Origin: a virus
Taxonomy: Duplodnaviria > Caudoviricetes
Virus record (IMG/VR): IMGVR_UViG_3300014508_000071
Location: 1-54,545 of that record
DNA length: 54,545 nt
Strand: one strand, 5' to 3'
Part shown: in pieces, positions 1-54,545 of the stretch
How the letters are laid out: every line of letters begins with the position of its first letter
How positions within the stretch are numbered: the first letter of the stretch is position 1
The notes under the pieces: generated by a model
The model's database searches: none
Told to the model about the DNA's origin: nothing
Seen by the model: only the letters and a program-made list of their open reading frames with translations
Made by a program: the position numbers and the translations under genes

Positions 1-136
1 ACTTATCGTTAATCTTTTGCTGAAGAAGTAAAAGCTCCTCAAGATGAGTTTCCTTTTCTCTTAAAATCTGTGGTAGAAAAGCATGTATCTCTCCTGTGTT
101 AAATGTCTCTTTTTTCTTTTTAAATAATCCGAACAT
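1..136 (-). CDS. hypothetical protein, runs off left edge (MFGLFKRKKETF...)
   Basis: ATG at 136, frame open to the window edge; read manually. Confidence 0.5.
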   Translation of the reverse strand, partial: MFGLFKKKKETFNTGEIHAFLPQILREKETHLEELLLLQQKINDK

Positions 137-147
137 ATTCCTGTTTT

Positions 148-315
148 CTAAGTTGTTAATAATTTGATAAAGATCAGTACTAGTATGCCTAAGAAACAAT
201 AGTTTGAGTAGGTATAGTACATAGAACTTTTAACTTGATCTGTTTTTCTGGTACTGATCTCAAGAACTAAAAATAGAACCTGTATCGCCAAAAATGTATA
301 CATTAGTATTAGCAT
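148..315 (-). CDS. small membrane protein (55 aa)
   Basis: manual ORF MLILMYTFLAIQVLFLVL... with hydrophobic segments; below ORF-track cutoff. Confidence 0.45.
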   Translation of the reverse strand: MLILMYTFLAIQVLFLVLEISTRKTDQVKSSMYYTYSNYCFLGILVLIFIKLLTT

Positions 316-316
316 A

Positions 317-544
317 TTATTTTATTAGTGGATCAAGAAATCCTGATCCGATTGATAAACCTATTTCTATAGCAAGACTAATTAAAAGCGATAACGCTGC
401 TCCTGTCACAAATTTGGTCTCTCCATTCTTTGAGATATGTCTGCCTAATGCGAAGAAATGCATCCCAATCAACAGCCAACCCCAAATGTTCAGTGGTTGA
501 TCAAAAAGACCTCCCCACCAAAATAGCCCGAAAACCAAAACCAT
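317..544 (-). CDS. hypothetical membrane protein
   Basis: hydrophobic ORF in a co-oriented run; start uncertain. Confidence 0.5.
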   Translation of the reverse strand: MVLVFGLFWWGGLFDQPLNIWGWLLIGMHFFALGRHISKNGETKFVTGAALSLLISLAIEIGLSIGSGFLDPLIK

Positions 545-658
545 TCCGAATAAATAACCTCCCGCACTAAACTCTTTAAGATAGCTTCCGTTTTTTTATT
601 TTCCCTACCATCATCCCAATGCCAATAAGCATCATAATGACATAAATTATCTGTGCTA

Positions 659-1009
659 TCATAGTAATTTTGTTCCTTTGTTTATATCTGCAAAAATGAA
701 GTTGCCTTCATTATCAGTCAAAGGCATAATCATAACCTCAGACATAACACCTCTCATCTTGCTTGGCTTTAAATTCATCACAAACGGTGAACTTTTTCCC
801 GATAGAGATTCAAAGTCTCCAAACTGCTCAATTAATTGAGCCTTAATGTTTGTGACCGCCACTTTAGTTTCACCACCAAAGTCTACTTCTAATTTTATAA
901 GTCGATCCGCACCTTCAACCTCTTCTACTGAAGTAATCTCTCCGATACAGATTTCGAGCTTCTTTTCAATTTCAAGAAACTCTGGGAATTCAATTTGCTC
1001 TTTGCTCAT
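659..1009 (-). CDS. tRNA-binding OB-fold protein (Trbp111/CsaA/MetRS C-terminal-like)
   Basis: IGEITSVEEVEGADRLIKLEVDFG and NLKPSKMRGVMSEVMI motifs. Confidence 0.85.
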   Translation of the reverse strand: MSKEQIEFPEFLEIEKKLEICIGEITSVEEVEGADRLIKLEVDFGGETKVAVTNIKAQLIEQFGDFESLSGKSSPFVMNLKPSKMRGVMSEVMIMPLTDNEGNFIFADINKGTKLL

Positions 1010-1382
1010 TGTAATATTTTTTAAGTTGTTCTACTTTGTTCATTTCTGTTTCTGGAATAGCATCTCGATACCATCTTAGATAAAAGGGAGCCAACGAATT
1101 GACAATCATCCCATTCTTCAGCTGGTAATCTTTATTTCCAGAATGCTCACCGCAATCTACCGTATGCCAGCCCTTATATCCCCAACCTTCTTTAAAAGTT
1201 GACCCATCATCATCTAAGTTAGAGTAATGTGCAGTCCCTTCTTTAGCTTCCGACAAAGCTAATTCCATCAAACTCACTAGTTCATCCTCTACAGGTTTTT
1301 TAGACTTCTGACCCTTGGTTGGCTCAATGTAGAGCAAATATAAACTATTATCTTCTCTATGCATATTATGGGTTTTTTTCAC
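990..1382 (-). CDS. hypothetical protein
   Basis: 130-aa ORF overlapping the next gene's start. Confidence 0.6.
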   Translation of the reverse strand: MKKTHNMHREDNSLYLLYIEPTKGQKSKKPVEDELVSLMELALSEAKEGTAHYSNLDDDGSTFKEGWGYKGWHTVDCGEHSGNKDYQLKNGMIVNSLAPFYLRWYRDAIPETEMNKVEQLKKYYNEQRAN

Positions 1383-1440
1383 TATATTTTCCTACATTGA
1401 TTAACGACTCATTACTTAGATACTTTACTCTTGATAACAT

Positions 1441-2301
1441 TTATAATGATTTTAAAAGCATCTTCCCATAAGAGGATTTGCTGTATTCTTCCGCTAATTT
1501 ACAAAAACTTTCTCGATCTATGAAATTTGATTTATAAGCACTCTCTTCTGGGGAGCCAACCAAAAGCCCCTGACGCTGTTGAACAGTAGCTACAAAGTCT
1601 GAAGCCTGTAGAAGAGTTTGATGTAAACCAGTGTCCAGCCAAGCTGTTCCTCGACCTAAAAGTGTGCAACTTAAACTTCCTTCATCAAGATATTGCTGAA
1701 TGACTTCAGTAATTTCTAACTCTCCTCTTTCTGAGAATTCAACTTTTTTTGCTTTTTCTACAACGGTAGAGTCAAAGAAATACAATCCCGTAACTGCATA
1801 GTTTGACTTAGGTTCTTTTGGCTTCTCCTCAATCGATAAAACAGTGTTTAGAGCATTGAACTCAACAACACCATAACGATCAGGGTCGCTTACATGATAA
1901 CCAAATATTTTTGCTCCAACAGTTTCCTTTGCTGCTTTTCTGATTTTACGAGAAAATCCTTGACCAAAAAATATGTTGTCACCTAAAATCAAACAACAAC
2001 TATCACCATCAAGGAACTCTTCTCCAATTAAAAAAGACTGAGCTATTCCTCTAGGTTCTTGCTGAACTGCATAAGAAAGATTGATCCCCATTTTGGAACC
2101 ATCTCCTAAAAGCTCTTTAAAGAGAGGGATGGCTTCTGGGGTTGAGATAATAAGTATATCTTGTATTCCTGCCGTAATCAGGTTCGATAGAGGGTAGAAA
2201 ATCATTGGCTTGTCATAGACTGGAAGCAATTGCTTCACCACAACTTTGGTTGAGGGATAAAGTCTTGTGCCTGAACCTCCTGCTAAAATTATTCCTTTCA
2301 T
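1441..2301 (-). CDS. rfbA: glucose-1-phosphate thymidylyltransferase
   Basis: GIILAGGSGTRLYP, KQLLPVYDKPMI, EEKP, RGELEIT, GRGTAWLDTG; full length. Confidence 0.95.
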   Translation of the reverse strand: MKGIILAGGSGTRLYPSTKVVVKQLLPVYDKPMIFYPLSNLITAGIQDILIISTPEAIPLFKELLGDGSKMGINLSYAVQQEPRGIAQSFLIGEEFLDGDSCCLILGDNIFFGQGFSRKIRKAAKETVGAKIFGYHVSDPDRYGVVEFNALNTVLSIEEKPKEPKSNYAVTGLYFFDSTVVEKAKKVEFSERGELEITEVIQQYLDEGSLSCTLLGRGTAWLDTGLHQTLLQASDFVATVQQRQGLLVGSPEESAYKSNFIDRESFCKLAEEYSKSSYGKMLLKSL

Positions 2302-2306
2302 AGTAT

Positions 2307-2314
2307 CAAAGATA
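2307..2314 (-). promoter_or_regulatory. Bacteroidota primary-sigma -7 element (TATCTTTG)
   Basis: TAnnTTTG just upstream of rfbA; same motif at 4043-4050(-), 4080-4087(+), 12401-12408(-), 17479-17486(+), 21511-21518(-), 28111-28118(-), 30125-30132(-), 38160-38167(-), 39309-39316(-), 45863-45870(-), 53717-53724(-). Confidence 0.7.
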
Positions 2315-2319
2315 CAAAA

Positions 2320-2721
2320 TTATCCCCAAGTCCTGAAGGGAATTATCTCTTTTATTATTTCCCCACGCTCACTCTTTATTATATGAAAATTAATGTCTTT
2401 TGGAATGTCGATGATTTTCAACCTTCCAATATTATCGTCATTTAACAAAGAGATGAACTCTTCATTAGTTCTAGCTTTATCTCCGTAAGAGAAATAACAA
2501 ACATCATCTTCATGAAAAAAATAGTTCCTTCCAATTTTAGAAACACCATCACCCATGTCGGTTGCAAATTCTTTTGCACCTTCAAGGTCTGGATGGAACT
2601 TTCCTTTGTAATAAGTTTCTGCATCATATCGAACGATACAGGAGCTGTTGTTTAGTATTAGTTGTTTACAGATTTCATCATCTACATAAAAAGAGTATGC
2701 GGTACTAATTACGATCTTCAT
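2320..2721 (-). CDS. hypothetical phage protein
   Basis: 133-aa ORF in a co-oriented run. Confidence 0.65.
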   Translation of the reverse strand: MKIVISTAYSFYVDDEICKQLILNNSSCIVRYDAETYYKGKFHPDLEGAKEFATDMGDGVSKIGRNYFFHEDDVCYFSYGDKARTNEEFISLLNDDNIGRLKIIDIPKDINFHIIKSERGEIIKEIIPFRTWG

Positions 2722-2786
2722 GAATATTAATTGTCGTATTAAAAAAGCGAATATAAGTAGATTGGATAACCTACACGAGTAAGTAA

Positions 2787-3008
2787 CTATAAAATATCAT
2801 CCCAGCTCGGTTTTTTTAATGTCACCTCAGCTTCTTTAGCAAAAGCGTCTGCATTTTTTTTGTTAATCTTGATTATTATTTCACAACTAAAAGTAGAAAT
2901 CCTTTTCATCGAATGAATAGCAGATTCATAATCCAACATAAAACCCATCAACTTCCCTAGCTTTGTTTTGTTGGATTTGCAAGTTATTTTGTAGAAATTT
3001 CTAGACAT
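2787..3008 (-). CDS. hypothetical protein
   Basis: 73-aa ORF. Confidence 0.55.
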   Translation of the reverse strand: MSRNFYKITCKSNKTKLGKLMGFMLDYESAIHSMKRISTFSCEIIIKINKKNADAFAKEAEVTLKKPSWDDIL

Positions 3009-3031
3009 TACTAAATTGAGTTAATTCAAAC

Positions 3032-3181
3032 TTATTCTAGCTTTGTAACTTTATAAAGACGATCTCCGTCTCGGTTGATTAGTATAGAACCAATCTTCAG
3101 TCCTTTGTACTCAGAATTAGCTACCTGTTGATCAACAGGAGTGCTTAATTCCTTTTTCTCATGTTTTATGATGTCACCCAT
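3032..3181 (-). CDS. small hypothetical protein (49 aa)
   Basis: manual ORF MGDIIKHEKKEL... just downstream of a GTAACA-N15-CGT motif. Confidence 0.4.
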   Translation of the reverse strand: MGDIIKHEKKELSTPVDQQVANSEYKGLKIGSILINRDGDRLYKVTKLE

Positions 3182-3217
3182 ACTTTATTAAACGCAAAAA
3201 GATGTGATTTGTTACGA

Positions 3218-3649
3218 CTACTCCTTCTTTTCAGACTTAGGAACAATCTTGTATTCAAAATCATCAGTCTTAGACATGATTTCACACTCTTCACTAACTA
3301 CGCTTGAATATGAGTTATATTCTTTAGTCACTGAGATCAACCAATCTCCTTGTTTAAATATTTCGTTATCCTTGAAATTCTGCAACAAAAATGTCATGCC
3401 ATCTTCTTCATCTGTAATATAAAAACAAATATCACTTCCGTAAGAGAAATGTCTTAATTCAGTACTTTTAATGTCGTAGAATGATGTGACTTCAGATGTT
3501 GGGACTAAATTCCCCAACAACAACCAACCAATAACTCCATGAATCAAAAGAGCAATAACTGATCCTGATATAAAGTCTTCTTCATCAAGTAAAAGACCGA
3601 TTATCAAAGCGATCAATATTATTACTGTTATTACAACAAGTACAATCAT
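3218..3649 (-). CDS. membrane protein, two N-terminal TM helices
   Basis: hydrophobic N-terminus; same layout as 3646..4020. Confidence 0.7.
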   Translation of the reverse strand: MIVLVVITVIILIALIIGLLLDEEDFISGSVIALLIHGVIGWLLLGNLVPTSEVTSFYDIKSTELRHFSYGSDICFYITDEEDGMTFLLQNFKDNEIFKQGDWLISVTKEYNSYSSVVSEECEIMSKTDDFEYKIVPKSEKKE

Positions 3650-4020
3650 AGTCCTATAAATTTAATTTCTGAATCAAAATTTCCACCATACCAATTAACT
3701 TTGCTTTCCTTGATAATTTGGTATTCTCCGCTTTGGTAAATTCTACACATTTCTTCATCGTGAAAAATCTCCACTTCTTCTCCATCCCACATAAAGATTG
3801 TATCATCTTTGTCTGTGAATAACCGAAAAGAACCATCCTCTTTAACAGTAGTCTCTCTAATTGTCCCTTTAGAAATGGAGTTGGGAATTAGAAAGGAGAT
3901 GAAAACAAAAAAACAAAAACCAAAAATTGTCAATCCTTTTTCTTCTATATCTTTCCACTTAGTGATCAGATAAAACAAAATACCAAGAGACAATAGGCAA
4001 GTACATATGAAAAATATCAT
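3646..4020 (-). CDS. membrane protein, two N-terminal TM helices
   Basis: hydrophobic N-terminus; start/stop overlap with the next gene. Confidence 0.7.
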   Translation of the reverse strand: MIFFICTCLLSLGILFYLITKWKDIEEKGLTIFGFCFFVFISFLIPNSISKGTIRETTVKEDGSFRLFTDKDDTIFMWDGEEVEIFHDEEMCRIYQSGEYQIIKESKVNWYGGNFDSEIKFIGL

Positions 4021-4091
4021 TCTGATAATATTGATTAGAAAACAAAGATAATAAATTTTTCTTTATGAACGAAATTGACTATATTTGCCCT

Positions 4092-6374
4092 ATGAAGAAA
4101 GAGTCGATAAAGGGGAGCGTAATAAGAGTAGTTTTTGCAAGTGATGAAAATGATTTTCGCATAGTTAGAGTAGATGTTGGTAACTCCAAAGAACAGTCAG
4201 TATACCTTAATCACAGGTTTATAGAGCAAGGGGACTTCTTTGAGTTCTTTGGTGTTTGGGACGAACACCCAGTGCATGGAAGATATTTTAAGGCAGCTGA
4301 TGTCTTCGAAATATTACCTGACACCACAGCAGGAATCAGAAGTTATTTAGCATCTAGTCATTTCCCAAGCATCGGCCCTGTTAAGGCTGGTCGTATCGTA
4401 AAACATTTTGGAGAAGATACCCTTTCTATCTTCGAAACAGAAATTGATCGATTAACAGAGGTTAAAGGAATTTCAGAAAAGATCAAAGATGTTATTGCAG
4501 AAAAGTGGAAGTCAAACAAAGAGTATAACGAAGTAGACATTTTTCTTCAGTCTCATAAAATTAGTGCCAAGTTATCTGGAAAAATTATCGACCATTACCA
4601 GCACAACTGTATCGCACAAATTAAAGCAAACCCTTACGACCTTCCGAGACACATTGAGGGAATCGGGTTTAAAAGAGCAGATCAGATTGCTATAAGTTTA
4701 GGGTTTGACTTAAACTCACCATTACGTTGTGAGTCAGCAATTCTATACGTATTATCTAAGTCAGGCTCTAAAGGACACACTTACTTAACTTATGATCAAA
4801 TCAAATTGTCAATCCATGAACTTTTAGGTCAAGGATCGGAAGCTCAAGTTGACACTTTACTTGAAAGTCTTGAACAGGCTCATGAAATCAAGACTAGAGA
4901 TTTGGGTGATGAGGATATGAGATATTACAACAAGAAGTCTTATTATAGTGAGAGATACGTTGCCAGAAAACTGAAGCAGCTTAATAAAAATAGAAAGAAT
5001 TATACGATTAACGAAGAGCTTGTTGATCTAAAGAATCTCTCGGACGAACAGAGAGATGCTGTAGTGAATGCTTCACAAGGGGGGGTGGGAGTTATCACAG
5101 GTGGACCGGGTGTGGGAAAGACCTACTGTACAAAAAAATTAATCGACATCCTAGATCACATTGACGTTTCATACTGCCTAGCAGCCCCAACTGGTAAAGC
5201 TGCCAAGAGAATGAGACAAGCCATCGGAAGAGATGCTCAAACCATGCATAGAACTCTTGAGTGGGATTCTGTAAACGGAGGATTTCTACACAACGAACTC
5301 TATCCTTTAAGATTCAAATTCTACGTACTAGATGAAACCTCAATGGTAGATATTCATTTAGCTGCTGCCTTCTTAAAAGCTGTTCCGCCAAATGCCCAAA
5401 TCATCTTTCTTGGAGATGTTGATCAACTCCCATCTGTTGGAGCTGGGAACTTTTTTTCTGACATGATTGAGTCGGGAGTTATCGATGTTCATAGATTGAC
5501 TAAAATTTTCCGCCAAGGAACAGAGTCTCAGATTGTAAAATTTGCTCATCAGATTAACAACCAAGAGCTTCCTATTATTGATTCTCCTTTAGAGAACAAA
5601 GGACTATGGGAATCGGATGTAGACTGCATGTTTATTGAATCTGGAATGGGCGGTCAGTATGAAGACAGAAAAGACTTTCCTACATGGAACTCTTTAAGAT
5701 ATGGACTGAACATAAAACAGATGGTTGAGAAAGTTTATCGTGAAACAATTCCAAAGTATCATGGAAACCCAGATGACATTCAAGTGTTGATTCCCATGAA
5801 GAAAGGAGGAGTAGGGATTATTGAGATGAACAGATACCTTCAGGAAAAAATAAACCCACCGACTGCAATTAAAACTGAGTTTACTTCTTTGGATAGAATT
5901 TTTAGACTGGGAGATAAGGTGATTCAGACTAGAAACAATTACGATAAAAATATCTTCAATGGAGATGTCGGAAGAATTGTTCACATTGATCTTGCTAACC
6001 CAAGAAACCCAACCATTCAAGTTAATTTCGATGATGAGATTGTAGTTGAATTAAAAAACAAAGACCTCTTTGATTTAGAGCTTGCTTATTGTTTAACAAT
6101 TCATAAATCTCAAGGTTCTGAGTATGATTATGTAATCTTACCTATCATGCAACAGTACGGAAGAATGCTTTACAAGCAACTGATTTATACAGCACTTACT
6201 AGAGCCAAAAAAAGAGCTATATTCATTGGTCAGAATTCAGCTCTTGAAATAGCAGTGAATAATGCTGACTCTAAAAAGAGACAGAGTTCACTAGATGTTT
6301 TATTGAGAAGCGAAGATGAACAGCCTGTTGAATCAGAGTCTGATTTGGAGAGCTGGGGGTGGGACAAGAATTAA
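4092..6374 (+). CDS. recD2: RecD2-like SF1B helicase
   Basis: HhH motifs (IGPVKA, VKGIS, IEGIGFKRAD), Walker A TGGPGVGKT, APTGKAA, LDETSM, GDVDQLPSVGAG, TIHKSQGSEY, YTALTRAK; start moved to ATG 4092 after TATATTTG. Confidence 0.92.
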   Translation: MKKESIKGSVIRVVFASDENDFRIVRVDVGNSKEQSVYLNHRFIEQGDFFEFFGVWDEHPVHGRYFKAADVFEILPDTTAGIRSYLASSHFPSIGPVKAGRIVKHFGEDTLSIFETEIDRLTEVKGISEKIKDVIAEKWKSNKEYNEVDIFLQSHKISAKLSGKIIDHYQHNCIAQIKANPYDLPRHIEGIGFKRADQIAISLGFDLNSPLRCESAILYVLSKSGSKGHTYLTYDQIKLSIHELLGQGSEAQVDTLLESLEQAHEIKTRDLGDEDMRYYNKKSYYSERYVARKLKQLNKNRKNYTINEELVDLKNLSDEQRDAVVNASQGGVGVITGGPGVGKTYCTKKLIDILDHIDVSYCLAAPTGKAAKRMRQAIGRDAQTMHRTLEWDSVNGGFLHNELYPLRFKFYVLDETSMVDIHLAAAFLKAVPPNAQIIFLGDVDQLPSVGAGNFFSDMIESGVIDVHRLTKIFRQGTESQIVKFAHQINNQELPIIDSPLENKGLWESDVDCMFIESGMGGQYEDRKDFPTWNSLRYGLNIKQMVEKVYRETIPKYHGNPDDIQVLIPMKKGGVGIIEMNRYLQEKINPPTAIKTEFTSLDRIFRLGDKVIQTRNNYDKNIFNGDVGRIVHIDLANPRNPTIQVNFDDEIVVELKNKDLFDLELAYCLTIHKSQGSEYDYVILPIMQQYGRMLYKQLIYTALTRAKKRAIFIGQNSALEIAVNNADSKKRQSSLDVLLRSEDEQPVESESDLESWGWDKN

Positions 6375-6799
6375 GCCCCCATCAACACCACGTAAATTGC
6401 GAAAGTATCTGGCGATCCAATCTTTTCCCAAGCGCTATCTATAGAGCTTACAGGGTCGTTAGAAAAGGGGTGTGCGTTTTCTTCCCGATAGTCTCGGTAC
6501 ATTATAGGAAGGTTTAAAGTACTGTGTTGTCTTAACGCAGCTGGAACCTTATCTCTTTTTTCAAAAAGCTTAGTAATGTGACTCCCATCATTTGCAACCA
6601 AACTAGAAATAGCTGTTACGGTTGGGTTGATTATATTCGACACTCCAAAAAATTCTTTCATTTCTTTTAGAGTCCCAGAAAAAACAAGTTTATCCAAAGA
6701 TAGGTTTTTAGGTATTTCTTGGTCAATAATTGTATCGTACCAAACGTTCTCCTCTACGTATGCTTTATTTAATAACAGTTTCATATATTCTTTTCCCAA
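6371..6799 (-). CDS. hypothetical protein
   Basis: 142-aa ORF. Confidence 0.6.
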   Translation of the reverse strand: MGKEYMKLLLNKAYVEENVWYDTIIDQEIPKNLSLDKLVFSGTLKEMKEFFGVSNIINPTVTAISSLVANDGSHITKLFEKRDKVPAALRQHSTLNLPIMYRDYREENAHPFSNDPVSSIDSAWEKIGSPDTFAIYVVLMGA

Positions 6800-7245
6800 A
6801 TATCTACTAAAGCCTCAACATCTTCTTCACCGATGTATTCTCCACATTTAACTTTCATAGCTGCAATGAAATTCTCTCGATTAACTAGGTTATAGAATTC
6901 CTCTAATTGATCCTCTACACTCTTAGTAATGGCTAATCGAAAAGCTTCTTTATGATCTCCTCCGCCATAGTCCATGATATCTGTGTAATACTTAGATGAG
7001 ATTATTTCATATTCATCATAACCAATTTCATAATCCTCGACTAATCTGTTAAAATTATTCTCGCACATTATACAGTACTCATTGTATGTGAAAGCTTCAT
7101 ATCCTTCTTCACCTCCAAGGTCTTCTAAAGTTTTTTCAATAATTGAACTTGTTACTTCAAGTCTTTGTTTCCATTCCTCTGAATCAGCAACAAAACTTTC
7201 TTTATAATCTTCCTGTAATACACTGTAGTCAATCTCCTGCTCCAT
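6781..7245 (-). CDS. acidic hypothetical protein
   Basis: 154-aa ORF. Confidence 0.65.
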   Translation of the reverse strand: MEQEIDYSVLQEDYKESFVADSEEWKQRLEVTSSIIEKTLEDLGGEEGYEAFTYNEYCIMCENNFNRLVEDYEIGYDEYEIISSKYYTDIMDYGGGDHKEAFRLAITKSVEDQLEEFYNLVNRENFIAAMKVKCGEYIGEEDVEALVDIWEKNI

Positions 7246-7253
7246 CTCCTTTA

Positions 7254-7730
7254 TTAGTTTTTTATAAATTTAAGAAAGTCATCAGAAAGAGAAAGTAATT
7301 TGTCATTTGCTAAGAACTCCATCATTCTAGCACTCATCTCATTCGACAACCTCTGTTGCAAAGATACGAATTTATCTTCACGCTTTGTCACTAAAAGCTC
7401 AATATATCTATCTTCCGTGTACTGCCCAGTGGCGATTAGAGAGTCCTCTAACGCAAATGCCTCATTCTCTGTAGGATACACAGAATAGAAATCTACAGTA
7501 CTATCTATAACCTCTGAAATCGCATAATAGCAAACTCTACAAAAAGCATTATAACGGTACGGGGGGAATTTTACGTCCTGTTCTTGACAGAAGTCTTTTA
7601 GGATATCATTGAAGGTGAGCATCTTCGTTTTCCATGAAGGCGCACTTGATATAAAGTCTTTATGAAATTGATCTTTCAGACTTCGTATGAGGGTTTCTTC
7701 TTCTTTTAATTTCTCACATTCATCGTACAT
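7254..7730 (-). CDS. hypothetical protein
   Basis: 158-aa ORF. Confidence 0.65.
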   Translation of the reverse strand: MYDECEKLKEEETLIRSLKDQFHKDFISSAPSWKTKMLTFNDILKDFCQEQDVKFPPYRYNAFCRVCYYAISEVIDSTVDFYSVYPTENEAFALEDSLIATGQYTEDRYIELLVTKREDKFVSLQQRLSNEMSARMMEFLANDKLLSLSDDFLKFIKN

Positions 7731-7747
7731 ATGTCTATAAATAGTCT

Positions 7748-8068
7748 TTAATGACCAAATATAGACTGATACATCTTTTTGAACTTATCTTTAACCTCAT
7801 TGAGAGAGTTCTCAAACTTCTTGTAGGCAAACTTGAATACAATATACCAAAATACAATTAGAACAGAAAATGTGATAGCAGCTGGAATCCATCCAAAGAA
7901 AAAGAAGACTACGGATGCAATTGTAATAAATACTGCCCAGCTCCATCTGAATAATATGATGAAATCAAGAAAATTCTTATGAGTTGAGGGTTCAGAAAGG
8001 ATGTAACGATATTCTATCGGAATATCATCTCCTTCTTTTCCTATATTCTTCTTTGACCAAAAAAACAT
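7748..8068 (-). CDS. membrane protein
   Basis: two hydrophobic segments; directly downstream of smpB. Confidence 0.65.
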   Translation of the reverse strand: MFFWSKKNIGKEGDDIPIEYRYILSEPSTHKNFLDFIILFRWSWAVFITIASVVFFFFGWIPAAITFSVLIVFWYIVFKFAYKKFENSLNEVKDKFKKMYQSIFGH

Positions 8069-8069
8069 G

Positions 8070-8516
8070 TTATATAGTTTTTAAATCACGATCCAAATCT
8101 CTCTTCTGATCCTTGGCTTTAATCGAATCCCTTTTGTCATGGATTTTCTTTCCTTTACCCAAAGAGACTTCAACCTTAATTTTATGCTTATCATTGAAGA
8201 TAACCTTTACGGGAACAATAGACATTCCTTTTTGTTCCATTTTCCCTTTCAAAGCAGCTAACTCTTGTTTCTTCATTAAAAGCTTTCTTTCTCTATAAGG
8301 CTCGTGGTTATTCTTTCCTGCTGGTTTGTATTCTGGAATGTACAACGATTTCAAGTAGAGTCCGTCTTTCTTAAAATAACAATAGGCATCGCCAATGTTA
8401 CCTTTACCTTGACGTAAAGATTTCACCTCGGAACCTGTAAGCATTATACCAGCGGTGTAGTGCTTAATCAAGTCGTAGTTAAACGATGCTTTTCTATTGT
8501 TTAAAAGTGTTCTCAT
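8070..8516 (-). CDS. smpB: SsrA-binding protein SmpB
   Basis: NRKASFNY, AGIMLTGSEVKSLR, HEPYRERKLL, GKGKKIHDKR tail. Confidence 0.97.
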   Translation of the reverse strand: MRTLLNNRKASFNYDLIKHYTAGIMLTGSEVKSLRQGKGNIGDAYCYFKKDGLYLKSLYIPEYKPAGKNNHEPYRERKLLMKKQELAALKGKMEQKGMSIVPVKVIFNDKHKIKVEVSLGKGKKIHDKRDSIKAKDQKRDLDRDLKTI

Positions 8517-8525
8517 AATCTGAAA

Positions 8526-8735
8526 TTAATAGTTATCTGTTGCTACCACAAGATCGCTCAATTCTTTATCTGTTAATTCTCTAGCTGTTGCTTTAGGATC
8601 ATACTCACCCCATCTTAAACTTACTTTCAAAAGAGCTGCTTCCTCATCTTTAGCAAAAGTGTAATAAAACTGAGGAACCGTAGTCTCTTTTAGGCTAGGT
8701 CTGTTAATAAAAAAAAGTTTCAACCCTTCTTTCAT
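8526..8735 (-). CDS. hypothetical protein
   Basis: 69-aa ORF between rnr and smpB. Confidence 0.55.
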   Translation of the reverse strand: MKEGLKLFFINRPSLKETTVPQFYYTFAKDEEAALLKVSLRWGEYDPKATARELTDKELSDLVVATDNY

Positions 8736-10630
8736 AACTTAAAGTCAATTAAACGCATCTGTAAATCAACAGATACACATTCTACTTGTACAACGTCTCC
8801 GAGAGTCAATTTGTTACCATCTTGCCCTTCTATTCTGAAGTTTTCTTCATCTAAAGAGTAACCATCTTCATTCAAGACTGCTTGAGGAATAAGTCCTCTA
8901 CACCCTGATTCAGTAAGTTCAACATAGATTCCCCACTTCTTAACATCAGTTAATATGGCTTCAAATTTGTCTCCAATTTTATCACTCATCCATTCAGCTT
9001 GCTTGTAAGCAACTGATTCACGCTGAGCATTTGCTGCATATACTTCTTTCGAAGAACAGTGTTTGCTTTTAGCATCTAGCTTGGAGACTTTAATCTCTCT
9101 TGTTCCAGTTAACTTCTCGTGAAGCAACCTGTGAACCATCATATCTGGATACCTTCTAATTGGTGAAGTAAAGTGAGTGTAGAACTCAAACCCTAAACCA
9201 TAGTGTCCGATATTAAAAGGAGTATAATAAGCCTTACTCATAGTCCTGACCAACAAAGTACTAACCATTGTTTCCTCTGGCATTCCCTTAAGATCATCCA
9301 TAATCTTATTGATGGACTCCTTAGTAGCATCTCCACCGCTTGTGTCTAGTTCATAACCCATCTTGTCCAGAAAGACTTTAACCTCAAACAATTTCTCTTC
9401 CGCTGGTTCATCGTGTGAACGATAAACAGAAGGTCTGTCTGATATAAATTTAGAAACCTTTCTATTCGCCAGTAACATTAAGTCTTCAATCAACTGGTGA
9501 GCATCATGAGCATCATCATATTCGATGTCAATGACTGTGCCTTCTTTGTCAAGAATAAACTTAGGCTGTCTTGAGTGAAACTCTAACGCCTTCTTCTTCA
9601 TTCTTTCCTTACGGAGGTTCTTTGATATCTTATCACAAGTTCTCACCACCTCTGCGGTCTTCTCCTCAAACCCTTCACAACTTCCGTTATCAATCATTTC
9701 TTGCGCCTGAGCATAATTTAACCTAACATTGGATCGAGTTGCTGTTCTAGAAAATTTCTCATTTCTTACTTTTCCTTCTAGAGAGATTTCACACATATAA
9801 GAGAATGTGTACTTATCTTCGTCTGGTCTTAAAGAGCAAACTCCATTAGAAAGACTTCTTGGTAACATAGGAATAACCCTATCCACCAAATAAATTGAAG
9901 TAGCTCTTTGATAAGCTTCTTTATCTAATTCAGAATTAGGTCTCACAAAATGTGTTACATCCGCAATATGGATACCCAGACTAAACCAGCCATTTCCGAT
10001 TGGTTCAAATGAAATTGAGTCATCGAAATCTCGTGCTGTTTCTGGATCAATGGTAAAAGTGAATGTGTCTCTTAAGTCAATTCTGTTCTTTACCTCATTC
10101 TCATCTAATTCCATTGGGATAGCATTGGCTTCCGCTAGAACTTCTTCTGGAAAATCTTCCTGAACATTGAACTTACTTATGATTGATTGAATCTCAGCCT
10201 CATGCTCACCACTCTTTCCAAAGATGTGAACAACTTTACCTTCTGGTCTCCTTTTCTTAGGATTCCATTCAAGAAGTTCTGCTTTAACTCGATCTCCATG
10301 ACTAACGCCATTCTGATACTCTCTTTTAACGTGGAAGTCTGTACCTCCTATGTCAGGGATAAAGAAACAGGTCTTCTGTCTCTTATCTATTGTTCCAACT
10401 ATTGTCTTGTTAGTTCTTTCAAGAACTGCTAAGATTTTAGCGGATAGTGTTGATCGGTTAGGTTGACTGATTAGTTCAACTCGAACCAAATCCTCGTGAA
10501 GAGCTTGTCTTCTGTCTTTTTTGGAAATGTAGAACTTAAATCCGTCCTCACTTTTAAACAATCCTGACCCGTTACCATTTTTATGGTAAAAAGTTCCTTC
10601 TATTACATCTCCATCAAAAAATTCTTTCAT
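8732..10630 (-). CDS. rnr: ribonuclease R (RNB family)
   Basis: TIDPETARDFDDS, HIADVTHFV, GHYGLG-YTHFTSPIRRYPD, C-terminal S1 domain. Confidence 0.93.
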   Translation of the reverse strand: MKEFFDGDVIEGTFYHKNGNGSGLFKSEDGFKFYISKKDRRQALHEDLVRVELISQPNRSTLSAKILAVLERTNKTIVGTIDKRQKTCFFIPDIGGTDFHVKREYQNGVSHGDRVKAELLEWNPKKRRPEGKVVHIFGKSGEHEAEIQSIISKFNVQEDFPEEVLAEANAIPMELDENEVKNRIDLRDTFTFTIDPETARDFDDSISFEPIGNGWFSLGIHIADVTHFVRPNSELDKEAYQRATSIYLVDRVIPMLPRSLSNGVCSLRPDEDKYTFSYMCEISLEGKVRNEKFSRTATRSNVRLNYAQAQEMIDNGSCEGFEEKTAEVVRTCDKISKNLRKERMKKKALEFHSRQPKFILDKEGTVIDIEYDDAHDAHQLIEDLMLLANRKVSKFISDRPSVYRSHDEPAEEKLFEVKVFLDKMGYELDTSGGDATKESINKIMDDLKGMPEETMVSTLLVRTMSKAYYTPFNIGHYGLGFEFYTHFTSPIRRYPDMMVHRLLHEKLTGTREIKVSKLDAKSKHCSSKEVYAANAQRESVAYKQAEWMSDKIGDKFEAILTDVKKWGIYVELTESGCRGLIPQAVLNEDGYSLDEENFRIEGQDGNKLTLGDVVQVECVSVDLQMRLIDFKL

Positions 10631-10631
10631 T

Positions 10632-11273
10632 TTATTTCTTTTCTTGGGCTTTTCTTAAAAGCCTAATGACATCCCAAGCGTCTGACAAGGCAATGTGAGC
10701 AACTTGCCCATCTATTCCTGCTCTTGTTTTACAGACACTCATATCTGGTAACTCTCTATCTTGTCCCCAATTTACAAAGTAATGAGCTGGCTCTATACCT
10801 CTTTTTTGCATTTTAATGTATTGATCAAAGGTTGGGAATTTTCCTAAAAACAATCTATCAAATACATCAAACGATTTTCCTGCTACCGTAACATTTATTT
10901 GCGGGGCATTGGCAGTCCATAACTTTGACTGCTCTGTGTATCCAAAGTAGTGTTGTATAAGGAAGTTATAAACATTGGGAATTAACTCCTTTGGTTCAAT
11001 AATCTTATTCTTTTGCTTAAAGACTTTCTTCTTCTGAGCTTCAGCGTTTGGAATTCTATGATAATCCGATAGAGTCTTAATGATTCTAGCATTCATATCT
11101 AAAGCAACGGGGTGACCTTTGATTTCCGAGTGATTAATTAAACAGGAAAATTTTGGAATATCGTCATAAGAGAGCTTTCTATCAGTGTTTTCTACTATGG
11201 CTCCGAACTCTAATATTGAATCTCTGTTATGGCTTACACCAGTTGTTTCTAAATCTATCGATACGTACTTAAT
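10632..11273 (-). CDS. DEDDh 3'-5' exonuclease (DnaQ-like), probable non-ATG (ATT) start
   Basis: frame of the tracked ORF stays open upstream to IKYVSIDLETTG (ExoI); GKSFDVFD (ExoII); HIALSDA (ExoIII). Confidence 0.8.
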   Translation of the reverse strand: MKYVSIDLETTGVSHNRDSILEFGAIVENTDRKLSYDDIPKFSCLINHSEIKGHPVALDMNARIIKTLSDYHRIPNAEAQKKKVFKQKNKIIEPKELIPNVYNFLIQHYFGYTEQSKLWTANAPQINVTVAGKSFDVFDRLFLGKFPTFDQYIKMQKRGIEPAHYFVNWGQDRELPDMSVCKTRAGIDGQVAHIALSDAWDVIRLLRKAQEKK

Positions 11274-11285
11274 GATTTCTAATTT

Positions 11286-12314
11286 TTAATTTATAATTGT
11301 GTATTGACCGTTTTTAATCTCTACGTTAGTTAGCACAAAACTACTATTAATTGCTTGAACAAACAAATCGAATGCCTCCTTTTTTTCTAAGACCACGACT
11401 TCAACTGGTTTTACATTCTTGTTCACCCATTGAATTTTATCCCACTGATTTCCTCCATCTTTCCCAATTTCTTCTTTACTCCTTACAAGGGTAAATTCGC
11501 TTTTTATTTCTATAAAAGTGTTTTCATACTCAAAGTCTGGAGTATACCATCCTACAGGGGTTTTTATTTTCTTCTTATTCGGTAAAGGTAACGGTAGATT
11601 TTTGTTAATTTTATCTTGAAGATAAGCTACTTCATATGAGCCAAGAACATTGCCAATTTTTGTTTTAAAAGTTCTTGATTTCCCGATCACTGGAGTTCTT
11701 TCTGGAGAACCCCAAGACTCTCTACTTGCTTTTGATATTTTTTGTTTACTTGAAAGAGAGTGAGTTTTTCCAGAAAAACCATGAACAGCTCCATAAATTT
11801 GTCTTAACTCTTTACAAATTTCGCTTTTTGTCAATTTTGGAACACCCCATTTTTCTAACCAATATGAAATAGAGTTATCACTCCTATTAAATAGCCCTCC
11901 TATATATTTAGCCCCTCTTTGTTTTTTTGAGTAGAGGAATATTATTTCTTTTTTTTCCTCTTTAGAAGGCTCTCCTTTTTTTGAAAACTTTGAAGTTCTT
12001 AACTCTAAATCATTATTTTTCAAAACTTTTTTTACTGTATCCTCATGAATACTAAGTTCATTAGAAATCTCCTTAAGGTCTTTGCCCTCCTTTACATAAA
12101 GTTCTATAATTTTAGATGAACTATATTTTTTATCCCTAGAATTAGAAGAGTCATATTTTTTATTTCTTAGAGTTAAATTTGATTTTGATACCCATTTTTT
12201 TACAGTTGCGGGTGTAACTTTTAAGTCCTTTGATATCCTATAAAAAGATTGACCTAACTTATATCTCTCTACAATTTCCCTTCTTGTATTTTCATTAATT
12301 CTTTTTGAACTCAT
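11286..12314 (-). CDS. putative homing endonuclease: tandem HTH + NUMOD3-like + PD-(D/E)XK nuclease
   Basis: HTH-like repeats, HSLSSKQKIS, YTPDF...FIEIKS; very AT/Lys-rich. Confidence 0.75.
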   Translation of the reverse strand: MSSKRINENTRREIVERYKLGQSFYRISKDLKVTPATVKKWVSKSNLTLRNKKYDSSNSRDKKYSSSKIIELYVKEGKDLKEISNELSIHEDTVKKVLKNNDLELRTSKFSKKGEPSKEEKKEIIFLYSKKQRGAKYIGGLFNRSDNSISYWLEKWGVPKLTKSEICKELRQIYGAVHGFSGKTHSLSSKQKISKASRESWGSPERTPVIGKSRTFKTKIGNVLGSYEVAYLQDKINKNLPLPLPNKKKIKTPVGWYTPDFEYENTFIEIKSEFTLVRSKEEIGKDGGNQWDKIQWVNKNVKPVEVVVLEKKEAFDLFVQAINSSFVLTNVEIKNGQYTIIN

Positions 12315-12335
12315 AGTATATTTTTACTATAAGTA

Positions 12336-12377
12336 TTAAAGAATTAATGTCTCAAGGTCTATCGATACGTATTTCAT
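12336..12377 (-). pseudogene. orphaned original 5' end of the exonuclease gene (MKYVSIDLETLIL*)
   Basis: ATG follows the TATCTTTG promoter at 12401-12408; 9 residues match the downstream copy. Confidence 0.75.
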
Positions 12378-12416
12378 CGTCTTCTAAATTTAGTTTGAGA
12401 CAAAGATACGCATTTT

Positions 12417-13052
12417 TTATCTATTCTCTACCTTTACGTCAATTTTCATTGTCAGTGATGAGTTTTCTAAACGACCAATTTTTGACATTCGGTCATATGA
12501 AATAGTCTTAATTTCTTCAGACCCAAGCTCTTCGTCATGACCCTCTGTTTTAAGGTGGGAATTAATAGAGAATTTTGCTTTGACATAATCTGTGTCTAAT
12601 AAGTCTTTTTTGGCTAAAAAGTTTTCTACTTGTCTTATAGCTAAACACCTTGCTATTAAACAACACATTTCAGCTTCCATATCTATCTCTGGGAGGAAAA
12701 AAACTGTTGGATATAGAGTTGCTGAAATCATAATATCAGTCTCTTCAATAAGAGACTCAAGATTAATCATAGCTATAGCTTCTCTAGGAGATATTTCCAG
12801 CTCTTTCACTTTCTCTTCATTATATCTACAAATATATTTTAAGGCATCTCCTGAATTTATTTCTCCGTAAACTCTTCTTAAGATAGGAAGAATAACACAT
12901 TTAGCTCTTTGTGAAAAATGACCCTCTTCTTTCTTATCCATTCGTTTAGTTAGATTTTCAAAAGCATGAGCTAGTCGAATTTTTTCGTCTTCTTGAAGAC
13001 CCTCTAACAAACCAGTTTGATCCCATTTTTTATATACAGATAATTTTTTCAT
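12417..13052 (-). CDS. hypothetical protein with N-terminus resembling T4-like major capsid protein N-terminus
   Basis: KKWDQTGLLEGL...FEN...ILPILRRVY; resemblance from memory of gp23-like proteins. Confidence 0.5.
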   Translation of the reverse strand: MKKLSVYKKWDQTGLLEGLQEDEKIRLAHAFENLTKRMDKKEEGHFSQRAKCVILPILRRVYGEINSGDALKYICRYNEEKVKELEISPREAIAMINLESLIEETDIMISATLYPTVFFLPEIDMEAEMCCLIARCLAIRQVENFLAKKDLLDTDYVKAKFSINSHLKTEGHDEELGSEEIKTISYDRMSKIGRLENSSLTMKIDVKVENR

Positions 13053-13199
13053 TTTTTTCTATTTCTTTTATCAAAAAACCAATCTTGCAAAAATAGCAAA
13101 AGTTGGCAAGTACACATTACCGTAAAAACAACCCACCAATCAAACATCAAACACAACAAAGATACGGCAAAAAATATTGTTGCAAGAAATCTTCTAATC

Positions 13200-13823
13200 T
13201 CAGGAGGCATCTTGATATATTTTTAAATAAAAACGAATCATTGCTTCCGCTCCATATCTCCAAGTCACATCATTGTTTGCCTCCTTGTTAATACACACTG
13301 CATTATAGATCGAGAAACGTTGACGGACTCTAAAGCAATCTTCAGCATCGTCATCAACCAATAAATGAATTCCAAGCTCATGAATCATATCTGATTTCCA
13401 AGCACGGTTGGTGAAGTGAACTTTATCATGCTCCAGACCTAATTCATCTGCAACCTCATAAACCTTCTGATACTCTAATTTCTCTAATTGACTTCCAGCG
13501 CCTTCGAAATCTTTAGCAAATCTTCTGGTAATAATCCTGACATCAAAACCTCTTTCTTTTAATTCCAACAAAAACTCTCTGACTGCTTTATAATCAGCAG
13601 ATGGTCTTCCGAAGAAATCTGTCTCTGAAAGTGTTCCGTCAAAATCGAATCCAACTTTCACCATTGTACTAGCAATCTCCTCACTTGTTAATTGTGAAAA
13701 TAACACAGCTTCTTTTAAAGCGTCTATTCTGGCTTGAAGTTCTTTTTTATCTACCTGTACGTTACCGCCCTTGAAGTTAGCTACTTTTGGAAAGGCTGGA
13801 TTTTGGTTTTTTTTACCGCTCAT
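13200..13823 (-). CDS. HAD-superfamily phosphatase
   Basis: GFDFDGTL, IITRR, K, LLVDDD motifs. Confidence 0.75.
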   Translation of the reverse strand: MSGKKNQNPAFPKVANFKGGNVQVDKKELQARIDALKEAVLFSQLTSEEIASTMVKVGFDFDGTLSETDFFGRPSADYKAVREFLLELKERGFDVRIITRRFAKDFEGAGSQLEKLEYQKVYEVADELGLEHDKVHFTNRAWKSDMIHELGIHLLVDDDAEDCFRVRQRFSIYNAVCINKEANNDVTWRYGAEAMIRFYLKIYQDAS

Positions 13824-13875
13824 GGAAACAAAGTCTTAGTTTTTACGTTATAATAATGTAACAAGATACGAAACC

Positions 13876-14304
13876 ATGAGCGAAGAATCAAGTGTAGCAC
13901 CAGAATTTGCAGTTAAACCTATGACTCTTGAGAGAGTTCATAACATTCTCAGTAAACTTAAATCAGCTCCGAGCGGAATTCAAATGTCTACGGACAAGGA
14001 TTATCGGTTCGAAGTAGTCGAGATAAATCACGAGAATGAAACAGTAGATGGATTCTTAGTCCGTTGTGGATTTATTCGTCCCGATACTAACTCTGGAGAA
14101 ATGGGTGAAGGGTTTGGAAGATGGAATCACCTTCCAAGAAATGCATCAGTCAAAGCAGTTATTATGACGGCTTATGTCTCAATCAAACTTGTTGTTGAGC
14201 ATGAAATGTTAGAAGCATTCGAATATCAAAATGAAAAACTCTTTAATCCACATAAAACCTTAGAAGAATTAGCATATCCAAAAAAGGTAAGTTCTGATTT
14301 ATAA
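13876..14304 (+). CDS. hypothetical phage protein
   Basis: 142-aa ORF after a GAAACA-N15-CGT motif. Confidence 0.7.
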   Translation: MSEESSVAPEFAVKPMTLERVHNILSKLKSAPSGIQMSTDKDYRFEVVEINHENETVDGFLVRCGFIRPDTNSGEMGEGFGRWNHLPRNASVKAVIMTAYVSIKLVVEHEMLEAFEYQNEKLFNPHKTLEELAYPKKVSSDL

Positions 14305-14363
14305 AAACTTTTAATACTTATTGATGGAGGCTTTTGAATTAATGGAAGTTAAAATTAATAAGT

Positions 14364-15167
14364 ATGGAAAAGAAGTTTTATGTTTATGTATATCTCGACC
14401 CTAGAAAAAAAGGAAGGTTTACATATGAAGATTTAGATTTTTGTTTTCTTTTTGAACCTTTTTATGTTGGTAAAGGTACTGGTCTAAGATATAAAAGACA
14501 TTTATATGATTGTGAAAGATTTAGTAACAACCATAAGTCTTCTAAGATTGAAAAGATTAGAAATGAAGGGCATGAGCCTTTTATCACAATATTAAAAGAT
14601 AATTTATCGGAAAAAAAATCTTTCCAAATTGAAAGCAAAGTGATATCTTCTATAGGTAGAAGTTCTACTAAAGAAGGTAGTTTGACAAACTTCACTCTTG
14701 GAGGTGAGGGTTCTTCTGGAAGGAGAATGTTAAAAGAAACTAAAGAAAAAATAAGAAAAAAAGCTTTAGGGAGAAAACACTCCAAAGAAACTAAGGCTAA
14801 AATGAAAAAAAATAATACTGGAAGGAGGAATCCCAATTTTGGTAATAAGGAAGATAAAAGTTGTTGGTACGGTAAAAAACATTCCGAAGAATCGAAAGAA
14901 AAGATGAGTAAGAATGGAAAAGGAATTTCTAGGAAAAGAGAGTCAGGGAATAGATTGAAAAAAGAAACCAAAGAAAAAATTGGAATTTCTAATTCCAAAT
15001 CAGTTACTATTATTAAAGAAAATGGTGAAAAAATAATTTTCTCAAAAATGACTGATGCAATTAAATTTTCTGGATTAAAAAGCTCTCAAATCAATAAGTT
15101 AATTGAGAGTGGTGAGTTAAGTAAAAGAAAAAAATATAAATTCATAAAATGTCAGATCAAAGGGTAA
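14364..15167 (+). CDS. GIY-YIG homing endonuclease with NUMOD3 repeats
   Basis: FYVYVYLDPR...PFYVGKG..R, LTNFTLGGEG, HSKETKAKM and HSEESKEKMS. Confidence 0.85.
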   Translation: MEKKFYVYVYLDPRKKGRFTYEDLDFCFLFEPFYVGKGTGLRYKRHLYDCERFSNNHKSSKIEKIRNEGHEPFITILKDNLSEKKSFQIESKVISSIGRSSTKEGSLTNFTLGGEGSSGRRMLKETKEKIRKKALGRKHSKETKAKMKKNNTGRRNPNFGNKEDKSCWYGKKHSEESKEKMSKNGKGISRKRESGNRLKKETKEKIGISNSKSVTIIKENGEKIIFSKMTDAIKFSGLKSSQINKLIESGELSKRKKYKFIKCQIKG

Positions 15168-15523
15168 CAAGAAAAACAGCAGAACTTGCTAAAGAAAAAG
15201 ATTTTAACGAAAGCACTTATGCTCATTGTTGGGTAAAGACTTTGGATGGAGAAATTATACACAACTCCGAAAGAAGAGATATTCCTGAACATGACAGAAG
15301 TAAAACTCACACCCTTCAACCTACGCAAACTCATTTACAAAAATGGTTGAGAGAGAAACACGGGATTGATATGACCCCGTTTCCTGAAGGAACAGGAGAT
15401 AATAAGACTTATAGCGTGGAGATAGGGGGTGACATTATTTCAAAAACTGTTCCCACAAACCTTAAATCTTTTGAAGAAGCTTTTGAAATAGGTCTACAAG
15501 AAGCTCTGGGGTTGATTTACTAA
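15149..15523 (+). CDS. hypothetical phage protein
   Basis: TAELAKEKDF...PTQTHLQKWLREKH...FEEAFEIGLQEAL. Confidence 0.7.
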   Translation: MSDQRVTRKTAELAKEKDFNESTYAHCWVKTLDGEIIHNSERRDIPEHDRSKTHTLQPTQTHLQKWLREKHGIDMTPFPEGTGDNKTYSVEIGGDIISKTVPTNLKSFEEAFEIGLQEALGLIY

Positions 15524-15533
15524 TAAATGAAAA

Positions 15534-15755
15534 ATGATAGAGGAAGAAGAGATAATTAAAATCGTAAAAGACAATATCAAAAGCAGTTCACGTTCCATTC
15601 ATAAACGTGACTTGAAACCAAAAAAATTAATCGAATCCCTTGATAATCAATTTATTTTCTTATCTTTGGACGGTGAAACGATGAGTTATCGACAAGTTTA
15701 TGTTGGAGTTCAGAACTTAATAACCAATAATTTACTAGGAGAGTCGGGTTATTAG
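15534..15755 (+). CDS. hypothetical protein
   Basis: 73-aa ORF. Confidence 0.55.
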   Translation: MIEEEEIIKIVKDNIKSSSRSIHKRDLKPKKLIESLDNQFIFLSLDGETMSYRQVYVGVQNLITNNLLGESGY

Positions 15756-15773
15756 GCATCTTTATAAAAAACA

Positions 15774-16085
15774 ATGGCTAATCAGAAAGACATACAAAGG
15801 GATTTAATCCCAATATGCTGTCAGTTCTTCGGAATTGAAGCTGAACTTTTCCTTTCCAAAAGAAAGCCAAAGGAAGTTGTCCGTGCCAGACGTTTTGTTA
15901 TGGCTTGCCTAAAAGATGATGGAAAAAATTTAGATGACTCCCAAGTAGGAGATATCATCAACAGACACAGAACTACAGTCATCCACAATTTAAAGAAACA
16001 CGAAAGTTTCAAGGAGTTATATCCTGACTATAGAGATGATTATACAGAATTTAGGAATTTCATCAATGAAAATTTTGTATTTTAA
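15774..16085 (+). CDS. stand-alone DnaA domain IV-like HTH protein
   Basis: SKRKPKEVVRARRFVM...VGDIINRHRTTVIH resembles DnaA C-terminal IG..F.RDHTTV.H. Confidence 0.7.
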   Translation: MANQKDIQRDLIPICCQFFGIEAELFLSKRKPKEVVRARRFVMACLKDDGKNLDDSQVGDIINRHRTTVIHNLKKHESFKELYPDYRDDYTEFRNFINENFVF

Positions 16086-16107
16086 AAAATAGTTGTATAT
16101 TTACAAC

Positions 16108-16350
16108 TGTAAAGCTCGCTATTATTTATTAGCGGATCATTACCGAACGAGGGTTCGCTACCCTCCGACTCCACCAAGGAAACAATGGTTTCCAACTATA
16201 AAATGGGGTCGAACGGATTTGACGGGATGAAGAAGTTAACGAAGAGAGTTTACACGTCTATAAACGACAACACAATTAACACAATTGCTGCTACTTTCAC
16301 TCCAGCGAGTGCCGTAGCGCAGCCTGTTGCTCTTGCAGCCTAACAGGTAC
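16108..16350 (+). ncRNA. ssrA: circularly permuted two-piece tmRNA
   Basis: acceptor piece first (T-arm GAGGG-TTCGCTA-CCCTC, CGACTCC-A-CCA ending 16176); 28-nt spacer; coding piece from GGGGTCG at 16205 with G3.U70; tag GAC(16266)..TAA(16343) = DNTINTIAATFTPASAVAQPVALAA*; outer ends approximate. Confidence 0.93.
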
Positions 16351-16359
16351 GAAAAAAAG

Positions 16360-16388
16360 AAAGGGAAGTCTCAGATTTCCCTTTTTTT
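16360..16388 (+). terminator. intrinsic terminator after tmRNA
   Basis: AAAGGGAAGTC-TCA-GATTTCCCTTT plus T run. Confidence 0.85.
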
Positions 16389-16418
16389 ATGCCCTAAAAA
16401 ATAAAGTTGTCAACAGCT

Positions 16419-16442
16419 GCAACATTTCTCTTAAAATTACGT
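16419..16442 (+). promoter_or_regulatory. recurrent G(T/A/C)AAC(A/T)-N15/16-CGT promoter-like motif
   Basis: also at 3192-3215(-), 13825-13848(+), 41510-41534(-), 41967-41990(-), 45439-45462(-), 53714-53738(-), each just upstream of an ATG or transcript. Confidence 0.65.
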
Positions 16443-16481
16443 ATAATACCTGTAACACACTAATTTTAAAACAAACAACAC

Positions 16482-17453
16482 ATGAGGCAATTAAAGATTT
16501 CCGCACAAATTACAAACAGAGAAACAAAATCGTTTGAAAAGTACCTAACAGAAGTTTCTCAAGTTGGGGACACTATTACAGCGGCAGAGGAAGTCGAACT
16601 CGCCATCATTATCCAAACATCAAAAGACCCAAAAGCAGTTGAAAAAGCTGTTAAAAAATTATGTAGAGCTAATCTGCGTTTCGTTATTTCTGTTTCCAAA
16701 CAATACCAAGGACAAGGAATGCCTTTGGGTGAAATTGTTAATGAAGGTAATCTTGGAATGATCAAAGCGGCTTATAAATTCGATCATTCGAGAGGTTTTA
16801 AATTCATTTCTTATGCGGTATGGTGGATACGCCAATCTATCCTGCAAGCAATTGCCGAGACAGGTCGTCCAATCAGACTTCCTTTAAACAAAATTACAGA
16901 ACTCAATAAGGTCAAGAAGATTCTGAATTCAATAGAACAACATCTTGGTAGACCTGCTACCATTTCAGAGATTATTCGTGCTTATGCTAGAAACGAAATG
17001 GTCAGTAGCTTTAAAAAGCAAGGAATTTTATTATCGCCAACTGAAGAAGAAATTACCGTTGCAGTTGACTCTAGAGATTGGAAGTCTCTCACTGATCTAA
17101 TCGAAAGACAATCAAAAAGAATCAGCAGTTTAGATGAGTTCGCAAACGATGAAGATCAAAGCGCAACTATCGGAGACTTAATGGCATCGGGAGGATTCGA
17201 GGAATTAAAGTCTGAATTAAATCAGGCTGATTTGAAAATCATCTTAGAAGGAGTTATGAACAAGCTTCCCGAAAGAGAGCGTTACGTTTTAACAAACTGT
17301 TTCGGTATCGGTGGAACAGAACAAAAGTCTCTAGAAGAGATTGGGTTTAGGTTAGAGCTGACAAAAGAAAGAGTTCGTCAAGTTAGAGAAAAAGGCTTGA
17401 GAAGAATGAGAGTCTTGGATAAATCAGGTCAACTTACTCAGTTTATGAATTGA
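16482..17453 (+). CDS. RNA polymerase sigma-70 factor (Bacteroidota RpoD/SigA-like)
   Basis: ANLRFVISVSKQYQ, NEGNLGMIKAA, GFKFISYAVWWIRQSI, region 4 LTKERVRQ. Confidence 0.93.
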   Translation: MRQLKISAQITNRETKSFEKYLTEVSQVGDTITAAEEVELAIIIQTSKDPKAVEKAVKKLCRANLRFVISVSKQYQGQGMPLGEIVNEGNLGMIKAAYKFDHSRGFKFISYAVWWIRQSILQAIAETGRPIRLPLNKITELNKVKKILNSIEQHLGRPATISEIIRAYARNEMVSSFKKQGILLSPTEEEITVAVDSRDWKSLTDLIERQSKRISSLDEFANDEDQSATIGDLMASGGFEELKSELNQADLKIILEGVMNKLPERERYVLTNCFGIGGTEQKSLEEIGFRLELTKERVRQVREKGLRRMRVLDKSGQLTQFMN

Positions 17454-17492
17454 GTTTTGCTTCTAAAGAAATAATACTTATCTTTGAGGCAC

Positions 17493-17900
17493 ATGAAAAA
17501 AGTGTTTAAATTAGGTTTAGATTTACATGGCGTTTCGGATAGAGCAACTGATTTTTTCTCTCTGATCACAAAACTTCTTGTGGATAATGGTCACGAGGTT
17601 CACCTTATGACTGGCTCACATAAAGGAGAGAGATTAGATCAGCAGCTTGAAGCCGCTGGCGTAACCTATACGCATCTTTTTTCAATCTCAGATTTCTTGT
17701 ACAAGAGCGGAAACCCTGTTCGATATGACGAGAATAACAATCCTTGGTTTTCTGATGAAGAGTGGAACGAAGCCAAGTCTATCTATGCTAAACAAAAAAA
17801 GCTAGACCTTTCATTTGATGATACAGAAGTATATGGAGACTATTTCGAGTTTCCGTTTGCCTTTATAAAAATTGACATGAAAGATGAAAAAGATACTTGA
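17493..17900 (+). CDS. HAD-like hypothetical protein
   Basis: LGLDLHGV, LMTG, K, FDD; start moved after TATCTTTG. Confidence 0.6.
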   Translation: MKKVFKLGLDLHGVSDRATDFFSLITKLLVDNGHEVHLMTGSHKGERLDQQLEAAGVTYTHLFSISDFLYKSGNPVRYDENNNPWFSDEEWNEAKSIYAKQKKLDLSFDDTEVYGDYFEFPFAFIKIDMKDEKDT

Positions 17901-17930
17901 TTTTCTCTTTCTTTGTATCTATTTTAGAAT

Positions 17931-18629
17931 ATGAAGAAAGAGATCATTAAGAACCTACTAGAGGATTTGTATACAATCTACAATCCTGACCATTTAATAT
18001 ACATTGATCAACTGGTTGACAAATACCACCAAATGCCTACCGAAGCAATTGAGATGGTTCTAATCCGATACAACCACCCCAATTTTGATCACTACGATGA
18101 AGATAAAGCTACGCCAGAGTATATTGAACAATTGATTCAAGATTATGCTGTTGGAAACAGAACTCTTCAAGGATTAGACATTCTGTCTGATTCCGTAAAC
18201 AAGAGACAAGCGGAAGAAAAGAACAAAAGAATTCAAGAGGAAGAATCTCAAAAAGCTATTTCCGAAAAAGAAGAATCTGCTAGAAGAGAAATTCAAGAAG
18301 AGAAAGAGAAGCTCCAAAAAGAACTTGATGAAGTCAAGAAGATTAAAGAAGAGATTTCTAAATTTAAAGAAGAGGAGCCTAAAATTGTTGAAGTAGAGAA
18401 AAGCTGGGAGAATGATCTTGATGTTTCAATTCATCTCAACTATAAGGAAGAAGAGGTTATACTTCCCAACTCTAAGTTCCTATCTAAATTGGGTATCGGA
18501 GCTAGAATAGTTACCACAACAAAAAGTGGCAAAGTAGTCGGTTTATCAATCAAAGATATCGTGTTTGATAACACAACTGTTGATATCATCGGCAAGCCAA
18601 GTGTTATGATTTTTATTGATAAGGAATGA
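17931..18629 (+). CDS. coiled-coil hypothetical protein
   Basis: E/K-rich central helix. Confidence 0.7.
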   Translation: MKKEIIKNLLEDLYTIYNPDHLIYIDQLVDKYHQMPTEAIEMVLIRYNHPNFDHYDEDKATPEYIEQLIQDYAVGNRTLQGLDILSDSVNKRQAEEKNKRIQEEESQKAISEKEESARREIQEEKEKLQKELDEVKKIKEEISKFKEEEPKIVEVEKSWENDLDVSIHLNYKEEEVILPNSKFLSKLGIGARIVTTTKSGKVVGLSIKDIVFDNTTVDIIGKPSVMIFIDKE

Positions 18630-19258
18630 AAGGTTTAATAACAAAAGTAAAAAATCCCAAAAGAAAGAACATTGTTCTCTACTATCAAGAAGAACTGGAT
18701 AGAAATCTCAAGCTCTTTCAAATAGAGTGGGAACCCATGAGCGAATCTCAAATAAATTACATAGAACGTACCGAGAAGAATGTTTATTACGCACCCTATG
18801 TTTTAGGATATGCAGAACATCTTACTCCAGAAGAAAAGATTAAATTAGAGAAAATAATTGCAAGCGATAGGAAAAAAGCAATTAAAGAAATAAAAGATGC
18901 ACAGAAGGAGCAAGAAGCAATGATTAATGCTGTGGAAGCACTAGGCTCTAAAGAAGATAAAAAGCCTGTTAAACGAGCTAAAAAACCTGTTCTCGCACCG
19001 AAAGAGACTCCTGTTAAAGAAGTCGTTCCCACTAAAAAGCCAGTTGTTAAGAAAACAGCAACGAAGACACTTATTAAGAAGGTTCCAGCGAAAACGTCAG
19101 TCAAGAAAACTCCTGTTAAAAAAACACCTGCAAAACCAGTAGCTAAAAAACCTGTAGTGAAAACTCCTGTTAAAAAAACGGCAACAAAAAAGCCACCAGT
19201 TAAAAAACCAGCAGCTAAGAAGCCTGTTGTCAGAAAAAAAGTGGTTAAGAAAAAATAG
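18626..19258 (+). CDS. protein with histone H1-like Lys/Pro/Ala/Val-rich tail
   Basis: repeated KKPVVK/KTPVKK/PAKK units in the C-terminal half. Confidence 0.75.
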   Translation: MKGLITKVKNPKRKNIVLYYQEELDRNLKLFQIEWEPMSESQINYIERTEKNVYYAPYVLGYAEHLTPEEKIKLEKIIASDRKKAIKEIKDAQKEQEAMINAVEALGSKEDKKPVKRAKKPVLAPKETPVKEVVPTKKPVVKKTATKTLIKKVPAKTSVKKTPVKKTPAKPVAKKPVVKTPVKKTATKKPPVKKPAAKKPVVRKKVVKKK

Positions 19259-19748
19259 TTTCTCTAAGAAACTTTATTTTTAAATTATAGCAATCATCTT
19301 TAAAAGTCCATTTCCCATTTCCGTCTGGGTCAACCTGCCCTTTCTCTCCAAATATTGCTTGCTTGAAGAAATCAGTTTTTTTCTTATAACCTAAAATATA
19401 AGCTTTCTTCTTATCTTCCGTGATTCGAACAAAAACATAAAAGTTACAATCTTGGGTTGTATTAAAAGCAGAGATTGAACAATTGTATTCCTTGCTAGGT
19501 TTAACTGTGGTTCTTTTGGTTTTAACATCCACTTTATCCCCATCAATGATTAAGTCGTAATCATAATTGTTAATAAACTCACACTCATAGTGTTTAGTGT
19601 AGATATCATGAACGATGATCTCACCTAAAGCTCCATAGATATTCCCTTTTCCTTTTGTAATAGACCCTCTCAACGAAACATCCTGAAGGACTCCGTAGTG
19701 TTTTTCTGCACGTTCTATTTGTTCTTTTGTAATTTCAATTGTCAACAT
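19245..19748 (-). CDS. PD-(D/E)XK nuclease-like protein
   Basis: GALGE...YDYDL...KVDVKTK. Confidence 0.65.
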   Translation of the reverse strand: MLTIEITKEQIERAEKHYGVLQDVSLRGSITKGKGNIYGALGEIIVHDIYTKHYECEFINNYDYDLIIDGDKVDVKTKRTTVKPSKEYNCSISAFNTTQDCNFYVFVRITEDKKKAYILGYKKKTDFFKQAIFGEKGQVDPDGNGKWTFKDDCYNLKIKFLRETIFS

Positions 19749-19770
19749 TTATTATTAGTCATTTTAGTTT

Positions 19771-21150
19771 TTAAACCTCTTGTTCACTCATTTCTGGAAC
19801 TTGATAAGCAATTTTTTTTGATAAATCCCAATTGGTCTTAATAAAGTTTATTACATCTTCTGGATCAACATATTTGTAAAAAGCAATATTTGGCCCGTGA
19901 TTCTCCAAATGAACAACCCAAACCCCATCAAAAATTTCTTTCATTCCTAAAAGACAATTTAGAGAACACTCGTTTGATCCACACTCAAACGAAAACTGCT
20001 CTCGTACTGGAATGGAATCAGAAAAATCTTCCGATGGTGGACAGTGAAAATGAATAATTGAATGAACCTTATCTCCTAGCTCATTGTAGATCATTTGCTG
20101 TGTATGCTCTCCAACAGATGCCTTTCCACCCATCACTGCAATGTCGCCATCAGAAGCAATAAATATCTTTGACATTCCTTCCGATAATACGTTGTTATGA
20201 TTAACCTTTCTTACAGAAGATATTCTTTGATAAGGTTTATTTTGAACCACACAACCAAAATGACCAGCAGTCCTTCCTTTAAACTCCTTAAAAGCACCAT
20301 GCTTAATCAAGCCACCCAAAACAGGTATGAAGTTTTCTGGTATTAAATCCTCTTCATCTAATTTTAGAGGATCAGCTTTTACACCATCAATCAAGGTTGT
20401 CCTGTTAAAGGTTAGATTTAGACGATTCAAAATCATCTCACACAACCCTTCAATAGCCTGTCCTCGATCATCGTACTTATATGGATACTCTTCTGGAGTG
20501 ATAACCATATTTTCCTTTCTAACTATATCATTGGCAAATACTAAGTTAGAGCTAGTTCTTTTTAATTGAGCTAAACCTTTTTGATAAGTCTCAGAGAAAG
20601 GGATGTCAGCCGTAGCTTTAAATGACACCAAAAATATATCCTTTCTTTCGTTTCTGATTGAGTCAATTATTTTTTCGTCAGAAGCCAAATGTAAGCTCAC
20701 ATGCAAAGAAGAATCGAATCTCTTTTTGAAATAACCGTCCGCAGATATTTCAGACCAAAGAATCTTGTTTATGTATGGATCAGGATCAACAAAATCAACA
20801 GAGTCTGCAACGAAATCTGTAACAGCCGAAGCCATAACGATACACCTTGTGCTTTCTTCTTTCTTAAGATAATCAACCACCTTCCGAAGGTCATCATTGC
20901 TCTCAATCCAGTTAACTCCAGCTTTTTTACAGACCTCAGCGTACTTTAATTGAAGACCAGTTCCTTCGTAAGACATGAAAGAACTAAAAGCCATTGCGGT
21001 AGGCATTAAAATAACTTCGTACTCATCTTGATCAACTAAGTGTCGATACATGTCAACCCCCACAGTACCGTAAGCTGGTGCGCATAAAGCAAAATGTGGC
21101 GCTACTTTATTAATTGTTCCTCCGCAGAATATGTATATTTTCTTTTTCAT
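19771..21150 (-). CDS. CoaB-like domain fused to a class II aldolase-like domain
   Basis: MASAVTDF, LVSFKAT, NLVFANDI (CoaB/DFP); C-terminal EH...IIHFHC...LENHG. Confidence 0.65.
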   Translation of the reverse strand: MKKKIYIFCGGTINKVAPHFALCAPAYGTVGVDMYRHLVDQDEYEVILMPTAMAFSSFMSYEGTGLQLKYAEVCKKAGVNWIESNDDLRKVVDYLKKEESTRCIVMASAVTDFVADSVDFVDPDPYINKILWSEISADGYFKKRFDSSLHVSLHLASDEKIIDSIRNERKDIFLVSFKATADIPFSETYQKGLAQLKRTSSNLVFANDIVRKENMVITPEEYPYKYDDRGQAIEGLCEMILNRLNLTFNRTTLIDGVKADPLKLDEEDLIPENFIPVLGGLIKHGAFKEFKGRTAGHFGCVVQNKPYQRISSVRKVNHNNVLSEGMSKIFIASDGDIAVMGGKASVGEHTQQMIYNELGDKVHSIIHFHCPPSEDFSDSIPVREQFSFECGSNECSLNCLLGMKEIFDGVWVVHLENHGPNIAFYKYVDPEDVINFIKTNWDLSKKIAYQVPEMSEQEV

Positions 21151-21506
21151 TTCGTTATAATATCAAAACTAATAATTTCTAAATCATCTTGGATAACCCC
21201 TTCATTAACGCTTCCGATAGCTCTCATTCCGATATCAAAATCAAAATCTTTTAACTCTTTCATTTCTTCAACATCACTTACTAAAGGGAACAAGACATCT
21301 CTTATGAATTCAAAATCTTCTCGTTCAGGATGTCTTTCTTTCGATTTCTCAATAAACTCCTCTGATTTTTTAGAAGTATCAGAGTTGTAAACCTCCAAAA
21401 AGTCTTTAACTTCAAACTCTTCTTTTCTATTTGCATAAACGTAAGTCTTCAACTCATCCTGTACTTTGTTTGCAACTAGCTCTAAATCCTCTAAATCCTT
21501 TACCAT
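21147..21506 (-). CDS. acidic hypothetical protein
   Basis: start moved to MVKDLE after TATCTTTG at 21511-21518. Confidence 0.65.
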   Translation of the reverse strand: MVKDLEDLELVANKVQDELKTYVYANRKEEFEVKDFLEVYNSDTSKKSEEFIEKSKERHPEREDFEFIRDVLFPLVSDVEEMKELKDFDFDIGMRAIGSVNEGVIQDDLEIISFDIITK

Positions 21507-21526
21507 AAAACAAAGATAAAAAAAAA

Positions 21527-21685
21527 TTATATCACCGCATAGAGATATATCAAAAGAAGTATCGTGACTACGAATGCATCCAAGTAACCTTGCTTGTTGG
21601 CGCTCTTTATAGAGCATGCCGCATGGTCTCCATCGAAAGTGGGGACTCCACAGAATTTACAATATCCTTTAGCTATCTTTTTCAT
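21527..21685 (-). CDS. 52-aa CxxC/H/C protein with C-terminal TM anchor
   Basis: manual ORF MKKIAKGYCKFCGVPTFDGDHAACSIKSANKQGYLDAFVVTILLLIYLYAVI*. Confidence 0.65.
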   Translation of the reverse strand: MKKIAKGYCKFCGVPTFDGDHAACSIKSANKQGYLDAFVVTILLLIYLYAVI

Positions 21686-21733
21686 CTTTTTAATAAATAA
21701 ACTTTGATTTTGGAAAAAGCAACTATATATTGT

Positions 21734-21752
21734 TGTATTACGAATGTATTAC
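21734..21752 (+). promoter_or_regulatory. tandem TGTATTAC repeats, candidate operator
   Basis: two exact 8-mers 11 bp apart just upstream of 21776. Confidence 0.5.
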
Positions 21753-21775
21753 ACAATAAATAAAATTATTAAACT

Positions 21776-23353
21776 ATGAAAAGCAGCCCGACAAATGGAA
21801 AGTCACTATTGAAAGATGGATGGCAAGTGGAGGAAATTAACGGAAGAAAAATGCTTGCAATTTACGAAAGTGGAGAGAGGATACAACTTCACGATCTAAA
21901 CGATTTTTCTGAAACTCTTTCAGCGGAGTTAGAAACGAAAGCTGGGTTAATAGATGGAGAAAAGCATTTGGAAAGTTTTCCAAATTTCTTGTATCAAGTG
22001 GATTTCAGCGAATTTATCTCGGAAGATCAGACTTCCTATAAATTCAATGATCCTGTTATAAGAACTATGCTGGATTCGTTTTCTACAGAAAAATTCTTGC
22101 TCATTGTCAAATCAAGGCAAGTATATATGACGACTGTTCTTTGCTTATATTCTATTTGGAAGGCTGCGGTTCATGGTGATAAAATTGTCTATCTAGCGCT
22201 GAATCAAGATAACGCTAATAGAGTAAAAGAGAGGATGGATCATATTATGAATTCACCTTCTGTTCTTAAACTACTATCTCTTAGAAAATCAGGCAGATTA
22301 AATGGAGATAAATTCCATTTCGCATCTGAAGGTACTATTAAGGTTATTTCTCCTTCTCCTCGAAAAGCAAAAGGAGAAAGTATTGATCTATTAATATGGG
22401 ATGAGTCTGGCTTTACAGCCGATAGTTTTGAAGTGGCTGAGGCTGTACTTCCACAAGTTTCTTTTAGTAAGAAGGGTCAGATTATTATGGCTTCAACTCC
22501 TAATGAAAAAAATGGAATGTTCTATAAAGCTTACGCCTCAAGTAAGATATCAGAAAAAAACAGTAATTTCAAAGTAAACATTATAGACAAGGCAGTTGCT
22601 AGAAACTATAAATTTAGAAAAGAAGATATTATTCTTAAATTTAAAATCCCAGCTCTCTCAGATATCTCAAAATATAAAGTTGTTGCTCTTGACGACATAT
22701 ATTTTAGAGATGAGAAAGTTGTGGATAAATTTTCAACCATAACAATCAACCAGAAATACCGAGACAACATTCAAGCTGACTCTGAAACAGTTGACTTGCT
22801 GGTTTCTATAAAGATGCCATCACAGGAATCAAACCCTCTTATGGTCAACAGTGGATTCAATTATGATGTCACTAAGTACGGAATTGATTTTGCTCTAGTG
22901 GAGTTAGATTTTGCCCAAGACAGCAAAGCAAAGATTATTGAAATTCCTTTCCATCAAATTAAAAACAATGCACTGGAAAGTCAAATGATAAGGAAGACTC
23001 ACCCAGCCTTAGATGACTTATCTAAAGAAGCTAGAGCTTTGGAGGATTTATTTTCTCCAGATAAGATTTCTGAGAAAGATGGATACAAAAAATTACCTAA
23101 CGGAAAAGTTATATTTGACATGACTCGCTTTCCTAGATATAGCAACCCACATCAAATTCATTGTGAATTAAATTGTGAATTTAGAAAGATTCCTCTCAAG
23201 ATTTCAAATGAAAATAAAACTATTTCCATGAGAATGAGTGGGGAAATGTTAGACAAGATCAACGAAAAGATCGATGAAATGTCAATTTTGACAAAGCGAG
23301 ACATTAGCCTATCGGATTACCTTCGAGGTTTAATTAAAAAAGATTTGGATTAA
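21776..23353 (+). CDS. terminase large subunit-like ATPase fused to C-terminal ribbon-helix-helix domain
   Basis: KSRQVYMTT, LLIWDE, MASTPN, CELNCEF; tail ISMRMSGEMLDKI...SLSDYLRGLIKKDL; no RNase H-like nuclease domain seen. Confidence 0.7.
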   Translation: MKSSPTNGKSLLKDGWQVEEINGRKMLAIYESGERIQLHDLNDFSETLSAELETKAGLIDGEKHLESFPNFLYQVDFSEFISEDQTSYKFNDPVIRTMLDSFSTEKFLLIVKSRQVYMTTVLCLYSIWKAAVHGDKIVYLALNQDNANRVKERMDHIMNSPSVLKLLSLRKSGRLNGDKFHFASEGTIKVISPSPRKAKGESIDLLIWDESGFTADSFEVAEAVLPQVSFSKKGQIIMASTPNEKNGMFYKAYASSKISEKNSNFKVNIIDKAVARNYKFRKEDIILKFKIPALSDISKYKVVALDDIYFRDEKVVDKFSTITINQKYRDNIQADSETVDLLVSIKMPSQESNPLMVNSGFNYDVTKYGIDFALVELDFAQDSKAKIIEIPFHQIKNNALESQMIRKTHPALDDLSKEARALEDLFSPDKISEKDGYKKLPNGKVIFDMTRFPRYSNPHQIHCELNCEFRKIPLKISNENKTISMRMSGEMLDKINEKIDEMSILTKRDISLSDYLRGLIKKDLD

Positions 23354-23402
23354 AATAAATATTTACCTATATTTACTGAAACAAATTTAAAAAACTAATA
23401 GA

Positions 23403-23894
23403 ATGTGTTGGATACTAATTGCAATTGCCGTTATCGCTTTAATCTGGGGAGTTAAGAAGAACTCTAAAGCAAAAGAAGCTAACGAAACCCTAGACTCAAC
23501 TTTGAGTAGTCTTGAGGGATTAAGAAAAGAAAATGCTCAAATAAGACTTGAGCTTGGAGAGGCTAAAGAGTCTGTTAAGGTGAAAGACCAACAAATTTCT
23601 CGTCTTGAAAAAGAGATTGAAGCTTGTGGGTGTAGAAAAGTTAAGCCGCTAGTTGTCACTAAAGAAGGTGGTCTAGAGGATAGTGAAGCTGCACAAAGAA
23701 CTGGAAGAATGCCGTTCTTCAATGTGTTTATTGGAGAAGATGGTCACTACCGTTGGAATTTTAAAGCAAAGAATAACAAGATCGTTGCTGATTCTGGAGA
23801 AGGGTATACAACCAAGCAAAATGTTGAAAAAGGCTTGAACACCTTGATTGATTCGATTAAGAATGAAGATTACAAGATCAAGTTCACAAAGTAA
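23403..23894 (+). CDS. membrane-anchored coiled-coil protein with YegP/DUF1508 domain
   Basis: N-terminal TM; YRWNFKAKNNKIVADSGEGYTTKQNVEKGL. Confidence 0.75.
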   Translation: MCWILIAIAVIALIWGVKKNSKAKEANETLDSTLSSLEGLRKENAQIRLELGEAKESVKVKDQQISRLEKEIEACGCRKVKPLVVTKEGGLEDSEAAQRTGRMPFFNVFIGEDGHYRWNFKAKNNKIVADSGEGYTTKQNVEKGLNTLIDSIKNEDYKIKFTK

Positions 23895-23912
23895 GAAATT
23901 ACACTGCAAAAG

Positions 23913-23938
23913 AAAAGGAGCCATTGGCTCCTTTTTTT
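23913..23938. terminator. bidirectional intrinsic terminator
   Basis: AAAAGGAGCC-ATT-GGCTCCTTTTTTT between convergent genes. Confidence 0.85.
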
Positions 23939-23960
23939 GTGTCTTATACTTTTTTGTCTT

Positions 23961-24893
23961 TTACAATTGGATGAGATCAAACTTTCTAGCTTTGTTTCCT
24001 CCTTTAATAACAGACATTCCTTGTTGAACAATTTCTTGATACTCCTGAATATGTTCGATCATCGGAGCGACTTTGTTTGCCATTGCTACGGACTGTAAGT
24101 CAAAATAGTGAACATGACTCATTAAAGGTGTTACTCGATATCCGTTATTCATTCCAATTTTACCAACAATGCCCAGCATAATACTTTCAATTAAAAGGCT
24201 TCTCTCATGAAATCCTTGACCAGCAATAAAATCATAACAGTGTTTCATGTAATGGAATTCTGCATCATTTTGAGAGAAATGGCTTACTCCCAAGTACCCT
24301 TTATATTGAGTTAAGGTCGAAATGTTTTCCATTGCTGAATTAAAGGATACTCCTTTTTCAATTCCAAAAGTAACCAGAAGCTTCTCTACGCCCTCTACGT
24401 ACTTCGCTGCCGAGAGATTCATAGTAGAGTGAAGCATGTCGCCACAGCCCTCCTCATCACCTTTCATAAGCGTTCTCATACCAAACCCACAGAACAATAT
24501 TGTGTCTGCACCAGTTTTCTCAATTATCTTCTCATAACATTCAGTCATAGAAGCGACTGATTGCTTCATAATAAGATAGAAAGGAACTTGTTCTTGATAA
24601 GTTTCCTCAAACCACCTTGAAGCCATCCCAGAAGGATAATGCTCCAAAGCTACTTTCATATTAGAGCCAACCATGAACAACCTATCCTTTAATAGGACTT
24701 GAGCTTCAGTTACTTCTGCTAACTCTTCTAACTGAAGGTTACTGAAGTTAACCATAGTTAACTCTTTGCCTTCAGCAGCTAATTTGTAATATAGAGGAAG
24801 GCAAGAGAGAATGTCAAAGTCTCCACCTGCACCAACCAAAAGAACCTTTTGTGAGTTGGCTATACGATCCTCAAAATCTTTTGAAAAATTCAT
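23961..24893 (-). CDS. DUF1152-like protein
   Basis: LLVGAGGDFDI and KGDEEGCG resemble the family; degenerate. Confidence 0.55.
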   Translation of the reverse strand: MNFSKDFEDRIANSQKVLLVGAGGDFDILSCLPLYYKLAAEGKELTMVNFSNLQLEELAEVTEAQVLLKDRLFMVGSNMKVALEHYPSGMASRWFEETYQEQVPFYLIMKQSVASMTECYEKIIEKTGADTILFCGFGMRTLMKGDEEGCGDMLHSTMNLSAAKYVEGVEKLLVTFGIEKGVSFNSAMENISTLTQYKGYLGVSHFSQNDAEFHYMKHCYDFIAGQGFHERSLLIESIMLGIVGKIGMNNGYRVTPLMSHVHYFDLQSVAMANKVAPMIEHIQEYQEIVQQGMSVIKGGNKARKFDLIQL

Positions 24894-24897
24894 AGTC

Positions 24898-25440
24898 TTA
24901 ATTTTTAATTTTTAGAAATCTATCTTGCTTGAATTCATCCATGATAACATCCTCTCGGACAGCATCAAGAACTTCTCCTAACCAGTTAGTTCCTTTCCAG
25001 TTTTTCTCCCCCACTCTCCTAGCTTCTTTCTCGGATAACCCGATTCCCCAGACTTCATCATTTGGGGCTGCTTCAACTAATCTAGTGCCTGATGTAGAGA
25101 TAAGCTGTTGCTTTAAGTCAAGGTTTTGTGTAAATTTATAATAGTTTCCTTGATAAACAATGTTCCTAGCATTTGCATCCCAAACAGGCTTACTAAATCC
25201 TTTAACGGCTCTTCCGACACTTTTAGCATCTCTAGGATGGTTTGCTTCGATTGCTTTCTGCATATGCTTTTCATCACCAAACAACTTAGCCTTGCCGTGC
25301 ATCATCCAATGTTCAGCAGTTTTAAACTCAATTCCATCCACAACAAAACCTCTGTCATGCCATTGAGAAAAAGGGCTTGCACTCTTCCAAAAATATGTGA
25401 AATTCTTAATTTTCATTTTTTGCTTGTGTAATCTGATCAA
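24898..25440 (-). CDS. NADAR (YbiA-like) protein
   Basis: FSQW, TAEHWMM..KAKLFGD, KFTQN, LVEAAPNDEVWGIG, GTNWLG; true start may be MKIKNF. Confidence 0.9.
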   Translation of the reverse strand: MIRLHKQKMKIKNFTYFWKSASPFSQWHDRGFVVDGIEFKTAEHWMMHGKAKLFGDEKHMQKAIEANHPRDAKSVGRAVKGFSKPVWDANARNIVYQGNYYKFTQNLDLKQQLISTSGTRLVEAAPNDEVWGIGLSEKEARRVGEKNWKGTNWLGEVLDAVREDVIMDEFKQDRFLKIKN

Positions 25441-25762
25441 AATACCATGTCATACCATTAAATCCACTTTCGTACATTTCATTAATAGGCTTTCCTAGCA
25501 TTTGAGAGGTTATATAAATTTCTCCTTCTGCGTTAATCACTGTAACATTAACTTTTGCTTCTTCTGGAAGGAGACCTTCTCCTTCATGATTAATTTGTTT
25601 AACCATTTCATTAAATACTTCTTCAATAGGAAGTATGTCATGATCCTTTGCTATGTTAATCATTTTACCCTCAAGTACAGCGGTAGATGAAATTCCCAAC
25701 TCCTCTTCAGTAATTAGTATTTCAACCTTATCTTCATTCGGTATTTTTAAATTCTCGTCCAT
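25406..25762 (-). CDS. hypothetical protein
   Basis: 118-aa ORF. Confidence 0.6.
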   Translation of the reverse strand: MDENLKIPNEDKVEILITEEELGISSTAVLEGKMINIAKDHDILPIEEVFNEMVKQINHEGEGLLPEEAKVNVTVINAEGEIYITSQMLGKPINEMYESGFNGMTWYFDQITQAKNEN

Positions 25763-26487
25763 TTCTCAATTTGTTTACAAGAACCATCGTCAAATAAATC
25801 AAAAACCAGAGGTTTATGTACTGGTCTATAATTGTCATCTAAGTTCGATGCGTTAATATAGGTAATTCCCCCAGAAATGTCAACACCTCTGCTTGTATGT
25901 ATGTGACCAAACACATGCATTTTCAATTGCTTTAGACTAAAGCTTCTTATCTTTAGATCAGCACAACCAGTGCTGTTTCCTTTAGGGTTAACATCTAAAT
26001 GACCCAACGGAGGACAGTGAGTTATCAATAACTCTACGTCATCTGGAATCAAATCCCAGCAAGCCTCTAAAGGCTTTCCTCTCCTAAGGTTAAAAGCCCA
26101 ATCAAAGAATTCAGGTTGGTACGGAGAACCATACATTTTGATTCCATTCACCACAGCTGACTCATTCTCTAGATAGATGACATTTTCAGGAACAACATCT
26201 CTTGGGTTAAGAGTAGTTATTCGATTAAATTTTCTACCTTTTTCATATTTAGTCTTAGCGGTAGGATCAAAGAAAATTTCGTGATTACCAGCAACAACAA
26301 CTTTGTTTGGGATTGGTAAAGCAGAATACCAATCAAAGAAATCGGTCACTTCATCCTCAAACCCAAGCATGGTAAAGTCCCCAGCATGAATTATTACGTC
26401 ACACTGGGGAATACCAAATCTTTCCTCAATAACCTTATGTTTATTATGAGTGTCAGATAAATATGCTATGGTTGCTATTTTTCTCAT
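25747..26487 (-). CDS. calcineurin-like metallophosphoesterase
   Basis: SDTH, HAGDF, AGNHE, ITHCPP, FGHIH. Confidence 0.9.
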   Translation of the reverse strand: MRKIATIAYLSDTHNKHKVIEERFGIPQCDVIIHAGDFTMLGFEDEVTDFFDWYSALPIPNKVVVAGNHEIFFDPTAKTKYEKGRKFNRITTLNPRDVVPENVIYLENESAVVNGIKMYGSPYQPEFFDWAFNLRRGKPLEACWDLIPDDVELLITHCPPLGHLDVNPKGNSTGCADLKIRSFSLKQLKMHVFGHIHTSRGVDISGGITYINASNLDDNYRPVHKPLVFDLFDDGSCKQIEKWTRI

Positions 26488-26651
26488 TGTATTTCCACAG
26501 ACCAACTTCCTTCTTTAACGATGTCGTCAGCCTCCATGTCCATTTCCATATACAACTCTAAGCCGTGTGCTATAATCTCATTTATAGTACCTTCATTTGG
26601 GTTGTGATTTTTACTTTTTTCGTACTTCACTTTAATTATTAACTCTTCCAT
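26484..26651 (-). CDS. small hypothetical protein (55 aa)
   Basis: manual ORF MEELIIKVKY...; fills the gap with an ATGA overlap. Confidence 0.55.
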   Translation of the reverse strand: MEELIIKVKYEKSKNHNPNEGTINEIIAHGLELYMEMDMEADDIVKEGSWSVEIQ

Positions 26652-26655
26652 CGTT

Positions 26656-27219
26656 TTAAATTATTTCGTCTACAACACCAAGAGCTAAAGCCTCAGATGA
26701 AGACATATACCAATCAATTTTCTTTTCATATATTTCCGTGAGCTTCTTCTTAGAAATTTTCGTCTTTTCAATCGTAATATCTTCAAGAATATCTTGTAAT
26801 CTCTTTGTTTCTTCCACTCTTTCTTCCATGTCTTTCACTTTACCAAAAGCTCCACTAGATACTTGATGATATAAAGGCGTGGCTCTTTTGTAAGCAAATC
26901 TCTTATGTCCTGATATCAGAAGAATAAATCCACAGCTCATTGCTGCACCTGTAACGTAAGTCCAAACAGGAGTGTCGGAGTTTTCAACTACTGACACCAA
27001 CCCCATACACTGGTAGACCATACCTCCGTATGAGTCAATCATGATCTCAATTGGCTTAGCTTTGTATTCCATATCGTATACAGGATATAGCTTTTCTAAA
27101 AGCCTATCGTCTCTGTTTATTTCAACAATTTTCTCCGTTAACGCTGCAACGGATTTTTGAGTAAACTGTTCTGTAAAAAACAATTTTCTTTCCATAGGTA
27201 ATGGTAATGTTTCTGCCAT
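26656..27219 (-). CDS. ClpP-like S14 protease (divergent)
   Basis: IDSYGG, GAAMSCG, LYHQ, DWYMSSSEALALGVVD. Confidence 0.85.
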   Translation of the reverse strand: MAETLPLPMERKLFFTEQFTQKSVAALTEKIVEINRDDRLLEKLYPVYDMEYKAKPIEIMIDSYGGMVYQCMGLVSVVENSDTPVWTYVTGAAMSCGFILLISGHKRFAYKRATPLYHQVSSGAFGKVKDMEERVEETKRLQDILEDITIEKTKISKKKLTEIYEKKIDWYMSSSEALALGVVDEII

Positions 27220-27246
27220 CTTTATTTGTTTTATATTAGTTTGTTT

Positions 27247-27531
27247 TTATTTGTATTCAAAATATGTATACTCTACATAATTGAATTCATTCCTTCTCTC
27301 TACGACTGATGCTTTTAGTTTATCTGATATGATCAGCATGTGGCAAAAATCGTCTTTCTGTTGTATCTCCCGCCTCTCAACAAAAGATTTTGGGTGAGAT
27401 GGGTTGATACCCATATTGTCAATAACCTCCTTAAAAAAGACCCCAACAAGGTCTTTTGGCTCTCCTCCCGTAATATAAACTTCTTGTCTCAAAAGGTAAA
27501 ATAGATAACTGCTGCGACAAGTATCAACCAA
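27247..27531 (-). CDS. hypothetical protein
   Basis: 94-aa ORF; start uncertain. Confidence 0.45.
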   Translation of the reverse strand: MVDTCRSSYLFYLLRQEVYITGGEPKDLVGVFFKEVIDNMGINPSHPKSFVERREIQQKDDFCHMLIISDKLKASVVERRNEFNYVEYTYFEYK

Positions 27532-27646
27532 ACCGCTATTTTACCCCAAGATATTCTATAGATTCTCCAGCTTTTAAAACCATGACCAATGATGCCATTA
27601 TTTCCTGAACTAGATAATTCCATGAAAAGTGTTCTCAAAATTTTCT

Positions 27647-28105
27647 TCATAACTCTTTCGCAATATATCTCTCAGCTCCGTGAGAATCGATTTTCTGAAT
27701 CGCTCTTACGGCTGAAGATGAAATATGTTCTAAACTTTTATCACAAAGCAAGAACATTACTTTGATTTCAGGTTTGTAATCTCGAATAAAAGCTAGCTGG
27801 TTTTGTTCATACTGAAGATCAGCTCCATTCCTTAAGCCTCTAACTAAAGTAACGTCATAACCATCTTTTTCTAATTTTGTCACAAAGTCGTGGAGAAATC
27901 CATCATAAGAACCAACATTCATACTTGGATTGTTATTTTTAATCTCTTTCTCTCTAGCAAAGTCAAGATTCTTCTTCTCTGGGTTTTTACCCAAAGCCAG
28001 AAGAACATTTCCTTCACCAAAAATTGCTTCGGCTTGATCATAAATGTTTTTATGCCCAATAGTTAAAGGGTTAAATGAACCCGCAAATATCGCTACTCTT
28101 TTCAT
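27647..28105 (-). CDS. coaD: phosphopantetheine adenylyltransferase
   Basis: AIFAGSFNPLTIGH, NPEK, VRGLRNGADLQYE, ISSSAVR. Confidence 0.9.
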   Translation of the reverse strand: MKRVAIFAGSFNPLTIGHKNIYDQAEAIFGEGNVLLALGKNPEKKNLDFAREKEIKNNNPSMNVGSYDGFLHDFVTKLEKDGYDVTLVRGLRNGADLQYEQNQLAFIRDYKPEIKVMFLLCDKSLEHISSSAVRAIQKIDSHGAERYIAKEL

Positions 28106-28120
28106 AGTCTCAAAGATACA

Positions 28121-28148
28121 AAAAAAAAGGGACACTTCCGCATCCCTT
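28121..28148 (-). terminator. intrinsic terminator
   Basis: minus strand AAGGGATGC-GGAA-GTGTCCCTT plus T run. Confidence 0.7.
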
Positions 28149-28172
28149 CCCTTTTATATAAAAGTATTTATC

Positions 28173-28487
28173 TTATCCTTGATCGAATTCAATATTCACA
28201 AATTCCTCAAGAAGGACATCATAAGTAACATAGCAAGATGACCAAGAGCTTTGGTTATTACTTTCATTAGCATCGTTATGACTGTAACCGAAACAGAAAT
28301 GAATTTCCTTCTCTCCAAACTCACATTCATCAATCTCTAACTCGAATTTTTCAAATTCATTATACCTGAACTCTAATAGTTTCCTAAAATGATCAGCTTC
28401 ATACTTATGATCTTCAAGAGTCTTTTCGTTTTCTCGGAACAAATCCAAGAACATCTGATTGAAATCTATGTACTTTTTGAACTCCAT
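28173..28487 (-). CDS. acidic hypothetical protein
   Basis: 104-aa ORF. Confidence 0.65.
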   Translation of the reverse strand: MEFKKYIDFNQMFLDLFRENEKTLEDHKYEADHFRKLLEFRYNEFEKFELEIDECEFGEKEIHFCFGYSHNDANESNNQSSWSSCYVTYDVLLEEFVNIEFDQG

Positions 28488-28490
28488 AGC

Positions 28491-29276
28491 TTACTCTTTT
28501 TCAGCCCAAGTTTTCCATTCCATATCAGCCAAAGGTGAAGGAGTGAAACTTTTTGCTCTTGAAATAACATGGTCAATCGCACCATATGCCTTTGCTTCCT
28601 CAGCTCTTAACCAGTGATCTCTATCACAATCAGCGAAGATTGTTCCGATATCCTGACCAGTATGGTGTGCAATAATTTCATAAAGCTCAAACTTAAGCTT
28701 TTGTATTTCCTTATTGGTATTCTGAATGTCCGTTGCCTGACCATTAGCTCCTCCCATAGGTTGATGCTGCATAAGTCTTGAATATGGAAGAGCATATCTC
28801 TTTCCGTTCTCTCCTGCAATAGCTAAAACGTAAGCCATAGAAGCTGCCATTCCAGTTGTGGTTGTGGATACATCACAAGCAATTTCTTGCATTGTAGAGT
28901 AGATGGAGAGTCCATCATACACCGAACCACCGGGTGAGTTGATATAGATATCAATATCTTCTGATTTGTCTGTCTTTTCTAAATATAGAAGCTGAGACAA
29001 AACAATATTTGCAATCTGAGAATCAATCCCGTATCCTAAGAAAATGATCCTGTCTCTCATCAAACGTGAGAAAACATCGATCACAGCCATGTTTTTTGGG
29101 TTCTCCTCAATTACGTTTGGAGTCATGCCCATGATTCCATCCTTATGGGATATAATCTGGTGAGCATTGTTCATTTGGAGTCCTTGAAACCTCTCCATCC
29201 ATTTAATGTAGTCTTCAGCCTCGGATTTTGTAACCCCGTTAATCGACTGAATGAACTTTAGATAATCATTCATCAT
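28491..29276 (-). CDS. clpP: ATP-dependent Clp protease proteolytic subunit
   Basis: IDVFSRLMRDRIIFLG, YINSPGGSV, GMAASMA, MQHQP, DRDHW; start set at MMNDY, approximate. Confidence 0.93.
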   Translation of the reverse strand: MMNDYLKFIQSINGVTKSEAEDYIKWMERFQGLQMNNAHQIISHKDGIMGMTPNVIEENPKNMAVIDVFSRLMRDRIIFLGYGIDSQIANIVLSQLLYLEKTDKSEDIDIYINSPGGSVYDGLSIYSTMQEIACDVSTTTTGMAASMAYVLAIAGENGKRYALPYSRLMQHQPMGGANGQATDIQNTNKEIQKLKFELYEIIAHHTGQDIGTIFADCDRDHWLRAEEAKAYGAIDHVISRAKSFTPSPLADMEWKTWAEKE

Positions 29277-30120
29277 GTTGAAAATATATTTTATAGTGAA
29301 ATAATAAACTCTTTTTCTCTTTAACCATATCAGCAATACTTTCAGCATGCTTTAGGTTCTCTTTCATTTTTGGCACTTCATTTTCAAAATGATGATAGAT
29401 GAAAGTGCTAGGGTTGTCGCAATCCAAGTAATAAGCATGCGGAATTACTTTATGTGTTTCTTCCGTAAACTGATATGTACCTGCATCTTGGAATATAACC
29501 ATTTCCTTCTTCTCTAGGAGCTTCTTATCCAATTCTAGGAACTCAGTGACATCTACGCCTAAATCCCCCGAAAATACCACCTTAAAATCAGTCTCAAGCA
29601 ATGTGAGAATAAAACCTGAAGTAGGAAGTTTGGGGAAATGTAAATCAGTAGTGTTGAAGTGATCCAATTGGAGTGATGGGAAATCTTTAGAAAAATCTTC
29701 CTCCCAGTAATGGTCTAATTGAAATTGCTCATACTCATGATTACAAACAGTAATCAAGTATGTCGTTAATTGATGGCTGATTGCTGGATGACAAAGAAGT
29801 TTTAATTTCTTCTTATGGATAAACCAGTTCTCATATATCAATGTAGACAATGATCCTATATGATCCTCGTGAGTGTGAGTAATATAAACCCAGTCAATTA
29901 GATCGGTTAAACCCCGCTCCCGAAGTTCTCTGTAAACCAAAGACCCGCAATCTACTAAAAGATTTTTCTTACTTTTCAAATCTCTAACTAGAAAGCTGGA
30001 ATTACCTTCAACAGTTGAAAACGCCCCACCATAACCTAGAGGGGTTATTAGCATGAAGTTGTTCGCATAGCGAGAAATATCCTTAATGTCACTGCTAGTA
30101 ATTGAGTGTGTAATTTGCAT
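29266..30120 (-). CDS. MBL-fold metallo-hydrolase (RNase Z/BN-like)
   Basis: LGYGGAF, LLVDCG, THTHEDH, FSGD. Confidence 0.85.
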   Translation of the reverse strand: MQITHSITSSDIKDISRYANNFMLITPLGYGGAFSTVEGNSSFLVRDLKSKKNLLVDCGSLVYRELRERGLTDLIDWVYITHTHEDHIGSLSTLIYENWFIHKKKLKLLCHPAISHQLTTYLITVCNHEYEQFQLDHYWEEDFSKDFPSLQLDHFNTTDLHFPKLPTSGFILTLLETDFKVVFSGDLGVDVTEFLELDKKLLEKKEMVIFQDAGTYQFTEETHKVIPHAYYLDCDNPSTFIYHHFENEVPKMKENLKHAESIADMVKEKKSLLFHYKIYFQHDE

Positions 30121-30144
30121 GACACAAATATAACACTTTTATTT

Positions 30145-30663
30145 CTAACGAGCAATGCCTTTTGATAAAAGATTGTGAAAATAATCTGAAGAAATTCGGT
30201 TGTGTTCATTAGGGCTTCCGATAGTCATGTGCATACCAAAGAAGGGGCGACCCAAGCCTAATTCAGACCTAATCGCCTGAAGCTCAGCTCGATCTTCCTC
30301 CACCACAGGTAGCCACCAAAAAGCGCCATTTGTACAACAATCTAAATCGATATTTAAATTTACTTTTATTCCATTATACTTTTTCTTTACCTCTTTCCAT
30401 AGAGCTTCAGATTCAGTACGAGAATTTCCAGATATGTCTTTAATATGATCATTTATGAAAGTCACATGAGCGCCTCTTATTGACCTATTTAAATCAAATC
30501 CATATCTTTTTTTTATAAACCAAGAATAATATTCACAAACATCCGAACCAATTTTAACATATGCAATTTTCTTCCAAGAATCTTGCTTCAAGTGTTTATT
30601 TGTTTTATTAATTGGGTCAAAAACTATTTCCCCACTATATATAATTGTATTATCTGCCACCAT
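30145..30663 (-). CDS. 2H phosphoesterase-like protein
   Basis: two HxT motifs, GAHVTF and GMHMTIG; start set at MVADN. Confidence 0.65.
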   Translation of the reverse strand: MVADNTIIYSGEIVFDPINKTNKHLKQDSWKKIAYVKIGSDVCEYYSWFIKKRYGFDLNRSIRGAHVTFINDHIKDISGNSRTESEALWKEVKKKYNGIKVNLNIDLDCCTNGAFWWLPVVEEDRAELQAIRSELGLGRPFFGMHMTIGSPNEHNRISSDYFHNLLSKGIAR

Positions 30664-30700
30664 TAGTACGTAAAAATTTAAAAACAAATATAATAAAAAA

Positions 30701-31402
30701 ATGATTAAAAAGTGCAATAAATGTAATCAAAATAAAAATGTGTCACACTTTCATAAGCTTAAAAAATCTAAAGATGGTTATAGATCACAATGTAAAGAAT
30801 GTAGAAAAAAAGACACAAAAAAATATAGAGATATAAATAAAGAAACATTAAACGAAAAACAAAAAAAATACTACCAAGATAATAAAGAAAAGGTGTTAGA
30901 ATATCAAAAAAAGTATTCGCTATATAATAAAGAAGAAATTAAAAACAGAAGAAAAATATATAGAAATAATAATAAAGAAATAATAAAGAGAAAAAAGAAA
31001 AAATATTATCAAGATAATAAAGAAAAAATTCAAAAGTACCAAAACAACTGGGTTAAAACAAAAAAAGAAACTGATTCTTTATTTGCTCTAAAAATATCAA
31101 TTAGAAGTTCTATTTCAAATTCTTTTAGAAATAATGGATTTTCTAAAAGATTAATAACAGAAGAAATTCTAGGATGTAATTTTGAAGAGTTTAAAGTACA
31201 TTTAGAAAATCAATTTGATAGTTGGATGAATTGGGAAAATAAAGGATTGTTTAATGGTAAAGAAAAATATGGATGGGATATTGATCATATAAAACCACTA
31301 AACAATGCTGCTAATAAAAAAGAATTAATTGAGTTAAATCATTTTTCAAACCTACAACCCCTATGCTCTTACTATAATAGGCATATAAAATGGAAAAATT
31401 AA
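30701..31402 (+). CDS. HNH homing endonuclease with N-terminal zinc finger
   Basis: CNKC..CKEC, YYQDNKEK repeats, WDIDHIKP...NHFSNLQPLC..N; very AT-rich, opposite strand to neighbours. Confidence 0.85.
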   Translation: MIKKCNKCNQNKNVSHFHKLKKSKDGYRSQCKECRKKDTKKYRDINKETLNEKQKKYYQDNKEKVLEYQKKYSLYNKEEIKNRRKIYRNNNKEIIKRKKKKYYQDNKEKIQKYQNNWVKTKKETDSLFALKISIRSSISNSFRNNGFSKRLITEEILGCNFEEFKVHLENQFDSWMNWENKGLFNGKEKYGWDIDHIKPLNNAANKKELIELNHFSNLQPLCSYYNRHIKWKN

Positions 31403-32275
31403 TTATGCTTCTTCTAACTTTGATAATTTTTCACGAATGACTTGAGAAACAATTTTATTGTCAGCCTTACCAGCATAAGCCTTAGTAAATGCTCCCATAA
31501 CTTTACCCATATCTCTAGCAGATGATGCTACAGTAGAAACAATCAAGTCAGATACAGCTATTTCAATTTCCTCTTGACTCATTTGAGTAGGAAGGAATAC
31601 ATTCAATATTTCGATCTCTTGTTTGTTTTGTTCTGAATCAACCACAGAAAGGTTCTTAACCATTCTCTTGATAGTTTCAAGTACAACCTTATCGTTTGGA
31701 GCTTCTTTAACACCATCAACAATCTTCGGTCTGAAATTAGGGTTTCTATCGATCTCTCCAATAGTGGTGTCGATGATTCCTTTTTTCAATGTATTTTTTT
31801 CTCTAAGAGCGTTCATTTTCTCTGCTCTTAATTGTTCGATTAGTGTTTTCATTTTCTTCTTATTTTCAAATGTTTGTAATTGTTCTTTTATAAAATTCAT
31901 CCCAAATTGATCAATTAACTCGGATAAATGTTGTTTAAGGTATATCTCTTCTAATTCCATTCCGACCCACTCTAGCGAGTGTCTCATTTTAGTAATAGAA
32001 ACCTTAAGGTCTTTTCTGTCGCTATCAATGACTTTATAACCACCAAAAATGATAGTCTTTCTATCATCAGTGTAGTCCAAATTGAGTAATAAATAGGTTT
32101 TATTTCTCGTTACCAAAAACCCATGATCAGATAACAAGTCAAACTCACTAACATGACCAATCTTTAAATCGTTCCACCTTGTTTCCAATTCTTCTTCTGG
32201 AATATCTTCATCAGGATTCTTATCATAATAAAGATAGTAAGATTTACCCGCCACATATAGCCTTCCCATTCCCAT
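31403..32275 (-). CDS. GatB/YqeY domain protein with unknown N-terminal extension (internal ATG at 31852)
   Basis: EIEILNVFLPTQMSQEEI...RDMGKVMG...GKADNKIVSQVIR. Confidence 0.85.
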   Translation of the reverse strand: MGMGRLYVAGKSYYLYYDKNPDEDIPEEELETRWNDLKIGHVSEFDLLSDHGFLVTRNKTYLLLNLDYTDDRKTIIFGGYKVIDSDRKDLKVSITKMRHSLEWVGMELEEIYLKQHLSELIDQFGMNFIKEQLQTFENKKKMKTLIEQLRAEKMNALREKNTLKKGIIDTTIGEIDRNPNFRPKIVDGVKEAPNDKVVLETIKRMVKNLSVVDSEQNKQEIEILNVFLPTQMSQEEIEIAVSDLIVSTVASSARDMGKVMGAFTKAYAGKADNKIVSQVIREKLSKLEEA

Positions 32276-33447
32276 TAGGCTTCTCCTTTTGGGTTCTGAA
32301 AGAAATTAATTGCCAAGCTAACTAATTTAGATTTAACTTCATTATCCAACTCAGGCATCTTATCATCAATGTATTCATGAAATCCACGCTTCTTATATTC
32401 GATGGTTTTAACAATCTCTTGACTGTCATTTATCACCCAAGAAGCAATTGAATCATTCTGCTTAAATAAAAGGTCTCTTTGCTCAATCTCTTCCTGAAGA
32501 ATATTCTTCTTCAATTCTAAGTAAACTTTACTTCCTTCAACTCCAACAAGATTTTGACTGACAATATTATTGTCGCTATCGCTTATTTCTCGGATAACTA
32601 CTCCATTTTTTTTCTCCTCCATAAAGATTGTATCTTTAACCTCTATGCCAGTTAATCTTTGCCACTTATAAACTTCCTCCATAAGATCACTATAATGCGG
32701 AACATCCACACCTTGAACCTGATATTCAGAAAATTCAGAGAGATCAACAATCAACTCATCGTGAGAAACAAAGACGAAATCTTTATCCTGAATGAATATA
32801 CTAGACGCTCCTTCAAAATGATTCCACTCTTCAGGTTTGTTTTCCTTAGGTATACCTTGTTTGTTTAAGAAGTTTCTAAGATTCCAAATATAATGCTTTT
32901 GAATCTTAGCTAACATCTTTGGGTTAGTGTTCCCAAAAACATACTGTCGGAAGGATTTACTTCTAGCTAAAAAAGGATGAACGTTTTGATTAACTAAATT
33001 CAATCCCCATTCAGATGAAAACTCACCTTCTTGATCAAAATTCTTAATCATTGAGAAATTTGCCTTAGTGAAATCTAAAGAAACACAAGCTTTACCATAC
33101 ATTTGCTTACGGTGGTCTCGACTTTGGAAATCTTGCTTTCCAAGTCCAGAAGCAAAACCTTCAGCTCTACTGTAGGCTTTCGTTCCTTTAATAAACTCAA
33201 CCATTTTTGGAAGAGCATAGTCCAACTTGTACTTTACAACATTATCATATTCAGTCTCCTCTTTAACAAAGCGAACATAATCATTGAAAATCTCAATATC
33301 CTCATATACAAACCTATTCATGCCAGAGCGATAAATCAGATCGATGTAATAATCGAAATGTTCATACATAGGTATACTGATCTTAAAGAGTTTACAAAAC
33401 TCTCTAATATCAATCATATTGACGATTGTTGGTTTAACTTGTTTCAT
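32275..33447 (-). CDS. hypothetical protein with family-A polymerase-like acidic motifs
   Basis: CVSLDFTKANF and FVSHDELIVD; function unverified. Confidence 0.55.
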   Translation of the reverse strand: MKQVKPTIVNMIDIREFCKLFKISIPMYEHFDYYIDLIYRSGMNRFVYEDIEIFNDYVRFVKEETEYDNVVKYKLDYALPKMVEFIKGTKAYSRAEGFASGLGKQDFQSRDHRKQMYGKACVSLDFTKANFSMIKNFDQEGEFSSEWGLNLVNQNVHPFLARSKSFRQYVFGNTNPKMLAKIQKHYIWNLRNFLNKQGIPKENKPEEWNHFEGASSIFIQDKDFVFVSHDELIVDLSEFSEYQVQGVDVPHYSDLMEEVYKWQRLTGIEVKDTIFMEEKKNGVVIREISDSDNNIVSQNLVGVEGSKVYLELKKNILQEEIEQRDLLFKQNDSIASWVINDSQEIVKTIEYKKRGFHEYIDDKMPELDNEVKSKLVSLAINFFQNPKGEA

Positions 33448-33624
33448 ATCAATCTAACTCTTCCTCTTCTATTTCGTTGGCTTTAACAATATTGGATTCA
33501 CTTAAAAAGTAGTGAATATCACCCATGCTGTCTTTAGTATTCAAGTAATTTTGAACCTCTTCTAGTGTAAACGTAGTTCCTTCAGTTTCTCAATTAGTTC
33601 TTCAGCCTGTTTTTCTGGGGTCAT
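33448..33624 (-). pseudogene. frame-disrupted small ORF or deletion scar
   Basis: ATG frame (MTPEKQAEELIEK...) stops after 20 codons; a startless second frame ETEGTTFTLEEVQNY...EEEELD* runs to the next gene; left end approximate. Confidence 0.4.
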
Positions 33625-34241
33625 CGTTTTGCGTTTAAAATTTGCTTATACAGTCTAGCGGTGTTATAAGCATCCGAAAGACCTGAGTGAGCCTGACCTT
33701 TAAACTCCATCCCCATTGCCTGAATTGCATAGCCCAATGAAGGATTGTGGTTTGTCAACGAAAGTTCACGAGTGTACTTCGACAAAAATAAATCCTTAAC
33801 ATTAGCATGTCCAATATGCATTGGATTGTCTAGACCATAAAACTTGCAGTCATTGTAGATAAAACTACGGTCTTCTTGACCCCAAGACAACCAAAGACGG
33901 CTGTTTGATTCGTGGCGCTTCCAAAGTCTTCTCATAGCTTCCTCAATAGACATACCTTTCTCGTCAAGAATCTCTTGAGTGATTCCAGTCAAGTCAGTGC
34001 AATAATCAGAAATTTCAGCATTCTGAGGCTTGATATAAATACTCTCTTTGGCTTCTACTGATAAACTGAAGAAGTCATAAGTAGCAACACCAATCTCGAT
34101 GATATCCATTCTCTGACCTTTAGGAACTCTCTTTCCTTCCCAACAAGCGCACTCTAGATCAATGATCAATGCTTTGTCACGCTTCTCTTTAAGGATGTTA
34201 ATGTTGGAGCCGATTTTATTGACCAATAAATTTTCACTCAT
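33621..34241 (-). CDS. DEDDh exonuclease (ERI-1/KapD-like)
   Basis: IIDLECACW, DIIEIG, LTGIT, SWG..D, AHSGLSDAYNTA. Confidence 0.88.
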   Translation of the reverse strand: MSENLLVNKIGSNINILKEKRDKALIIDLECACWEGKRVPKGQRMDIIEIGVATYDFFSLSVEAKESIYIKPQNAEISDYCTDLTGITQEILDEKGMSIEEAMRRLWKRHESNSRLWLSWGQEDRSFIYNDCKFYGLDNPMHIGHANVKDLFLSKYTRELSLTNHNPSLGYAIQAMGMEFKGQAHSGLSDAYNTARLYKQILNAKR

Positions 34242-34446
34242 TGTAATCTATATTATCTATTGCAAAAGAGATTGTTTGATCAAAATCATTCTGAACACAT
34301 TCTTGAATGTACTCATCTCTTTCTTTATCGTTCATTTCTTCCCACTCCTCTTGACCTAAATCATCAAAAGGACGTACTGTTGTGGTTTGAGGTCTTGACT
34401 TACCAACATAACCATCTTCTACTTGCCAATGTATTTTTATTTCCAT
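34234..34446 (-). CDS. small acidic phage protein
   Basis: 70-aa ORF with overlapping start/stop. Confidence 0.6.
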   Translation of the reverse strand: MEIKIHWQVEDGYVGKSRPQTTTVRPFDDLGQEEWEEMNDKERDEYIQECVQNDFDQTISFAIDNIDYNE

Positions 34447-35621
34447 TATTGCTCTAATTTTAGAAACTCATTTGTATCTTCAAAGGAATAGTTTTCATTC
34501 ATTCCCATATAAACATCATTTCTGATATTTCCTACCAAATCAATCACAAGATTGTTTGGAACCGCATCTGGAAGGTCACTCAATTGGAAATTAGCTTTCA
34601 TTTCTCCAATCTTCAATTCACCCCATTCAGCAATAGATTCTAAATCTCTCTCGCCTCTTCGGATTGAAATAAGCTCTTCCGCATTATGTCTTCGGATATT
34701 GATCCCCTTTCCTTCAGAAATTTCTTCAGCGATCTGAATCAATCTAACCAAGTGAAGAATGTTCTTTCCATCAATCTTTTGATCATGACCCTTTACCTCA
34801 ACCCATCTAGCTTCATTTCGGTTCTCAACCCAATCTTGATATCTCTTATAGTCTTTGCAGTGAGTACTGTAAGCATCCTTGTCATAAAGCATGGTAGCTA
34901 TAGGCAAAACATCTTTCTCAATAGATGAAACACGAACATCAGCAGCACCCTCTTTATAAACTCCCCTATAACCAATATCTCCTTCGCAATCGTAGAACAT
35001 TGAGTACATTCCTTTCATATGAGGAATATTAACCAACCCAATTCTTTCTTGCATAAGATTCTGAACCTCCAAATACTTATGAAGCTTCAACGACCCTTGA
35101 CCGTAAGTTACCCAACAAAAATCCATTGGAGTCTTTCGAAGCACTCGGTTCTTCTCCCAGTTCTGCATCTTTTCTTGACCTTTGGCTTTAGAAAGTTGTT
35201 GACTGGCATAACCAGCAAAAGCTTTCTCAGCAACTTTGGTGATAAACTGCTCCTTAACATTCAATAGACGCTGAAAAGCAGAAGAATTTGAAATATAACA
35301 ATCCTTCGGAGTAAATAAGAACTCTAAAATGGTTGGATTGTTTGACTGAGCTTGTAGAATAAAAGAACCAATCTCTTTTCCAACATAGTCGGGAGAAAGC
35401 CTTAACTCTTGTTGATAAAGCTCTTGGTGAAACATTAACCACTCTTGAGGAGCGCAGAACACAAAGCCTTTATCGACATCAGAAGTTTCTATAGCAGTGC
35501 CATGTGCTTGAGAACCAATAACAGTCTCAAACAAGATAAGCCCTCTACTTTTTAAATCATTGTAGATGACCCGATCTCTAGCATAGCGCTTTTCATTTTT
35601 TACTTTTTCTTCCTCGGTCAT
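34446..35621 (-). CDS. Pol-beta-type nucleotidyltransferase (YcgL/RlaP-like)
   Basis: GSQAHGT...SDVD, NNPTILEFL, DGKNILHLVRL, LISIRRGE. Confidence 0.8.
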   Translation of the reverse strand: MTEEEKVKNEKRYARDRVIYNDLKSRGLILFETVIGSQAHGTAIETSDVDKGFVFCAPQEWLMFHQELYQQELRLSPDYVGKEIGSFILQAQSNNPTILEFLFTPKDCYISNSSAFQRLLNVKEQFITKVAEKAFAGYASQQLSKAKGQEKMQNWEKNRVLRKTPMDFCWVTYGQGSLKLHKYLEVQNLMQERIGLVNIPHMKGMYSMFYDCEGDIGYRGVYKEGAADVRVSSIEKDVLPIATMLYDKDAYSTHCKDYKRYQDWVENRNEARWVEVKGHDQKIDGKNILHLVRLIQIAEEISEGKGINIRRHNAEELISIRRGERDLESIAEWGELKIGEMKANFQLSDLPDAVPNNLVIDLVGNIRNDVYMGMNENYSFEDTNEFLKLEQ

Positions 35622-35627
35622 AATTGG

Positions 35628-36452
35628 TTAACGTATTAAATGGTAATTTGTTTCAGCATCAACAGACGTAGTGAAACGAACCCCAGCAGCTTTTGCATCA
35701 TCGTAGATTGACTGCGCACGATCCATAACTTCAGGAACCGTACCTACACTACTCATACAATCATCCAAAACAATGATCTTAGAGGCAAGTTGAGGAGCAA
35801 TTTCCAATGCTTGCTTAAGCGTGTTAACTACACAGTAGTCTCTAGCTTGTCCGCAAAGGTAAACGTTTTCAAACTCACTCAAAAGAGAAAGGAATCTAGT
35901 ATTTGCTTGTGTTGATTGATCGCCTTCCATCGGTACGTTAGCTCTGAAAGCTCCGAAGTGTTCTGTGTAAGGATTTGATCCTTTGGCAACCTTTTGTTTC
36001 CAAGTTTTGTGTTCAAGCTCCCAAGACTCAACCGCTTGGCGAATGTCATCTTGAAGTGACCAGCCTGTTCGACCTACAACGCAATGCTCAGGCCAGATGA
36101 AGTGTGGAAATTCTCCATTTGCTTCGAGATTTTGAACGTAATCTCTTGATCTCTTAGGGTCTTTGTTGGCGAAGTAAACTCCGTTGTCAATATCCGCTAG
36201 AGTGATCATTGTAAAAGGGTTAATTGAATCCCCATTTGCTTGTTTCCACCACGCAGGGTGTGAGATATCCATGACATCGTGAGAATCAAGTGTCATCGCA
36301 ATCAAGTCGATTTCATCGCTGTTTCTCAAAATAAAGTCAGCTGTACGCTGAGAATCTTCTACGGCTCCTGTAACAAACAAAGCGCCATCTGGATCGCAAA
36401 AATCTTTTTGTGCATCGATAATAACGAGTGCATTCTTTTTTCTTTTGCTCAT
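35628..36452 (-). CDS. nicotinamidase / isochorismatase-family hydrolase
   Basis: IIDAQKDF, DSH, WPEHC, KG, GQARDYCV. Confidence 0.85.
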   Translation of the reverse strand: MSKRKKNALVIIDAQKDFCDPDGALFVTGAVEDSQRTADFILRNSDEIDLIAMTLDSHDVMDISHPAWWKQANGDSINPFTMITLADIDNGVYFANKDPKRSRDYVQNLEANGEFPHFIWPEHCVVGRTGWSLQDDIRQAVESWELEHKTWKQKVAKGSNPYTEHFGAFRANVPMEGDQSTQANTRFLSLLSEFENVYLCGQARDYCVVNTLKQALEIAPQLASKIIVLDDCMSSVGTVPEVMDRAQSIYDDAKAAGVRFTTSVDAETNYHLIR

Positions 36453-36511
36453 AGTGTATGAATTATGAATTTATATTTTGTGTTTTCTGACTTCAGATGT
36501 ACAACATTTTT

Positions 36512-37357
36512 TTATACCTCAACAAAACTTTTTGATTTTTTTATTGATTCTAATAATTCTTGTTCATCCTCATCAATATTTATCGGTATGTAAACGGACA
36601 AATGTACTAAAATGTTACCTTTTTGGGTGGAGTTATGTCTAACAGGTAGCCCTTTACCCTTCAACGAAAGGATTGCGTCACTTTTAGTTCCAGCTGAAAT
36701 TTTAACTTTTGCCTTGCCACCACCTAATAATGGAACCATAATATCAGTCCCCTCAATAAATTCATGGTAGTTTAATTGGTGTTTATAAACCAAATCAGCT
36801 CCTTCTCTTGTGAAAACATCATGAGGTCTGATCGCAATAACGATCACTAAACCTCCCGCTATACCACCATGACCTTGAGAATAATGACCACCTCTTCCTT
36901 TAACAAAGTTCTCTCCGTGCTTAACTCCCGAAGGAATCACTAAATTCGGTTGATAAGACTGAGTTGTTCCGTTACTTAACTTTCTTGTAATATTACGAGA
37001 AAATACAGCTCCATTTAAAACCTCTTCTAGATTTATAGGAAACGTAACTACTATATCAGCGCCTCTTTCGAATATATTAGCATTTTGCCTAAACATATTC
37101 ATAAAATCATCCATCATTGGATCACCAGTATTAGCGCCTCTAAAAGGAGAGTTTAAAGATATGTCATATGCATCTCTCTTATCCTTATCAGACAATACTT
37201 CATTAGCTTGAGAAATCTCCTTAAATCGATCAGCAGCATCTGCATCACCCTGATTTTTGTCAGGATGATACTTCATAGCTAGTTTCCGATAGGCTTTTTT
37301 GATAGTCGCCTCATCATCATCACTATCAACACCTAATATCTCGTAGTGAGTTTTCAT
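36512..37357 (-). CDS. dnaJ: DnaJ-class co-chaperone (type II, no zinc finger)
   Basis: J domain with HPD; C-terminal substrate domain LKGKGLP. Confidence 0.9.
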   Translation of the reverse strand: MKTHYEILGVDSDDDEATIKKAYRKLAMKYHPDKNQGDADAADRFKEISQANEVLSDKDKRDAYDISLNSPFRGANTGDPMMDDFMNMFRQNANIFERGADIVVTFPINLEEVLNGAVFSRNITRKLSNGTTQSYQPNLVIPSGVKHGENFVKGRGGHYSQGHGGIAGGLVIVIAIRPHDVFTREGADLVYKHQLNYHEFIEGTDIMVPLLGGGKAKVKISAGTKSDAILSLKGKGLPVRHNSTQKGNILVHLSVYIPINIDEDEQELLESIKKSKSFVEV

Positions 37358-37869
37358 ATATGTCTCCAGCCAATTAAGAATTGAGGATAATCTTTTTCAA
37401 AAGCTACTTCTCCACTTTTTGATGGATCAGGTTGTATCTTAGAAAGAATATCTTCATAAGGTCTAGGATAAACATCTCCTCCATTAATAGAGCAACGTAA
37501 ACCATCACCCCTATAGTGGACTCTCAATTTATTGACTTTCTGTTTTCCATTCTCATCTAAGATTGGAATTCTACTTGATTCTGGATCGTTCTCCTCACAC
37601 TTAACAAATCTAACTGCTCCTCCCTTCTCTGAAACTGGTTCAGCTCCTTCATCAGTAGAAGTGCATTGAACGCTCATGAATATTTTGTGACCATGATGAT
37701 CACGAGCATACATTCCATTTTCAAGTTTAGCTGCGACCTGCTTTACGTAAAGAGGTCTAATATAAACATGGAAAGACTCCGCCTTTGTTTCATAAACATT
37801 TTCTGCTGTCCATGCGATTACATCCTCAACGGACATGTTTTTTCTTTCTTCTAATGTTAATTCTTTCAT
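37354..37869 (-). CDS. hypothetical protein
   Basis: 171-aa ORF. Confidence 0.65.
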   Translation of the reverse strand: MKELTLEERKNMSVEDVIAWTAENVYETKAESFHVYIRPLYVKQVAAKLENGMYARDHHGHKIFMSVQCTSTDEGAEPVSEKGGAVRFVKCEENDPESSRIPILDENGKQKVNKLRVHYRGDGLRCSINGGDVYPRPYEDILSKIQPDPSKSGEVAFEKDYPQFLIGWRHI

Positions 37870-37870
37870 G

Positions 37871-38143
37871 TTATGTTGTTGATTTAATTGTAAAACCTAG
37901 ACCTCCAACTCCTATCAAAAAACCGAAGTCATACCAACCTCCTGAGTTATCGCAAGCATAAACTGCAATATCATCCGAAAATAGACTTCCGATAAAAGAA
38001 AATGGGGTAATTATTCCATGCCATAAACCTCCCCAAAAACCATAAGGGTCTGTAGATAAAACTGAGGCTTGATCAGCGCATGATGTAAAAAGGAAGCACA
38101 CTAGAAGAATCCCTAGTATAGCCATTAATGTTTTTGATTTCAT
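37871..38143 (-). CDS. small membrane lipoprotein
   Basis: lipobox-like LFTSC; GFWGGLWHG...GWYDFGFLIG. Confidence 0.75.
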   Translation of the reverse strand: MKSKTLMAILGILLVCFLFTSCADQASVLSTDPYGFWGGLWHGIITPFSFIGSLFSDDIAVYACDNSGGWYDFGFLIGVGGLGFTIKSTT

Positions 38144-38191
38144 AGTCTTAATATTTCCTCAAAAGTAAGAAAAATATCGATGACCACCAAA

Positions 38192-38767
38192 TTATTCTGT
38201 CCAAATAATTCTTTTTAGGATTCTCGCAGTGTTGTAAGCGTCATCGGAAGCCCTATGAGGAGTGCCTTCGAATTCCATCCCCAATTTCTTTAGTGCGTTT
38301 TCAACACTTGGCTCCTCAATATGTTTCATACAAAACAATTCTCTAGCATCAATGTGTTGAACATGAAAGGGGTTCGGTAACTTGTAGTAACGACAATCTC
38401 TTTCAATAAATCTCTTATCGTGTTCACCCCAACTCAACCACAACCTCCTGTTGCTGTCGTACTTATCAACTAAGATGTCAATCGCATCTTTTAAAGGTAT
38501 ACCTTCTTCATCAATCATCTTCTGAGTGATAGAGGTTAACTTGGTACAGAAAGGGCTTATAATAGACTTTTCTGGATTAATTAGAATACTTTCTGGCTCA
38601 CTTATCTTCCGAGTCTTATATTCATAAGTACAAACACCAATCTCAATAATATCTTGACGATACCCTTTTGGTGGATGCCCATGCCAGCAAGCTAATTCAA
38701 AATCAATAATTAAAGCTTTCTTCCTGTTCCTTCTCCTTCTTTTAAAACTTCCATCTTTCTCTCTCAC
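38192..38767 (-). CDS. DEDDh exonuclease (ERI-1/KapD-like), paralog of 33621..34241
   Basis: IIDFELACW, DIIEIG, RLWLSWG, HRASDDAYNTAR. Confidence 0.88.
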   Translation of the reverse strand: MREKDGSFKRRRRNRKKALIIDFELACWHGHPPKGYRQDIIEIGVCTYEYKTRKISEPESILINPEKSIISPFCTKLTSITQKMIDEEGIPLKDAIDILVDKYDSNRRLWLSWGEHDKRFIERDCRYYKLPNPFHVQHIDARELFCMKHIEEPSVENALKKLGMEFEGTPHRASDDAYNTARILKRIIWTE

Positions 38768-39285
38768 GTTGTCGGGAACTTAAAATTAAACTCTTCTCTG
38801 AAAGCTAACAAAGCTTCAGCATTACCTTTAGCATCATCAATCGCATGGTGAGTATGCTTTGTTTTTCTATACTTTCTTTTCCACTCACTGTTAGCGTTCC
38901 ATTTAGAAAGCAGCCCACAATAAATGTCTCCGATTCTTCTAGATGAAAACCCAAACGGATTAGAGCCTCCATATTTATGAAGGTAGTAGTTTATCCACTG
39001 CCAATCAAATCCATTATTATCTGAAACAAAAGTTACATGCTTGAATTGCTTCAACCATACAATAAATTCTTTCATTACTTCTTCTGGATCATCAAAACCC
39101 TCATGCTCTTCTCTCGAAAAACCTGACACAGCTAAGGCATCAGGATTCCATTGATCGCTTATCGGTCTCACTTTTCCATAAAAAGTATTGTTTAAGTCTT
39201 TGTCCACTGCTACTGCACCAAACGAAACCATAGAGTAATCTCCCACATAAGCTCCGTCAGCTTCTACATCCACTACTATAAACAT
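38764..39285 (-). CDS. DEDDh 3'-5' exoribonuclease
   Basis: VVDVEADG, SDNNGFD, HHAIDDA. Confidence 0.85.
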   Translation of the reverse strand: MFIVVDVEADGAYVGDYSMVSFGAVAVDKDLNNTFYGKVRPISDQWNPDALAVSGFSREEHEGFDDPEEVMKEFIVWLKQFKHVTFVSDNNGFDWQWINYYLHKYGGSNPFGFSSRRIGDIYCGLLSKWNANSEWKRKYRKTKHTHHAIDDAKGNAEALLAFREEFNFKFPTT

Positions 39286-39346
39286 TTTGTCATTAATTTA
39301 GTTTAATGCAAATATAGTTATATTTAATTAAAAGAACAAACCTCAA

Positions 39347-39730
39347 ATGAAAGAAGATAAGATACTAAATGAGATTTCTAAAATTATAAAGGAAAAGCTC
39401 AACGAAAAAGAAGAAAAAAAGATAAGCGTTATCGACATGGATAAGCTAACAGAAATAGCTCACGGTATTGAGTTGGTTTGCCAAGGAGAATACGGATCAA
39501 CCTACGTTAATGAAGAAGAAAATAAAATTGCTATCTGCTTGGGTGATTCCAATATGTTTGATATGGAAATGTTGGAAGGACACCTTCCATACGAAGTAAC
39601 TGAAGGTTACAAAGATGCCGAATTAATTGATTGCGAAGTTGATTGTGAGTGGATTCCCAACACTAGAGATGGTGGTTGGAAAGAATTCAAAAGAGGAAAG
39701 TGGAACGATTGCCCTAAACAAGAAAAATAA
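39347..39730 (+). CDS. hypothetical protein
   Basis: 127-aa ORF. Confidence 0.65.
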   Translation: MKEDKILNEISKIIKEKLNEKEEKKISVIDMDKLTEIAHGIELVCQGEYGSTYVNEEENKIAICLGDSNMFDMEMLEGHLPYEVTEGYKDAELIDCEVDCEWIPNTRDGGWKEFKRGKWNDCPKQEK

Positions 39731-40686
39731 TGCCAGTAACAGTACAAAATGATAGTTTTAATCCGAGAAAGGTTTATTACAACGTAAATGGAATAACTAA
39801 ATTTGTCTTCCTTAAAGGGCAAGAAGTGTTTACTATTGATGAAATTGACGATCCTTTAGCTTTGCTTAATAGGGTCTCTGTCTTAAAATATCAAATTGAA
39901 CAAAAGACCTCTAATAGCCATAGCCCGAAACAAGCAATATTTGATGTCAATGGAAATTATGTGAGAGTTTCAGCTTCTAGCAGTAGTTATGTTCCGCCAG
40001 TTTATAGATCATATATTTATGTTAACGATAATTCTGACATAGATTTTGATGGAAGTGAAAGTTTTTCTATCTCTTTTTGGTTTAAGCATAACGGAAATTC
40101 CATTATTGCCTCACCAATCAGAAAGCTTTTCAATATAGGATTAGGGCCAGACTTTGGATATCTTCTAAGTATTAACACCTCCACAATTTCTAACTCAACC
40201 GCTCAATTCTCAACTAATGCTGGAGTATCTGTCTCAAACTCATCTACCCCAGCTATAGATTTAACAGCAGATAATTGGAATTTAGTAGTAGGAGTATTTG
40301 ACACTTCAGGTAGAGCTACACTTCAATCAGTAGAAATGAATGGAAATAAATCTAACAACACCGCTGCTCAAACGAATATCAACAATTCTGGAGCGCCTCT
40401 ATATATTCAAGGCAGCAGCAATAACTTAGGTATGGATGAAGTAACTATTTGGGATAAACCTCTCTCGGACGCTGAAACAGCTGAACTTTATAATTCAGGA
40501 GCTGGAATACCCATTACAAGTCACTCAGCTTCTGGAAGTGTTATTAGTCATTACTCTATGGCAGGGGTAGATGCCTTTATCAATGATGGCATCTACCTCG
40601 ACTCTATTGGCAACTACAATGCTCTTACTTCAGGGATCACCGTTAATAACCTATCTGAAGATGGCGTTGGGACTATCGATTTATAA
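39730..40686 (+). CDS. LamG/concanavalin A-like domain protein, possibly virion-associated
   Basis: FSISFWFK, WNLVVGVFD, MDEVTIWDKPLSDAETAELYNSG. Confidence 0.75.
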   Translation: MPVTVQNDSFNPRKVYYNVNGITKFVFLKGQEVFTIDEIDDPLALLNRVSVLKYQIEQKTSNSHSPKQAIFDVNGNYVRVSASSSSYVPPVYRSYIYVNDNSDIDFDGSESFSISFWFKHNGNSIIASPIRKLFNIGLGPDFGYLLSINTSTISNSTAQFSTNAGVSVSNSSTPAIDLTADNWNLVVGVFDTSGRATLQSVEMNGNKSNNTAAQTNINNSGAPLYIQGSSNNLGMDEVTIWDKPLSDAETAELYNSGAGIPITSHSASGSVISHYSMAGVDAFINDGIYLDSIGNYNALTSGITVNNLSEDGVGTIDL

Positions 40687-41500
40687 CAAACTTCCTAACC
40701 TCACTTTCCGTCATAAAGATGTAAACTCCATTAGACAGATTAGTGACATCTATTTTGTTTGAGATATTATTTTGAATAACCTGACCACTCAAGTTAAAGA
40801 TTGTATATTCTACATATTCACTTAACTGAGTAATAGAATTAGATAAATTGATTTGCTTAACAATCTCTAGTGCTGATTTAGTTTGATTTGAGTTCTCGAT
40901 TAACTCTTCAATAGATTTATTATTAGAAGAAACAATAGACTCTCCATCACAAGAGCTTCCAAAAACTGATAGAACCTCTAACATGTCAGGCATGGTAACA
41001 ATACCATCTCCATTTAAATCTGCTGGACAAGGATTTTCAACTTCTACAATAACTTCTGAAACACAAGCATCGGGGCAATTAGAGCCATATACTCCGCCAA
41101 AAACAGAGAACGATATTACTTCAAAAGATTCTGAAAAATAAATAGTAGACTCAAGCACATCACCATTTGATATAATGTTTACTCCAGATGGAATCGTATC
41201 AGGTTGAAGACCGTTCACACTTAAAGTGTAACAGCTATCTGATAGACATAGATTAATGATAGGCGAGTTGCCTAGATTCTGAAAGATTGGATCGCAAGGA
41301 TTTGGAAATTCCTGACCAATACATGGATCATAATAATAGCAAGTTCCCCACAATAAAACATCGGAAGGAGTATTATCACCGAAAAATTCGAGGGTGATAC
41401 AGTTATCAGTGCAATCTGAACAAGCATCTGCTAAAGCATTCTGAGAATACGATGAAACAGAGAGGATTGTTAATACGAGTAATAAAAATATGTTTTTCAT
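40673..41500 (-). CDS. secreted Cys-rich protein with dockerin/EF-hand-like loop and T9SS type A sorting domain
   Basis: signal peptide; CPADLNGDGIVTMPD; C-terminal YTIFNLSGQ...IDVTNLSNGVYIF...RKFVI. Confidence 0.8.
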   Translation of the reverse strand: MKNIFLLLVLTILSVSSYSQNALADACSDCTDNCITLEFFGDNTPSDVLLWGTCYYYDPCIGQEFPNPCDPIFQNLGNSPIINLCLSDSCYTLSVNGLQPDTIPSGVNIISNGDVLESTIYFSESFEVISFSVFGGVYGSNCPDACVSEVIVEVENPCPADLNGDGIVTMPDMLEVLSVFGSSCDGESIVSSNNKSIEELIENSNQTKSALEIVKQINLSNSITQLSEYVEYTIFNLSGQVIQNNISNKIDVTNLSNGVYIFMTESEVRKFVINR

Positions 41501-41535
41501 ATTCCTATAACGTAAAAAAAATCAATTTTGTTACA

Positions 41536-41934
41536 CTAAAATAAAACTTTTATAAATTTAGGGTCTACCCAATCACAAAGATAAACTCCATTATCTGAAA
41601 TAAACAATTCCATTCCAGACTCAACCATTCCGACAGCATCTACCGCAAGAATAATAGGCTCCCCTCTTCGAGAACCTACTTGAGTTGCTGTTTTTTGGTT
41701 GGGACTCAAGTGAACATGAGTTCTTCTCATCTTACTAAGACCTTGTTTCATAATAGGGCTAAGAAACTTCTCTACCGTACCATGAAACAAAGTCTCAGGG
41801 ACATCCGTAACCAAATCATAATCCATTTCTACTTCGAAACTATGACCTTGATTGGCTCGAACCCACATGCGGGTTTCATCAATTGAGTACCTACCCTTAT
41901 CATCATCCTGCACGATCTTTTTGATCATATCCAA
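41536..41934 (-). CDS. kptA: RNA 2'-phosphotransferase (KptA/Tpt1), N-terminally truncated
   Basis: DKGRY, RANQGHS, LFHGT, GLSKMRRTHVHLS; N-terminal lobe absent, in-frame stop at 41998-42000. Confidence 0.75.
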   Translation of the reverse strand: MDMIKKIVQDDDKGRYSIDETRMWVRANQGHSFEVEMDYDLVTDVPETLFHGTVEKFLSPIMKQGLSKMRRTHVHLSPNQKTATQVGSRRGEPIILAVDAVGMVESGMELFISDNGVYLCDWVDPKFIKVLF

Positions 41935-41989
41935 ACTAACCCCTCCTTTGTTTTCATTCTTCTTTAACGTAAAAAAGCCATAAATGTTT

Positions 41990-42205
41990 CTATGCTCTTA
42001 TTGATTTTAATATTTCTTCCTCAGATCGATTGTCATTGCTATACACCTCGTCTCCAATTAAAGCATCGGAAGCACCAGATCGGTAAGCCTTGTTTTCAAT
42101 CTCATGGTTATATTCTAGAGAGGTTGTTCCTTTCAACTCATCGTCCCAACCTGTCCAGTAACACTGCAACAATCTTTCATCACTTATACTTCCCGCCTTA
42201 TCCAT
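41990..42205 (-). CDS. hypothetical protein
   Basis: 71-aa ORF. Confidence 0.55.
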   Translation of the reverse strand: MDKAGSISDERLLQCYWTGWDDELKGTTSLEYNHEIENKAYRSGASDALIGDEVYSNDNRSEEEILKSIRA

Positions 42206-42486
42206 TGTGTGCTAAATGGTTTTGATTTTTTAAACCTCTTTGTCTGAGACCACAAAAGACCCCACTCATCAGTTCCTTTACCGATAATACCCGACCCAAC
42301 AGGACTGTGCTTAAAAATCTCCTGCTTTGGCTTTGCAAAAATATAATCATCACTCAAAGTGGTTGTGTGTGTTACTTCAATTAAAGAGTCTTCAGACAAA
42401 AAGATATTTGCCTGATTTTTAATTGACCAAACCTGAGTTCCTTTCGGGACTGTTCTTAATTTTCCATGTTTCTTCTGATTTCTCAT
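42184..42486 (-). CDS. hypothetical protein
   Basis: 100-aa ORF. Confidence 0.55.
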   Translation of the reverse strand: MRNQKKHGKLRTVPKGTQVWSIKNQANIFLSEDSLIEVTHTTTLSDDYIFAKPKQEIFKHSPVGSGIIGKGTDEWGLLWSQTKRFKKSKPFSTQWIRREV

Positions 42487-42540
42487 ATCTTCTTGCCTGT
42501 CAGGTGAGTGTAAATTTCCTGAGCAATACGCTACTTTCCA

Positions 42541-42798
42541 TTATTTCTTCGGTTCTTCCTTAAGTCCGCTTCCATCCTCATTCAACATTCCGTAAATTTT
42601 AGATTTACTGATATCGAGTGATGATGCCGTATTTACTACGTGATTTGCGTTTTGACTCAAAGAGTTCTGAATGATAATACTTTCGTAATCATCCATTGTC
42701 ACATTAGCGTTTAACGCCATATAAACTGTGCCGTCTTTTTCAATAGTCGGAACCTTCTTTGCAGATTCTGTTAATAGTGATTTTTTATTTCTTGCCAT
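42541..42798 (-). CDS. hypothetical protein
   Basis: 85-aa ORF. Confidence 0.55.
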   Translation of the reverse strand: MARNKKSLLTESAKKVPTIEKDGTVYMALNANVTMDDYESIIIQNSLSQNANHVVNTASSLDISKSKIYGMLNEDGSGLKEEPKK

Positions 42799-42843
42799 CG
42801 TCTTGTTTATTATAAATATATTCCAAAAATAGGAATTTATTCT

Positions 42844-43332
42844 TTATAAAACAAGTTTTTTAGAAAGAGAAGCATTTGAAAACTCTTTCATACCAGTAGT
42901 TTCTATCACAATAAGCTGCGCCATATCATCTGGAATAGGCAAATCAAAGTCATCTTCTGGTAATTCCATCTCCATTTTGATTAAAGGAATTGAAATGAAA
43001 TTATCAATTTCCCATAACAGTTTTACCCCGCCCACCTCGTAAGGTTTAGTAAATCTGTCTTTCTGGATGTAAGTGTGAGCCATTTGAACCTTCTCTAAGA
43101 AAACTTCTTTAGAAATCTCCTCTTCCGCTTCGATGAAGCCTATTTTACCGTCTTCTCGTGGAGTTTTGATCGTCAAATGATATTCCGTATGATTTACGTA
43201 ATTAGACTCTCTGACACGCTTAAAAACGTCATCTTCAATAAAATAATACTGTTTGACAACTCTACTGAAGGTAACACCTTGGGGCATTCCTTTTAAAAGC
43301 CAACCTCTCTCAATTTCCAACTCTTCTTTCAT
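42844..43332 (-). CDS. CYTH-domain protein (triphosphate tunnel fold)
   Basis: ELEIER, RVR, LTIK, KDR, WEID, EMEL. Confidence 0.8.
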   Translation of the reverse strand: MKEELEIERGWLLKGMPQGVTFSRVVKQYYFIEDDVFKRVRESNYVNHTEYHLTIKTPREDGKIGFIEAEEEISKEVFLEKVQMAHTYIQKDRFTKPYEVGGVKLLWEIDNFISIPLIKMEMELPEDDFDLPIPDDMAQLIVIETTGMKEFSNASLSKKLVL

Positions 43333-43580
43333 AATATCACTTCTACAATATGAATTTCACACTCTAAATGTTCCTTAAGTTTGTTTATTAAAGAGCCACC
43401 CTTTCCGATAAGAAGACCCGGTCTCCTTAAATGCACCGTCAAAACATTTGTTTCTTCCGCATGCTCAAGCTTGCAAACTCCCATATAATAAGTAGAAGGA
43501 ACGTCTGGTTCTGGATCAAAACCATAACAACCATCAAAATATGTCAAAAATAAAGACTTATATTTGTTATGTTCTCTCAT
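43329..43580 (-). CDS. stand-alone type II KH domain (ribosomal protein S3-like)
   Basis: VHLRRPGLLIGKGGSLINKLK. Confidence 0.75.
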   Translation of the reverse strand: MREHNKYKSLFLTYFDGCYGFDPEPDVPSTYYMGVCKLEHAEETNVLTVHLRRPGLLIGKGGSLINKLKEHLECEIHIVEVIL

Positions 43581-43882
43581 AGACCTAACACTTTACGTTC
43601 TTCTTCACTCAATTTAGCTAAAGCTTGCTCTTTATGGTAAGCCTTGTCTTTGATAACTTCAATGACTTTCAGACCAGTCCCATCACCTTCCCAACCTATA
43701 TCGATAGTATCCCAACTACGAGGATTTTTAACAGTAGGCTCTCTCTTATATGTTAAATAGATATCCCCTTCATCCGAATTAATTGACACACCATGCTTCT
43801 CTTGAAGTACAGCAAGTTCTTTGAGGAACTCTTTAGAAACAGCTACTGCTTCTATTTTATTGTATTTTTTTTGCATAATCAA
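43577..43882 (-). CDS. hypothetical protein
   Basis: 101-aa ORF ending ALAKLSEEERKVLGL. Confidence 0.65.
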   Translation of the reverse strand: MIMQKKYNKIEAVAVSKEFLKELAVLQEKHGVSINSDEGDIYLTYKREPTVKNPRSWDTIDIGWEGDGTGLKVIEVIKDKAYHKEQALAKLSEEERKVLGL

Positions 43883-45428
43883 AAGTTATTTGTTTCTCTA
43901 TTTTTTTTGTTGAAGTTAAATCAGAATTGTGTGTTTTGTTAAGCTTTTGAAGCTCTTCAGTTGTTGGAACAATTGCCACTCTTTTTACCATACCTCTACT
44001 ATCGTTCAAAGATACAACATTTTTATCTTTATCAACAACATAGACGTTGTATGGGTCAAATTGTGCTGGATGATCTAAACCAGCTGCGTGAGTAATTTCC
44101 CAAACATCCTTTTTCAAGGTGTCAAGATACAATCCCAATCTCAAAGATTTATCTTCAATATTAAACCCATTCACCAACCATTTCTTTTGAGTAGCAATAC
44201 CAACGGGGCAATTTCCTTTGTGACAATCTTGAGTCTGAAGACATCCAATTGCAAACAAAGCTTCACGAGCAATGTTAATAACATCACAACCCATTGCAAA
44301 AGCTTTAATAGCCATCGCAGGATACCCTAGTTTTGCTGATCCAATGAAAACGATATCTTTATCCAAACCAAAATGAGTGAATGCTTTATACACTATCGGG
44401 AAGCCTTGATCAAAAGTAAGACCTACATGATCAGAAAAAGATGTGGGTGCTGCTCCCGTCCCGCCTTCTCCACCATCAACCGTAATAAAGTCTGGCTTTT
44501 TTGTGCCTCCGTTCTTTGAGATTTCACCTGCAAGATTCATTGGAAACCCTTTATCTCCAACACAGAATTTAATTCCAACTGGGATTCCAGTTGCTTCTGC
44601 TACCTCTTCAATAAAATCCAGTAGAGAAGGAATATCACTGAATGCTTGATGATAAGCTGGACTCATACAATCCTTTCCTTCAGGAATACCTCTGACCTCG
44701 GCAATTTCCTTTGTAATTTTAGAAGCCAATAAAACTCCGCCCTTTCCAGCTTTCGCTCCTTGAGAGAGTTTGATTTCAATAGCTCTAATGTTTGGATGCT
44801 TTTCAACTGTCTTCAATAGTTCTTCCATTGAGAAATTTCCTTTTGAATCTCTACAACCAAAATATCCAGTCCCTATTTGGTAAACCAATCTAGCACCCAA
44901 ATCGTGATACGGAGCAACACCACCTTCTCCAGTGTTGTGATAAGAACCTGCTAAAGATGCTCCAATATTATTCGCCATTGTTGCACGATCAGAAAGACTT
45001 CCGTAGCTCATAGCGGAGATGTTGAAAACATTCTCAACAAAAAATGGATTCTTTCTATTCTTTCCCATTACCTTTAAGCAAGGTAGAAAGTATGGGTTAA
45101 ACCCTTTTGGTTTTGTGGTTGGAAAGGCAGAGTGAGGGATGACGATGTGACCTTGATTGGTTTGATTGTCATCTGACCCAAAACCTTTATATCTGTTTTG
45201 CCCTTTACTAGTGGCATAAACATAGTTTCTTCTTATTCTGTTATAAGGCGCTTCTTCACGATTCCCAGCAACAATGTACTGACGAAGAGGTGGCCCCCAC
45301 TTTTCAATAAGGTATCTACCCAATCCAATGATTGGAAAATTAGTTCTAAGAGTATGGTTCTTGACGATAAATCTATCGAAACAAAACCAAACTACAAATA
45401 AAGAGATAATGATTAGAAATATTGTCAT
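43857..45428 (-). CDS. FMN-binding glutamate synthase family protein
   Basis: SAMSYGSLS, NTGEGG, EIKLSQGAKAGKGG, DGGEGGTGAAP, CLQTQDCHKGNCPVGIATQ; N-terminal TM. Confidence 0.92.
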   Translation of the reverse strand: MTIFLIIISLFVVWFCFDRFIVKNHTLRTNFPIIGLGRYLIEKWGPPLRQYIVAGNREEAPYNRIRRNYVYATSKGQNRYKGFGSDDNQTNQGHIVIPHSAFPTTKPKGFNPYFLPCLKVMGKNRKNPFFVENVFNISAMSYGSLSDRATMANNIGASLAGSYHNTGEGGVAPYHDLGARLVYQIGTGYFGCRDSKGNFSMEELLKTVEKHPNIRAIEIKLSQGAKAGKGGVLLASKITKEIAEVRGIPEGKDCMSPAYHQAFSDIPSLLDFIEEVAEATGIPVGIKFCVGDKGFPMNLAGEISKNGGTKKPDFITVDGGEGGTGAAPTSFSDHVGLTFDQGFPIVYKAFTHFGLDKDIVFIGSAKLGYPAMAIKAFAMGCDVINIAREALFAIGCLQTQDCHKGNCPVGIATQKKWLVNGFNIEDKSLRLGLYLDTLKKDVWEITHAAGLDHPAQFDPYNVYVVDKDKNVVSLNDSRGMVKRVAIVPTTEELQKLNKTHNSDLTSTKKIEKQITFDYAKKIQ

Positions 45429-45571
45429 ATTGGTATAAACGAAAAAAAGACCCAAATGTTACCACTTGAATCTTTTTTATATTTTTATATGACTTGACTA
45501 CTGTTTTTCGTCACTGAAAATCTGAACCTCTCCATCTTTACTCATAATGGTGTCTGCAACTATCTCGGTAT

Positions 45572-45838
45572 TTAATCTAATACAGTCCAAGGACTATTTG
45601 GATTCCAAGGTGGAGTTTGAGGTCTGTTAGGGAAATTGCTTCCTCCCTCTAAAGACCTTAGCCGACCTTCAATATCATTTAACTTTTGCTGAATAGAATT
45701 TAGAGTCTCCTCTATTCGATTCGATTCTTTCTTAGAAATTTCTTTTCCATCAACCTGATCTTCTAGGTCTTCAACAATTCCTCTCAATTCATCAACTTCC
45801 TCTCTAAGGCTATCTTTGTTCTTCTTTTTTCTGGACAT
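45572..45838 (-). CDS. coiled-coil hypothetical protein
   Basis: heptad-rich 88-aa ORF. Confidence 0.6.
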   Translation of the reverse strand: MSRKKKNKDSLREEVDELRGIVEDLEDQVDGKEISKKESNRIEETLNSIQQKLNDIEGRLRSLEGGSNFPNRPQTPPWNPNSPWTVLD

Positions 45839-45847
45839 TTTAGTTTT

Positions 45848-45889
45848 AATTTAGTTTTAGTGCAAATGTAAGTAAACTAAAACTAAATT
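45848..45889. repeat. perfect 14-bp inverted repeat around a TACATTTG element
   Basis: AATTTAGTTTTAGT-N14-ACTAAAACTAAATT. Confidence 0.7.
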
Positions 45890-45902
45890 CCAAATAATGG
45901 AA

Positions 45903-46361
45903 TTAATCTACTTTTCCAGACCTAAAAAGAACTCCACCCCCACCTCTTGGTGGTTTTCTAAAAGGTTTAGATTGAGGTTTTTCTGTTTCTTTTATTTCAG
46001 GCTCTAAGCTTTCTCCATCCTTTATTCCGAACTCTTCTCTAACCTCTGGTCTGATCATCCAAGATTGAATTTTCATATTAGAAAGCCAATCCTGCATTGT
46101 TGGAATGAAACCTAAATCTTCCGTAACATGTTGTTCTGCTATATCTCGAACAGAGACAACTCTTCCATCGGAGTTAGTGATTACTTCTCCAAATATCTTC
46201 TCTATTAAGTAGATACCAAAAGCGGAGTGATATACAGCTCGATGCCGAACATCTGGCATTGCGGATTTGGTGCAATCCATTTCATTATGTATCGGAAGGT
46301 AGTCGGAATATAGACCGCCAAATTTTCTGACAGAGTTTTTTGCGTGTATGTAAGGCTTCAT
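45903..46361 (-). CDS. His-rich conserved phage protein (DUF6915-like)
   Basis: PYIHAKNSVRKFGG, RHRAVYHS, VRDIAEQHVTEDLGFIPT; family name from memory. Confidence 0.65.
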   Translation of the reverse strand: MKPYIHAKNSVRKFGGLYSDYLPIHNEMDCTKSAMPDVRHRAVYHSAFGIYLIEKIFGEVITNSDGRVVSVRDIAEQHVTEDLGFIPTMQDWLSNMKIQSWMIRPEVREEFGIKDGESLEPEIKETEKPQSKPFRKPPRGGGGVLFRSGKVD

Positions 46362-46461
46362 TATAGTCTAGTTTTAGTATTCGAGAAAATTCATTACTTC
46401 TCCATCTCGGAAGACGATCCAACGAGATTCCTCTCTTCTTGCTTCCGCAAACAGTTCTTTA

Positions 46462-46719
46462 CTACTGTGCATTATATTCTAACCCCAGCTCCATTACAAG
46501 CCAAGATATTTCTTTTTCAGCTTCAGTTTGAGTCAACTCAAGTTGATCTGCTATTGATTCTACGCCCCACTGGATTAATTCAGCGTATTCATCATTACTT
46601 AAAGGGTTGTCTTCTCTCCAAGAATCAGATATAAGAACTTCATCTTGAGTAACTCCAACAATTAACATATGTTGATTGACAAACTCTTTTTTAAATTGAT
46701 CTTTTTGTTCAACAGTCAT
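46462..46719 (-). CDS. hypothetical protein
   Basis: 85-aa ORF. Confidence 0.6.
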   Translation of the reverse strand: MTVEQKDQFKKEFVNQHMLIVGVTQDEVLISDSWREDNPLSNDEYAELIQWGVESIADQLELTQTEAEKEISWLVMELGLEYNAQ

Positions 46720-46743
46720 TTCTTCTAAATTTAATGTAAATGA

Positions 46744-47505
46744 TTAATCTTTAATTTCTTCGAAGTTAGGATAAAACCCTAATCTCCCAAGTACAAACTC
46801 ATTTTTATTTCGATTTTTAATATGCCACTTTCCCTCTTCCGTCCTTTCCAGCCAATACTCCCTTCGAGTCATGGACGAGTTTTGTTCCGTAATTTCAATA
46901 CGATCTTCTTCAACAGAAGAAATAATAGCAACGTGACCATAGTTTCCTTTATTAGTGAAAACGATTATTTCATTGACCTTGGGCTTATGGACACTATAAC
47001 AAGAGAATTGGTATAAACCTCTATCTTTATTAAACTCTCCATCCTTTAATCTTTTATTAAAGAATGATTTTGCATGCCCTCGGTCTTTTGGCATCTTATG
47101 ACCAAAGTGTTCGTAGTAATATCTCTTTACAAACTCAACACATTGCCACTTCAACCCCAAATTGTAACCATCCTCGGTTTTATGTCTGCGCTTTCCACGC
47201 TTTCCGCTTCCTTTGCTGTTATAGACATAAACACCATTTAATGAATCAAGAACCGCTCCGTATGAGCTAGAAACTGCCCTGTTCGGTTCTCTTAGTTTTT
47301 CTATTCCTTCTATAGTATTGATTTCATCCGCATCGCCTTTTTCATCTTCAATAAACTTTATCTCATCCCATTCAAATTGAAAGGGCTTAATGTTTTGTGC
47401 CAATAAAGCTTTTGTTGGTTGTTTCCTTTCAGAAATGAAAGATGTTGTTATGAATGCGCATGATAAAAATAGAAGAAGAATTATAGTAAGTCTTCTTGTA
47501 TTCAT
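46744..47505 (-). CDS. CHAP-domain amidase/peptidase with N-terminal anchor
   Basis: GLKWQCVEFVKRYY, YGHVAII, EQN. Confidence 0.85.
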   Translation of the reverse strand: MNTRRLTIILLLFLSCAFITTSFISERKQPTKALLAQNIKPFQFEWDEIKFIEDEKGDADEINTIEGIEKLREPNRAVSSSYGAVLDSLNGVYVYNSKGSGKRGKRRHKTEDGYNLGLKWQCVEFVKRYYYEHFGHKMPKDRGHAKSFFNKRLKDGEFNKDRGLYQFSCYSVHKPKVNEIIVFTNKGNYGHVAIISSVEEDRIEITEQNSSMTRREYWLERTEEGKWHIKNRNKNEFVLGRLGFYPNFEEIKD

Positions 47506-47574
47506 ACTTCTTTTTTAAGTTTCGTCTAACGAATTTAAGAAAAATATATGCAAATAACAAAAAAACTTACCGTT

Positions 47575-47934
47575 TTAACTCCTCATTGAGTAGTAATCAA
47601 CTGTCTCAACCTTCTTTACATTCTTAACTTTCCAGATAAAATATCTTGTGTAATTTGGAAAATTCATTCTATACTGAACTCCATCAAACTTAATTCCTCC
47701 CGCATGTAGTTCAGAGTCTGAACCACGAGAGAAAAGGCTTGTAGGAAAAACATCTGGTCTCTTCCGGTTATGCTTTGGGTCTTCCATATTACTTACAAAT
47801 TCAGAGTAAGTAATATAGTTTTCATTAGAAAAACTGGTATCGTTCATCATAACGAAAGTTTGGTAATACACCATGTAAAAGAAAAGGAAACCCATTCCTA
47901 AAATAAAAAGTACTAATGCTAGTATTGCGATCAT
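47575..47934 (-). CDS. membrane-anchored hypothetical protein
   Basis: N-terminal TM. Confidence 0.6.
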   Translation of the reverse strand: MIAILALVLFILGMGFLFFYMVYYQTFVMMNDTSFSNENYITYSEFVSNMEDPKHNRKRPDVFPTSLFSRGSDSELHAGGIKFDGVQYRMNFPNYTRYFIWKVKNVKKVETVDYYSMRS

Positions 47935-48122
47935 TGTGTTTGGTTTAAATAATTTGTAATAGCTTCTCTGATATCATCAAATCCGCCCTTTTCTGCTGTT
48001 TCATGTAAACGCATTCCTCTTCCGTTAGAAGATTCTCTTAGTAACCAACCAGAACCGTAGCCCTGAGTTAAATCCTGAATTGCGTCTAACATTTCAGTAT
48101 CTGTGTATTTCTTATCTGACAT
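47931..48122 (-). CDS. hypothetical protein
   Basis: 63-aa ORF with ATGA overlap. Confidence 0.55.
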   Translation of the reverse strand: MSDKKYTDTEMLDAIQDLTQGYGSGWLLRESSNGRGMRLHETAEKGGFDDIREAITNYLNQTQ

Positions 48123-48127
48123 ATATT

Positions 48128-49183
48128 CTATTTTTTAAACCTAGATAAAGCACTAGGTGTGATTAAATTCCAGCTAGCTTGACCAATGAAGCTAGCAAAG
48201 TTTTCAGCACCACAATAACCCATTGCCGACCTTAGATAATGATCAAAGTTATCGTGCCATCCAGCTAAAGTGTCTGTAACCTCATTGATTCTATTAACAC
48301 CTTCCGATGTTCTAATTTTAGACTCATCTACACCCCAAGCTCTCTGAACTTCTTTGGTAGACATTCCTCTAAATTTTTTGTAAAACTTCATTCCATGCTT
48401 CATCATAGTCGCATATTGAGAATCGTACTGATCGATCAATTCTCCAGCCTCCTTCCATGAGCCGTGATCTTTGTTGCCCATATAGGTTGGTGCGCAACTT
48501 TCAAGTGTTTTATTGAACATTCCACCCAACATGACATAATCAGCACCTAGAGCTAACGCCTTGATGATGTCAGCATACTCTTTAAAGCCCCCATCAGCAA
48601 CGATCTTAATATTTAAGTCCTTTTGGGTTTTAAGTTTATAGCAATCATAAATTAAAGAACCCATTGGATATCCTACGGCAGACTGCTGGGTTGTTAAACA
48701 TCCAGAACCATTTCCAATTCCAACCCTACAATAATCAGCACCAGCTTTACTTAAAATCTCAAGAGTCTTGGGGTTGGCTATATTGCCTACCATCAATTTA
48801 AACTTATCTCCATGAAGAGACTTGAAATGAATGATAGCATCTGGTAAAGTGCTGATATGACCGTTTGCTGTATCAATGCAAATATTGTACATTGGAGAAA
48901 CCTTTCGATCAATATATGTTTCCTTAAAATCTTTAAGGCTCATTGATCTAAAGATATTTGGATCATCAGCATAGAAGTCTAAATTTTCCGCCCCTCTAGG
49001 CAAACAAACGTTTATTCCTAGCTCCTGAAACCTCTCATAATTTGCAACACTTACTACGGTGTCCATCGGAGCCGTAAATAGAGGGTTGTATTCTAGGCTG
49101 ATGTCTTTGAACCTTGATTGTATCAAAGTGCTTTCATCTGGCATCAACAGGATGTCATCCCAATCAAATTTAGTTTCGATCAT
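48128..49183 (-). CDS. IMP dehydrogenase / GMP reductase family protein
   Basis: APMDTV, IDTANGH, VGIGNGSGCLT, ADGG, KALALGADYVMLG, FRGMS. Confidence 0.88.
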   Translation of the reverse strand: MIETKFDWDDILLMPDESTLIQSRFKDISLEYNPLFTAPMDTVVSVANYERFQELGINVCLPRGAENLDFYADDPNIFRSMSLKDFKETYIDRKVSPMYNICIDTANGHISTLPDAIIHFKSLHGDKFKLMVGNIANPKTLEILSKAGADYCRVGIGNGSGCLTTQQSAVGYPMGSLIYDCYKLKTQKDLNIKIVADGGFKEYADIIKALALGADYVMLGGMFNKTLESCAPTYMGNKDHGSWKEAGELIDQYDSQYATMMKHGMKFYKKFRGMSTKEVQRAWGVDESKIRTSEGVNRINEVTDTLAGWHDNFDHYLRSAMGYCGAENFASFIGQASWNLITPSALSRFKK

Positions 49184-49356
49184 AGCTTATTCCAGTTGTT
49201 TTTATTTTTAAGAAACTGTCTTCTTTTTTTAGAAGCTATTTTTTTCCAAGTTCTCTTAGATTTACCTTTAAGGTATTCTCGAATTTCTGACATCCATCCC
49301 GACATCTTATCAGCCCTGCTGACTGATGCCTCTCCTTGCTTGTGTTTCTTTTCCAT
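49180..49356 (-). CDS. small basic protein (58 aa)
   Basis: manual ORF MEKKHKQG...; ATGA overlap with the next gene. Confidence 0.5.
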   Translation of the reverse strand: MEKKHKQGEASVSRADKMSGWMSEIREYLKGKSKRTWKKIASKKRRQFLKNKNNWNKL

Positions 49357-49366
49357 TTGTGTTAGT

Positions 49367-49543
49367 TTAAATCATTACTTGACAATCTTTAGAGCCGTCT
49401 ATGCATCGAATACAATGCTCACATCTTTTGAATTTTGGTAAGTCACACCAATTTCCGTTCACTACGAATTCACAACCAATCGAATCAACCGTCTTTTCAT
49501 CGATCTCAAAATTGAATTTTGACTTTGCTTTTCCTCTAGGCAT
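49367..49543 (-). CDS. small Cys-rich protein (58 aa)
   Basis: manual ORF MPRGKAKSK...CEHCIRC. Confidence 0.45.
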   Translation of the reverse strand: MPRGKAKSKFNFEIDEKTVDSIGCEFVVNGNWCDLPKFKRCEHCIRCIDGSKDCQVMI

Positions 49544-49565
49544 GTGATACGTTACATTATACCCT

Positions 49566-49775
49566 TTACTTGGAGTGTAAAAACATATTTGATTCTGGAT
49601 GACCCAAAGAACCTCCTGTATTATTTGCTATAACCGAGCCTTCTTCAATCAGTGTGTCAATGTGTTCGGAAAAATCTTGAGAATTTTCTCCCATTACTCT
49701 GACAATTCCAGATAAACCCTGACCTGTATTCTTTTGTATATCAACTATACTGTTATAAACTTCTTCTTTAGTCAT
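49566..49775 (-). CDS. hypothetical protein
   Basis: 69-aa ORF. Confidence 0.5.
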   Translation of the reverse strand: MTKEEVYNSIVDIQKNTGQGLSGIVRVMGENSQDFSEHIDTLIEEGSVIANNTGGSLGHPESNMFLHSK

Positions 49776-50223
49776 CTTTAGTTTTTGTTACGTTTTTTTT
49801 CAACCATTCTTTTGTTTCATTGCTCAAACCTTCTTTCTTCAAAAGTTCAGAAAATTCTTTCGCCTTTCCAGTGAAACGTTCAGCAGCTTCTTCAATTTTG
49901 TCAGCTACTTCTTCGATTTTCTCTTCCGCTCTATCAACGAAATCTGATGCCTCTTGCTTCATATCTCTCCTCTCTGGCATTCCGTACTCTTCACCCATCT
50001 GAGTAATAATTCCGCCAATTTTACGAACTTTATCCATTGATTTTGGATAAGGAGCTTGTTCTTTATACCACTCTGTCTCAGCTTCAGCTATAAGGACTCT
50101 CATTGCAGAAAAAGCTGACCCTAACGGGAAATCTTCAACAACATGTGATAATGCATTTTTTTTCTGTCTTTCTTGATAATCTCTTTCGGTATCAAGAACT
50201 TTATAAACGTCTTTTCTTTTCAT
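49768..50223 (-). CDS. hypothetical protein
   Basis: 151-aa ORF. Confidence 0.65.
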   Translation of the reverse strand: MKRKDVYKVLDTERDYQERQKKNALSHVVEDFPLGSAFSAMRVLIAEAETEWYKEQAPYPKSMDKVRKIGGIITQMGEEYGMPERRDMKQEASDFVDRAEEKIEEVADKIEEAAERFTGKAKEFSELLKKEGLSNETKEWLKKNVTKTKDD

Positions 50224-50226
50224 TTC

Positions 50227-50418
50227 TTATTTTGTTTCAATTATAGTACACGGAAAATCTAATGCTTCTCCAAAAATAGGGCAACTAACCTCTGTTGCTG
50301 ACTCTAAAGCTGAATCATAATTCCAACCATCTAACCATTCTTCAATTTGTTCTTTCGAATCTTTGGCGAATCTAAGGATCGTGTCCCCCTCTTTATCGAA
50401 CACTTTTTTCATATTCAT
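50227..50418 (-). CDS. hypothetical protein
   Basis: 63-aa ORF. Confidence 0.5.
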   Translation of the reverse strand: MNMKKVFDKEGDTILRFAKDSKEQIEEWLDGWNYDSALESATEVSCPIFGEALDFPCTIIETK

Positions 50419-50992
50419 AACCTAATATTTGTGCTTGGTTTGTTCTTGGTTTGTTATCCTCAATAAGCCTATACACCAATCCAAATGATAACTGCATGTG
50501 GTTCCAACTCACCCCGCTCATAGCTCTTAAATCCCAACCGTCACTCAATTGAACTCTAGCATCTAAGTAGAATAAATGAAGATTATATTCATCTACATAT
50601 CCATCACCACTAAGGTTGAAATTTCTATCCTGAAGAATATTAAGCTGCATTCCTTGATATCCAAACCCAATCTTTGAGTTTCTTGTCGTGAAAACAAAAA
50701 CTGTACAGTGAAAACCGTAACTATAATATCGACCAAGTAAATCAAATTGTGCAGTAGGAGCAACGGCTATTCTTCTGTAGAACTGAGCTTCAGTAGATAA
50801 ACCAATAGTACCGAGCAAGGATGAGGGAGTAAAATTTATAGAGGGAATGAATCCCAAAACTACATCATCATCTTGTTCTTGTTCCCATGTGGGAGTCCAC
50901 ATGAATTGTTCGCTAGTCTGAGCAGTCGCTGGTAGCGACAATACAAAAACAAGCAATAAGGTGTATAGTGTTTTCATATGGTAAAAGTACAA
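50393..50992 (-). CDS. secreted protein, possible small outer-membrane beta-barrel
   Basis: signal peptide MKTLYTLLLVFVLSLPATAQ; alternating beta-strand pattern; likely start at MKTL. Confidence 0.55.
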   Translation of the reverse strand: MYFYHMKTLYTLLLVFVLSLPATAQTSEQFMWTPTWEQEQDDDVVLGFIPSINFTPSSLLGTIGLSTEAQFYRRIAVAPTAQFDLLGRYYSYGFHCTVFVFTTRNSKIGFGYQGMQLNILQDRNFNLSGDGYVDEYNLHLFYLDARVQLSDGWDLRAMSGVSWNHMQLSFGLVYRLIEDNKPRTNQAQILGYEYEKSVR

Positions 50993-51028
50993 AAAAAAGA
51001 GAGAACTAACAAGCCCTCTCTCTTTTTT
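50991..51028 (-). terminator. intrinsic terminator after glnS
   Basis: minus strand GAGAGGGC-TTGTTA-GTTCTCTC plus T run. Confidence 0.75.
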
Positions 51029-51031
51029 ATT

Positions 51032-52573
51032 TTAACCTTTCCATTCTCTTAGAGGAACTACCTCATGAAAGACATTGCCTTCCTTTTTGAAGTAACCCTT
51101 CCTTAAAAACTGTACTGGATATTCTTTAACCAATCCGTAACGAGTCAAACTAGGTTCGACATAACCCTTAGAAGTAAATACCTCATCTCCAGAATACTTC
51201 TTTACTTCAATCTCATCAGCATGCTCACAACTGACCCAGTGAATGGTTCCTTTAATCTTCCGATCTAGTTCCATGCCAGATTTAGAGTTTGGATCAAAAG
51301 TACAGTATACAGTTTCAATATTGCCGTCTATATCCTTATCACAGGACACCGCCTTAATCACATAAGCGCCTTTTAAACGAACCTCTCCATCCAACTTGAG
51401 TCTATGATACTTTCGGTTACCTTCCTCTCTGAAATCCTCTCTTTCGATGTAAATTTCTCTTGAAAAAGGAACTTCTCTACAGATAGCATCATCTGCATTA
51501 GTTAGGTCTATCTTAAAAACCTCTTCCGCAAGAATATCGTAGTTTTCAATCACAACTTTAATTGGATCAAGAACTCCCATTAATCTTAAAGAAGAACTAT
51601 TTAACTCCTCTCTAATGCAAGCTTCAAGAAGTTTTGGGTCGGTTTCCGAAACAAACTTAGTAATTCCGATCTTATCACAAAAGTACTTAATTGAATCTGG
51701 AGTATAACCCCTTCTTCTCAATCCTTTCAATGTATAAAGTCTCGGATCATCCCACCCATCAAACTTACCTTCATCGATCATTGAGCTTATTAACCGCTTG
51801 CTTGTAATACCTTCCGAGATATTAAGACGAGCAAACTCTATTTGTTCTGGCTTTAAATTATCGTTAAGGCAATGCTTATCAATAAACCAATTATAAAGTG
51901 GTCTATGAACTTCAAACTCCAAGGTACAAAGTGAGTGAGAAATGCTTTCAAGGTAATCGCAAAAGGGGTGAGCAAAATCGTACATTGGATACGCTGACCA
52001 TTCACTGCCAGTTCTATAATGAGGCTTATTGACAACTCTGTAAATCACTGGATCACGCATAAGCATGTTATCGTGAGTCATGTCAATTTTAGCACGTAAA
52101 ACCATCGAACCTTCCTTTTCTTTACCCTCAATCATTGAATTAAACAAATCGAGACTTTCCTTTGGATCACGATCTCTATAAGGAGAGTTTGTTCCGATAG
52201 AAGTTGGAGTACCCTTCATTTCTGCAATCTCTTCTGAAGTAGATTCATCTACATAAGCCCAACCCATTTCAATAAACCTCTTTGCTATCAAATAAAGATC
52301 GACAAAATAATCTGAAGCATAAGTTATCTCAGAAGGTTTGAACCCAAGCCATCTAACATCATCCTCAATTGATTTGACGAAACTCTCATCCTCAGTTAAA
52401 GGGTTAGTATCATCAAACCTCAATACTACTGGCGCAGAGTGCTTTTCACCCAATCCGAAGTTCAAGCAAATTGCTTTAGCGTGTCCGATATGTAGGTAGC
52501 CGTTTGGCTCCGGAGGAAAACGAAACTTTAATTTCTTCCCTGATTTCGATACTATTTCTTCAATAAAGTTCAT
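51032..52573 (-). CDS. glnS: glutaminyl-tRNA synthetase
   Basis: RFPPEPNGYLHIGHAKAI, RFDDTNP, YPMYDFAH, SHSLCTLEF, QIEFARLN, TSKR, GWDDPRL, KGTIHWVS. Confidence 0.95.
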   Translation of the reverse strand: MNFIEEIVSKSGKKLKFRFPPEPNGYLHIGHAKAICLNFGLGEKHSAPVVLRFDDTNPLTEDESFVKSIEDDVRWLGFKPSEITYASDYFVDLYLIAKRFIEMGWAYVDESTSEEIAEMKGTPTSIGTNSPYRDRDPKESLDLFNSMIEGKEKEGSMVLRAKIDMTHDNMLMRDPVIYRVVNKPHYRTGSEWSAYPMYDFAHPFCDYLESISHSLCTLEFEVHRPLYNWFIDKHCLNDNLKPEQIEFARLNISEGITSKRLISSMIDEGKFDGWDDPRLYTLKGLRRRGYTPDSIKYFCDKIGITKFVSETDPKLLEACIREELNSSSLRLMGVLDPIKVVIENYDILAEEVFKIDLTNADDAICREVPFSREIYIEREDFREEGNRKYHRLKLDGEVRLKGAYVIKAVSCDKDIDGNIETVYCTFDPNSKSGMELDRKIKGTIHWVSCEHADEIEVKKYSGDEVFTSKGYVEPSLTRYGLVKEYPVQFLRKGYFKKEGNVFHEVVPLREWKG

Positions 52574-52575
52574 TA

Positions 52576-53016
52576 TTATTTTCTTTCTTCTATTTCTTCC
52601 AAGATTTCTTTAATCTCTTCTTTATCAGTGACCTTATCCCAATCAGAACTATCGAACTCAATCCCCGACTCTTCCCACCTGTGATACCAATCTCCATTCC
52701 ACTTAGAATAAAAATTTTCAATTCGGATGTCAATTCCAGAAGCAAATCTTTCTGATTCTGTTTCAAGTAATATGTTTTCTTCCAGATAATCTCTATCAAG
52801 AACTTTAATAAAAGTTCCGTTGTCAATTGCCTTTCTAATGTATCTCATAAAAAGCATAGCTTTGTCAACTGGCAACAAAGTAGCTGACCCTACATCTTCT
52901 AAATCAACAGGGAACTCATACTCATCTTTATTGTATGTAGCATTGTAATAAGCTGTCTTTGAATTAAAGTATGAAAGCGTAACGCTCTTGTCTTTTACTA
53001 TGTCTATAATCTTCAT
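52576..53016 (-). CDS. hypothetical protein in the tRNA-Gln/glnS unit
   Basis: 146-aa ORF ending 2 nt before glnS. Confidence 0.7.
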   Translation of the reverse strand: MKIIDIVKDKSVTLSYFNSKTAYYNATYNKDEYEFPVDLEDVGSATLLPVDKAMLFMRYIRKAIDNGTFIKVLDRDYLEENILLETESERFASGIDIRIENFYSKWNGDWYHRWEESGIEFDSSDWDKVTDKEEIKEILEEIEERK

Positions 53017-53052
53017 AATATTGTGTGTTTTGTGTTGTCCAATATAGTCATT

Positions 53053-53238
53053 TTAAGACTTATTTACAAATTGTTTTACGTACTGTGTTTTCAAATCATT
53101 TATTTTTCTCTGGTAATCTCCCACACTAATTTCGGCAGAATCAGAAGTCTTCTTTGTTAGAGCGCTTTTCATCTCATCTTCTAATGTCTTGATTCTCTCA
53201 AGCATTTTGTTTTTCTTCTTTAAAGTTTTCTTATCCAT
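53053..53238 (-). CDS. small basic helical protein (61 aa)
   Basis: start set at MDKKTL; the longer tracked ORF overlaps tRNA genes. Confidence 0.6.
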   Translation of the reverse strand: MDKKTLKKKNKMLERIKTLEDEMKSALTKKTSDSAEISVGDYQRKINDLKTQYVKQFVNKS

Positions 53239-53258
53239 CTTTTCTAAATTTAGTTTAG

Positions 53259-53341
53259 TTGCCCGTAATGGAATCGAACCAAGTTGTCCCGTAGGAAAGG
53301 GCTTCAAAGACCCTCGTGTACACCAGCACACCTCTGAGGCA
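53259..53341 (-). tRNA. atypical tRNA-Gln(TTG)-like gene with long variable arm, possibly degenerate
   Basis: anticodon arm AGGGT-CTTTGAA-GCCCT; extra arm TCC-TACG-GGA; TTCGATT loop; mismatches in inner acceptor and T stems. Confidence 0.6.
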
Positions 53342-53346
53342 ATATG

Positions 53347-53418
53347 TTTCCTGTGATGGTATCGATCCATCTCTAACTGCTTCAAAGGCAGTTGGACTAG
53401 CCAGTATCCGAACAGGAA
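53347..53418 (-). tRNA. tRNA-Gln(TTG)
   Basis: acceptor TTCCTGT/ACAGGAA; anticodon arm ACTGC-CTTTGAA-GCAGT; T arm GATGG-ATCGATA-CCATC; no encoded CCA. Confidence 0.88.
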
Positions 53419-53428
53419 ATATTACTTG

Positions 53429-53501
53429 TTACCCCACTTGGACTCGAACCAAGACAGACACAGCTTCAGAGGCTGTCGCACTACCATTATGCTATGGGGC
53501 A
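53429..53501 (-). tRNA. tRNA-Gln(CTG)
   Basis: acceptor TGCCCCA/TGGGGTA; anticodon arm ACAGC-CTCTGAA-GCTGT; T arm CTTGG-TTCGAGT-CCAAG; no encoded CCA. Confidence 0.92.
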
Positions 53502-53515
53502 ATATTTATAAACAC

Positions 53516-53560
53516 AAAAAGGGAAAGCCTGAACTTAGATCGTTCAGGCTTTCCCTTTTT
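53516..53560 (-). terminator. attenuator terminator hairpin
   Basis: GGGAAAGCCTGAAC-GATCTAA-GTTCAGGCTTTCCC (14-bp stem) plus TTTTT, between leader ORF and first tRNA. Confidence 0.9.
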
Positions 53561-53583
53561 GAAGTGTTATTTGGATTCTTACA

Positions 53584-53670
53584 TCAAGTTACTCTTACAG
53601 GCACAGCGAGACGATCTGATCTCTCAGATTGTTGCTGTTGCTGTTGGAATATGTCGTAAAAATAAGTCAT
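53584..53670 (-). CDS. Gln-rich attenuator leader peptide MTYFYDIFQQQQQQSERSDRLAVPVRVT
   Basis: ATG 53670, CAA CAG CAA CAG CAA CAA at 53646-53629, TGA 53586-53584. Confidence 0.85.
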   Translation of the reverse strand: MTYFYDIFQQQQQQSERSDRLAVPVRVT

Positions 53671-53713
53671 GTTCTAATAAATATGAGGTTTTTTGGTTCC
53701 CCGCTTAATTATA

Positions 53714-53738
53714 ACGCAAATATATAAAAAAAAGTTAC
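53714..53738 (-). promoter_or_regulatory. overlapping promoter motifs for the leader/tRNA-Gln/glnS unit
   Basis: TATATTTG (53724-53717) nested in GTAACT-N16-CGT. Confidence 0.65.
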
Positions 53739-53744
53739 AATAAA

Positions 53745-54209
53745 TCAAGTTTTTTTCTTTTTTTCTTTTTCACTTTTCTTCTCTTCTATGATTCTTCTAG
53801 TAGTTGCGGTGGTTTTCTCAACATGACACTTATGGCAAAGAGTTTGAAAATTATCTATTCCAGTACCTCCTCCACCATCTCTAACCTCTATAATATGATC
53901 AGCTTGCCAGTTCAATTTATCCTTTTCTCCGCATTTTCTACAAATTGCTTTCTCATTCTTATAAAGTTGATTTCTGATTTGATTCATATCACCCTTAACT
54001 GCGTAAAAATGATCTAAAGCTCTTTGGTTGCAATCTTTGCTAGCCCACCTTCTTTTTCTTGGAGGTAAATCAGCCTCACATCCGCAAGCACATTTTTTAT
54101 CATCTCTTAAAGGGAATAAATTTTGAACTTTTAAACCAGTTTGATAACGTTTATAGTGATCAATTAATACCTCTTTATTTTTATTCTTCTTGGTGTTGTA
54201 TCTACTCAT
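53745..54209 (-). CDS. HNH endonuclease
   Basis: CRKC, WQADHIIEV..GGG...NFQTLCHKCH..K. Confidence 0.85.
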   Translation of the reverse strand: MSRYNTKKNKNKEVLIDHYKRYQTGLKVQNLFPLRDDKKCACGCEADLPPRKRRWASKDCNQRALDHFYAVKGDMNQIRNQLYKNEKAICRKCGEKDKLNWQADHIIEVRDGGGGTGIDNFQTLCHKCHVEKTTATTRRIIEEKKSEKEKKKKT

Positions 54210-54227
54210 TAAAACACTTATTTTAAC

Positions 54228-54262
54228 AAAAAAACCCAGATTTTTACATTCTGGGTTTTTTT
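54228..54262. terminator. intrinsic terminator
   Basis: AAAAAAACCCAGA...TCTGGGTTTTTTT. Confidence 0.75.
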
Positions 54263-54313
54263 ATCTTTTTTAAAGTCCACCCATAAGTCAAGCTTATGAA
54301 GGGACTGTTTTAT

Positions 54314-54545
54314 TTAGCTCAATCCAGATATTGTTACATTCTGAATATCATTAGACTGCATGTTATTAAATACTAGCTTAGTCCAAGTTGTTTCTGTTGG
54401 TTCTACTTGGTTTCTAATACCATTACTAAAGCTATCATTAGTACCATCACCCATCAACCAAACCTGCGTAGCTGTGTAAGCTGAGTTATCATTCAATTGG
54501 AAGTTAGTGTATAAATTCCCTGAGTGAGGTCTTCTATAAGAATTA
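54314..54545 (-). CDS. C-terminal part of a probable structural protein entering from the right edge
   Basis: open frame ...TQVWLMGDGTNDSFSNGIRNQV...TISGLS*, S/T/N-rich. Confidence 0.5.
   Translation of the reverse strand, partial: NSYRRPHSGNLYTNFQLNDNSAYTATQVWLMGDGTNDSFSNGIRNQVEPTETTWTKLVFNNMQSNDIQNVTISGLS

Follow-up and report, generated by a model that had tools for sequence, protein, structure and literature searches.

A phage-borne ribosome rescue gene set is not a new idea, and its parts are known from other giant phages. Huge phages carrying tmRNA together with SmpB were published in 2020 (Al-Shayeb et al., PMC7162821), two-piece phage tmRNAs in 2022 (Buchholz et al., PMC9004378) and the tmRNA of phage G, alongside ClpXP, in 2025 (PMC12484599). 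Two-piece forms account for 53 of the 133 unique phage tmRNA structures reported in the second study (PMC9004378). We analysed IMG/VR virus record IMGVR_UViG_3300014508_000071, positions 1-54,545; this whole stretch of 54,545 nucleotides is referred to as the window. The genes smpB, rnr, ssrA and both clpP genes of the window fall within 21 kb. They and the neighbouring features discussed below are:

8070..8516, minus strand: smpB, SsrA-binding protein of 148 aa with a complete C-terminal tail (GKGKKIHDKR...)
8732..10630, minus strand: rnr, RNase R of 632 aa, short form, 215 nt upstream of smpB
10632..11096, minus strand: orf154, abutting the rnr start
16114..16343, plus strand: ssrA, circularly permuted (two-piece) tmRNA gene, Rfam RF04321
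16352..16389, plus strand: hairpin and U run 3' of ssrA
16482..17453, plus strand: sigma-70 family factor with Pfam Sigma70_r2 and r4, adjoining the tmRNA gene (context)
21776..23353, plus strand: terminase large subunit (TerL)-like ORF, a weak phage hallmark
26656..27219, minus strand: ClpP2, short ClpP-family serine protease of 187 aa
28491..29276, minus strand: ClpP1, canonical ClpP of Bacteroidota type, 261 aa from the 29276 start
36512..37357, minus strand: DnaJ/CbpA-like co-chaperone, Pfam DnaJ 1.2e-26 and DnaJ_C 5.8e-30 (context)

The initial annotation had named smpB, rnr, a tmRNA, two ClpPs and DnaJ on a viral contig, and all were recovered at or near their annotated positions with Pfam, NCBIfam and Rfam. 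The contig is viral and not a piece of cellular chromosome: IMG/VR lists it as a virus, and it encodes the TerL-like ORF and homing endonucleases, is syntenic with IMG/VR contig L230 at 80% nucleotide identity, and has its short ClpP in common with 460-640-kb phages. The TerL-like ORF matches PHROG_2 at 3.1e-13; with tblastn it also matches TerL genes annotated in jumbo phages, sharing 26-29% identity across roughly one third of the query. CheckV estimates the window to be about 18% complete as a jumbo phage, and it derives from a marine jumbo phage whose whole genome probably measures about 300 kb and for which Bacteroidota are the likely host. Cellular-type GlnRS, DnaJ and sigma-70 are also encoded (Pfam), as are three further RNase_T/Rv2179c-type 3'-5' exonucleases (Pfam). 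RNA-repair-type genes neighbour the rescue set. Gene presence, intact motifs, conservation in relatives and the viral origin are direct observations of this work, and we have little doubt that these are real genes, undamaged and carried by a phage.

SmpB matches its Pfam family at E 1.5e-50, exceeds both NCBIfam equivalog cut-offs (176.6 vs 130; 176.1 vs 119.1) and aligns full-length with solved SmpB structures (7ljp, 5e-40). Tail residues G122, K123, D127 and K128 are conserved in all 13 aligned sequences. Nine relatives share 68-91% identity with it, followed by a gap down to 55-60%. RNase R contains RNB, CSD2, OB and S1 domains (Pfam), scores 637.8 against TIGR02063 (cut-off 597.85) and has B. 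subtilis RNase R as its best solved structure (8cdu, 1.8e-121); the TIDxxxxRDFDD motif with the RNB aspartates is intact. Its residues 5-632 align to 56-705 of a 733-aa Bacteroides RNase R; compared with the Bacteroides enzyme it is shorter by about 55 residues at the N-terminus and about 28 at the C-terminus. In E. coli RNase R, the basic C-terminal tail is required for tmRNA-SmpB-dependent decay of non-stop mRNA, and the shortened ends of the phage enzyme count against the rescue chain proposed below. With a dN/dS of 0.077 over 632 codons (window versus L230), rnr is under purifying selection. Five RNase R relatives are found at 63-90% identity, after which identity drops to 51% and further to 40-45%. 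The adjoining orf154 is possibly a remnant of a DEDD/Rv2179c-like exoribonuclease, a lead suggested by an ESM Atlas feature score of 0.95 to Rv2179c-like clusters; it has no Pfam match, BLASTP finds nothing in common between it and the Rv2179c-like protein encoded elsewhere in the window, and its counterpart in L230 is 82% identical (dN/dS 0.098).

The tmRNA gene scores 67.2 bits against Rfam RF04321 (tmRNA_permuted; gathering score 47), and the best lineage-specific model gives 34.9 bits against a cut-off of 84. ARAGORN missed it at default settings and called it 'Permuted' at -ps90. Its parts are arranged as follows:

16149-16165, plus strand: T arm
16166-16172, plus strand: acceptor 3' strand, followed by ACCA at 16173-16176
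16177-16204, plus strand: intervening segment
16205-16211, plus strand: acceptor 5' strand GGGGUCG
16287-16340, plus strand: tag frame, AATFTPASAVAQPVALAA
16341-16343, plus strand: tag stop codon TAA

G3 (16207) pairs with U (16170), giving the G3:U70 pair. The tag comprises 18 residues and ends in ALAA. ARAGORN places the resume codon at GAC (16266); the L230 copy and the Rfam alignment lead us to favour GCU at 16287, an assignment that is uncertain. The fold has a z of -4.69, and none of 200 shuffles folds equally well. The L230 copy (62.4 bits) is 90% identical to the window ssrA, with flanks at about 80%; the final nine tag residues are the same, and one double and two single substitutions leave a 7-pair helix (16114-16120/16304-16310) intact. 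The hairpin at 16352..16389 probably serves the tmRNA precursor as an intrinsic terminator. Its stem has 15 pairs in the minimum-free-energy fold, stem and T-run are found in L230 too, and it is absent from the output of the consensus terminator scan. The acceptor sequences of the window ssrA are common to only one IMG/VR contig. A pattern scan detected at least 119 IMG/VR loci with a two-piece tmRNA, 114 of these 119 being called permuted by ARAGORN. It is likely that the tmRNA and SmpB of the window function as a rescue pair.

Two ClpP proteases had been annotated, and both are present with intact triads; the absence of the axial loop argues against ClpP2 as a canonical subunit. The ClpP1 ORF spans 28491-29348, with a likely start at 29276. 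ClpP1 has a Pfam E of 2.3e-68, scores 252.3 against NF001368 (cut-off 249), and aligns with solved ClpPs in both its triad and its N-terminal loop region. ClpP2 has a Pfam E of 2.5e-25 and falls under every NCBIfam cut-off. Its Ser, His and Asp triad aligns with solved ClpPs, and in the same alignment it lacks the N-terminal axial loop, the part that meets the unfoldase. The window is free of Clp ATPases, as the initial annotation had noted: Clp/Lon ATPase families have no Pfam match among the 73 window ORFs of at least 80 aa that were scanned, AAA_2 has no six-frame match in the record, and the only AAA match (13.3 bits) lies inside RecD2. ClpX, ClpA, Lon and SspB are all absent from the window. 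The DnaJ/CbpA-like protein scores under the NCBIfam DnaJ cut-offs. DnaJ is no part of trans-translation.

Compared with cellular genes, the SmpB, RNase R and ClpP1 proteins look Bacteroidota-like. ClpP1 matches ClpP of all five Bacteroidota genomes compared, at 49-56% identity, the match beginning at residue 20. In the Bacteroidota genomes searched, tmRNAs are one-piece and carry tags of 9-10 residues; judged by its permuted form and 18-residue tag, the window tmRNA is not Bacteroidota-like.

The layout does not bear out the presentation of the five genes as one pathway: they fall into three or more transcription units, occupy both strands and have packaging and sigma genes in between. Other SmpB-bearing IMG/VR loci, taken with flanks of up to 10 kb on each side, contain RNase R in 1/13 and ClpP in 0/13 cases. 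The huge-phage records used for comparison included LR756501, LR756502, LR756504 and Lak Prevotella phages. Among the five whole records with SmpB, RNase R is present in one, ClpP in three and ClpX in two, so the set is optional. The near-adjacency of smpB and rnr holds in the window and is not a stable trait, since it is missing in the closest relative, L230, where unrelated small ORFs fill the 0.7 kb past rnr and smpB is absent from the 26 kb of the contig. A further contig, L001, carries rnr and smpB within 5 kb, together with a sigma gene that adjoins smpB; the adjacency of rnr and smpB occurs in two phage lineages, the window and L001, with protein identities of just 39% and 50%. In LR756502, a sigma gene lies 3.3 kb upstream of smpB, and a ClpP2-like gene and smpB are 2.6 kb apart on the same strand. 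Within about 6 kb of smpB, rnr was found in none of 48 Bacteroidota loci and in 2/80 cellular loci, both from Solirubrobacterales. Thus, the phage adjacency looks independently assembled.

On balance, we favour with modest confidence the reading that the phage has assembled its own translation quality-control gene set, acting as a complete seven-step chain. ssrA would yield a single precursor ending at its own terminator, which host tRNA-processing enzymes would cleave in two places, at its encoded CCA (16176) and ahead of GGGG (16205), leaving two pieces joined by base pairing, one with the acceptor and one with the coding part. Host AlaRS would charge the molecule via the G3:U70 pair, and phage SmpB would bring it to ribosomes stalled at truncated mRNA 3' ends. 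Translation of the tag frame would add about 18 residues with ALAA at the end, and the broken mRNA would be removed by phage RNase R. Finally, ClpXP would degrade the tagged peptide in a chamber of phage ClpP1, possibly mixed with ClpP2, with host ClpX, or a phage ClpX encoded beyond the window fragment, as the unfoldase. If so, ribosomes would stay available during cleavage of host and phage mRNAs. The proposal that the phage supplies its own ribosome rescue, perhaps as counter-defence, is partly supported in that the contig is viral and the genes look intact; that the RNA is processed, charged and used for tagging, that RNase R and ClpP are coupled to rescue and that the phage benefits is what we infer. 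The sole pointer to a role against mRNA- or tRNA-cleaving defences is the neighbouring RNA-repair-type genes.

The same genes could instead be independent host-derived auxiliary genes that are functionally uncoupled, with tmRNA and SmpB rescuing ribosomes, RNase R and the other 3'-5' exonucleases recycling host RNA nucleotides, and the ClpP pair serving proteolysis of the phage or the host that has no link to the tag. The dispersal of the same genes over 636 kb in LR756504, the missing adjacency in L230, the separate transcription units, the three additional exonucleases and the rarity of RNase R and ClpP at SmpB loci are all consistent with this. We nevertheless consider it rather unlikely, given that rnr adjoins smpB in two divergent phage lineages and in none of the Bacteroidota loci, that LR756502 has its ClpP2-like gene near smpB, and that the window tag has an ALAA end, the type of C-terminus read by E. 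coli ClpXP. It is unlikely, too, that both ClpPs, or only ClpP2, act as proteases in capsid or virion maturation and take no part in disposal of trans-translation products. The best PHROG for both proteins is phrog_94, 'head maturation protease', RefSeq gives the same label to homologues in Tsamsa-like Bacillus phages, and the missing axial loop of ClpP2 would suit such a role. However, capsid or scaffold neighbours are absent for both window ClpPs and for ClpP2 in LR756504 and LR756502, the similarity of ClpP1 to cellular Bacteroidota ClpP extends over its whole length, and ClpP2 reaches 61.4 against a cut-off of 120 on NF045542, the ClpP-related head maturation protease family.

Prophages are reported to contain ssrA fragments (PMC9004378), and a TLD-only phage tmRNA inhibits host tmRNA (PMC4131195, PMC11915505), which raises the question of whether the tmRNA gene is non-working, either as a relic of integration into host ssrA or as a decoy titrating host SmpB. 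This is very improbable for a gene complete with both acceptor strands, T arm, tag frame and terminator, built differently from the tmRNA found in the likely host phylum, conserved in L230 with compensatory change and accompanied by smpB on the same phage; integrase families are also absent from the 73 ORFs scanned. Still less probable is a cellular contig (from a streamlined bacterium) or a plasmid, despite the many cellular-type genes (GlnRS, RNase R, ClpP, DnaJ, sigma-70), the weak TerL match as the only structural or packaging hallmark and the analogous translation genes reported on large putative plasmids (Al-Shayeb et al., PMC7162821). Besides its status as a virus record, the window has no rRNA (Rfam) or ribosomal protein genes (Pfam scan of ORFs) and its homing endonuclease ORFs are missing from relatives. 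Its cellular-type proteins are just 42-56% identical to their nearest cellular homologues, the closer homologues forming a separate clade, and the short ClpP recurs in the 460-640-kb phages, while the longest contigs among its best 120 homologues are all <200 kb.

Like OM43 phage Melnitz, the window is a marine phage with a permuted ssrA whose form mismatches the host lineage (PMC9004378). Unlike the window, Melnitz is not described with smpB, rnr or clpP in the text available from that study (PMC9004378). Most two-piece phage tags are of the alpha type (AND...ALAA, 10-15 residues), whereas the window's has 18. The cultivated megaphage G combines a tmRNA with its own Clp protease, ClpP and ClpX (PMC12484599). 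It differs from the window in encoding ClpX and in having a Gram-positive Bacillus relative as host, and SmpB has 0 occurrences in the available text of the paper (PMC12484599). As in the rnr-smpB(-ssrA) clusters of bacteria such as Streptococcus pneumoniae, described in the available part of PMC3534368, rnr immediately precedes smpB on the same strand; unlike in those clusters, the window proteins resemble Bacteroidota, a phylum in which no rnr was found within about 6 kb of smpB at 48 loci. With the huge phages (PMC7162821) the window shares the pairing of smpB with a tmRNA, its SmpB being 37-47% identical to theirs. Phage LR756504, published with 636 kb, combines SmpB and tmRNA with RNase R (33% identity to the window's), three ClpP-family matches and also ClpX; Lak-B5 has SmpB, tmRNA, ClpP-family matches and ClpX, without RNase R. 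ClpP1 is 56-59% identical to the LR756504 and Lak-B5 copies, and ClpP2 identities are 53.5% (LR756504), 31% (Lak-B5), 62.6% (LR756502) and 60.6% (LR756500). Unlike the window, four of the five whole huge-phage records score above the cut-off for a standard one-piece tmRNA, and a permuted one was found in none of seven huge-phage records. The huge-phage genes are spread across hundreds of kb, whereas those of the window lie within 21 kb, with rnr adjoining smpB.

Pfam and Rfam searches recovered every gene on which the initial annotation had based its claim of a near-complete phage trans-translation and disposal pathway, namely smpB with the adjoining rnr, a tmRNA gene, two ClpP genes and, further on, dnaJ.

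Ribosome rescue and disposal genes of the window (coordinates, strand, description)
8070-8516, minus: smpB (Pfam PF01668, 171.3 bits)
8732-10630, minus: rnr, same strand as smpB and 215 nt upstream of it
16114-16343, plus: permuted tmRNA gene (RF04321, 67.2 bits versus a gathering threshold of 47; model positions 1-213 of 213)
16149-16165, plus: tmRNA T arm, preceded by the 5' tail
16166-16172, plus: tmRNA acceptor 3' strand, CGACUCC
16173-16176, plus: encoded ACCA of the tmRNA
16177-16204, plus: intervening hairpin of the tmRNA, 28 nt
16205-16211, plus: tmRNA acceptor 5' strand, GGGGUCG
3' half of the tmRNA: hairpin of the pseudoknot region, tag frame, TAA (16341-16343) and a strong hairpin with a U run
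26656-27219, minus: ClpP2, a short gene of the ClpP family
28491-29348, minus: ClpP1, canonical clpP (long ORF; likely start at 29276)
36512-37357, minus: dnaJ

SmpB is full-length and scores above the equivalog cut-offs (NF003843, 176.6 versus 130; TIGR00086, 176.1 versus 119.1). It aligns with solved SmpBs up to the end of the C-terminal tail, and its basic tail GKGKKIHDKRDSIK matches the tails of those proteins. The tail motif GKK..DKR was compared among 13 sequences (the window protein, nine relatives at 68-91% identity and three Bacteroidota proteins): G122, K123, D127 and K128 are invariant in 13/13 and R129 is found in at least 90%. Two SmpB relatives, P0126 (81% identity) and P0129 (71%), have another tail (NRILDKQIDRE...) after GKKxxDKR, which may represent a frameshift or a tail variant. 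RNase R, too, is above its equivalog cut-off (TIGR02063, 637.8 versus 597.85 bits) and displays the CSD-RNB-S1 architecture, with RNB, CSD2, OB_RNB and S1 domains found by Pfam. The catalytic aspartates of the RNB domain are kept, TIDPETARDFDD aligning with TIDGADAKDLDD of Bacillus subtilis RNase R (8cdu). The enzyme is trimmed at both ends: the N-terminal helix-turn-helix region and the basic C-terminal tail of cellular RNase R are absent, and the match begins at position 68 of the TIGR02063 profile and ends at position 724 of 813 in the E. coli-type model. Residues 5-632 align with residues 56-705 of the 733-aa Bacteroides enzyme, relative to which ~55 N-terminal and ~28 C-terminal residues are missing. 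Compared with L230, a syntenic 26-kb IMG/VR contig that is the closest relative of the window, rnr has a dN/dS of 0.077 (632 codons), similar to the neighbouring genes (0.086-0.098).

The ORF abutting the start of rnr (orf154; 10632-11096, minus strand) scores 0.95 in language-model features to viral clusters of Rv2179c-like 3'-5' exoribonucleases; it matches no Pfam family, and BLASTP detects no similarity to the Rv2179c-like gene present elsewhere in the window. On visual inspection, an H-x4-D motif is present and the N-terminal DxE motif is absent. Small ORFs beside clpP, rnr and dnaJ gave no Pfam match better than E 0.0078 at a permissive threshold, and the best Atlas score of ORF 28173-28487 is 0.80, with nothing usable. 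In another IMG/VR locus (L001, 3441-6446), RNase R is encoded in two parts, an RNB ORF (513 aa) and an S1 ORF (127 aa), between which lies an opposite-strand gene with a phage-lysozyme domain.

The tmRNA gene is circularly permuted, with the 3' acceptor strand and CCA located upstream of the 5' acceptor strand. The acceptor stem has seven pairs, GGGGUCG with CGACUCC, including G3:U70 (G 16207 with U 16170); a G:U at the third acceptor pair is the alanine identity element. The fold has a z-score of -4.69. Scores remain under the cut-offs of the alpha, beta and cyano permuted models, the best being beta_tmRNA with 34.9 bits for the window and 43.3 for L230 versus 84. In L230, the tmRNA gene (RF04321, 62.4 bits) occupies the same place, between a DnaA_C-like ORF and the sigma gene, and is 90% identical to that of the window, with flanks at ~80%. 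A helix pairing the 5' end of the acceptor piece (16114-16120) with the tag frame (16304-16310) is kept at 7/7 pairs relative to L230, through one double and two single substitutions.

The start of the tag was called differently by the two methods. ARAGORN, which missed the gene at default settings, reports with -ps90 a 'Permuted' tmRNA with a 25-residue tag from GAC (16266), whereas the Rfam alignment places the resume codon at GCU (16287). For the L230 tmRNA, ARAGORN gives an 18-residue tag, AGTFTPMSDVAQPVALAA. Since the window and L230 differ in length by 2 nt upstream of CACAAUUAACACAAUU, the tag frame appears to start after CACAAUUAACACAAUU. Based on this difference, the Rfam alignment and the L230 tag, we read the window tag as AATFTPASAVAQPVALAA, with the resume codon at 16287 rather than 16266, although this assignment is uncertain. 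The two tags differ in 3 of 18 residues and are identical in the last nine; the C-terminus is hydrophobic, VAQPVALAA followed directly by the TAA.

For ClpP1, two observations make the start at 29276 likely: the long ORF overlaps the upstream gene by its first 83 nt, and alignments with cellular Bacteroidota ClpPs begin at residue 20 of the 261-aa form. The protein scores above PF00574 (230.1 versus 20.2) and NF001368 (252.3 versus 249), and below the equivalog TIGR00493 (228.1 versus 308.6). Its Ser-His-Asp triad (GMAASMA, MQHQP, DRDHW) aligns with that of the solved ClpP 6hwm, as does the N-terminal axial loop region (TPNVIEE...RIIFL). ClpP2 also keeps the triad (GAAMSCG, LYHQV, IDWYM, aligned with 6x60) and is devoid of the axial loop: the Pfam match starts at profile position 28 and the best PDB alignments begin at about residue 50 of the chains. 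All 11 of its NCBIfam matches are under their cut-offs. Both proteins are below the cut-off of 120 for NF045542, the ClpP-related head maturation protease (61.4 for ClpP2, 96 for ClpP1). The Pfam ORF scan and a search of the whole record revealed no Clp or Lon unfoldase and no SspB-type adaptor in the window, in agreement with the initial annotation, which had noted the absence of a Clp ATPase. Membership of ClpP2 and DnaJ in the pathway is doubtful.

Further genes of the window have RNA-repair, nucleotide-signal or NAD-related annotations (24898-25440, 29266-30120, 33621-34241, 34446-35621, 38192-39285 and 41536-41934). They encode NADAR, an MBL-fold protein, three RNase T/Rv2179c-like exonucleases, RlaP and a short Tpt1/KptA RNA 2'-phosphotransferase. 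The MBL-fold gene (29266-30120) overlaps the clpP1 start and its product has weak matches to RNase Z and to the anti-Pycsar protein Apyc1 (26.9 bits versus 50). A translation theme beyond ribosome rescue is apparent at 51032-52573, 53346-53501, 31403-32275 and 659-1009, with GlnRS adjoining two tRNA-Gln genes (UUG, CUG), a YqeY/GatB-like domain protein and a tRNA-binding-domain protein.

The window constitutes an entire IMG/VR virus record, classed as linear, of 54,545 bases and 35% G+C, with an even composition in which the genes of interest do not stand out. With its completeness estimated at 18% by CheckV, the full genome would measure roughly 300 kb. Its sole packaging or structural hallmark is thin, namely a TerL-like ORF at 21776-23353 (PHROG_2, 3.1e-13; 26-29% identity to jumbo-phage TerL over about one third of the length) with a sub-threshold GpA_ATPase match in Pfam (21.9 bits versus 25.6). 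No related IMG/VR loci were found with this TerL. Beyond it, the viral status rests on the IMG/VR and CheckV classification and on the relatives. We regard an origin from cellular or plasmid DNA as very improbable: rRNA and ribosomal protein genes are missing (Rfam, and Pfam across the 73 ORFs of at least 80 aa), L230 shows synteny with the window, at ~80% DNA identity, between rnr and position 21162, and ClpP2 is shared with published huge phages, being 53.5-62.6% identical to genes of LR756504 (636 kb), LR756500 (462 kb) and LR756502 (642 kb). ClpP2 has more than 1000 homologues; for each of the best 120, the longest contig is 200 kb or less. The initial annotation had considered that the contig might prove to be a cellular chromosome; the TerL-like ORF, the IMG/VR and CheckV status and the synteny with L230 point to a phage. 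We conclude that the genes are genuine and viral, and that selection maintains them.

Homing endonucleases (GIY-YIG, HNH) and a protein with a CHAP domain, identified by Pfam, likewise speak for a phage. Two ORFs of homing-endonuclease type, at 11286-12314 and 14364-15167, contain in one case an HTH and an endonuclease domain and in the other GIY-YIG and NUMOD3; both are missing from the syntenic L230. When contigs of four DNA runs were aligned to the window, near-identical pieces were found in a marine sediment run and relatives of ~97% identity among ice metagenome contigs. The latter skip both ORFs, with joints at 11243>12348 and 14575>15529. The 17 sequencing runs listed included no RNA run containing the stretch. 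A search for longer relatives by RNase R gave one IMG/VR contig (L230) and two metagenome contigs of 1.2 and 2.6 kb, neither of which bears smpB, and the window-specific tmRNA pattern occurs in IMG/VR on the L230 contig only.

The protein components have Bacteroidota affinities. The nearest cellular SmpBs are from Bacteroidota (Flavobacteriales, Ekhidna, Cyclobacteriaceae; 53-55% identity), and a quick maximum-likelihood tree (97 rows) places the window protein, like each of the 16 other phage SmpBs, on the Bacteroidota side of a split supported by an SH-aLRT of 94. The sample is biased toward relatives because its cellular rows were picked by phage-sequence-derived patterns. The phage SmpBs do not form a single clade in this tree and the window branch is long (0.9). 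Among the best 120 RNase R matches, all six with organism names are from Bacteroidota (40-44% identity), and ClpP1 is 49-56% identical to ClpP in five of five Bacteroidota genomes. By contrast, the tmRNAs of five of five Bacteroidota genomes are of the standard one-piece form and have tags of nine residues (for instance GENNYALAA), and none of 151 Bacteroidota genomes searched has an RF04321 match above the cut-off. Sub-threshold matches were present in 21 of the 151 genomes and were rejected as permuted tmRNAs, the top five overlapping standard one-piece tmRNAs. Sequence comparisons thus suggest a locus of mixed origin, in which Bacteroidota-like SmpB, RNase R and ClpP1, which look host-derived, are paired with a permuted tmRNA that does not. 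The notable twist of the locus is this non-host permuted tmRNA with a long tag.

The evidence on linkage of the genes is divided. In its favour, the adjacency of rnr and smpB recurs in L001, a 9-kb contig on which rnr, smpB and a sigma gene are clustered (39% identity to the window for RNase R, 50% for SmpB). In cellular genomes, rnr lies within ~6 kb of smpB in none of 48 Bacteroidota loci and in only 2 of 80 cellular loci, both from Solirubrobacterales. In LR756502, smpB shares a same-strand cluster of 4.4 kb with a sigma gene, a ClpP2-like gene and thioredoxin, and YqeY and tRNA arrays come next. Against linkage, L230 has no smpB in its 26 kb, with unrelated small ORFs after rnr, and RNase R is present in one and ClpP in none of 13 other SmpB loci. 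Of five whole huge-phage records that have SmpB, four contain a standard tmRNA above the cut-off, three ClpP, two ClpX and one RNase R. LR756504 holds SmpB, a standard tmRNA, ClpP, ClpX and RNase R, but these are spread across the genome.

A different association was observed in other phage loci: in six of eight IMG/VR SmpB loci scanned (L002, 2622-3029; L003, 8591-8996; L005, L006 and L008, 9495-9902; L007, 9235-9645), smpB is closely preceded by GOLLD RNA (RF02032, 285-317 bits), which has tRNAs beside it. Loci L002, L003 and L004 have a standard tmRNA within ~1 kb downstream of smpB. GOLLD-smpB-ssrA thus looks like a recurrent phage neighbourhood. LR756502 also contains two adjacent tRNA-like genes (L245, 19710-19976) scoring best on the tRNA-Sec model (48.2 bits, cut-off 47, and 46.1 bits), which may simply be tRNAs with long variable arms.

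A role of these genes in trans-translation and disposal is reasonable but unproven, and a counter-defence motive is speculation, to which the RNA-repair-type neighbours (Tpt1/KptA, RlaP, three RNase T-like exonucleases, GlnRS with two tRNA-Gln genes, NADAR) lend some colour. A more ambitious proposal, which we consider unlikely, is that the phage assembled, independently of any bacterial operon, an orthogonal, sigma-switched rescue-and-degradation circuit for counter-defence that the host cannot supply. Such a circuit would combine a non-host two-piece tmRNA with a long phage-specific tag, a matched SmpB, the trimmed RNase R and a ClpP1/ClpP2 chamber, and the phage sigma factor whose gene neighbours that of the tmRNA would activate all parts. 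It would keep ribosomes working when mRNA and tRNA are cut, be it by abortive-infection nucleases (anticodon nucleases, Cas13 or type III CRISPR RNases, toxin mRNases) or in the phage's own host shut-off.

At default settings, ARAGORN missed five of six to seven other phage tmRNAs above Rfam cut-offs in addition to that of the window (loci compared: L018, L019, L023, L002, L003, L230 and the window) and found five of five cellular Bacteroidota tmRNAs; surveys based on it therefore probably undercount phage tmRNAs. A pattern scan of IMG/VR recovered at least 119 loci with permuted tmRNA-like genes, 114 of 119 being called permuted by ARAGORN. A ClpP-like gene is present within the 2-kb flanks in four of these at least 119 loci (L055, L059, L061, L100).

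In the full-text literature we found no paper treating RNase R, Clp protease and tmRNA-SmpB as a phage-encoded set (the supplements of Al-Shayeb et al. 2020 may list RNase R or Clp) and no functional test of a phage tmRNA-SmpB pair; the roles proposed, namely that hijacked ribosomes are kept from being blocked, that host protein is recycled or that the state of the host is sensed, are guesses. The present locus offers a compact clonable set: smpB and rnr fit into 2.6 kb, the tmRNA gene follows at a distance of 5.5 kb, and a span of 21 kb also takes in both clpP genes. Its individual components have precedents: huge phages carry tmRNAs and SmpB (Al-Shayeb et al. 2020, PMC7162821), phage tmRNAs were tabulated by Hudson et al. 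2014, and tmRNA, ClpP and ClpX were reported for phage G in 2025 (PMC12484599). As for the two-piece form, it is known from phage Melnitz, for which possible roles were discussed, and from 53 of 133 unique phage tmRNA structures (Buchholz et al. 2022, PMC9004378).

Follow-up and report, generated by a model that had tools for sequence, protein, structure and literature searches.

A circularly permuted, compact tmRNA gene in a viral contig attributed to a Bacteroidota jumbo phage

Circular permutation of the tmRNA gene is a textbook example of a repeated, convergent rearrangement, known from three bacterial lineages and from mitochondria. To our knowledge, permuted tmRNA genes are not known in the phylum Bacteroidota. 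The locus described here raises the question of whether such a gene is carried by a phage of this phylum and, if so, whether it was permuted there or acquired in its permuted form. The window, i.e. the whole stretch of DNA analysed, comprises 54,545 nt (IMGVR_UViG_3300014508_000071, positions 1 to 54,545) and is a viral contig with an estimated completeness of 18%. A circularly permuted tmRNA gene is located at positions 16108-16388 (+) of the window (Table 1); it is probably a working ssrA gene, carried by a Bacteroidota jumbo phage.

When the whole window was searched, the Rfam model RF04321 (tmRNA_permuted) matched positions 16114-16343 (+) with 67.2 bits (cut-off 47, E 7.6e-11), and RF00023 had no match in the window at its gathering threshold. 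None of the clade-specific Rfam models reached its cut-off with the window gene. The best of them, beta_tmRNA (RF01850), gave 34.9 bits for a cut-off of 84 (E 4.4e-9); alpha_tmRNA (RF01849) is not among the matches listed, so that its score was lower than that of beta_tmRNA; and cyano_tmRNA (RF01851) is not among the matches listed at E up to 10, outside of which three lower-scoring matches of the clan lie. The Rfam comparison proposed in a preliminary description of this DNA was thus in favour of a permuted tmRNA, and a strong match to a known permuted clade, which that description regarded as removing the novelty of the gene, was not found. ARAGORN called no tmRNA in the window at its default threshold but at -ps90 reported one of the permuted type, spanning 16083-16434 and bearing the tag DNTINTIAATFTPASAVAQPVALAA, so that the ARAGORN check suggested beforehand succeeded at the latter setting only. 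A blastn search of the gene against 50,697 GenBank phage records gave no match. The coordinates and motifs described earlier (CCA, GGGGTCG, the 28-nt spacer with its hairpin and the two inter-piece pairings, which are P2a and P2c) are all present to the base, and the G3.U70 and A73 determinants are intact, with 7/7 pairs in the acceptor stem GGGGTCG/CGACTCC. If the transcript spans from about 16108 to the terminator, the acceptor piece (69 nt) and the coding piece (184 nt) amount to 253 nt; one-piece tmRNA genes of Bacteroidia measure 362-412 nt (n=34).

Table 1. Features of the permuted tmRNA gene and of associated genes in the window.
Feature	Position	Strand	Details
Promoter-like site	16074..16103	+	TTTG 16074-16077, 18-nt spacer, TATATTTA 16096-16103; resembles the Bacteroidota -33/-7 type
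Acceptor piece, 69 nt	16108..16176	+	Covariance model, slicing, covariation
P2c, 5' strand	16108-16113, 16115-16117	+	Distal helix, acceptor piece
Local hairpin, acceptor piece	16117-16121 / 16130-16134	+	
P2a, 3' strand	16137-16145	+	A16142 bulged
T arm	16149-16165	+	Loop TTCGCTA
Acceptor stem, 3' strand	16166-16172	+	
A73	16173	+	
Encoded CCA	16174-16176	+	
Intervening sequence, 28 nt	16177..16204	+	Predicted loss on maturation
Spacer hairpin GGAAAC/GTTTCC	16178-16193	+	Strands 16178-16183 / 16188-16193
Coding piece, 184 nt	16205..16388	+	
Acceptor stem, 5' strand GGGGTCG	16205-16211	+	
D-loop analogue	16212-16222	+	
P2a, 5' strand	16223-16230	+	CGGGATGA at 16223 faces TCATTACCG at 16137
P2c, 3' strand	16246-16254	+	GAGTTTACA at 16246 faces TGTAAAGCTC at 16108
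Small hairpin GUC-UAUAAAC-GAC	16256..16268	+	3' strand is the resume codon
Tag frame	16266..16343	+	Resume codon GAC 16266-16268, 25 codons (DNTINTIAATFTPASAVAQPVALAA), stop TAA 16341-16343
Intrinsic terminator	16360..16388	+	AAAGGGAA, 9-nt loop, TTCCCTTT, then T run
Sigma-70 family factor	16482..17453	+	Pfam regions 2 and 4; directly downstream of the tmRNA gene; syntenic marker of the family
SmpB, 148 aa, tmRNA partner protein	8070..8516	-	PF01668, 171.3 bits, cut-off 27
RNase R/RNase II-family exoribonuclease	8732..10630	-	Cold-shock domains, RNB, S1; PF00773 RNB 349 bits; phrog_13933; adjoins smpB
ClpP protease subunit	28491..29348	-	PF00574, 230 bits

Seven further distinct homologues were found in other viral and metagenome contigs, giving a family of eight (the window, L082, L083, L184, L084, L085, L086 and L274). 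Stems and arms were counted in the eight members by anchored slicing, which is free of any model: all eight have 7/7 acceptor pairs, made by six different stem sequences, together with 5/5 T-arm pairs, G3.U70 and A73. P2a is wholly different in sequence between members yet paired (CGGGAUGA/UCAUUACCG, UUCAUUA/UAAUGAA, UUUAUUA/UAAUAAA, AUUUGAUA/UAUCAAAU). In the alignment used for covariation (A3, six of the eight members), which is biased towards structure because it was fitted to a model built here, 97.4% of the cells of the four helices are paired, against 74.8 +/- 2.6 in shuffles, none of 500 shuffles being as high, and 43.5-53.1% in slid controls. Both-sided changes affect 18 of the 29 pairs of this alignment, including 7/8 pairs of P2a and 5/9 of P2c. 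Two other alignments were set aside: A1, because its 5' halves were misplaced through unequal spacer lengths, and A4, which held four spurious rows and a misaligned L085. Taken with the RF04321 match above cut-off and the ARAGORN call at -ps90, covariation and anchored slicing bear out the permuted two-piece tmRNA announced in the preliminary description.

The members other than the window and L082 (62.4 bits) score 36-40 bits with RF04321, below its cut-off of 47, and ARAGORN at its default misses four of the eight (window, L082, L083, L085). With six of eight below the Rfam cut-off and half of them missed by ARAGORN, phage annotation pipelines are expected to under-call such genes. A covariance model made from the window and L082 (R1) was run on 261 sources (81, 80 and 100; L191-L207 and L325 onwards lay outside the search), and its only new members are L274 and L184. 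Two other matches to R1 were rejected, namely L231, a chance match that sits in coding sequence, and L021/L088, which is the 3' end of a one-piece tmRNA. Six weak RF04321 matches in one batch of 30 records span only part of the model. A scan of viral contigs for the promoter-plus-TLD pattern returned at least 117 stretches, nearly all of them due to chance, and a scan of metagenome contigs for the sigma factor returned only matches of 41-45% identity, perhaps largely bacterial RpoD, one of which, L184, carries a family member.

The order of the elements (3' half, CCA, spacer, 5' half, tag) is that of the two-piece tmRNAs of Alphaproteobacteria, some Betaproteobacteria and marine cyanobacteria (RF01849, RF01850, RF01851; merged RF04321), and the bacterial two-piece tmRNAs are also alike in G3.U70, in A73 and in the acceptor stem and long P2 that hold the pieces. 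The predicted start of transcription, near 16108, coincides with the base at which pairing in the acceptor piece begins. At the place equivalent to the promoter-like site, GTATATTTACA(A) is found in seven of the eight members (L184 differs) and also upstream of a one-piece phage tmRNA (L099); across the window as a whole, the motif of this site is not enriched. A hairpin followed by a T run is present at the place of the terminator in 8/8 members; in the window, this terminator was overlooked by a consensus scan because its loop exceeds 8 nt. The spacer, taken to begin after the three positions where the CCA is present or would be added, measures 15-30 nt, 66 nt or 198 nt across the family; only the window and L082 encode the CCA. 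L082 retains a spacer hairpin of altered sequence (GAAAAC/GTTTTC). The strands of the resume-codon hairpin read GUC/GAC in the window, GCC/GGC in both L082 and L085, and GCU/GGC in L086; co-folds predict it in five of six members, a support that is weak because the hairpin is short.

The preliminary description had noted a compact gene with little room for pseudoknots, and the spacing agrees with this. Within the coding piece, the resume codon occupies position 62, whereas in 34 Bacteroidia tmRNAs it falls at 87-99, and the terminator begins 17 nt after the stop codon, with 16 nt between them, so that no room is left for the usual pseudoknots. P2a and the resume codon are separated by 35 nt, of which nine are paired with the acceptor piece and three belong to the small hairpin. 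Judged from this spacing, the window RNA would be devoid of PK1 and of PK2-4, short tertiary pairings being possible; the usual place of PK1 is occupied by the predicted long trans helix and 3-bp resume-codon hairpin. A loop-loop contact between UUUAU of the acceptor-piece hairpin (16125-16129) and AUAAA (16260-16264), with a counterpart in L085 (UUGAUA/UAUCAA), may stand in for PK1. Since PK1 is generally considered important for tmRNA function, a tagging tmRNA without pseudoknots would be unusual.

The phage genome is estimated at roughly 300 kb, of which the window would represent about 18%. Its host is most likely a member of the Bacteroidota, in line with the Bacteroidota-type phage of the preliminary description. 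The nearest cellular homologues of the sigma factor share 42-45% identity with it over the full length, and 76 of the 80 nearest are, going by their titles, what we take to be RpoD of Bacteroidota. The Bacteroidota promoter pattern TTTG-N17-21-TAnnTTTG occurs nine times in the window, for 2.6 +/- 1.6 expected, and the SmpB of the window scores higher against Bacteroidia than against Alphaproteobacteria. The synteny with the sigma factor is shared by L002, L005, L006/L039, L007, L025 and L184, and SmpB is also encoded in three of five relatives' records. By analogy, the RNase R-like enzyme could act in the decay of non-stop mRNA, and ClpP is presumably tied to the degradation of tagged proteins; a search of the window for an AAA_2 domain of ClpX type gave no match. 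In tblastn searches, no GenBank phage was closer than 37% identity for the RecD-like helicase, 36% for the sigma factor and 47% for SmpB. The closest GenBank phage SmpBs (41-47% identity) are those of Bacteroidota megaphages, i.e. Prevotella Lak phages and the huge phages LR756501/LR756504 (PMC7162821), which are likewise large and equipped with SmpB, tmRNA, a sigma factor and translation genes. In contrast to the window gene, their tmRNA is one-piece in three of four records and permuted in none of the four.

Several characters connect the phage genes with the one-piece tmRNA of Bacteroidia. The acceptor stem (GGGGUCG/CGACUCC) and the T stem (GAGGG/CCCUC) of the window gene are identical to those of a Flavobacterium (L406) and an Aquimarina (L407) tmRNA; the resume context of the family (UAUAAAC followed by GAC, or AAAC followed by GGC) agrees with that of Bacteroidia (...UAAAC followed by GGC); the TLD of L274 (GACAGCAAU.../AUUGUUUGGACGAGGGUUCAACUCCCUC) comes very close to the consensus of Bacteroidia, down to the bulged U in P2a; and the T loop starts with UUC in 7/8 phage genes and 34/34 Bacteroidia genes. 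The alphaproteobacterial genes sampled depart from this type in T loop, resume context and tag start alike. Phage-family tags begin with G or D; those of Bacteroidia, in the frames as read here, begin with G in 29/34 and with D in 3/34 and are of the GENNYALAA type, against GENF... in L086 and DN... in the window. The architectures differ, the Bacteroidia form being a single piece with PK1-PK4 and a tag of 9-10 residues and the window form consisting of two pieces with a 25-residue tag. In a tree, the alphaproteobacterial genes form a 100/100 clade and all eight phage genes lie on the Bacteroidia side, in four places, the window and L082 grouping with two Bacteroidia tmRNAs (97/95). A permuted gene over cut-off was found in 0/151 and 0/41 sampled Bacteroidota genomes, a one-piece gene in 37/41 genomes, and a one-piece tmRNA over cut-off in five of 50 records of related large phages. 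In the literature searched, no permuted tmRNA of a Bacteroidota phage is described, Supplementary Table S2 of PMC11915505 (taxonomic breakdown) lying outside the search.

It is likely that a one-piece tmRNA of Bacteroidia type underwent the permutation, probably in phages, and did so independently of the alphaproteobacterial, betaproteobacterial and cyanobacterial lineages. For the independent permutation suggested in the preliminary description speak the Bacteroidia-type characters, the lack of the alphaproteobacterial T loop and the count of 0/151 genomes; it is nevertheless unproven, as neither the grouping of all phage genes in one clade (p 0.245) nor a clade of phage and alphaproteobacterial genes (p 0.166) is rejected by AU tests, which used 63 columns. 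In these comparisons, alphaproteobacterial and Bacteroidia genes were compared directly, and betaproteobacterial and cyanobacterial sequences through Rfam models only.

Two-piece tmRNAs have already been reported in phages, which lessens the novelty of a phage having one. According to PMC9004378, 53 of 133 unique phage tmRNAs are two-piece, and those of marine phages (OM43 phage Melnitz, pelagimyophages, cyanophages) resemble the window gene in being phage-borne, marine, downstream of a promoter and near a transcription factor gene. The preliminary description had named bacterial hosts of permuted genes, a list that lacked these marine phages. In the same source, the marine-phage genes group with the alphaproteobacterial or cyanobacterial lineages of their (former) hosts, whereas the window family has Bacteroidia-type characters, a contrast drawn with the published description of those genes.

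Acquisition of a two-piece tmRNA that was already permuted, from Beta- or Alphaproteobacteria, cyanobacteria or their marine phages, with subsequent drift towards a Bacteroidia-like form under the AlaRS, RNase P, EF-Tu and proteases of a new host, is unlikely. The frequency of two-piece tmRNAs in marine phages, for which inter-class transfer is proposed in PMC9004378, the occurrence of the DNA in marine and ice metagenome runs and the AU result for a phage-plus-alpha clade are in keeping with such an acquisition; the T loop, however, starts with GGC in 29/29 alphaproteobacterial genes and in 0/8 phage genes, the phage form being the canonical UUCGnnn and the alphaproteobacterial one GGCRGUA. 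On RF04321, the phage family reaches 36-67 bits, against 89-163 for 40 alphaproteobacterial genomes. Although beta_tmRNA is the best clade-specific model, no such model reaches its cut-off, and the phage tags, of 24-31 residues, start with G or D and not with the AND(N/E) of Alpha- and Betaproteobacteria (ANDN in 4/4 alphaproteobacterial genes called by ARAGORN and in the Rfam beta consensus). The RF04321 consensus likewise pairs the 5' end of the acceptor piece just before the tag region; the known two-piece forms, however, typically retain PK1 and PK2 according to PMC3985003, and there is room for neither here. The near-Bacteroidia TLD of L274 also argues against acquisition. A further difference from the bacterial two-piece tmRNAs is that the gene is carried by a phage whose presumed host phylum has the one-piece form.

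Beside the origin, the function of the gene has to be considered, for which the tag frame is informative. Tag frames have 24-31 codons in 7/8 members, and those of the window and L082 differ by a 3-nt in-frame indel. The tags called by ARAGORN equal the derived tags for the window, L084, L086 and L184. The window tag ends in ...PVALAA, and 5/8 tags end in AA, the exceptions being L084 (...ELA), L085 (...ELV) and L274, whose tag is ambiguous (NNFKSYPNE by frame reading, PQEKRNFY by ARAGORN).

A non-functional or non-tagging relic, either an ssrA fragment left by integration (attP-like 3' half) or a tRNA-like decoy that titrates SmpB, is very improbable. Fragments of the 3' part of ssrA are common in phages, and the window RNA, as judged above, would have no pseudoknots; against a relic, both halves are present and covary across the eight members, the tag frame retains its length, frame and hydrophobic end, and no substitutions fall in the gene, against 16 in its flanks. 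A phage gene limited to the TLD is known, according to PMC4131195 and PMC11915505, in mycobacteriophage DS6A, and it is like the window gene phage-borne and strongly reduced, but it is described in PMC4131195 as having no tag frame whereas the window family has one. Moreover, the phage of the window encodes its own SmpB, of which a decoy would have no need.

The constraint on the gene and its integrity were assessed with other assemblies. None of the 16 listed differences lies within 16056-16350, all being in the flanks (binomial P 0.0026). Among the public runs listed as containing the sequence, which comprise marine and ice metagenomes, there is no RNA run. An assembly artefact that would have joined the two termini of a one-piece tmRNA gene, or those of a tandem repeat, is practically excluded; nothing was found in its favour. 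The CCA/spacer/GGGG junction (16176/16205), at which an artefact would have refuted the finding according to the preliminary description, is bridged without gaps by contigs of three runs from three other studies (X2, 15753-16601; X5, 15753-16700; X9, 15897-16249), the gene order is identical in seven contigs of other samples, and the window lacks the PK2-PK4 part that makes up the middle of a one-piece gene, RF00023 having no match. Equally negligible is an ordinary small protein gene with RNA features arisen by chance, for which a 52-aa ORF with an ATG start (16185-16343) is present in the window, in view of the Rfam match, of the covariation and of 5/8 members in which the stretch from the preceding in-frame stop to the resume codon holds no start codon; the closest relative, L082, is one of them, its stop preceding the resume codon by 45 nt.

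For the permuted tmRNA, the following mode of action can be proposed from the gene sequence. A single transcript would start about 5 nt past the Bacteroidota-type -7 box and end at the terminator. RNase P would cleave 5' of G16205, the 3' end would be trimmed to the CCA at 16176 and the 28-nt spacer would be discarded, leaving pieces of 69 nt and 184 nt joined by three helices, namely the 7-bp acceptor stem, the 8-bp P2a and the 9-bp P2c. The two-piece RNA would be charged by the AlaRS of the host via G3.U70 and A73 and bound by the phage SmpB. On a stalled ribosome, translation would resume at GAC 16266, so that DNTINTIAATFTPASAVAQPVALAA would follow the alanine delivered by the tmRNA; the ...ALAA end could then direct the product to Clp-type proteolysis, and the RNase R-like enzyme of the phage could degrade the broken mRNA. 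The purpose, at a guess, might be to keep ribosomes free and to recycle truncated proteins during the breakdown of host mRNA by the phage. Confidence is evenly divided on the joint reading, in which an independent permutation in a Bacteroidota jumbo-phage lineage, from a Bacteroidia-type one-piece gene, is combined with a natural pseudoknot-free tmRNA of about 253 nt that works with phage SmpB, RNase R and ClpP and encodes tags of 24-31 residues.

If the permutation did originate inside phages, whose host phylum uses only the one-piece form, a mobile genome can be the site of such a rearrangement, and a phage can run its own version of ribosome rescue, with its own SmpB, rather than copying that of its host. 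If tagging takes place without PK1-PK4, the family would set a lower bound on the requirements of trans-translation, and its RNA could serve as a compact scaffold for structural and engineering work.

The tmRNA gene of the window is a genuine permuted tmRNA gene within the general two-piece class. Indeed, the T arm, the acceptor strands, the CCA and the hairpin-bearing spacer of the preliminary description are found in the sequence exactly as it had placed them (see the table), its alanine determinants G3.U70 and A73 are both in place in an acceptor stem with 7/7 pairs, and the two pairings that it had proposed between the pieces were recovered. The merged Rfam model RF04321 (tmRNA_permuted) matches 16114-16343 (+) with 67.2 bits (cut-off 47, E 7.6e-11). 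ARAGORN called no tmRNA in the window at its default threshold; at a lowered threshold (-ps90) it placed a permuted tmRNA at 16083-16434 and read its tag as DNTINTIAATFTPASAVAQPVALAA, identical to the tag reached separately from the relatives. A promoter-like box and a terminator flank the gene.

Features of the window and contigs of other sequencing runs aligned to it (window positions)
Feature	Position	Strand	Evidence or remark
T arm GAGGG-TTCGCTA-CCCTC	16149-16165	+	sequence
Acceptor 3' strand CGACTCC	16166-16172	+	sequence
A73 and CCA	16173-16176	+	sequence
Spacer, 28 nt, with hairpin GGAAAC/GTTTCC	16177-16204	+	sequence
GGGGTCG (acceptor 5' strand)	starts 16205	+	sequence
Sigma-70 family factor	16482-17453		directly downstream of the tmRNA gene
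SmpB	8070-8516	-	171 bits; distance to the tmRNA gene about 8 kb
RNase R/II-family nuclease (RNB, cold-shock and S1 domains)	8732-10630	-	RNB 349 bits; immediately adjoins SmpB
ClpP	28491-29348	-	
Terminase-like gene, RecD-like helicase	in window		
DnaJ	in window		
Metallo-beta-lactamase-fold protein	29266-30120	-	Lactamase_B_2 39 bits; overlaps clpP start
Class-I Glu/Gln-tRNA synthetase	51032-52573	-	catalytic domain 306 bits
tRNA-Gln(UUG) and tRNA-Gln(CUG)	53346-53501	-	beside the synthetase
Homing-endonuclease-like genes (GIY-YIG/NUMOD3 and HTH/HNH types)	14364-15167; 11286-12314	+; -	tmRNA gene less than 5 kb away
Type IX secretion C-terminal sorting domain	40673-41500	-	23.4 bits, below cut-off (27)
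X2 contig	15753-16601		12 differences from window
X5 contig	15753-16700		17 differences from window
X9 contig	15897-16249		6 differences, all upstream of 16056

An assembly artefact at the junction, which the preliminary description had named as a threat to its reading, is rejected, as Logan contigs from three other runs of three other studies (X2, X5 and X9) cross the junction without gaps. None of the 16 variable sites listed for X2 and X5 falls within 16056-16350 (binomial P 0.0026 for all lying outside), and at the sequence level the gene appears to be under constraint. A contig of run X5, from a close relative of the phage, has 336 extra bases between window positions 15752 and 15753, an indel between two small ORFs. 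No public RNA run containing the window sequence was found, and the RNA ends are inferred.

Relatives were collected with the sigma factor as a handle, giving 80 viral loci whose whole records were scanned with RF04321 (50, then 30). In nine of the first 50 records RF04321 gave a match at E <= 0.01, and six of these nine hold a real permuted gene, five of them distinct. The gene directly precedes the sigma gene in L082, L083 and L085 (= L087), and lies about 0.8-1.3 kb upstream of it in L084 and L086. The L088 match was rejected as part of a one-piece tmRNA, of which it is the 3' end. A model built from the window and L082 (R1), run over 261 sources, added L274 and L184, which brings the family to eight distinct members. 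Model-free slicing at fixed anchors gave, in 8/8 members, an acceptor stem with 7/7 pairs (six different sequences at positions 4-7), G3.U70, A73 and 5/5 T-arm pairs. P2a, a part of the long helix P2 that joins the two pieces, is paired despite wholly different sequences (CGGGAUGA/UCAUUACCG, UUCAUUA/UAAUGAA, UUUAUUA/UAAUAAA, ACACGAAU/AUUUGUGU, AUUUGAUA/UAUCAAAU). In a six-member alignment, which was fitted to our own model and leans towards it, paired cells reached 97.4% versus 74.8 +/- 2.6 in shuffles (0/500 as high), both sides had changed in 18/29 pairs, and slid controls were 43.5-53.1% paired. The CCA is encoded in the window and L082 only, and the other six members would depend on CCA addition. 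In L085 (= L087, L006, L039, L247), the spacer from the CCA position to the 5' GGGG measures about 200 nt versus about 15-30, and holds a 60-aa ORF (MKTTKKLLIVLALALGAC...) resembling a Cys-rich peptide behind a lipoprotein signal peptide; judging from its sequence, this looks like a small gene inside the tmRNA intervening sequence.

The tag frame opens, in all eight members, just past a context like UAUAAAC/GAC or UUAAAC/GGC (break before the last triplet), and runs for 24-31 codons in seven of them (31 each in L083 and L184); the window and L082 tags differ by an in-frame 3-nt indel. ARAGORN tags were identical to the derived tags for L084, L086 and L184, and the L274 tag is uncertain, our reading differing from that of ARAGORN. 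An ordinary ORF, including the 52-aa ORF of the window (16185-16343), is ruled out because in 5/8 members the stretch from the closest in-frame stop upstream to the resume codon contains no ATG, GTG or TTG. A conserved (C)GGUACGAA-like stretch lies right after the tag stop in four to five members (window 16344-16353; also L082, L083, L184 and L085). One-piece tmRNAs of 365-505 nt were found in the related large phages L099, L100, L102 and L103 (records G018, G010, G014 and G020; contigs of 75-519 kb). Some of these genes have very long tags (e.g. GETKVVNLFDNVQNVVQEVRLAA, ANVYNAEDMMSIPTSITRVAVAEEAELLMAA), so that a long tag seems to be typical of these phages with either gene form.

Two-piece co-folds gave the same plan for each member: an acceptor stem formed in trans, then a D-loop analogue of 11-15 nt, P2a and an interrupted P2 extension. 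In this extension the acceptor piece pairs through its 5' end with the bases just ahead of the resume codon (window 16108-16117 with 16246-16254). The resume codon itself forms the 3' strand of a very small hairpin. The minimum-energy fold of the window pairs the 5' end of the acceptor piece with the tag end instead and is disfavoured, the comparative data favouring P2c (helix 1 of the covariation count). The resume codon stands at position 55-71 in the family (62 in the window) versus 87-99 in Bacteroidia one-piece genes (median 96.5, n=34), the window RNA would measure 69 + 184 nt versus 362-412 nt (n=34), and the terminator starts 17 nt downstream of the tag stop. The early resume codon and the close terminator leave no room for PK1 or PK2-PK4, so that these usual pseudoknots are predicted to be absent, short tertiary contacts being possible; the gene is thus as compact as the preliminary description had suggested. 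Two-piece tmRNAs known so far typically retain PK1 and PK2, according to PMC3985003. The acceptor-piece hairpin loop UUUAU (16125-16129) is complementary to AUAAA (16260-16264) just ahead of the resume codon, and UUGAUA faces UAUCAA at the corresponding places of L085; this may be a loop-loop contact where PK1 would stand, or perhaps, being AU-rich, a chance match.

Permuted genes are described from three bacterial clades and mitochondria in PMC11915505 and PMC3985003, and from marine phages in PMC9004378. The strong match to a known permuted clade that could have removed the novelty was not obtained: none of the three clade-specific Rfam models reached its cut-off on the window gene (beta_tmRNA 34.9 vs 84, others lower), which is outside all three described clades. 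Permuted genes over cut-off numbered 0/151 and 0/41 in two samples of Bacteroidota genomes, 0/4 in published Bacteroidota megaphages and 40/41 in Alphaproteobacteria (89-163 bits; this tally counts one unpublished genome, left out of all sequence work). Eight sub-threshold matches in the 151-genome sample are 5' halves of one-piece genes. One-piece genes were over cut-off in 37/41 Bacteroidia genomes, 3/4 megaphages and 5/50 related large phage records, among them L099, where the gene lies behind the same GTATATTTAC box as in the window.

Several characters were compared: (i) the T loop begins with GGC in 29/29 alphaproteobacterial genes and with UUC in 34/34 Bacteroidia, 4/4 phage one-piece and 7/8 phage permuted genes; (ii) the tRNA-like domain of L274 is near-identical to the Bacteroidia consensus, bulged U of P2a included, and the window gene has its acceptor stem and T stem in common with one Flavobacterium and one Aquimarina tmRNA; (iii) in our reading of the frames, Bacteroidia tags start with G (29/34) or D (3/34) behind ...AAAC/AAAU/AACU, and family tags with G (five) or D (two), whereas alphaproteobacterial tags begin with ANDN (4/4 called by ARAGORN) and the beta consensus with ANDE. 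In a 63-column tree of alphaproteobacterial, Bacteroidia and phage genes, the beta and cyano lineages entering the comparison through the Rfam models alone, the alphaproteobacterial genes formed a 100/100 clade, and all eight phage permuted genes fell on the Bacteroidia side (94/90, not starred) in four separate places, the window and L082 clustering with two Bacteroidia genes (97/95). AU tests rejected neither phage monophyly (p 0.245) nor a clade of phage and alphaproteobacterial genes (p 0.166). From these comparisons, an independent permutation derived from Bacteroidia is favoured with some confidence.

The window is an entire IMG/VR virus record of 54,545 bp (GC 35%), rated 18% complete by CheckV, so that the whole phage genome would measure roughly 300 kb. 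The Bacteroidota affinity initially proposed for this phage is supported by several indications. In one-genome-per-species contigs, the best 80 matches of the sigma factor were all full-length (41-45% identity), and 76 of these 80 have titles that we take to denote Bacteroidota taxa; the other four lie on contigs of 5-13 kb (three) and 27 kb (one), and one of them, G273, was grouped with Bacteroidota genomes by the tool. The pattern TTTG-N17-21-TAnnTTTG occurs nine times in the window versus 2.6 +/- 1.6 expected (0/100 shuffles reach nine). Searched against 39 Bacteroidia genomes, the phage SmpB had a median score of 134.6 bits and a best score of 157.5; for 40 alphaproteobacterial genomes the median was about 111 and the best 133.5, medians being computed from match listings. 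The sub-threshold type IX sorting domain, a signal presumably characteristic of Bacteroidota, is a faint further host hint. Among GenBank phages, the closest SmpBs are those of huge phages, namely Lak phages and LR756501, to which Bacteroidetes hosts are assigned in PMC7162821.

With SmpB, the RNase R/II-family nuclease and ClpP, the phage encodes proteins of trans-translation and of tag-directed decay; a ClpX-type AAA_2 domain was not found within the 54,545-bp window. The metallo-beta-lactamase-fold protein, whose Apyc1 match is below cut-off, is a candidate for either an RNase Z-like enzyme of 3' processing or a phosphodiesterase with an anti-defence role. The Glu/Gln-tRNA synthetase and the two adjoining tRNA-Gln genes look like a phage glutamine-decoding module.

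The gene belongs to a small family of permuted tmRNAs in jumbo phages that most likely infect Bacteroidota. Two-piece tmRNAs had already been described in phages, and so had huge phages that carry a tmRNA and SmpB. What appears to be new is the lineage, which probably arose separately, together with the minimal design that lacks pseudoknots, the long tags and the linkage of SmpB, RNase R and ClpP. No published description of a Bacteroidota-phage permuted tmRNA was found in the literature searched; a taxonomic table supplementing the 2025 tmRNA database paper, outside that scope, may bear on this point. By analogy with established tmRNA biology, the transcript would begin near 16108 and end at the terminator. 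RNase P would cut at 16204/16205, and the 3' end would mature at 16176: exonucleases would trim it in members with an encoded CCA, and RNase Z together with CCA addition would form it in the other six. Once AlaRS had charged the RNA, and SmpB and EF-Tu had delivered it, translation would resume at GAC 16266 and terminate at 16341, and the ...ALAA end would direct the tagged product to proteolysis. Speculatively, the phage might benefit by keeping ribosomes free during host mRNA destruction and by channelling truncated proteins into Clp-dependent recycling.

Follow-up and report, generated by a model that had tools for sequence, protein, structure and literature searches.

The window, i.e., the whole 54,545-nucleotide stretch of IMG/VR virus record IMGVR_UViG_3300014508_000071 (positions 1 to 54,545), carries on its minus strand a unit in which a leader open reading frame (ORF) with six consecutive glutamine codons and a terminator hairpin precede two tRNA-Gln genes, a tRNA-like element, two small ORFs, and glnS. 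The features are listed in Table 1.

Table 1. Features of the leader, tRNA-Gln, and glnS unit in the window
Feature	Position	Strand	Details
Putative promoter, Bacteroidetes sigma-A type	53717..53748	-	-7 box TATATTTG at 53724..53717 and TTG at 53748..53746
Leader ORF, 28 codons and stop	53584..53670	-	Predicted peptide MTYFYDIFQQQQQQSERSDRLAVPVRVT; A at -3 from the ATG
Six consecutive Gln codons (codons 9-14)	53629..53646	-	CAA CAG CAA CAG CAA CAA; proposed regulatory codons
1:2 protector (anti-antiterminator) hairpin	53591..53650	-	Minimum-energy folds; -20.7 kcal/mol alone
Strand 2, antiterminator partner	53598..53618	-	ORF nt 53-73, codons 18-25; best RNAduplex pairing with terminator 5' arm and loop
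Intrinsic terminator (strands 3 and 4)	53515..53561	-	20-bp stem, 9 G-C pairs, 7-nt loop, U tract; -33.4 kcal/mol alone
tRNA-Gln(CUG)	53428..53501	-	ARAGORN; Rfam tRNA, 59.1 bits
tRNA-Gln(UUG)	53346..53418	-	ARAGORN; Rfam tRNA, 48.3 bits
tRNA-like element	53261..53341	-	UUG anticodon loop, long extra arm; Rfam tRNA-Sec, 28.8 bits, below the 47-bit threshold
Small ORF, 61 aa	53053..53238	-	Weak match to phrog_28272
ORF, 146 aa	52576..53016	-	phrog_20427
glnS, glutamine--tRNA ligase	51032..52573	-	Pfam PF00749, PF03950, PF20974; TIGR00440
Final terminator hairpin with U tract, closing the unit	50989..51030	-	Fold of -22.3 kcal/mol

The original prediction for this locus had placed promoter motifs at 53714-53738, and these correspond to the TATATTTG box (53724..53717) together with the TTG at 53748..53746, which overlaps the HNH stop codon. 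The Bacteroidetes promoter consensus is TTTG/TANNTTTG, as given in passages of PMC6847099 and PMC9723704. When the minus strand was scanned with the consensus from 53800 to the start of glnS, 53724..53717 was the sole TAHHTTTG box, lying 54 nt upstream of the leader ATG at 53670; 53748..53719 was also among the matches of a sigma-70-type promoter scan. The consensus scan gave no TAHHTTTG box between 53717 and glnS, i.e., no second consensus promoter separates the terminator from the tRNAs; a separate promoter there would have spoken against the original prediction.

The claimed 28-codon ORF with six consecutive Gln codons, using both CAA and CAG, was confirmed (Gln codons at 53646..53629), and the two small ORFs, the GlnRS gene, and the end terminator were located as anticipated. 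The hairpin and U tract placed at 53516-53560 were also found, but the stem has 20 bp rather than 14 bp; this hairpin resembles a terminator on either strand and ends 13 nt before the first tRNA. The three tRNA-Gln genes had to be revised to two, those with CTG and TTG anticodons, which are called by both ARAGORN and Rfam, while the third (53261..53341) is sub-threshold and only tRNA-like, and is regarded as decaying or doubtful. ARAGORN makes no call for this element, which aligns with the long-arm tRNA-Gln(UUG) genes of relatives; a tRNA-Arg(cct) given here by relaxed ARAGORN lies in a different, poor register and was rejected. The 61-aa ORF (53053..53238) has no Pfam match. GlnRS scores 542.9 bits in the TIGR00440 glnS equivalog model (cut-off 425.8), and the GluRS models all remain under their cut-offs on this protein.

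Only 2 of the 697 ATG-started small ORFs in the window contain a Gln run, and the leader alone has at least five Gln residues in a row; chance is thus an unlikely source of the six-Gln leader ORF. In contigs of a variant strain, an extra CAA directly after codon 14 adds a seventh Gln codon in frame. This 3-nt change is the only indel within the leader ORF, in which three of the five substitutions are synonymous, and the indels outside the leader ORF are of 1, 2, and 4 nt. An A is found at -3 in 20 of 25 leaders (background A frequency, 0.45), and A at this position is described as a positive determinant of initiation in Flavobacterium in a passage of PMC6847099. The frame-keeping indel, the synonymous changes, and the A at -3 are signs of a coding leader ORF that is probably translated. 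Beyond the Gln run, no conservation of the peptide was found between the window and its relatives, and at the DNA level 53240..53760 matched nothing in the phage collection.

The locus had been claimed to have the layout of a his/trp/pheST-type attenuator, and the three pairings of such a layout, namely a 1:2 protector, a 2:3 antiterminator, and a 3:4 terminator, are all present. The minimum-energy fold contains the 1:2 hairpin and the terminator (z = -7.9 versus shuffles). The 5' half of the protector (53650..53624) holds the Gln codons and the 3' half (53619..53591) holds strand 2; the protector pairing originally proposed at 53629..53614 belongs to this fold. Strand 2, inside ORF codons 18-25, pairs with the terminator 5' arm and loop, and the best duplex of the leader with this region is built around the proposed AGATCGT/ACGATCT antiterminator; this duplex has an RNAduplex energy of -17.8 kcal/mol versus -10.5 +/- 2.5 kcal/mol for shuffles (p about 0.008 and 0.006) and ranks 1 of 25 in a cross-pairing control against the upstream regions of the other leaders. 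The antiterminator is weaker than the terminator (-17.8 versus -33.4 kcal/mol) and involves 10 of the 20 nt of the 5' arm, approximately half. In the full-length transcript the terminator formed in every fold, including those with a masked ribosome over the Gln codons, and antitermination must therefore be kinetic; because equilibrium folding cannot decide, a nascent-transcript model was used.

In this model, nascent RNA was folded with the region under the ribosome masked, the footprint model and thresholds being our own choice. With a 28-nt footprint, the antiterminator is favoured with the A site at codons 8-15 only, where 10 of the 20 nt of the 5' arm are paired upstream, and it is favoured at no other ribosome position of this nascent RNA, nor without a ribosome. 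In all 10 footprint settings, the favoured A-site range falls within codons 7-16 and includes codons 9-14. A stall on the Gln codons thus frees the antiterminator strand in the model, and a ribosome that is absent or further on does not. Folding with the Gln-codon region blocked, which the original prediction had suggested as a check, gave the antiterminator in nascent RNA, but the full-length RNA kept the terminator. In the 25 leaders modelled, the fold switches 1-3 codons past the central cognate cluster.

A scan of viral contigs for GlnRS with a single protein gave no match, and related loci were found by GlnRS alignment of three sequences (76 loci), with GlnRS identities of relatives to the window of 47-56%. 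A Gln-run leader with a terminator stands upstream of tRNA-Gln/glnS in 12 of the 13 evaluable related huge-phage loci. Leader and terminator adjoin the first tRNA-Gln in LR745206.1 and LR756502.1 and in 10 of the 11 evaluable IMG/VR loci; in locus L020, tRNA-Gln precedes glnS and the leader is absent. In a fourteenth locus (L015), glnS itself is preceded by a leader and terminator, without an intervening tRNA. The Gln run, whose absence from homologous loci would have spoken against the original prediction, is thus present in these relatives. The evaluable set excludes L014, which is cut at the contig end, and the count of loci with tRNA-Gln directly before glnS excludes L024, L043, and L049, in which tRNA-Gln lies in other contexts without a Gln leader. 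Small ORFs with a Q run upstream of glnS in L035 and L042 adjoin no tRNA and were taken as chance. In most loci, the tRNAs start 4-14 nt past the terminator, and in most relatives the Gln leader lies inside the tRNA operon, lacking its own promoter within 130 nt. The arrangement was found in none of 80 bacterial glnS loci, mostly from Bacteroidota, on which basis a host origin was rejected for the loci examined, and a cognate-run leader was found at none of 28 bacterial tRNA group starts.

The original prediction had proposed a search for conserved Gln runs and covarying stems: besides the run in 12 of 13 loci, 11 of the 13 Gln leaders have a 2:3 duplex that exceeds shuffles (p <= 0.05), though the terminator sequences differ. 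Four leaders give weak support for this pairing, namely L016 (p = 0.17; rank 14 of 25), L074 (p = 0.08; rank 11 of 25), W01_F (rank 7), and W01_G (rank 9). Co-variation was judged by alignment-free duplex and cross-pairing tests; a MAFFT alignment of the 13 Gln leaders misaligns the variable terminators and was left out. Fisher combinations of 2e-11 and 3e-15 overstate the result, because the shuffle p-values of homologous leaders are non-independent. In the absence of a ribosome, many relatives form the antiterminator by default, and the 1:2 protector is thus not a conserved part of the arrangement.

The phage that carries the locus is a huge phage with Bacteroidota-type hosts. The closest phage relatives of its GlnRS are in uncultured-phage records of 634780 and 642428 bases with 61 and 50 tRNA matches, respectively, which likens the locus to the tRNA arrays of the Mahaphage clade; according to Al-Shayeb et al. 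2020 (PMC7162821), genomes over 634 kb belong to this clade and have Bacteroidetes hosts. Two megaphages of 630-640 kb contain 14 leader/terminator units upstream of tRNA groups, and the 2:3 pairing exceeds shuffles in 13 of these 14 leaders. Codon matching was scored for 13 of the 14 units (Gln or other types), and each of these leaders was compared with the tRNAs encoded behind it. The 13 leaders are enriched in codons that these tRNAs read, and among 5040 and 720 permutations the true pairing was the single best. Even the anticodons agree: Arg CGN codons precede tRNA-Arg(ACG), AGA precedes tRNA-Arg(UCU), and ATA precedes tRNA-Ile(UAU).

The locus is best explained as a glutamine-specific transcription attenuator of the ribosome-mediated (leader-peptide) kind, a reading that we consider likely. 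The sequence-level predictions of a his/trp/pheST-type attenuator that were tested were all borne out, among them a short ORF with ATG at 53670, A at -3, and a promoter box upstream, a cluster of six cognate Gln codons ahead of glnS and the two tRNA-Gln genes, and a 20-bp stem with a U tract between the leader and the tRNAs. In silico, the attenuator reading is strongly supported by this anatomy, by alternative pairings that are conserved and co-vary in relatives, and by the leader-codon/tRNA matching across arrays. From the sequence, we infer translation of the leader, coupling of transcription to translation, and a read-through response to charged tRNA-Gln. Transcription would begin at the TATATTTG promoter, and a ribosome would translate the 28-codon leader as RNA polymerase proceeds. 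With plentiful charged tRNA-Gln, the ribosome would clear the six Gln codons and cover or pass strand 2; the 1:2 hairpin would re-form and the 20-bp 3:4 terminator would fold, stopping transcription 13 nt before the tRNA genes. With scarce charged tRNA-Gln, the ribosome would stall at codons 9-14 and block strand 1; strand 2, left free, would pair with the terminator loop and the upper part of its 5' arm while the 3' arm has yet to be made. The polymerase would then read through into tRNA-Gln(CUG), tRNA-Gln(UUG), the two small ORFs, and glnS. Because tRNA-Gln and GlnRS would relieve the stall, the unit would control the phage's own supply for Gln decoding by negative feedback. A host tRNA-cleaving defence as the trigger, which the original prediction had mentioned, is speculation.

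The hairpin might instead be a leaky terminator that acts constitutively, or serve RNA processing or stabilisation, and merely set the level of tRNA transcripts; the small ORF would then sense nothing, whether it stays untranslated or is translated for some other purpose. The great strength of the terminator, which is thermodynamically preferred in all full-length folds, the terminator-like form of the hairpin on both strands, and the lack of a leader in L020 would suit such an arrangement; we nevertheless regard it as unlikely, because it leaves unexplained the Gln runs in 12 of 13 evaluable tRNA-Gln/glnS loci, the leader-codon/tRNA pairing that is best of 5040 and 720 permutations, the co-variation of strand 2 with differing terminators, and the exact coincidence of the antiterminator fold with the Gln codons. 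It is quite improbable that the promoter-leader-terminator unit is mainly an sRNA or micropeptide gene acting in trans, with tRNA control secondary or absent. Its own promoter and strong terminator would indeed yield a discrete structured RNA of approximately 200 nt, and the Sinorhizobium trp attenuator reportedly yields an sRNA and a peptide with trans roles (PMC7968998). However, the peptide is unconserved outside the Gln run, the Gln leader of most relatives lies within the tRNA operon without its own promoter within 130 nt, and the tRNAs begin 4-14 nt past the terminator in most loci; moreover, a trans role is compatible with attenuation.

Very unlikely, and the least probable of these explanations, is a translation-independent, T-box-like switch in which uncharged tRNA-Gln pairs with the CAA/CAG run and stabilises the antiterminator. 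T-box elements control aaRS genes in other phyla, and the codon run is complementary to the anticodons of the downstream tRNAs. An Rfam scan of 52900..53900 gave no T-box or riboswitch match at E <= 10, and a T-box or known riboswitch was excluded on this basis. Furthermore, the runs are always in an ATG-started, stop-ended frame with A at -3, the natural indel preserves this frame, and multi-amino-acid leaders with scattered cognate codons suit a frame-reading ribosome and not a single specifier. The glutamine attenuator resembles T-box riboswitches in that tRNA charging would be sensed to switch a terminator upstream of aaRS genes; unlike T-boxes, which bind tRNA directly with no translation, its signal lies within the frame of an ORF that is probably translated.

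The closest parallel is the pheST operon of Escherichia coli (pheM leader), in which a short ORF rich in cognate codons and alternative terminator/antiterminator hairpins control an aaRS operon. In both systems, an aaRS operon lies behind a cognate-codon leader ORF, and its product feeds back, or here would feed back, on the stall. Unlike pheST, the phage locus has Gln rather than Phe codons, tRNA genes in first position, and a Bacteroidetes-type promoter and start context, and it is phage-borne; there is no sequence similarity between the two. The four-strand logic (1:2, 2:3, and 3:4) with the regulatory codons in strand 1 is that of the trp, his, leu, thr, and ilv attenuators, which serve amino-acid synthesis, whereas tRNA and synthetase supply would be regulated here. 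The Rfam Thr_leader model (RF00506) scores 37.2 bits (plus) and 28 bits (minus) against a threshold of 55, and the alignment covers the terminator hairpin only. Leader-peptide attenuation has been indicated upstream of amino-acid operons in Flavobacterium psychrophilum (PMC9723704).

Whether a Gln-codon attenuator, or one driving phage tRNA genes, had been described was left to a literature check in the original prediction; literature searches returned no published Gln-codon attenuator and none upstream of phage tRNA genes. Nor did they return a leader-peptide attenuator for Gln, Pro, Asp, Glu, Tyr, Lys, Asn, Arg, Ser, or Gly. The terms "attenuat", "leader", and "terminator" do not occur in the main text of PMC7162821, where the regulation of the arrays is not described. 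The locus would thus represent leader-peptide attenuation in a new form, i.e., phage-borne, with tRNA genes controlled and with new amino-acid specificities.

The locus bears on the reasons for which phages carry tRNA genes and on the use they make of them. It seems fairly probable that huge Bacteroidota phages run a codon-resolved supply-and-demand circuit, in which each tRNA array, here also a synthetase, is gated by its own leader written in the codons that its tRNAs read, a tRNA set is switched on only when ribosomes stall for it, and several attenuators act in series in one operon. If so, these phages gauge decoding demand for each codon through host ribosomes and top up shortages only. 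Leader-peptide attenuation would then be seen for the first time at tRNA genes, in a virus, and for most of the amino acids concerned, extending classical attenuation to tRNA genes, to viruses, and to amino acids such as Gln, Pro, Asp, Glu, Tyr, Lys, Asn, Arg, Ser, and Gly. The leaders would also constitute a compact natural set of orthogonal codon-specific sensors for Bacteroidota; their amino-acid sets are Gln; Pro/Asp; Glu/Tyr; His/Phe/Trp/Lys; Arg/Ser; Ile/Gly; and Asn/Leu/Thr/Met/Val/Ile/Arg.

The Gln locus on the minus strand is real, and its layout agrees with that of the original prediction, except that the terminator stem has 20 bp rather than 14 bp and the third tRNA is not accepted by any tool. 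Both the comparative and the structural analyses support the proposed interpretation, i.e., the unit is likely to be a ribosome-mediated, Gln-specific attenuator ahead of tRNA-Gln and glnS, in which the leader would be translated and read-through of the terminator would be regulated. The completeness estimate for the 54545-base IMG/VR contig is 18%, so the window is a fragment of a much larger phage genome.

Features of the Gln unit in the window
Feature	Position	Strand	Remark
HNH endonuclease gene	54209..53745	-	directly upstream of the leader unit
Promoter, Bacteroidetes type	TTG 53748..53746; -7 box TATATTTG 53724..53717	-	consensus match
Leader ORF, 28 codons, MTYFYDIFQQQQQQSERSDRLAVPVRVT	53670..53584	-	
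Terminator hairpin, 20 bp and U tract	53561..53515	-	-33.4 kcal/mol
tRNA-Gln(CUG), then tRNA-Gln(UUG)		-	first begins 13 nt past the terminator
tRNA-like element, UUG anticodon loop and long extra arm	53261-53341	-	accepted as a tRNA by no tool
Two small ORFs	between the tRNA-like element and glnS	-	
The second of these small ORFs, 146 aa	52576-53016	-	between the tRNAs and glnS
Final terminator	after glnS	-	

As predicted, a promoter stands ahead of the leader; its -7 box is the sole TAHHTTTG match found by a consensus scan of the minus strand between 53800 and the beginning of glnS, and the consensus TTTG/TANNTTTG is that given in passages of PMC6847099 and PMC9723704. The stop codon of the HNH gene overlaps the TTG of this promoter. 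Codons 9-14 of the leader are CAA CAG CAA CAG CAA CAA, and glnS scores 542.9 bits against the TIGR00440 cut-off of 425.8. The tRNA-like element has mismatches in the acceptor and T stems and aligns with the long-arm (82-85-nt) tRNA-Gln(UUG) genes of relatives (alignment A2), and it may be a decaying copy; its anticodon stem is changed at 53313 in variant strains. The 146-aa ORF matches phrog_20427 (E = 1.6e-12), a family with no assigned function, and shows weak similarity to small ORFs that neighbor tRNA-Arg(CCU) in each of the two megaphage records described below (L009 34130-34426 and L008 5026-5256; E = 4e-5 and 0.002), which looks like a small protein family travelling with tRNA genes.

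Among phage GlnRS sequences, the closest (52-56% identity) come from two records of uncultured phages, 634780 and 642428 bases long; passages of PMC7162821 place genomes of this size class in the Mahaphage clade, with Bacteroidetes as hosts. In both megaphages, three or four tRNA-Gln genes are located immediately ahead of glnS, and the first is preceded by a short ORF and a terminator that ends 4-7 nt before the tRNA; the leader peptides are MTTTQQIQQQQINQTD and MTTSFQQQQQQQINRTD. A GlnRS-alignment scan of IMG/VR gave 76 loci, and tRNA-Gln lies just upstream of glnS in 12 of them. One of these (L014) is truncated by the end of its contig and was left out, and a Gln-run leader with a terminator precedes the first tRNA-Gln in 10 of the 11 evaluable loci (e.g., MTTFTQQYQQQQIDREIDW and MVNITINIQQQQQQQTLNKGSGIALS); no Gln-run leader was found at the remaining locus, L020. 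The Gln runs that were sought upstream of tRNA-Gln/glnS in related phages are thus conserved, while the peptides and terminator sequences diverge outside the run. At L015 (350-960), a ~150-aa ORF and glnS follow a Gln-rich leader with its terminator without any intervening tRNA, which suggests that a Gln attenuator could gate the synthetase alone. The Gln leaders of the window, L011, and L074 have their own promoter; those of the relatives mostly lack a promoter box within 130 nt and are located downstream of Pro/Asp tRNAs (including L003 and L004), an arrangement that places two putative attenuators in series within one operon.

Such a Gln run is rare by chance. It occurs in 2 of the 697 ATG-started small ORFs (8-60 aa, both strands) in the window, among which the leader ORF alone has at least five consecutive Gln residues, and in 3 of the 2083 small ORFs across 160 kb of the two megaphage records, where two of the three directly precede tRNA-Gln arrays. 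The closest cellular GlnRS genes are those of Bacteroidota, mainly Flavobacteriaceae (47-55% identity), and tRNA-Gln with a Gln leader was found upstream of glnS in none of 80 bacterial loci. A terminator-like hairpin lies within 100 nt upstream of 4 of 28 bacterial tRNA group starts, and a cognate-run leader was found at none of the 28.

In the minimum-energy fold of the leader (z-score, -7.9 against 200 dinucleotide shuffles), a long hairpin with the Gln run as its 5' half precedes the terminator. The antiterminator of the original prediction corresponds to the best duplex of the leader with the 5' arm and loop of the terminator. This duplex joins codons 18-25 (nt 53-73 of the ORF) to the upper arm and loop and has an energy of -17.8 kcal/mol, compared with -10.5 +/- 2.5 kcal/mol for shuffles (p ~0.008 and ~0.006 in two runs). 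When the terminator of the window was paired with upstream regions taken from 24 other leaders (mean, -10.0 +/- 2.6; best, -14.9), its own upstream region ranked first. Among 13 Gln leaders, the leader/terminator duplex is stronger than in shuffles (p <= 0.05) in 11, with L016 (0.17) and L074 (0.08) as exceptions.

In the ribosome model, the ribosome was represented by masking 28 nt, and the nascent RNA was folded as far as the terminator loop. The antiterminator is favored only with the A site on codons 8-15, i.e., with the ribosome over the Gln codons, as expected from the original prediction, and half of the terminator 5' arm (10 of 20 nt) is then paired upstream, so that the arm is only partly covered. 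When codons 1-7 are occupied or no ribosome is present, the protector hairpin between the Gln-codon part (strand 1) and the antiterminator partner (strand 2) forms, and a ribosome at codons 16-29 either masks strand 2 or lets the protector reform. When the footprint limits were varied in 10 combinations, the range of permissive codons stayed within 7-16 and always included all six Gln codons. The terminator is always formed in the full-length RNA folded at equilibrium, and any antitermination must therefore be kinetic, a property shared with classical attenuators. The protector is missing in many relatives, in which the antiterminator forms by default in the footprint model. Strand 2 spans the stop codon in most short leaders, and a terminating ribosome would thus cover it. 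A short conserved U/A-rich stretch between strand 2 and the terminator is seen in most Gln leaders (columns ~88-100 of their MAFFT alignment, A3), and a similar A/U stretch is located 5-15 nt ahead of the terminators of other leader types (leaders in L007-L010); it may mark a site of pausing or processing.

The DNA of 51000-53800 or close variants of it occurs in marine and ice metagenomes from several studies. In a variant strain (~90-95% similar; 53200-53800 compared in four metagenome runs), an insertion adds a seventh CAA right behind codon 14, three of the five substitutions in the leader ORF are synonymous, and the indels outside the ORF are of 1, 2, and 4 nt. The variant contigs are no longer similar beyond 53746; they thus do not share the HNH gene, which represents a strain insertion/deletion difference.

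The element in the window has all of the defining features of a ribosome-mediated attenuator that can be tested at the sequence level, and among the classical examples it most closely resembles pheST of E. coli, a synthetase operon governed by a leader with cognate codons. It does not belong to any Rfam leader family (Thr_leader gave 37.2 and 28 bits against 55, for the terminator hairpin only), and a T-box was rejected because the Rfam scan of 52900..53900 gave no T-box match at E <= 10. For a flavobacterium, a passage of PMC9723704 reports leader-peptide attenuation upstream of amino-acid operons, which indicates that the host phylum uses the mechanism. No description of leader-peptide attenuators before phage tRNA genes, of Gln-codon attenuators, or of the regulation of huge-phage tRNA arrays was found in a full-text literature search or, by terms, within the main text of the huge-phage paper (PMC7162821).

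The finding is larger than the single Gln unit first noticed: judged from the sequences, the window unit belongs to a family of predicted codon-specific attenuators gating the tRNA arrays of huge phages. The two megaphage records contain 61 and 50 tRNA matches, grouped by amino acid, and 14 leader/terminator units precede these groups, including an Asn/Leu-type leader in the second record. Codon matching was scored for the 13 units other than this one, and the mid-peptide of each is rich in residues decoded by its own downstream tRNAs.

Leader peptides and the tRNAs downstream of them
Leader	Downstream tRNAs
MTTNSTHKNFSKSHKWFSNQSFGTESVLSLN	His/Phe/Trp/Lys
MKTINNTSKSSSRSSSMSEIRLYS	Arg(ACG)/Ser
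MNTITNIASYESYYEEGNLVRRNNYVVM	Glu/Tyr
MKNLNNISIAVIGNGAGAIREWLSYGI	Ile(UAU)/Gly/Met
MTTMNLNMTMNLTLNVVNITLCNIRPTEGSDLFREIVM	Asn/Arg(UCU)/Leu/Val/Ile/Thr/Met
MKTINVNIAPVNPQPQDQDPMRKANYVFMIS	Pro/Asp

The match extends to the anticodon, as leader Arg codons are CGN ahead of tRNA-Arg(ACG) and AGA ahead of tRNA-Arg(UCU), and ATA codons precede tRNA-Ile(UAU). When matching was scored as the fraction of leader codons read by the anticodons of a tRNA cluster, the true pairing outscored every other arrangement among the 5040 and the 720 possible permutations in the two megaphages, and after column normalization the own cluster was best for 7/7 and 6/6 leaders. The antiterminator pairing is stronger than in shuffles in 13 of the 14 megaphage leaders; combined p-values for the leader/terminator duplex tests are 2e-11 and 3e-15, which are only upper limits on significance because homologous leaders are not independent. 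Across 25 leaders, the own upstream region is in the top 3 of 25 for 17 (~3 expected by chance), and the antiterminator is lost 1-3 codons past the central cognate cluster in the footprint model. Such a leader is also present at 19 of 21 terminator-preceded tRNA groups in IMG/VR loci, including Pro/Asp types and a Trp type.

In LR756502.1, a 67-aa ORF lies between the terminator of the Asn/Leu-type leader and the first tRNA-Asn (L009 31158-31554); in the corresponding unit of LR745206.1, the tRNA directly follows the terminator without this ORF. Many tRNAs of 80-90 nt were called by ARAGORN for Lys, Asn, Arg, Glu, Thr, and Gln (L007, L008, and L009, from LR745206.1 and LR756502.1), for which long extra arms are unusual. 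Inside the Pro/Asp array of L003 (3211-3284), ARAGORN called a tRNA with a four-base anticodon (gtag), which may be either a miscall or a tRNA of the frameshift type.
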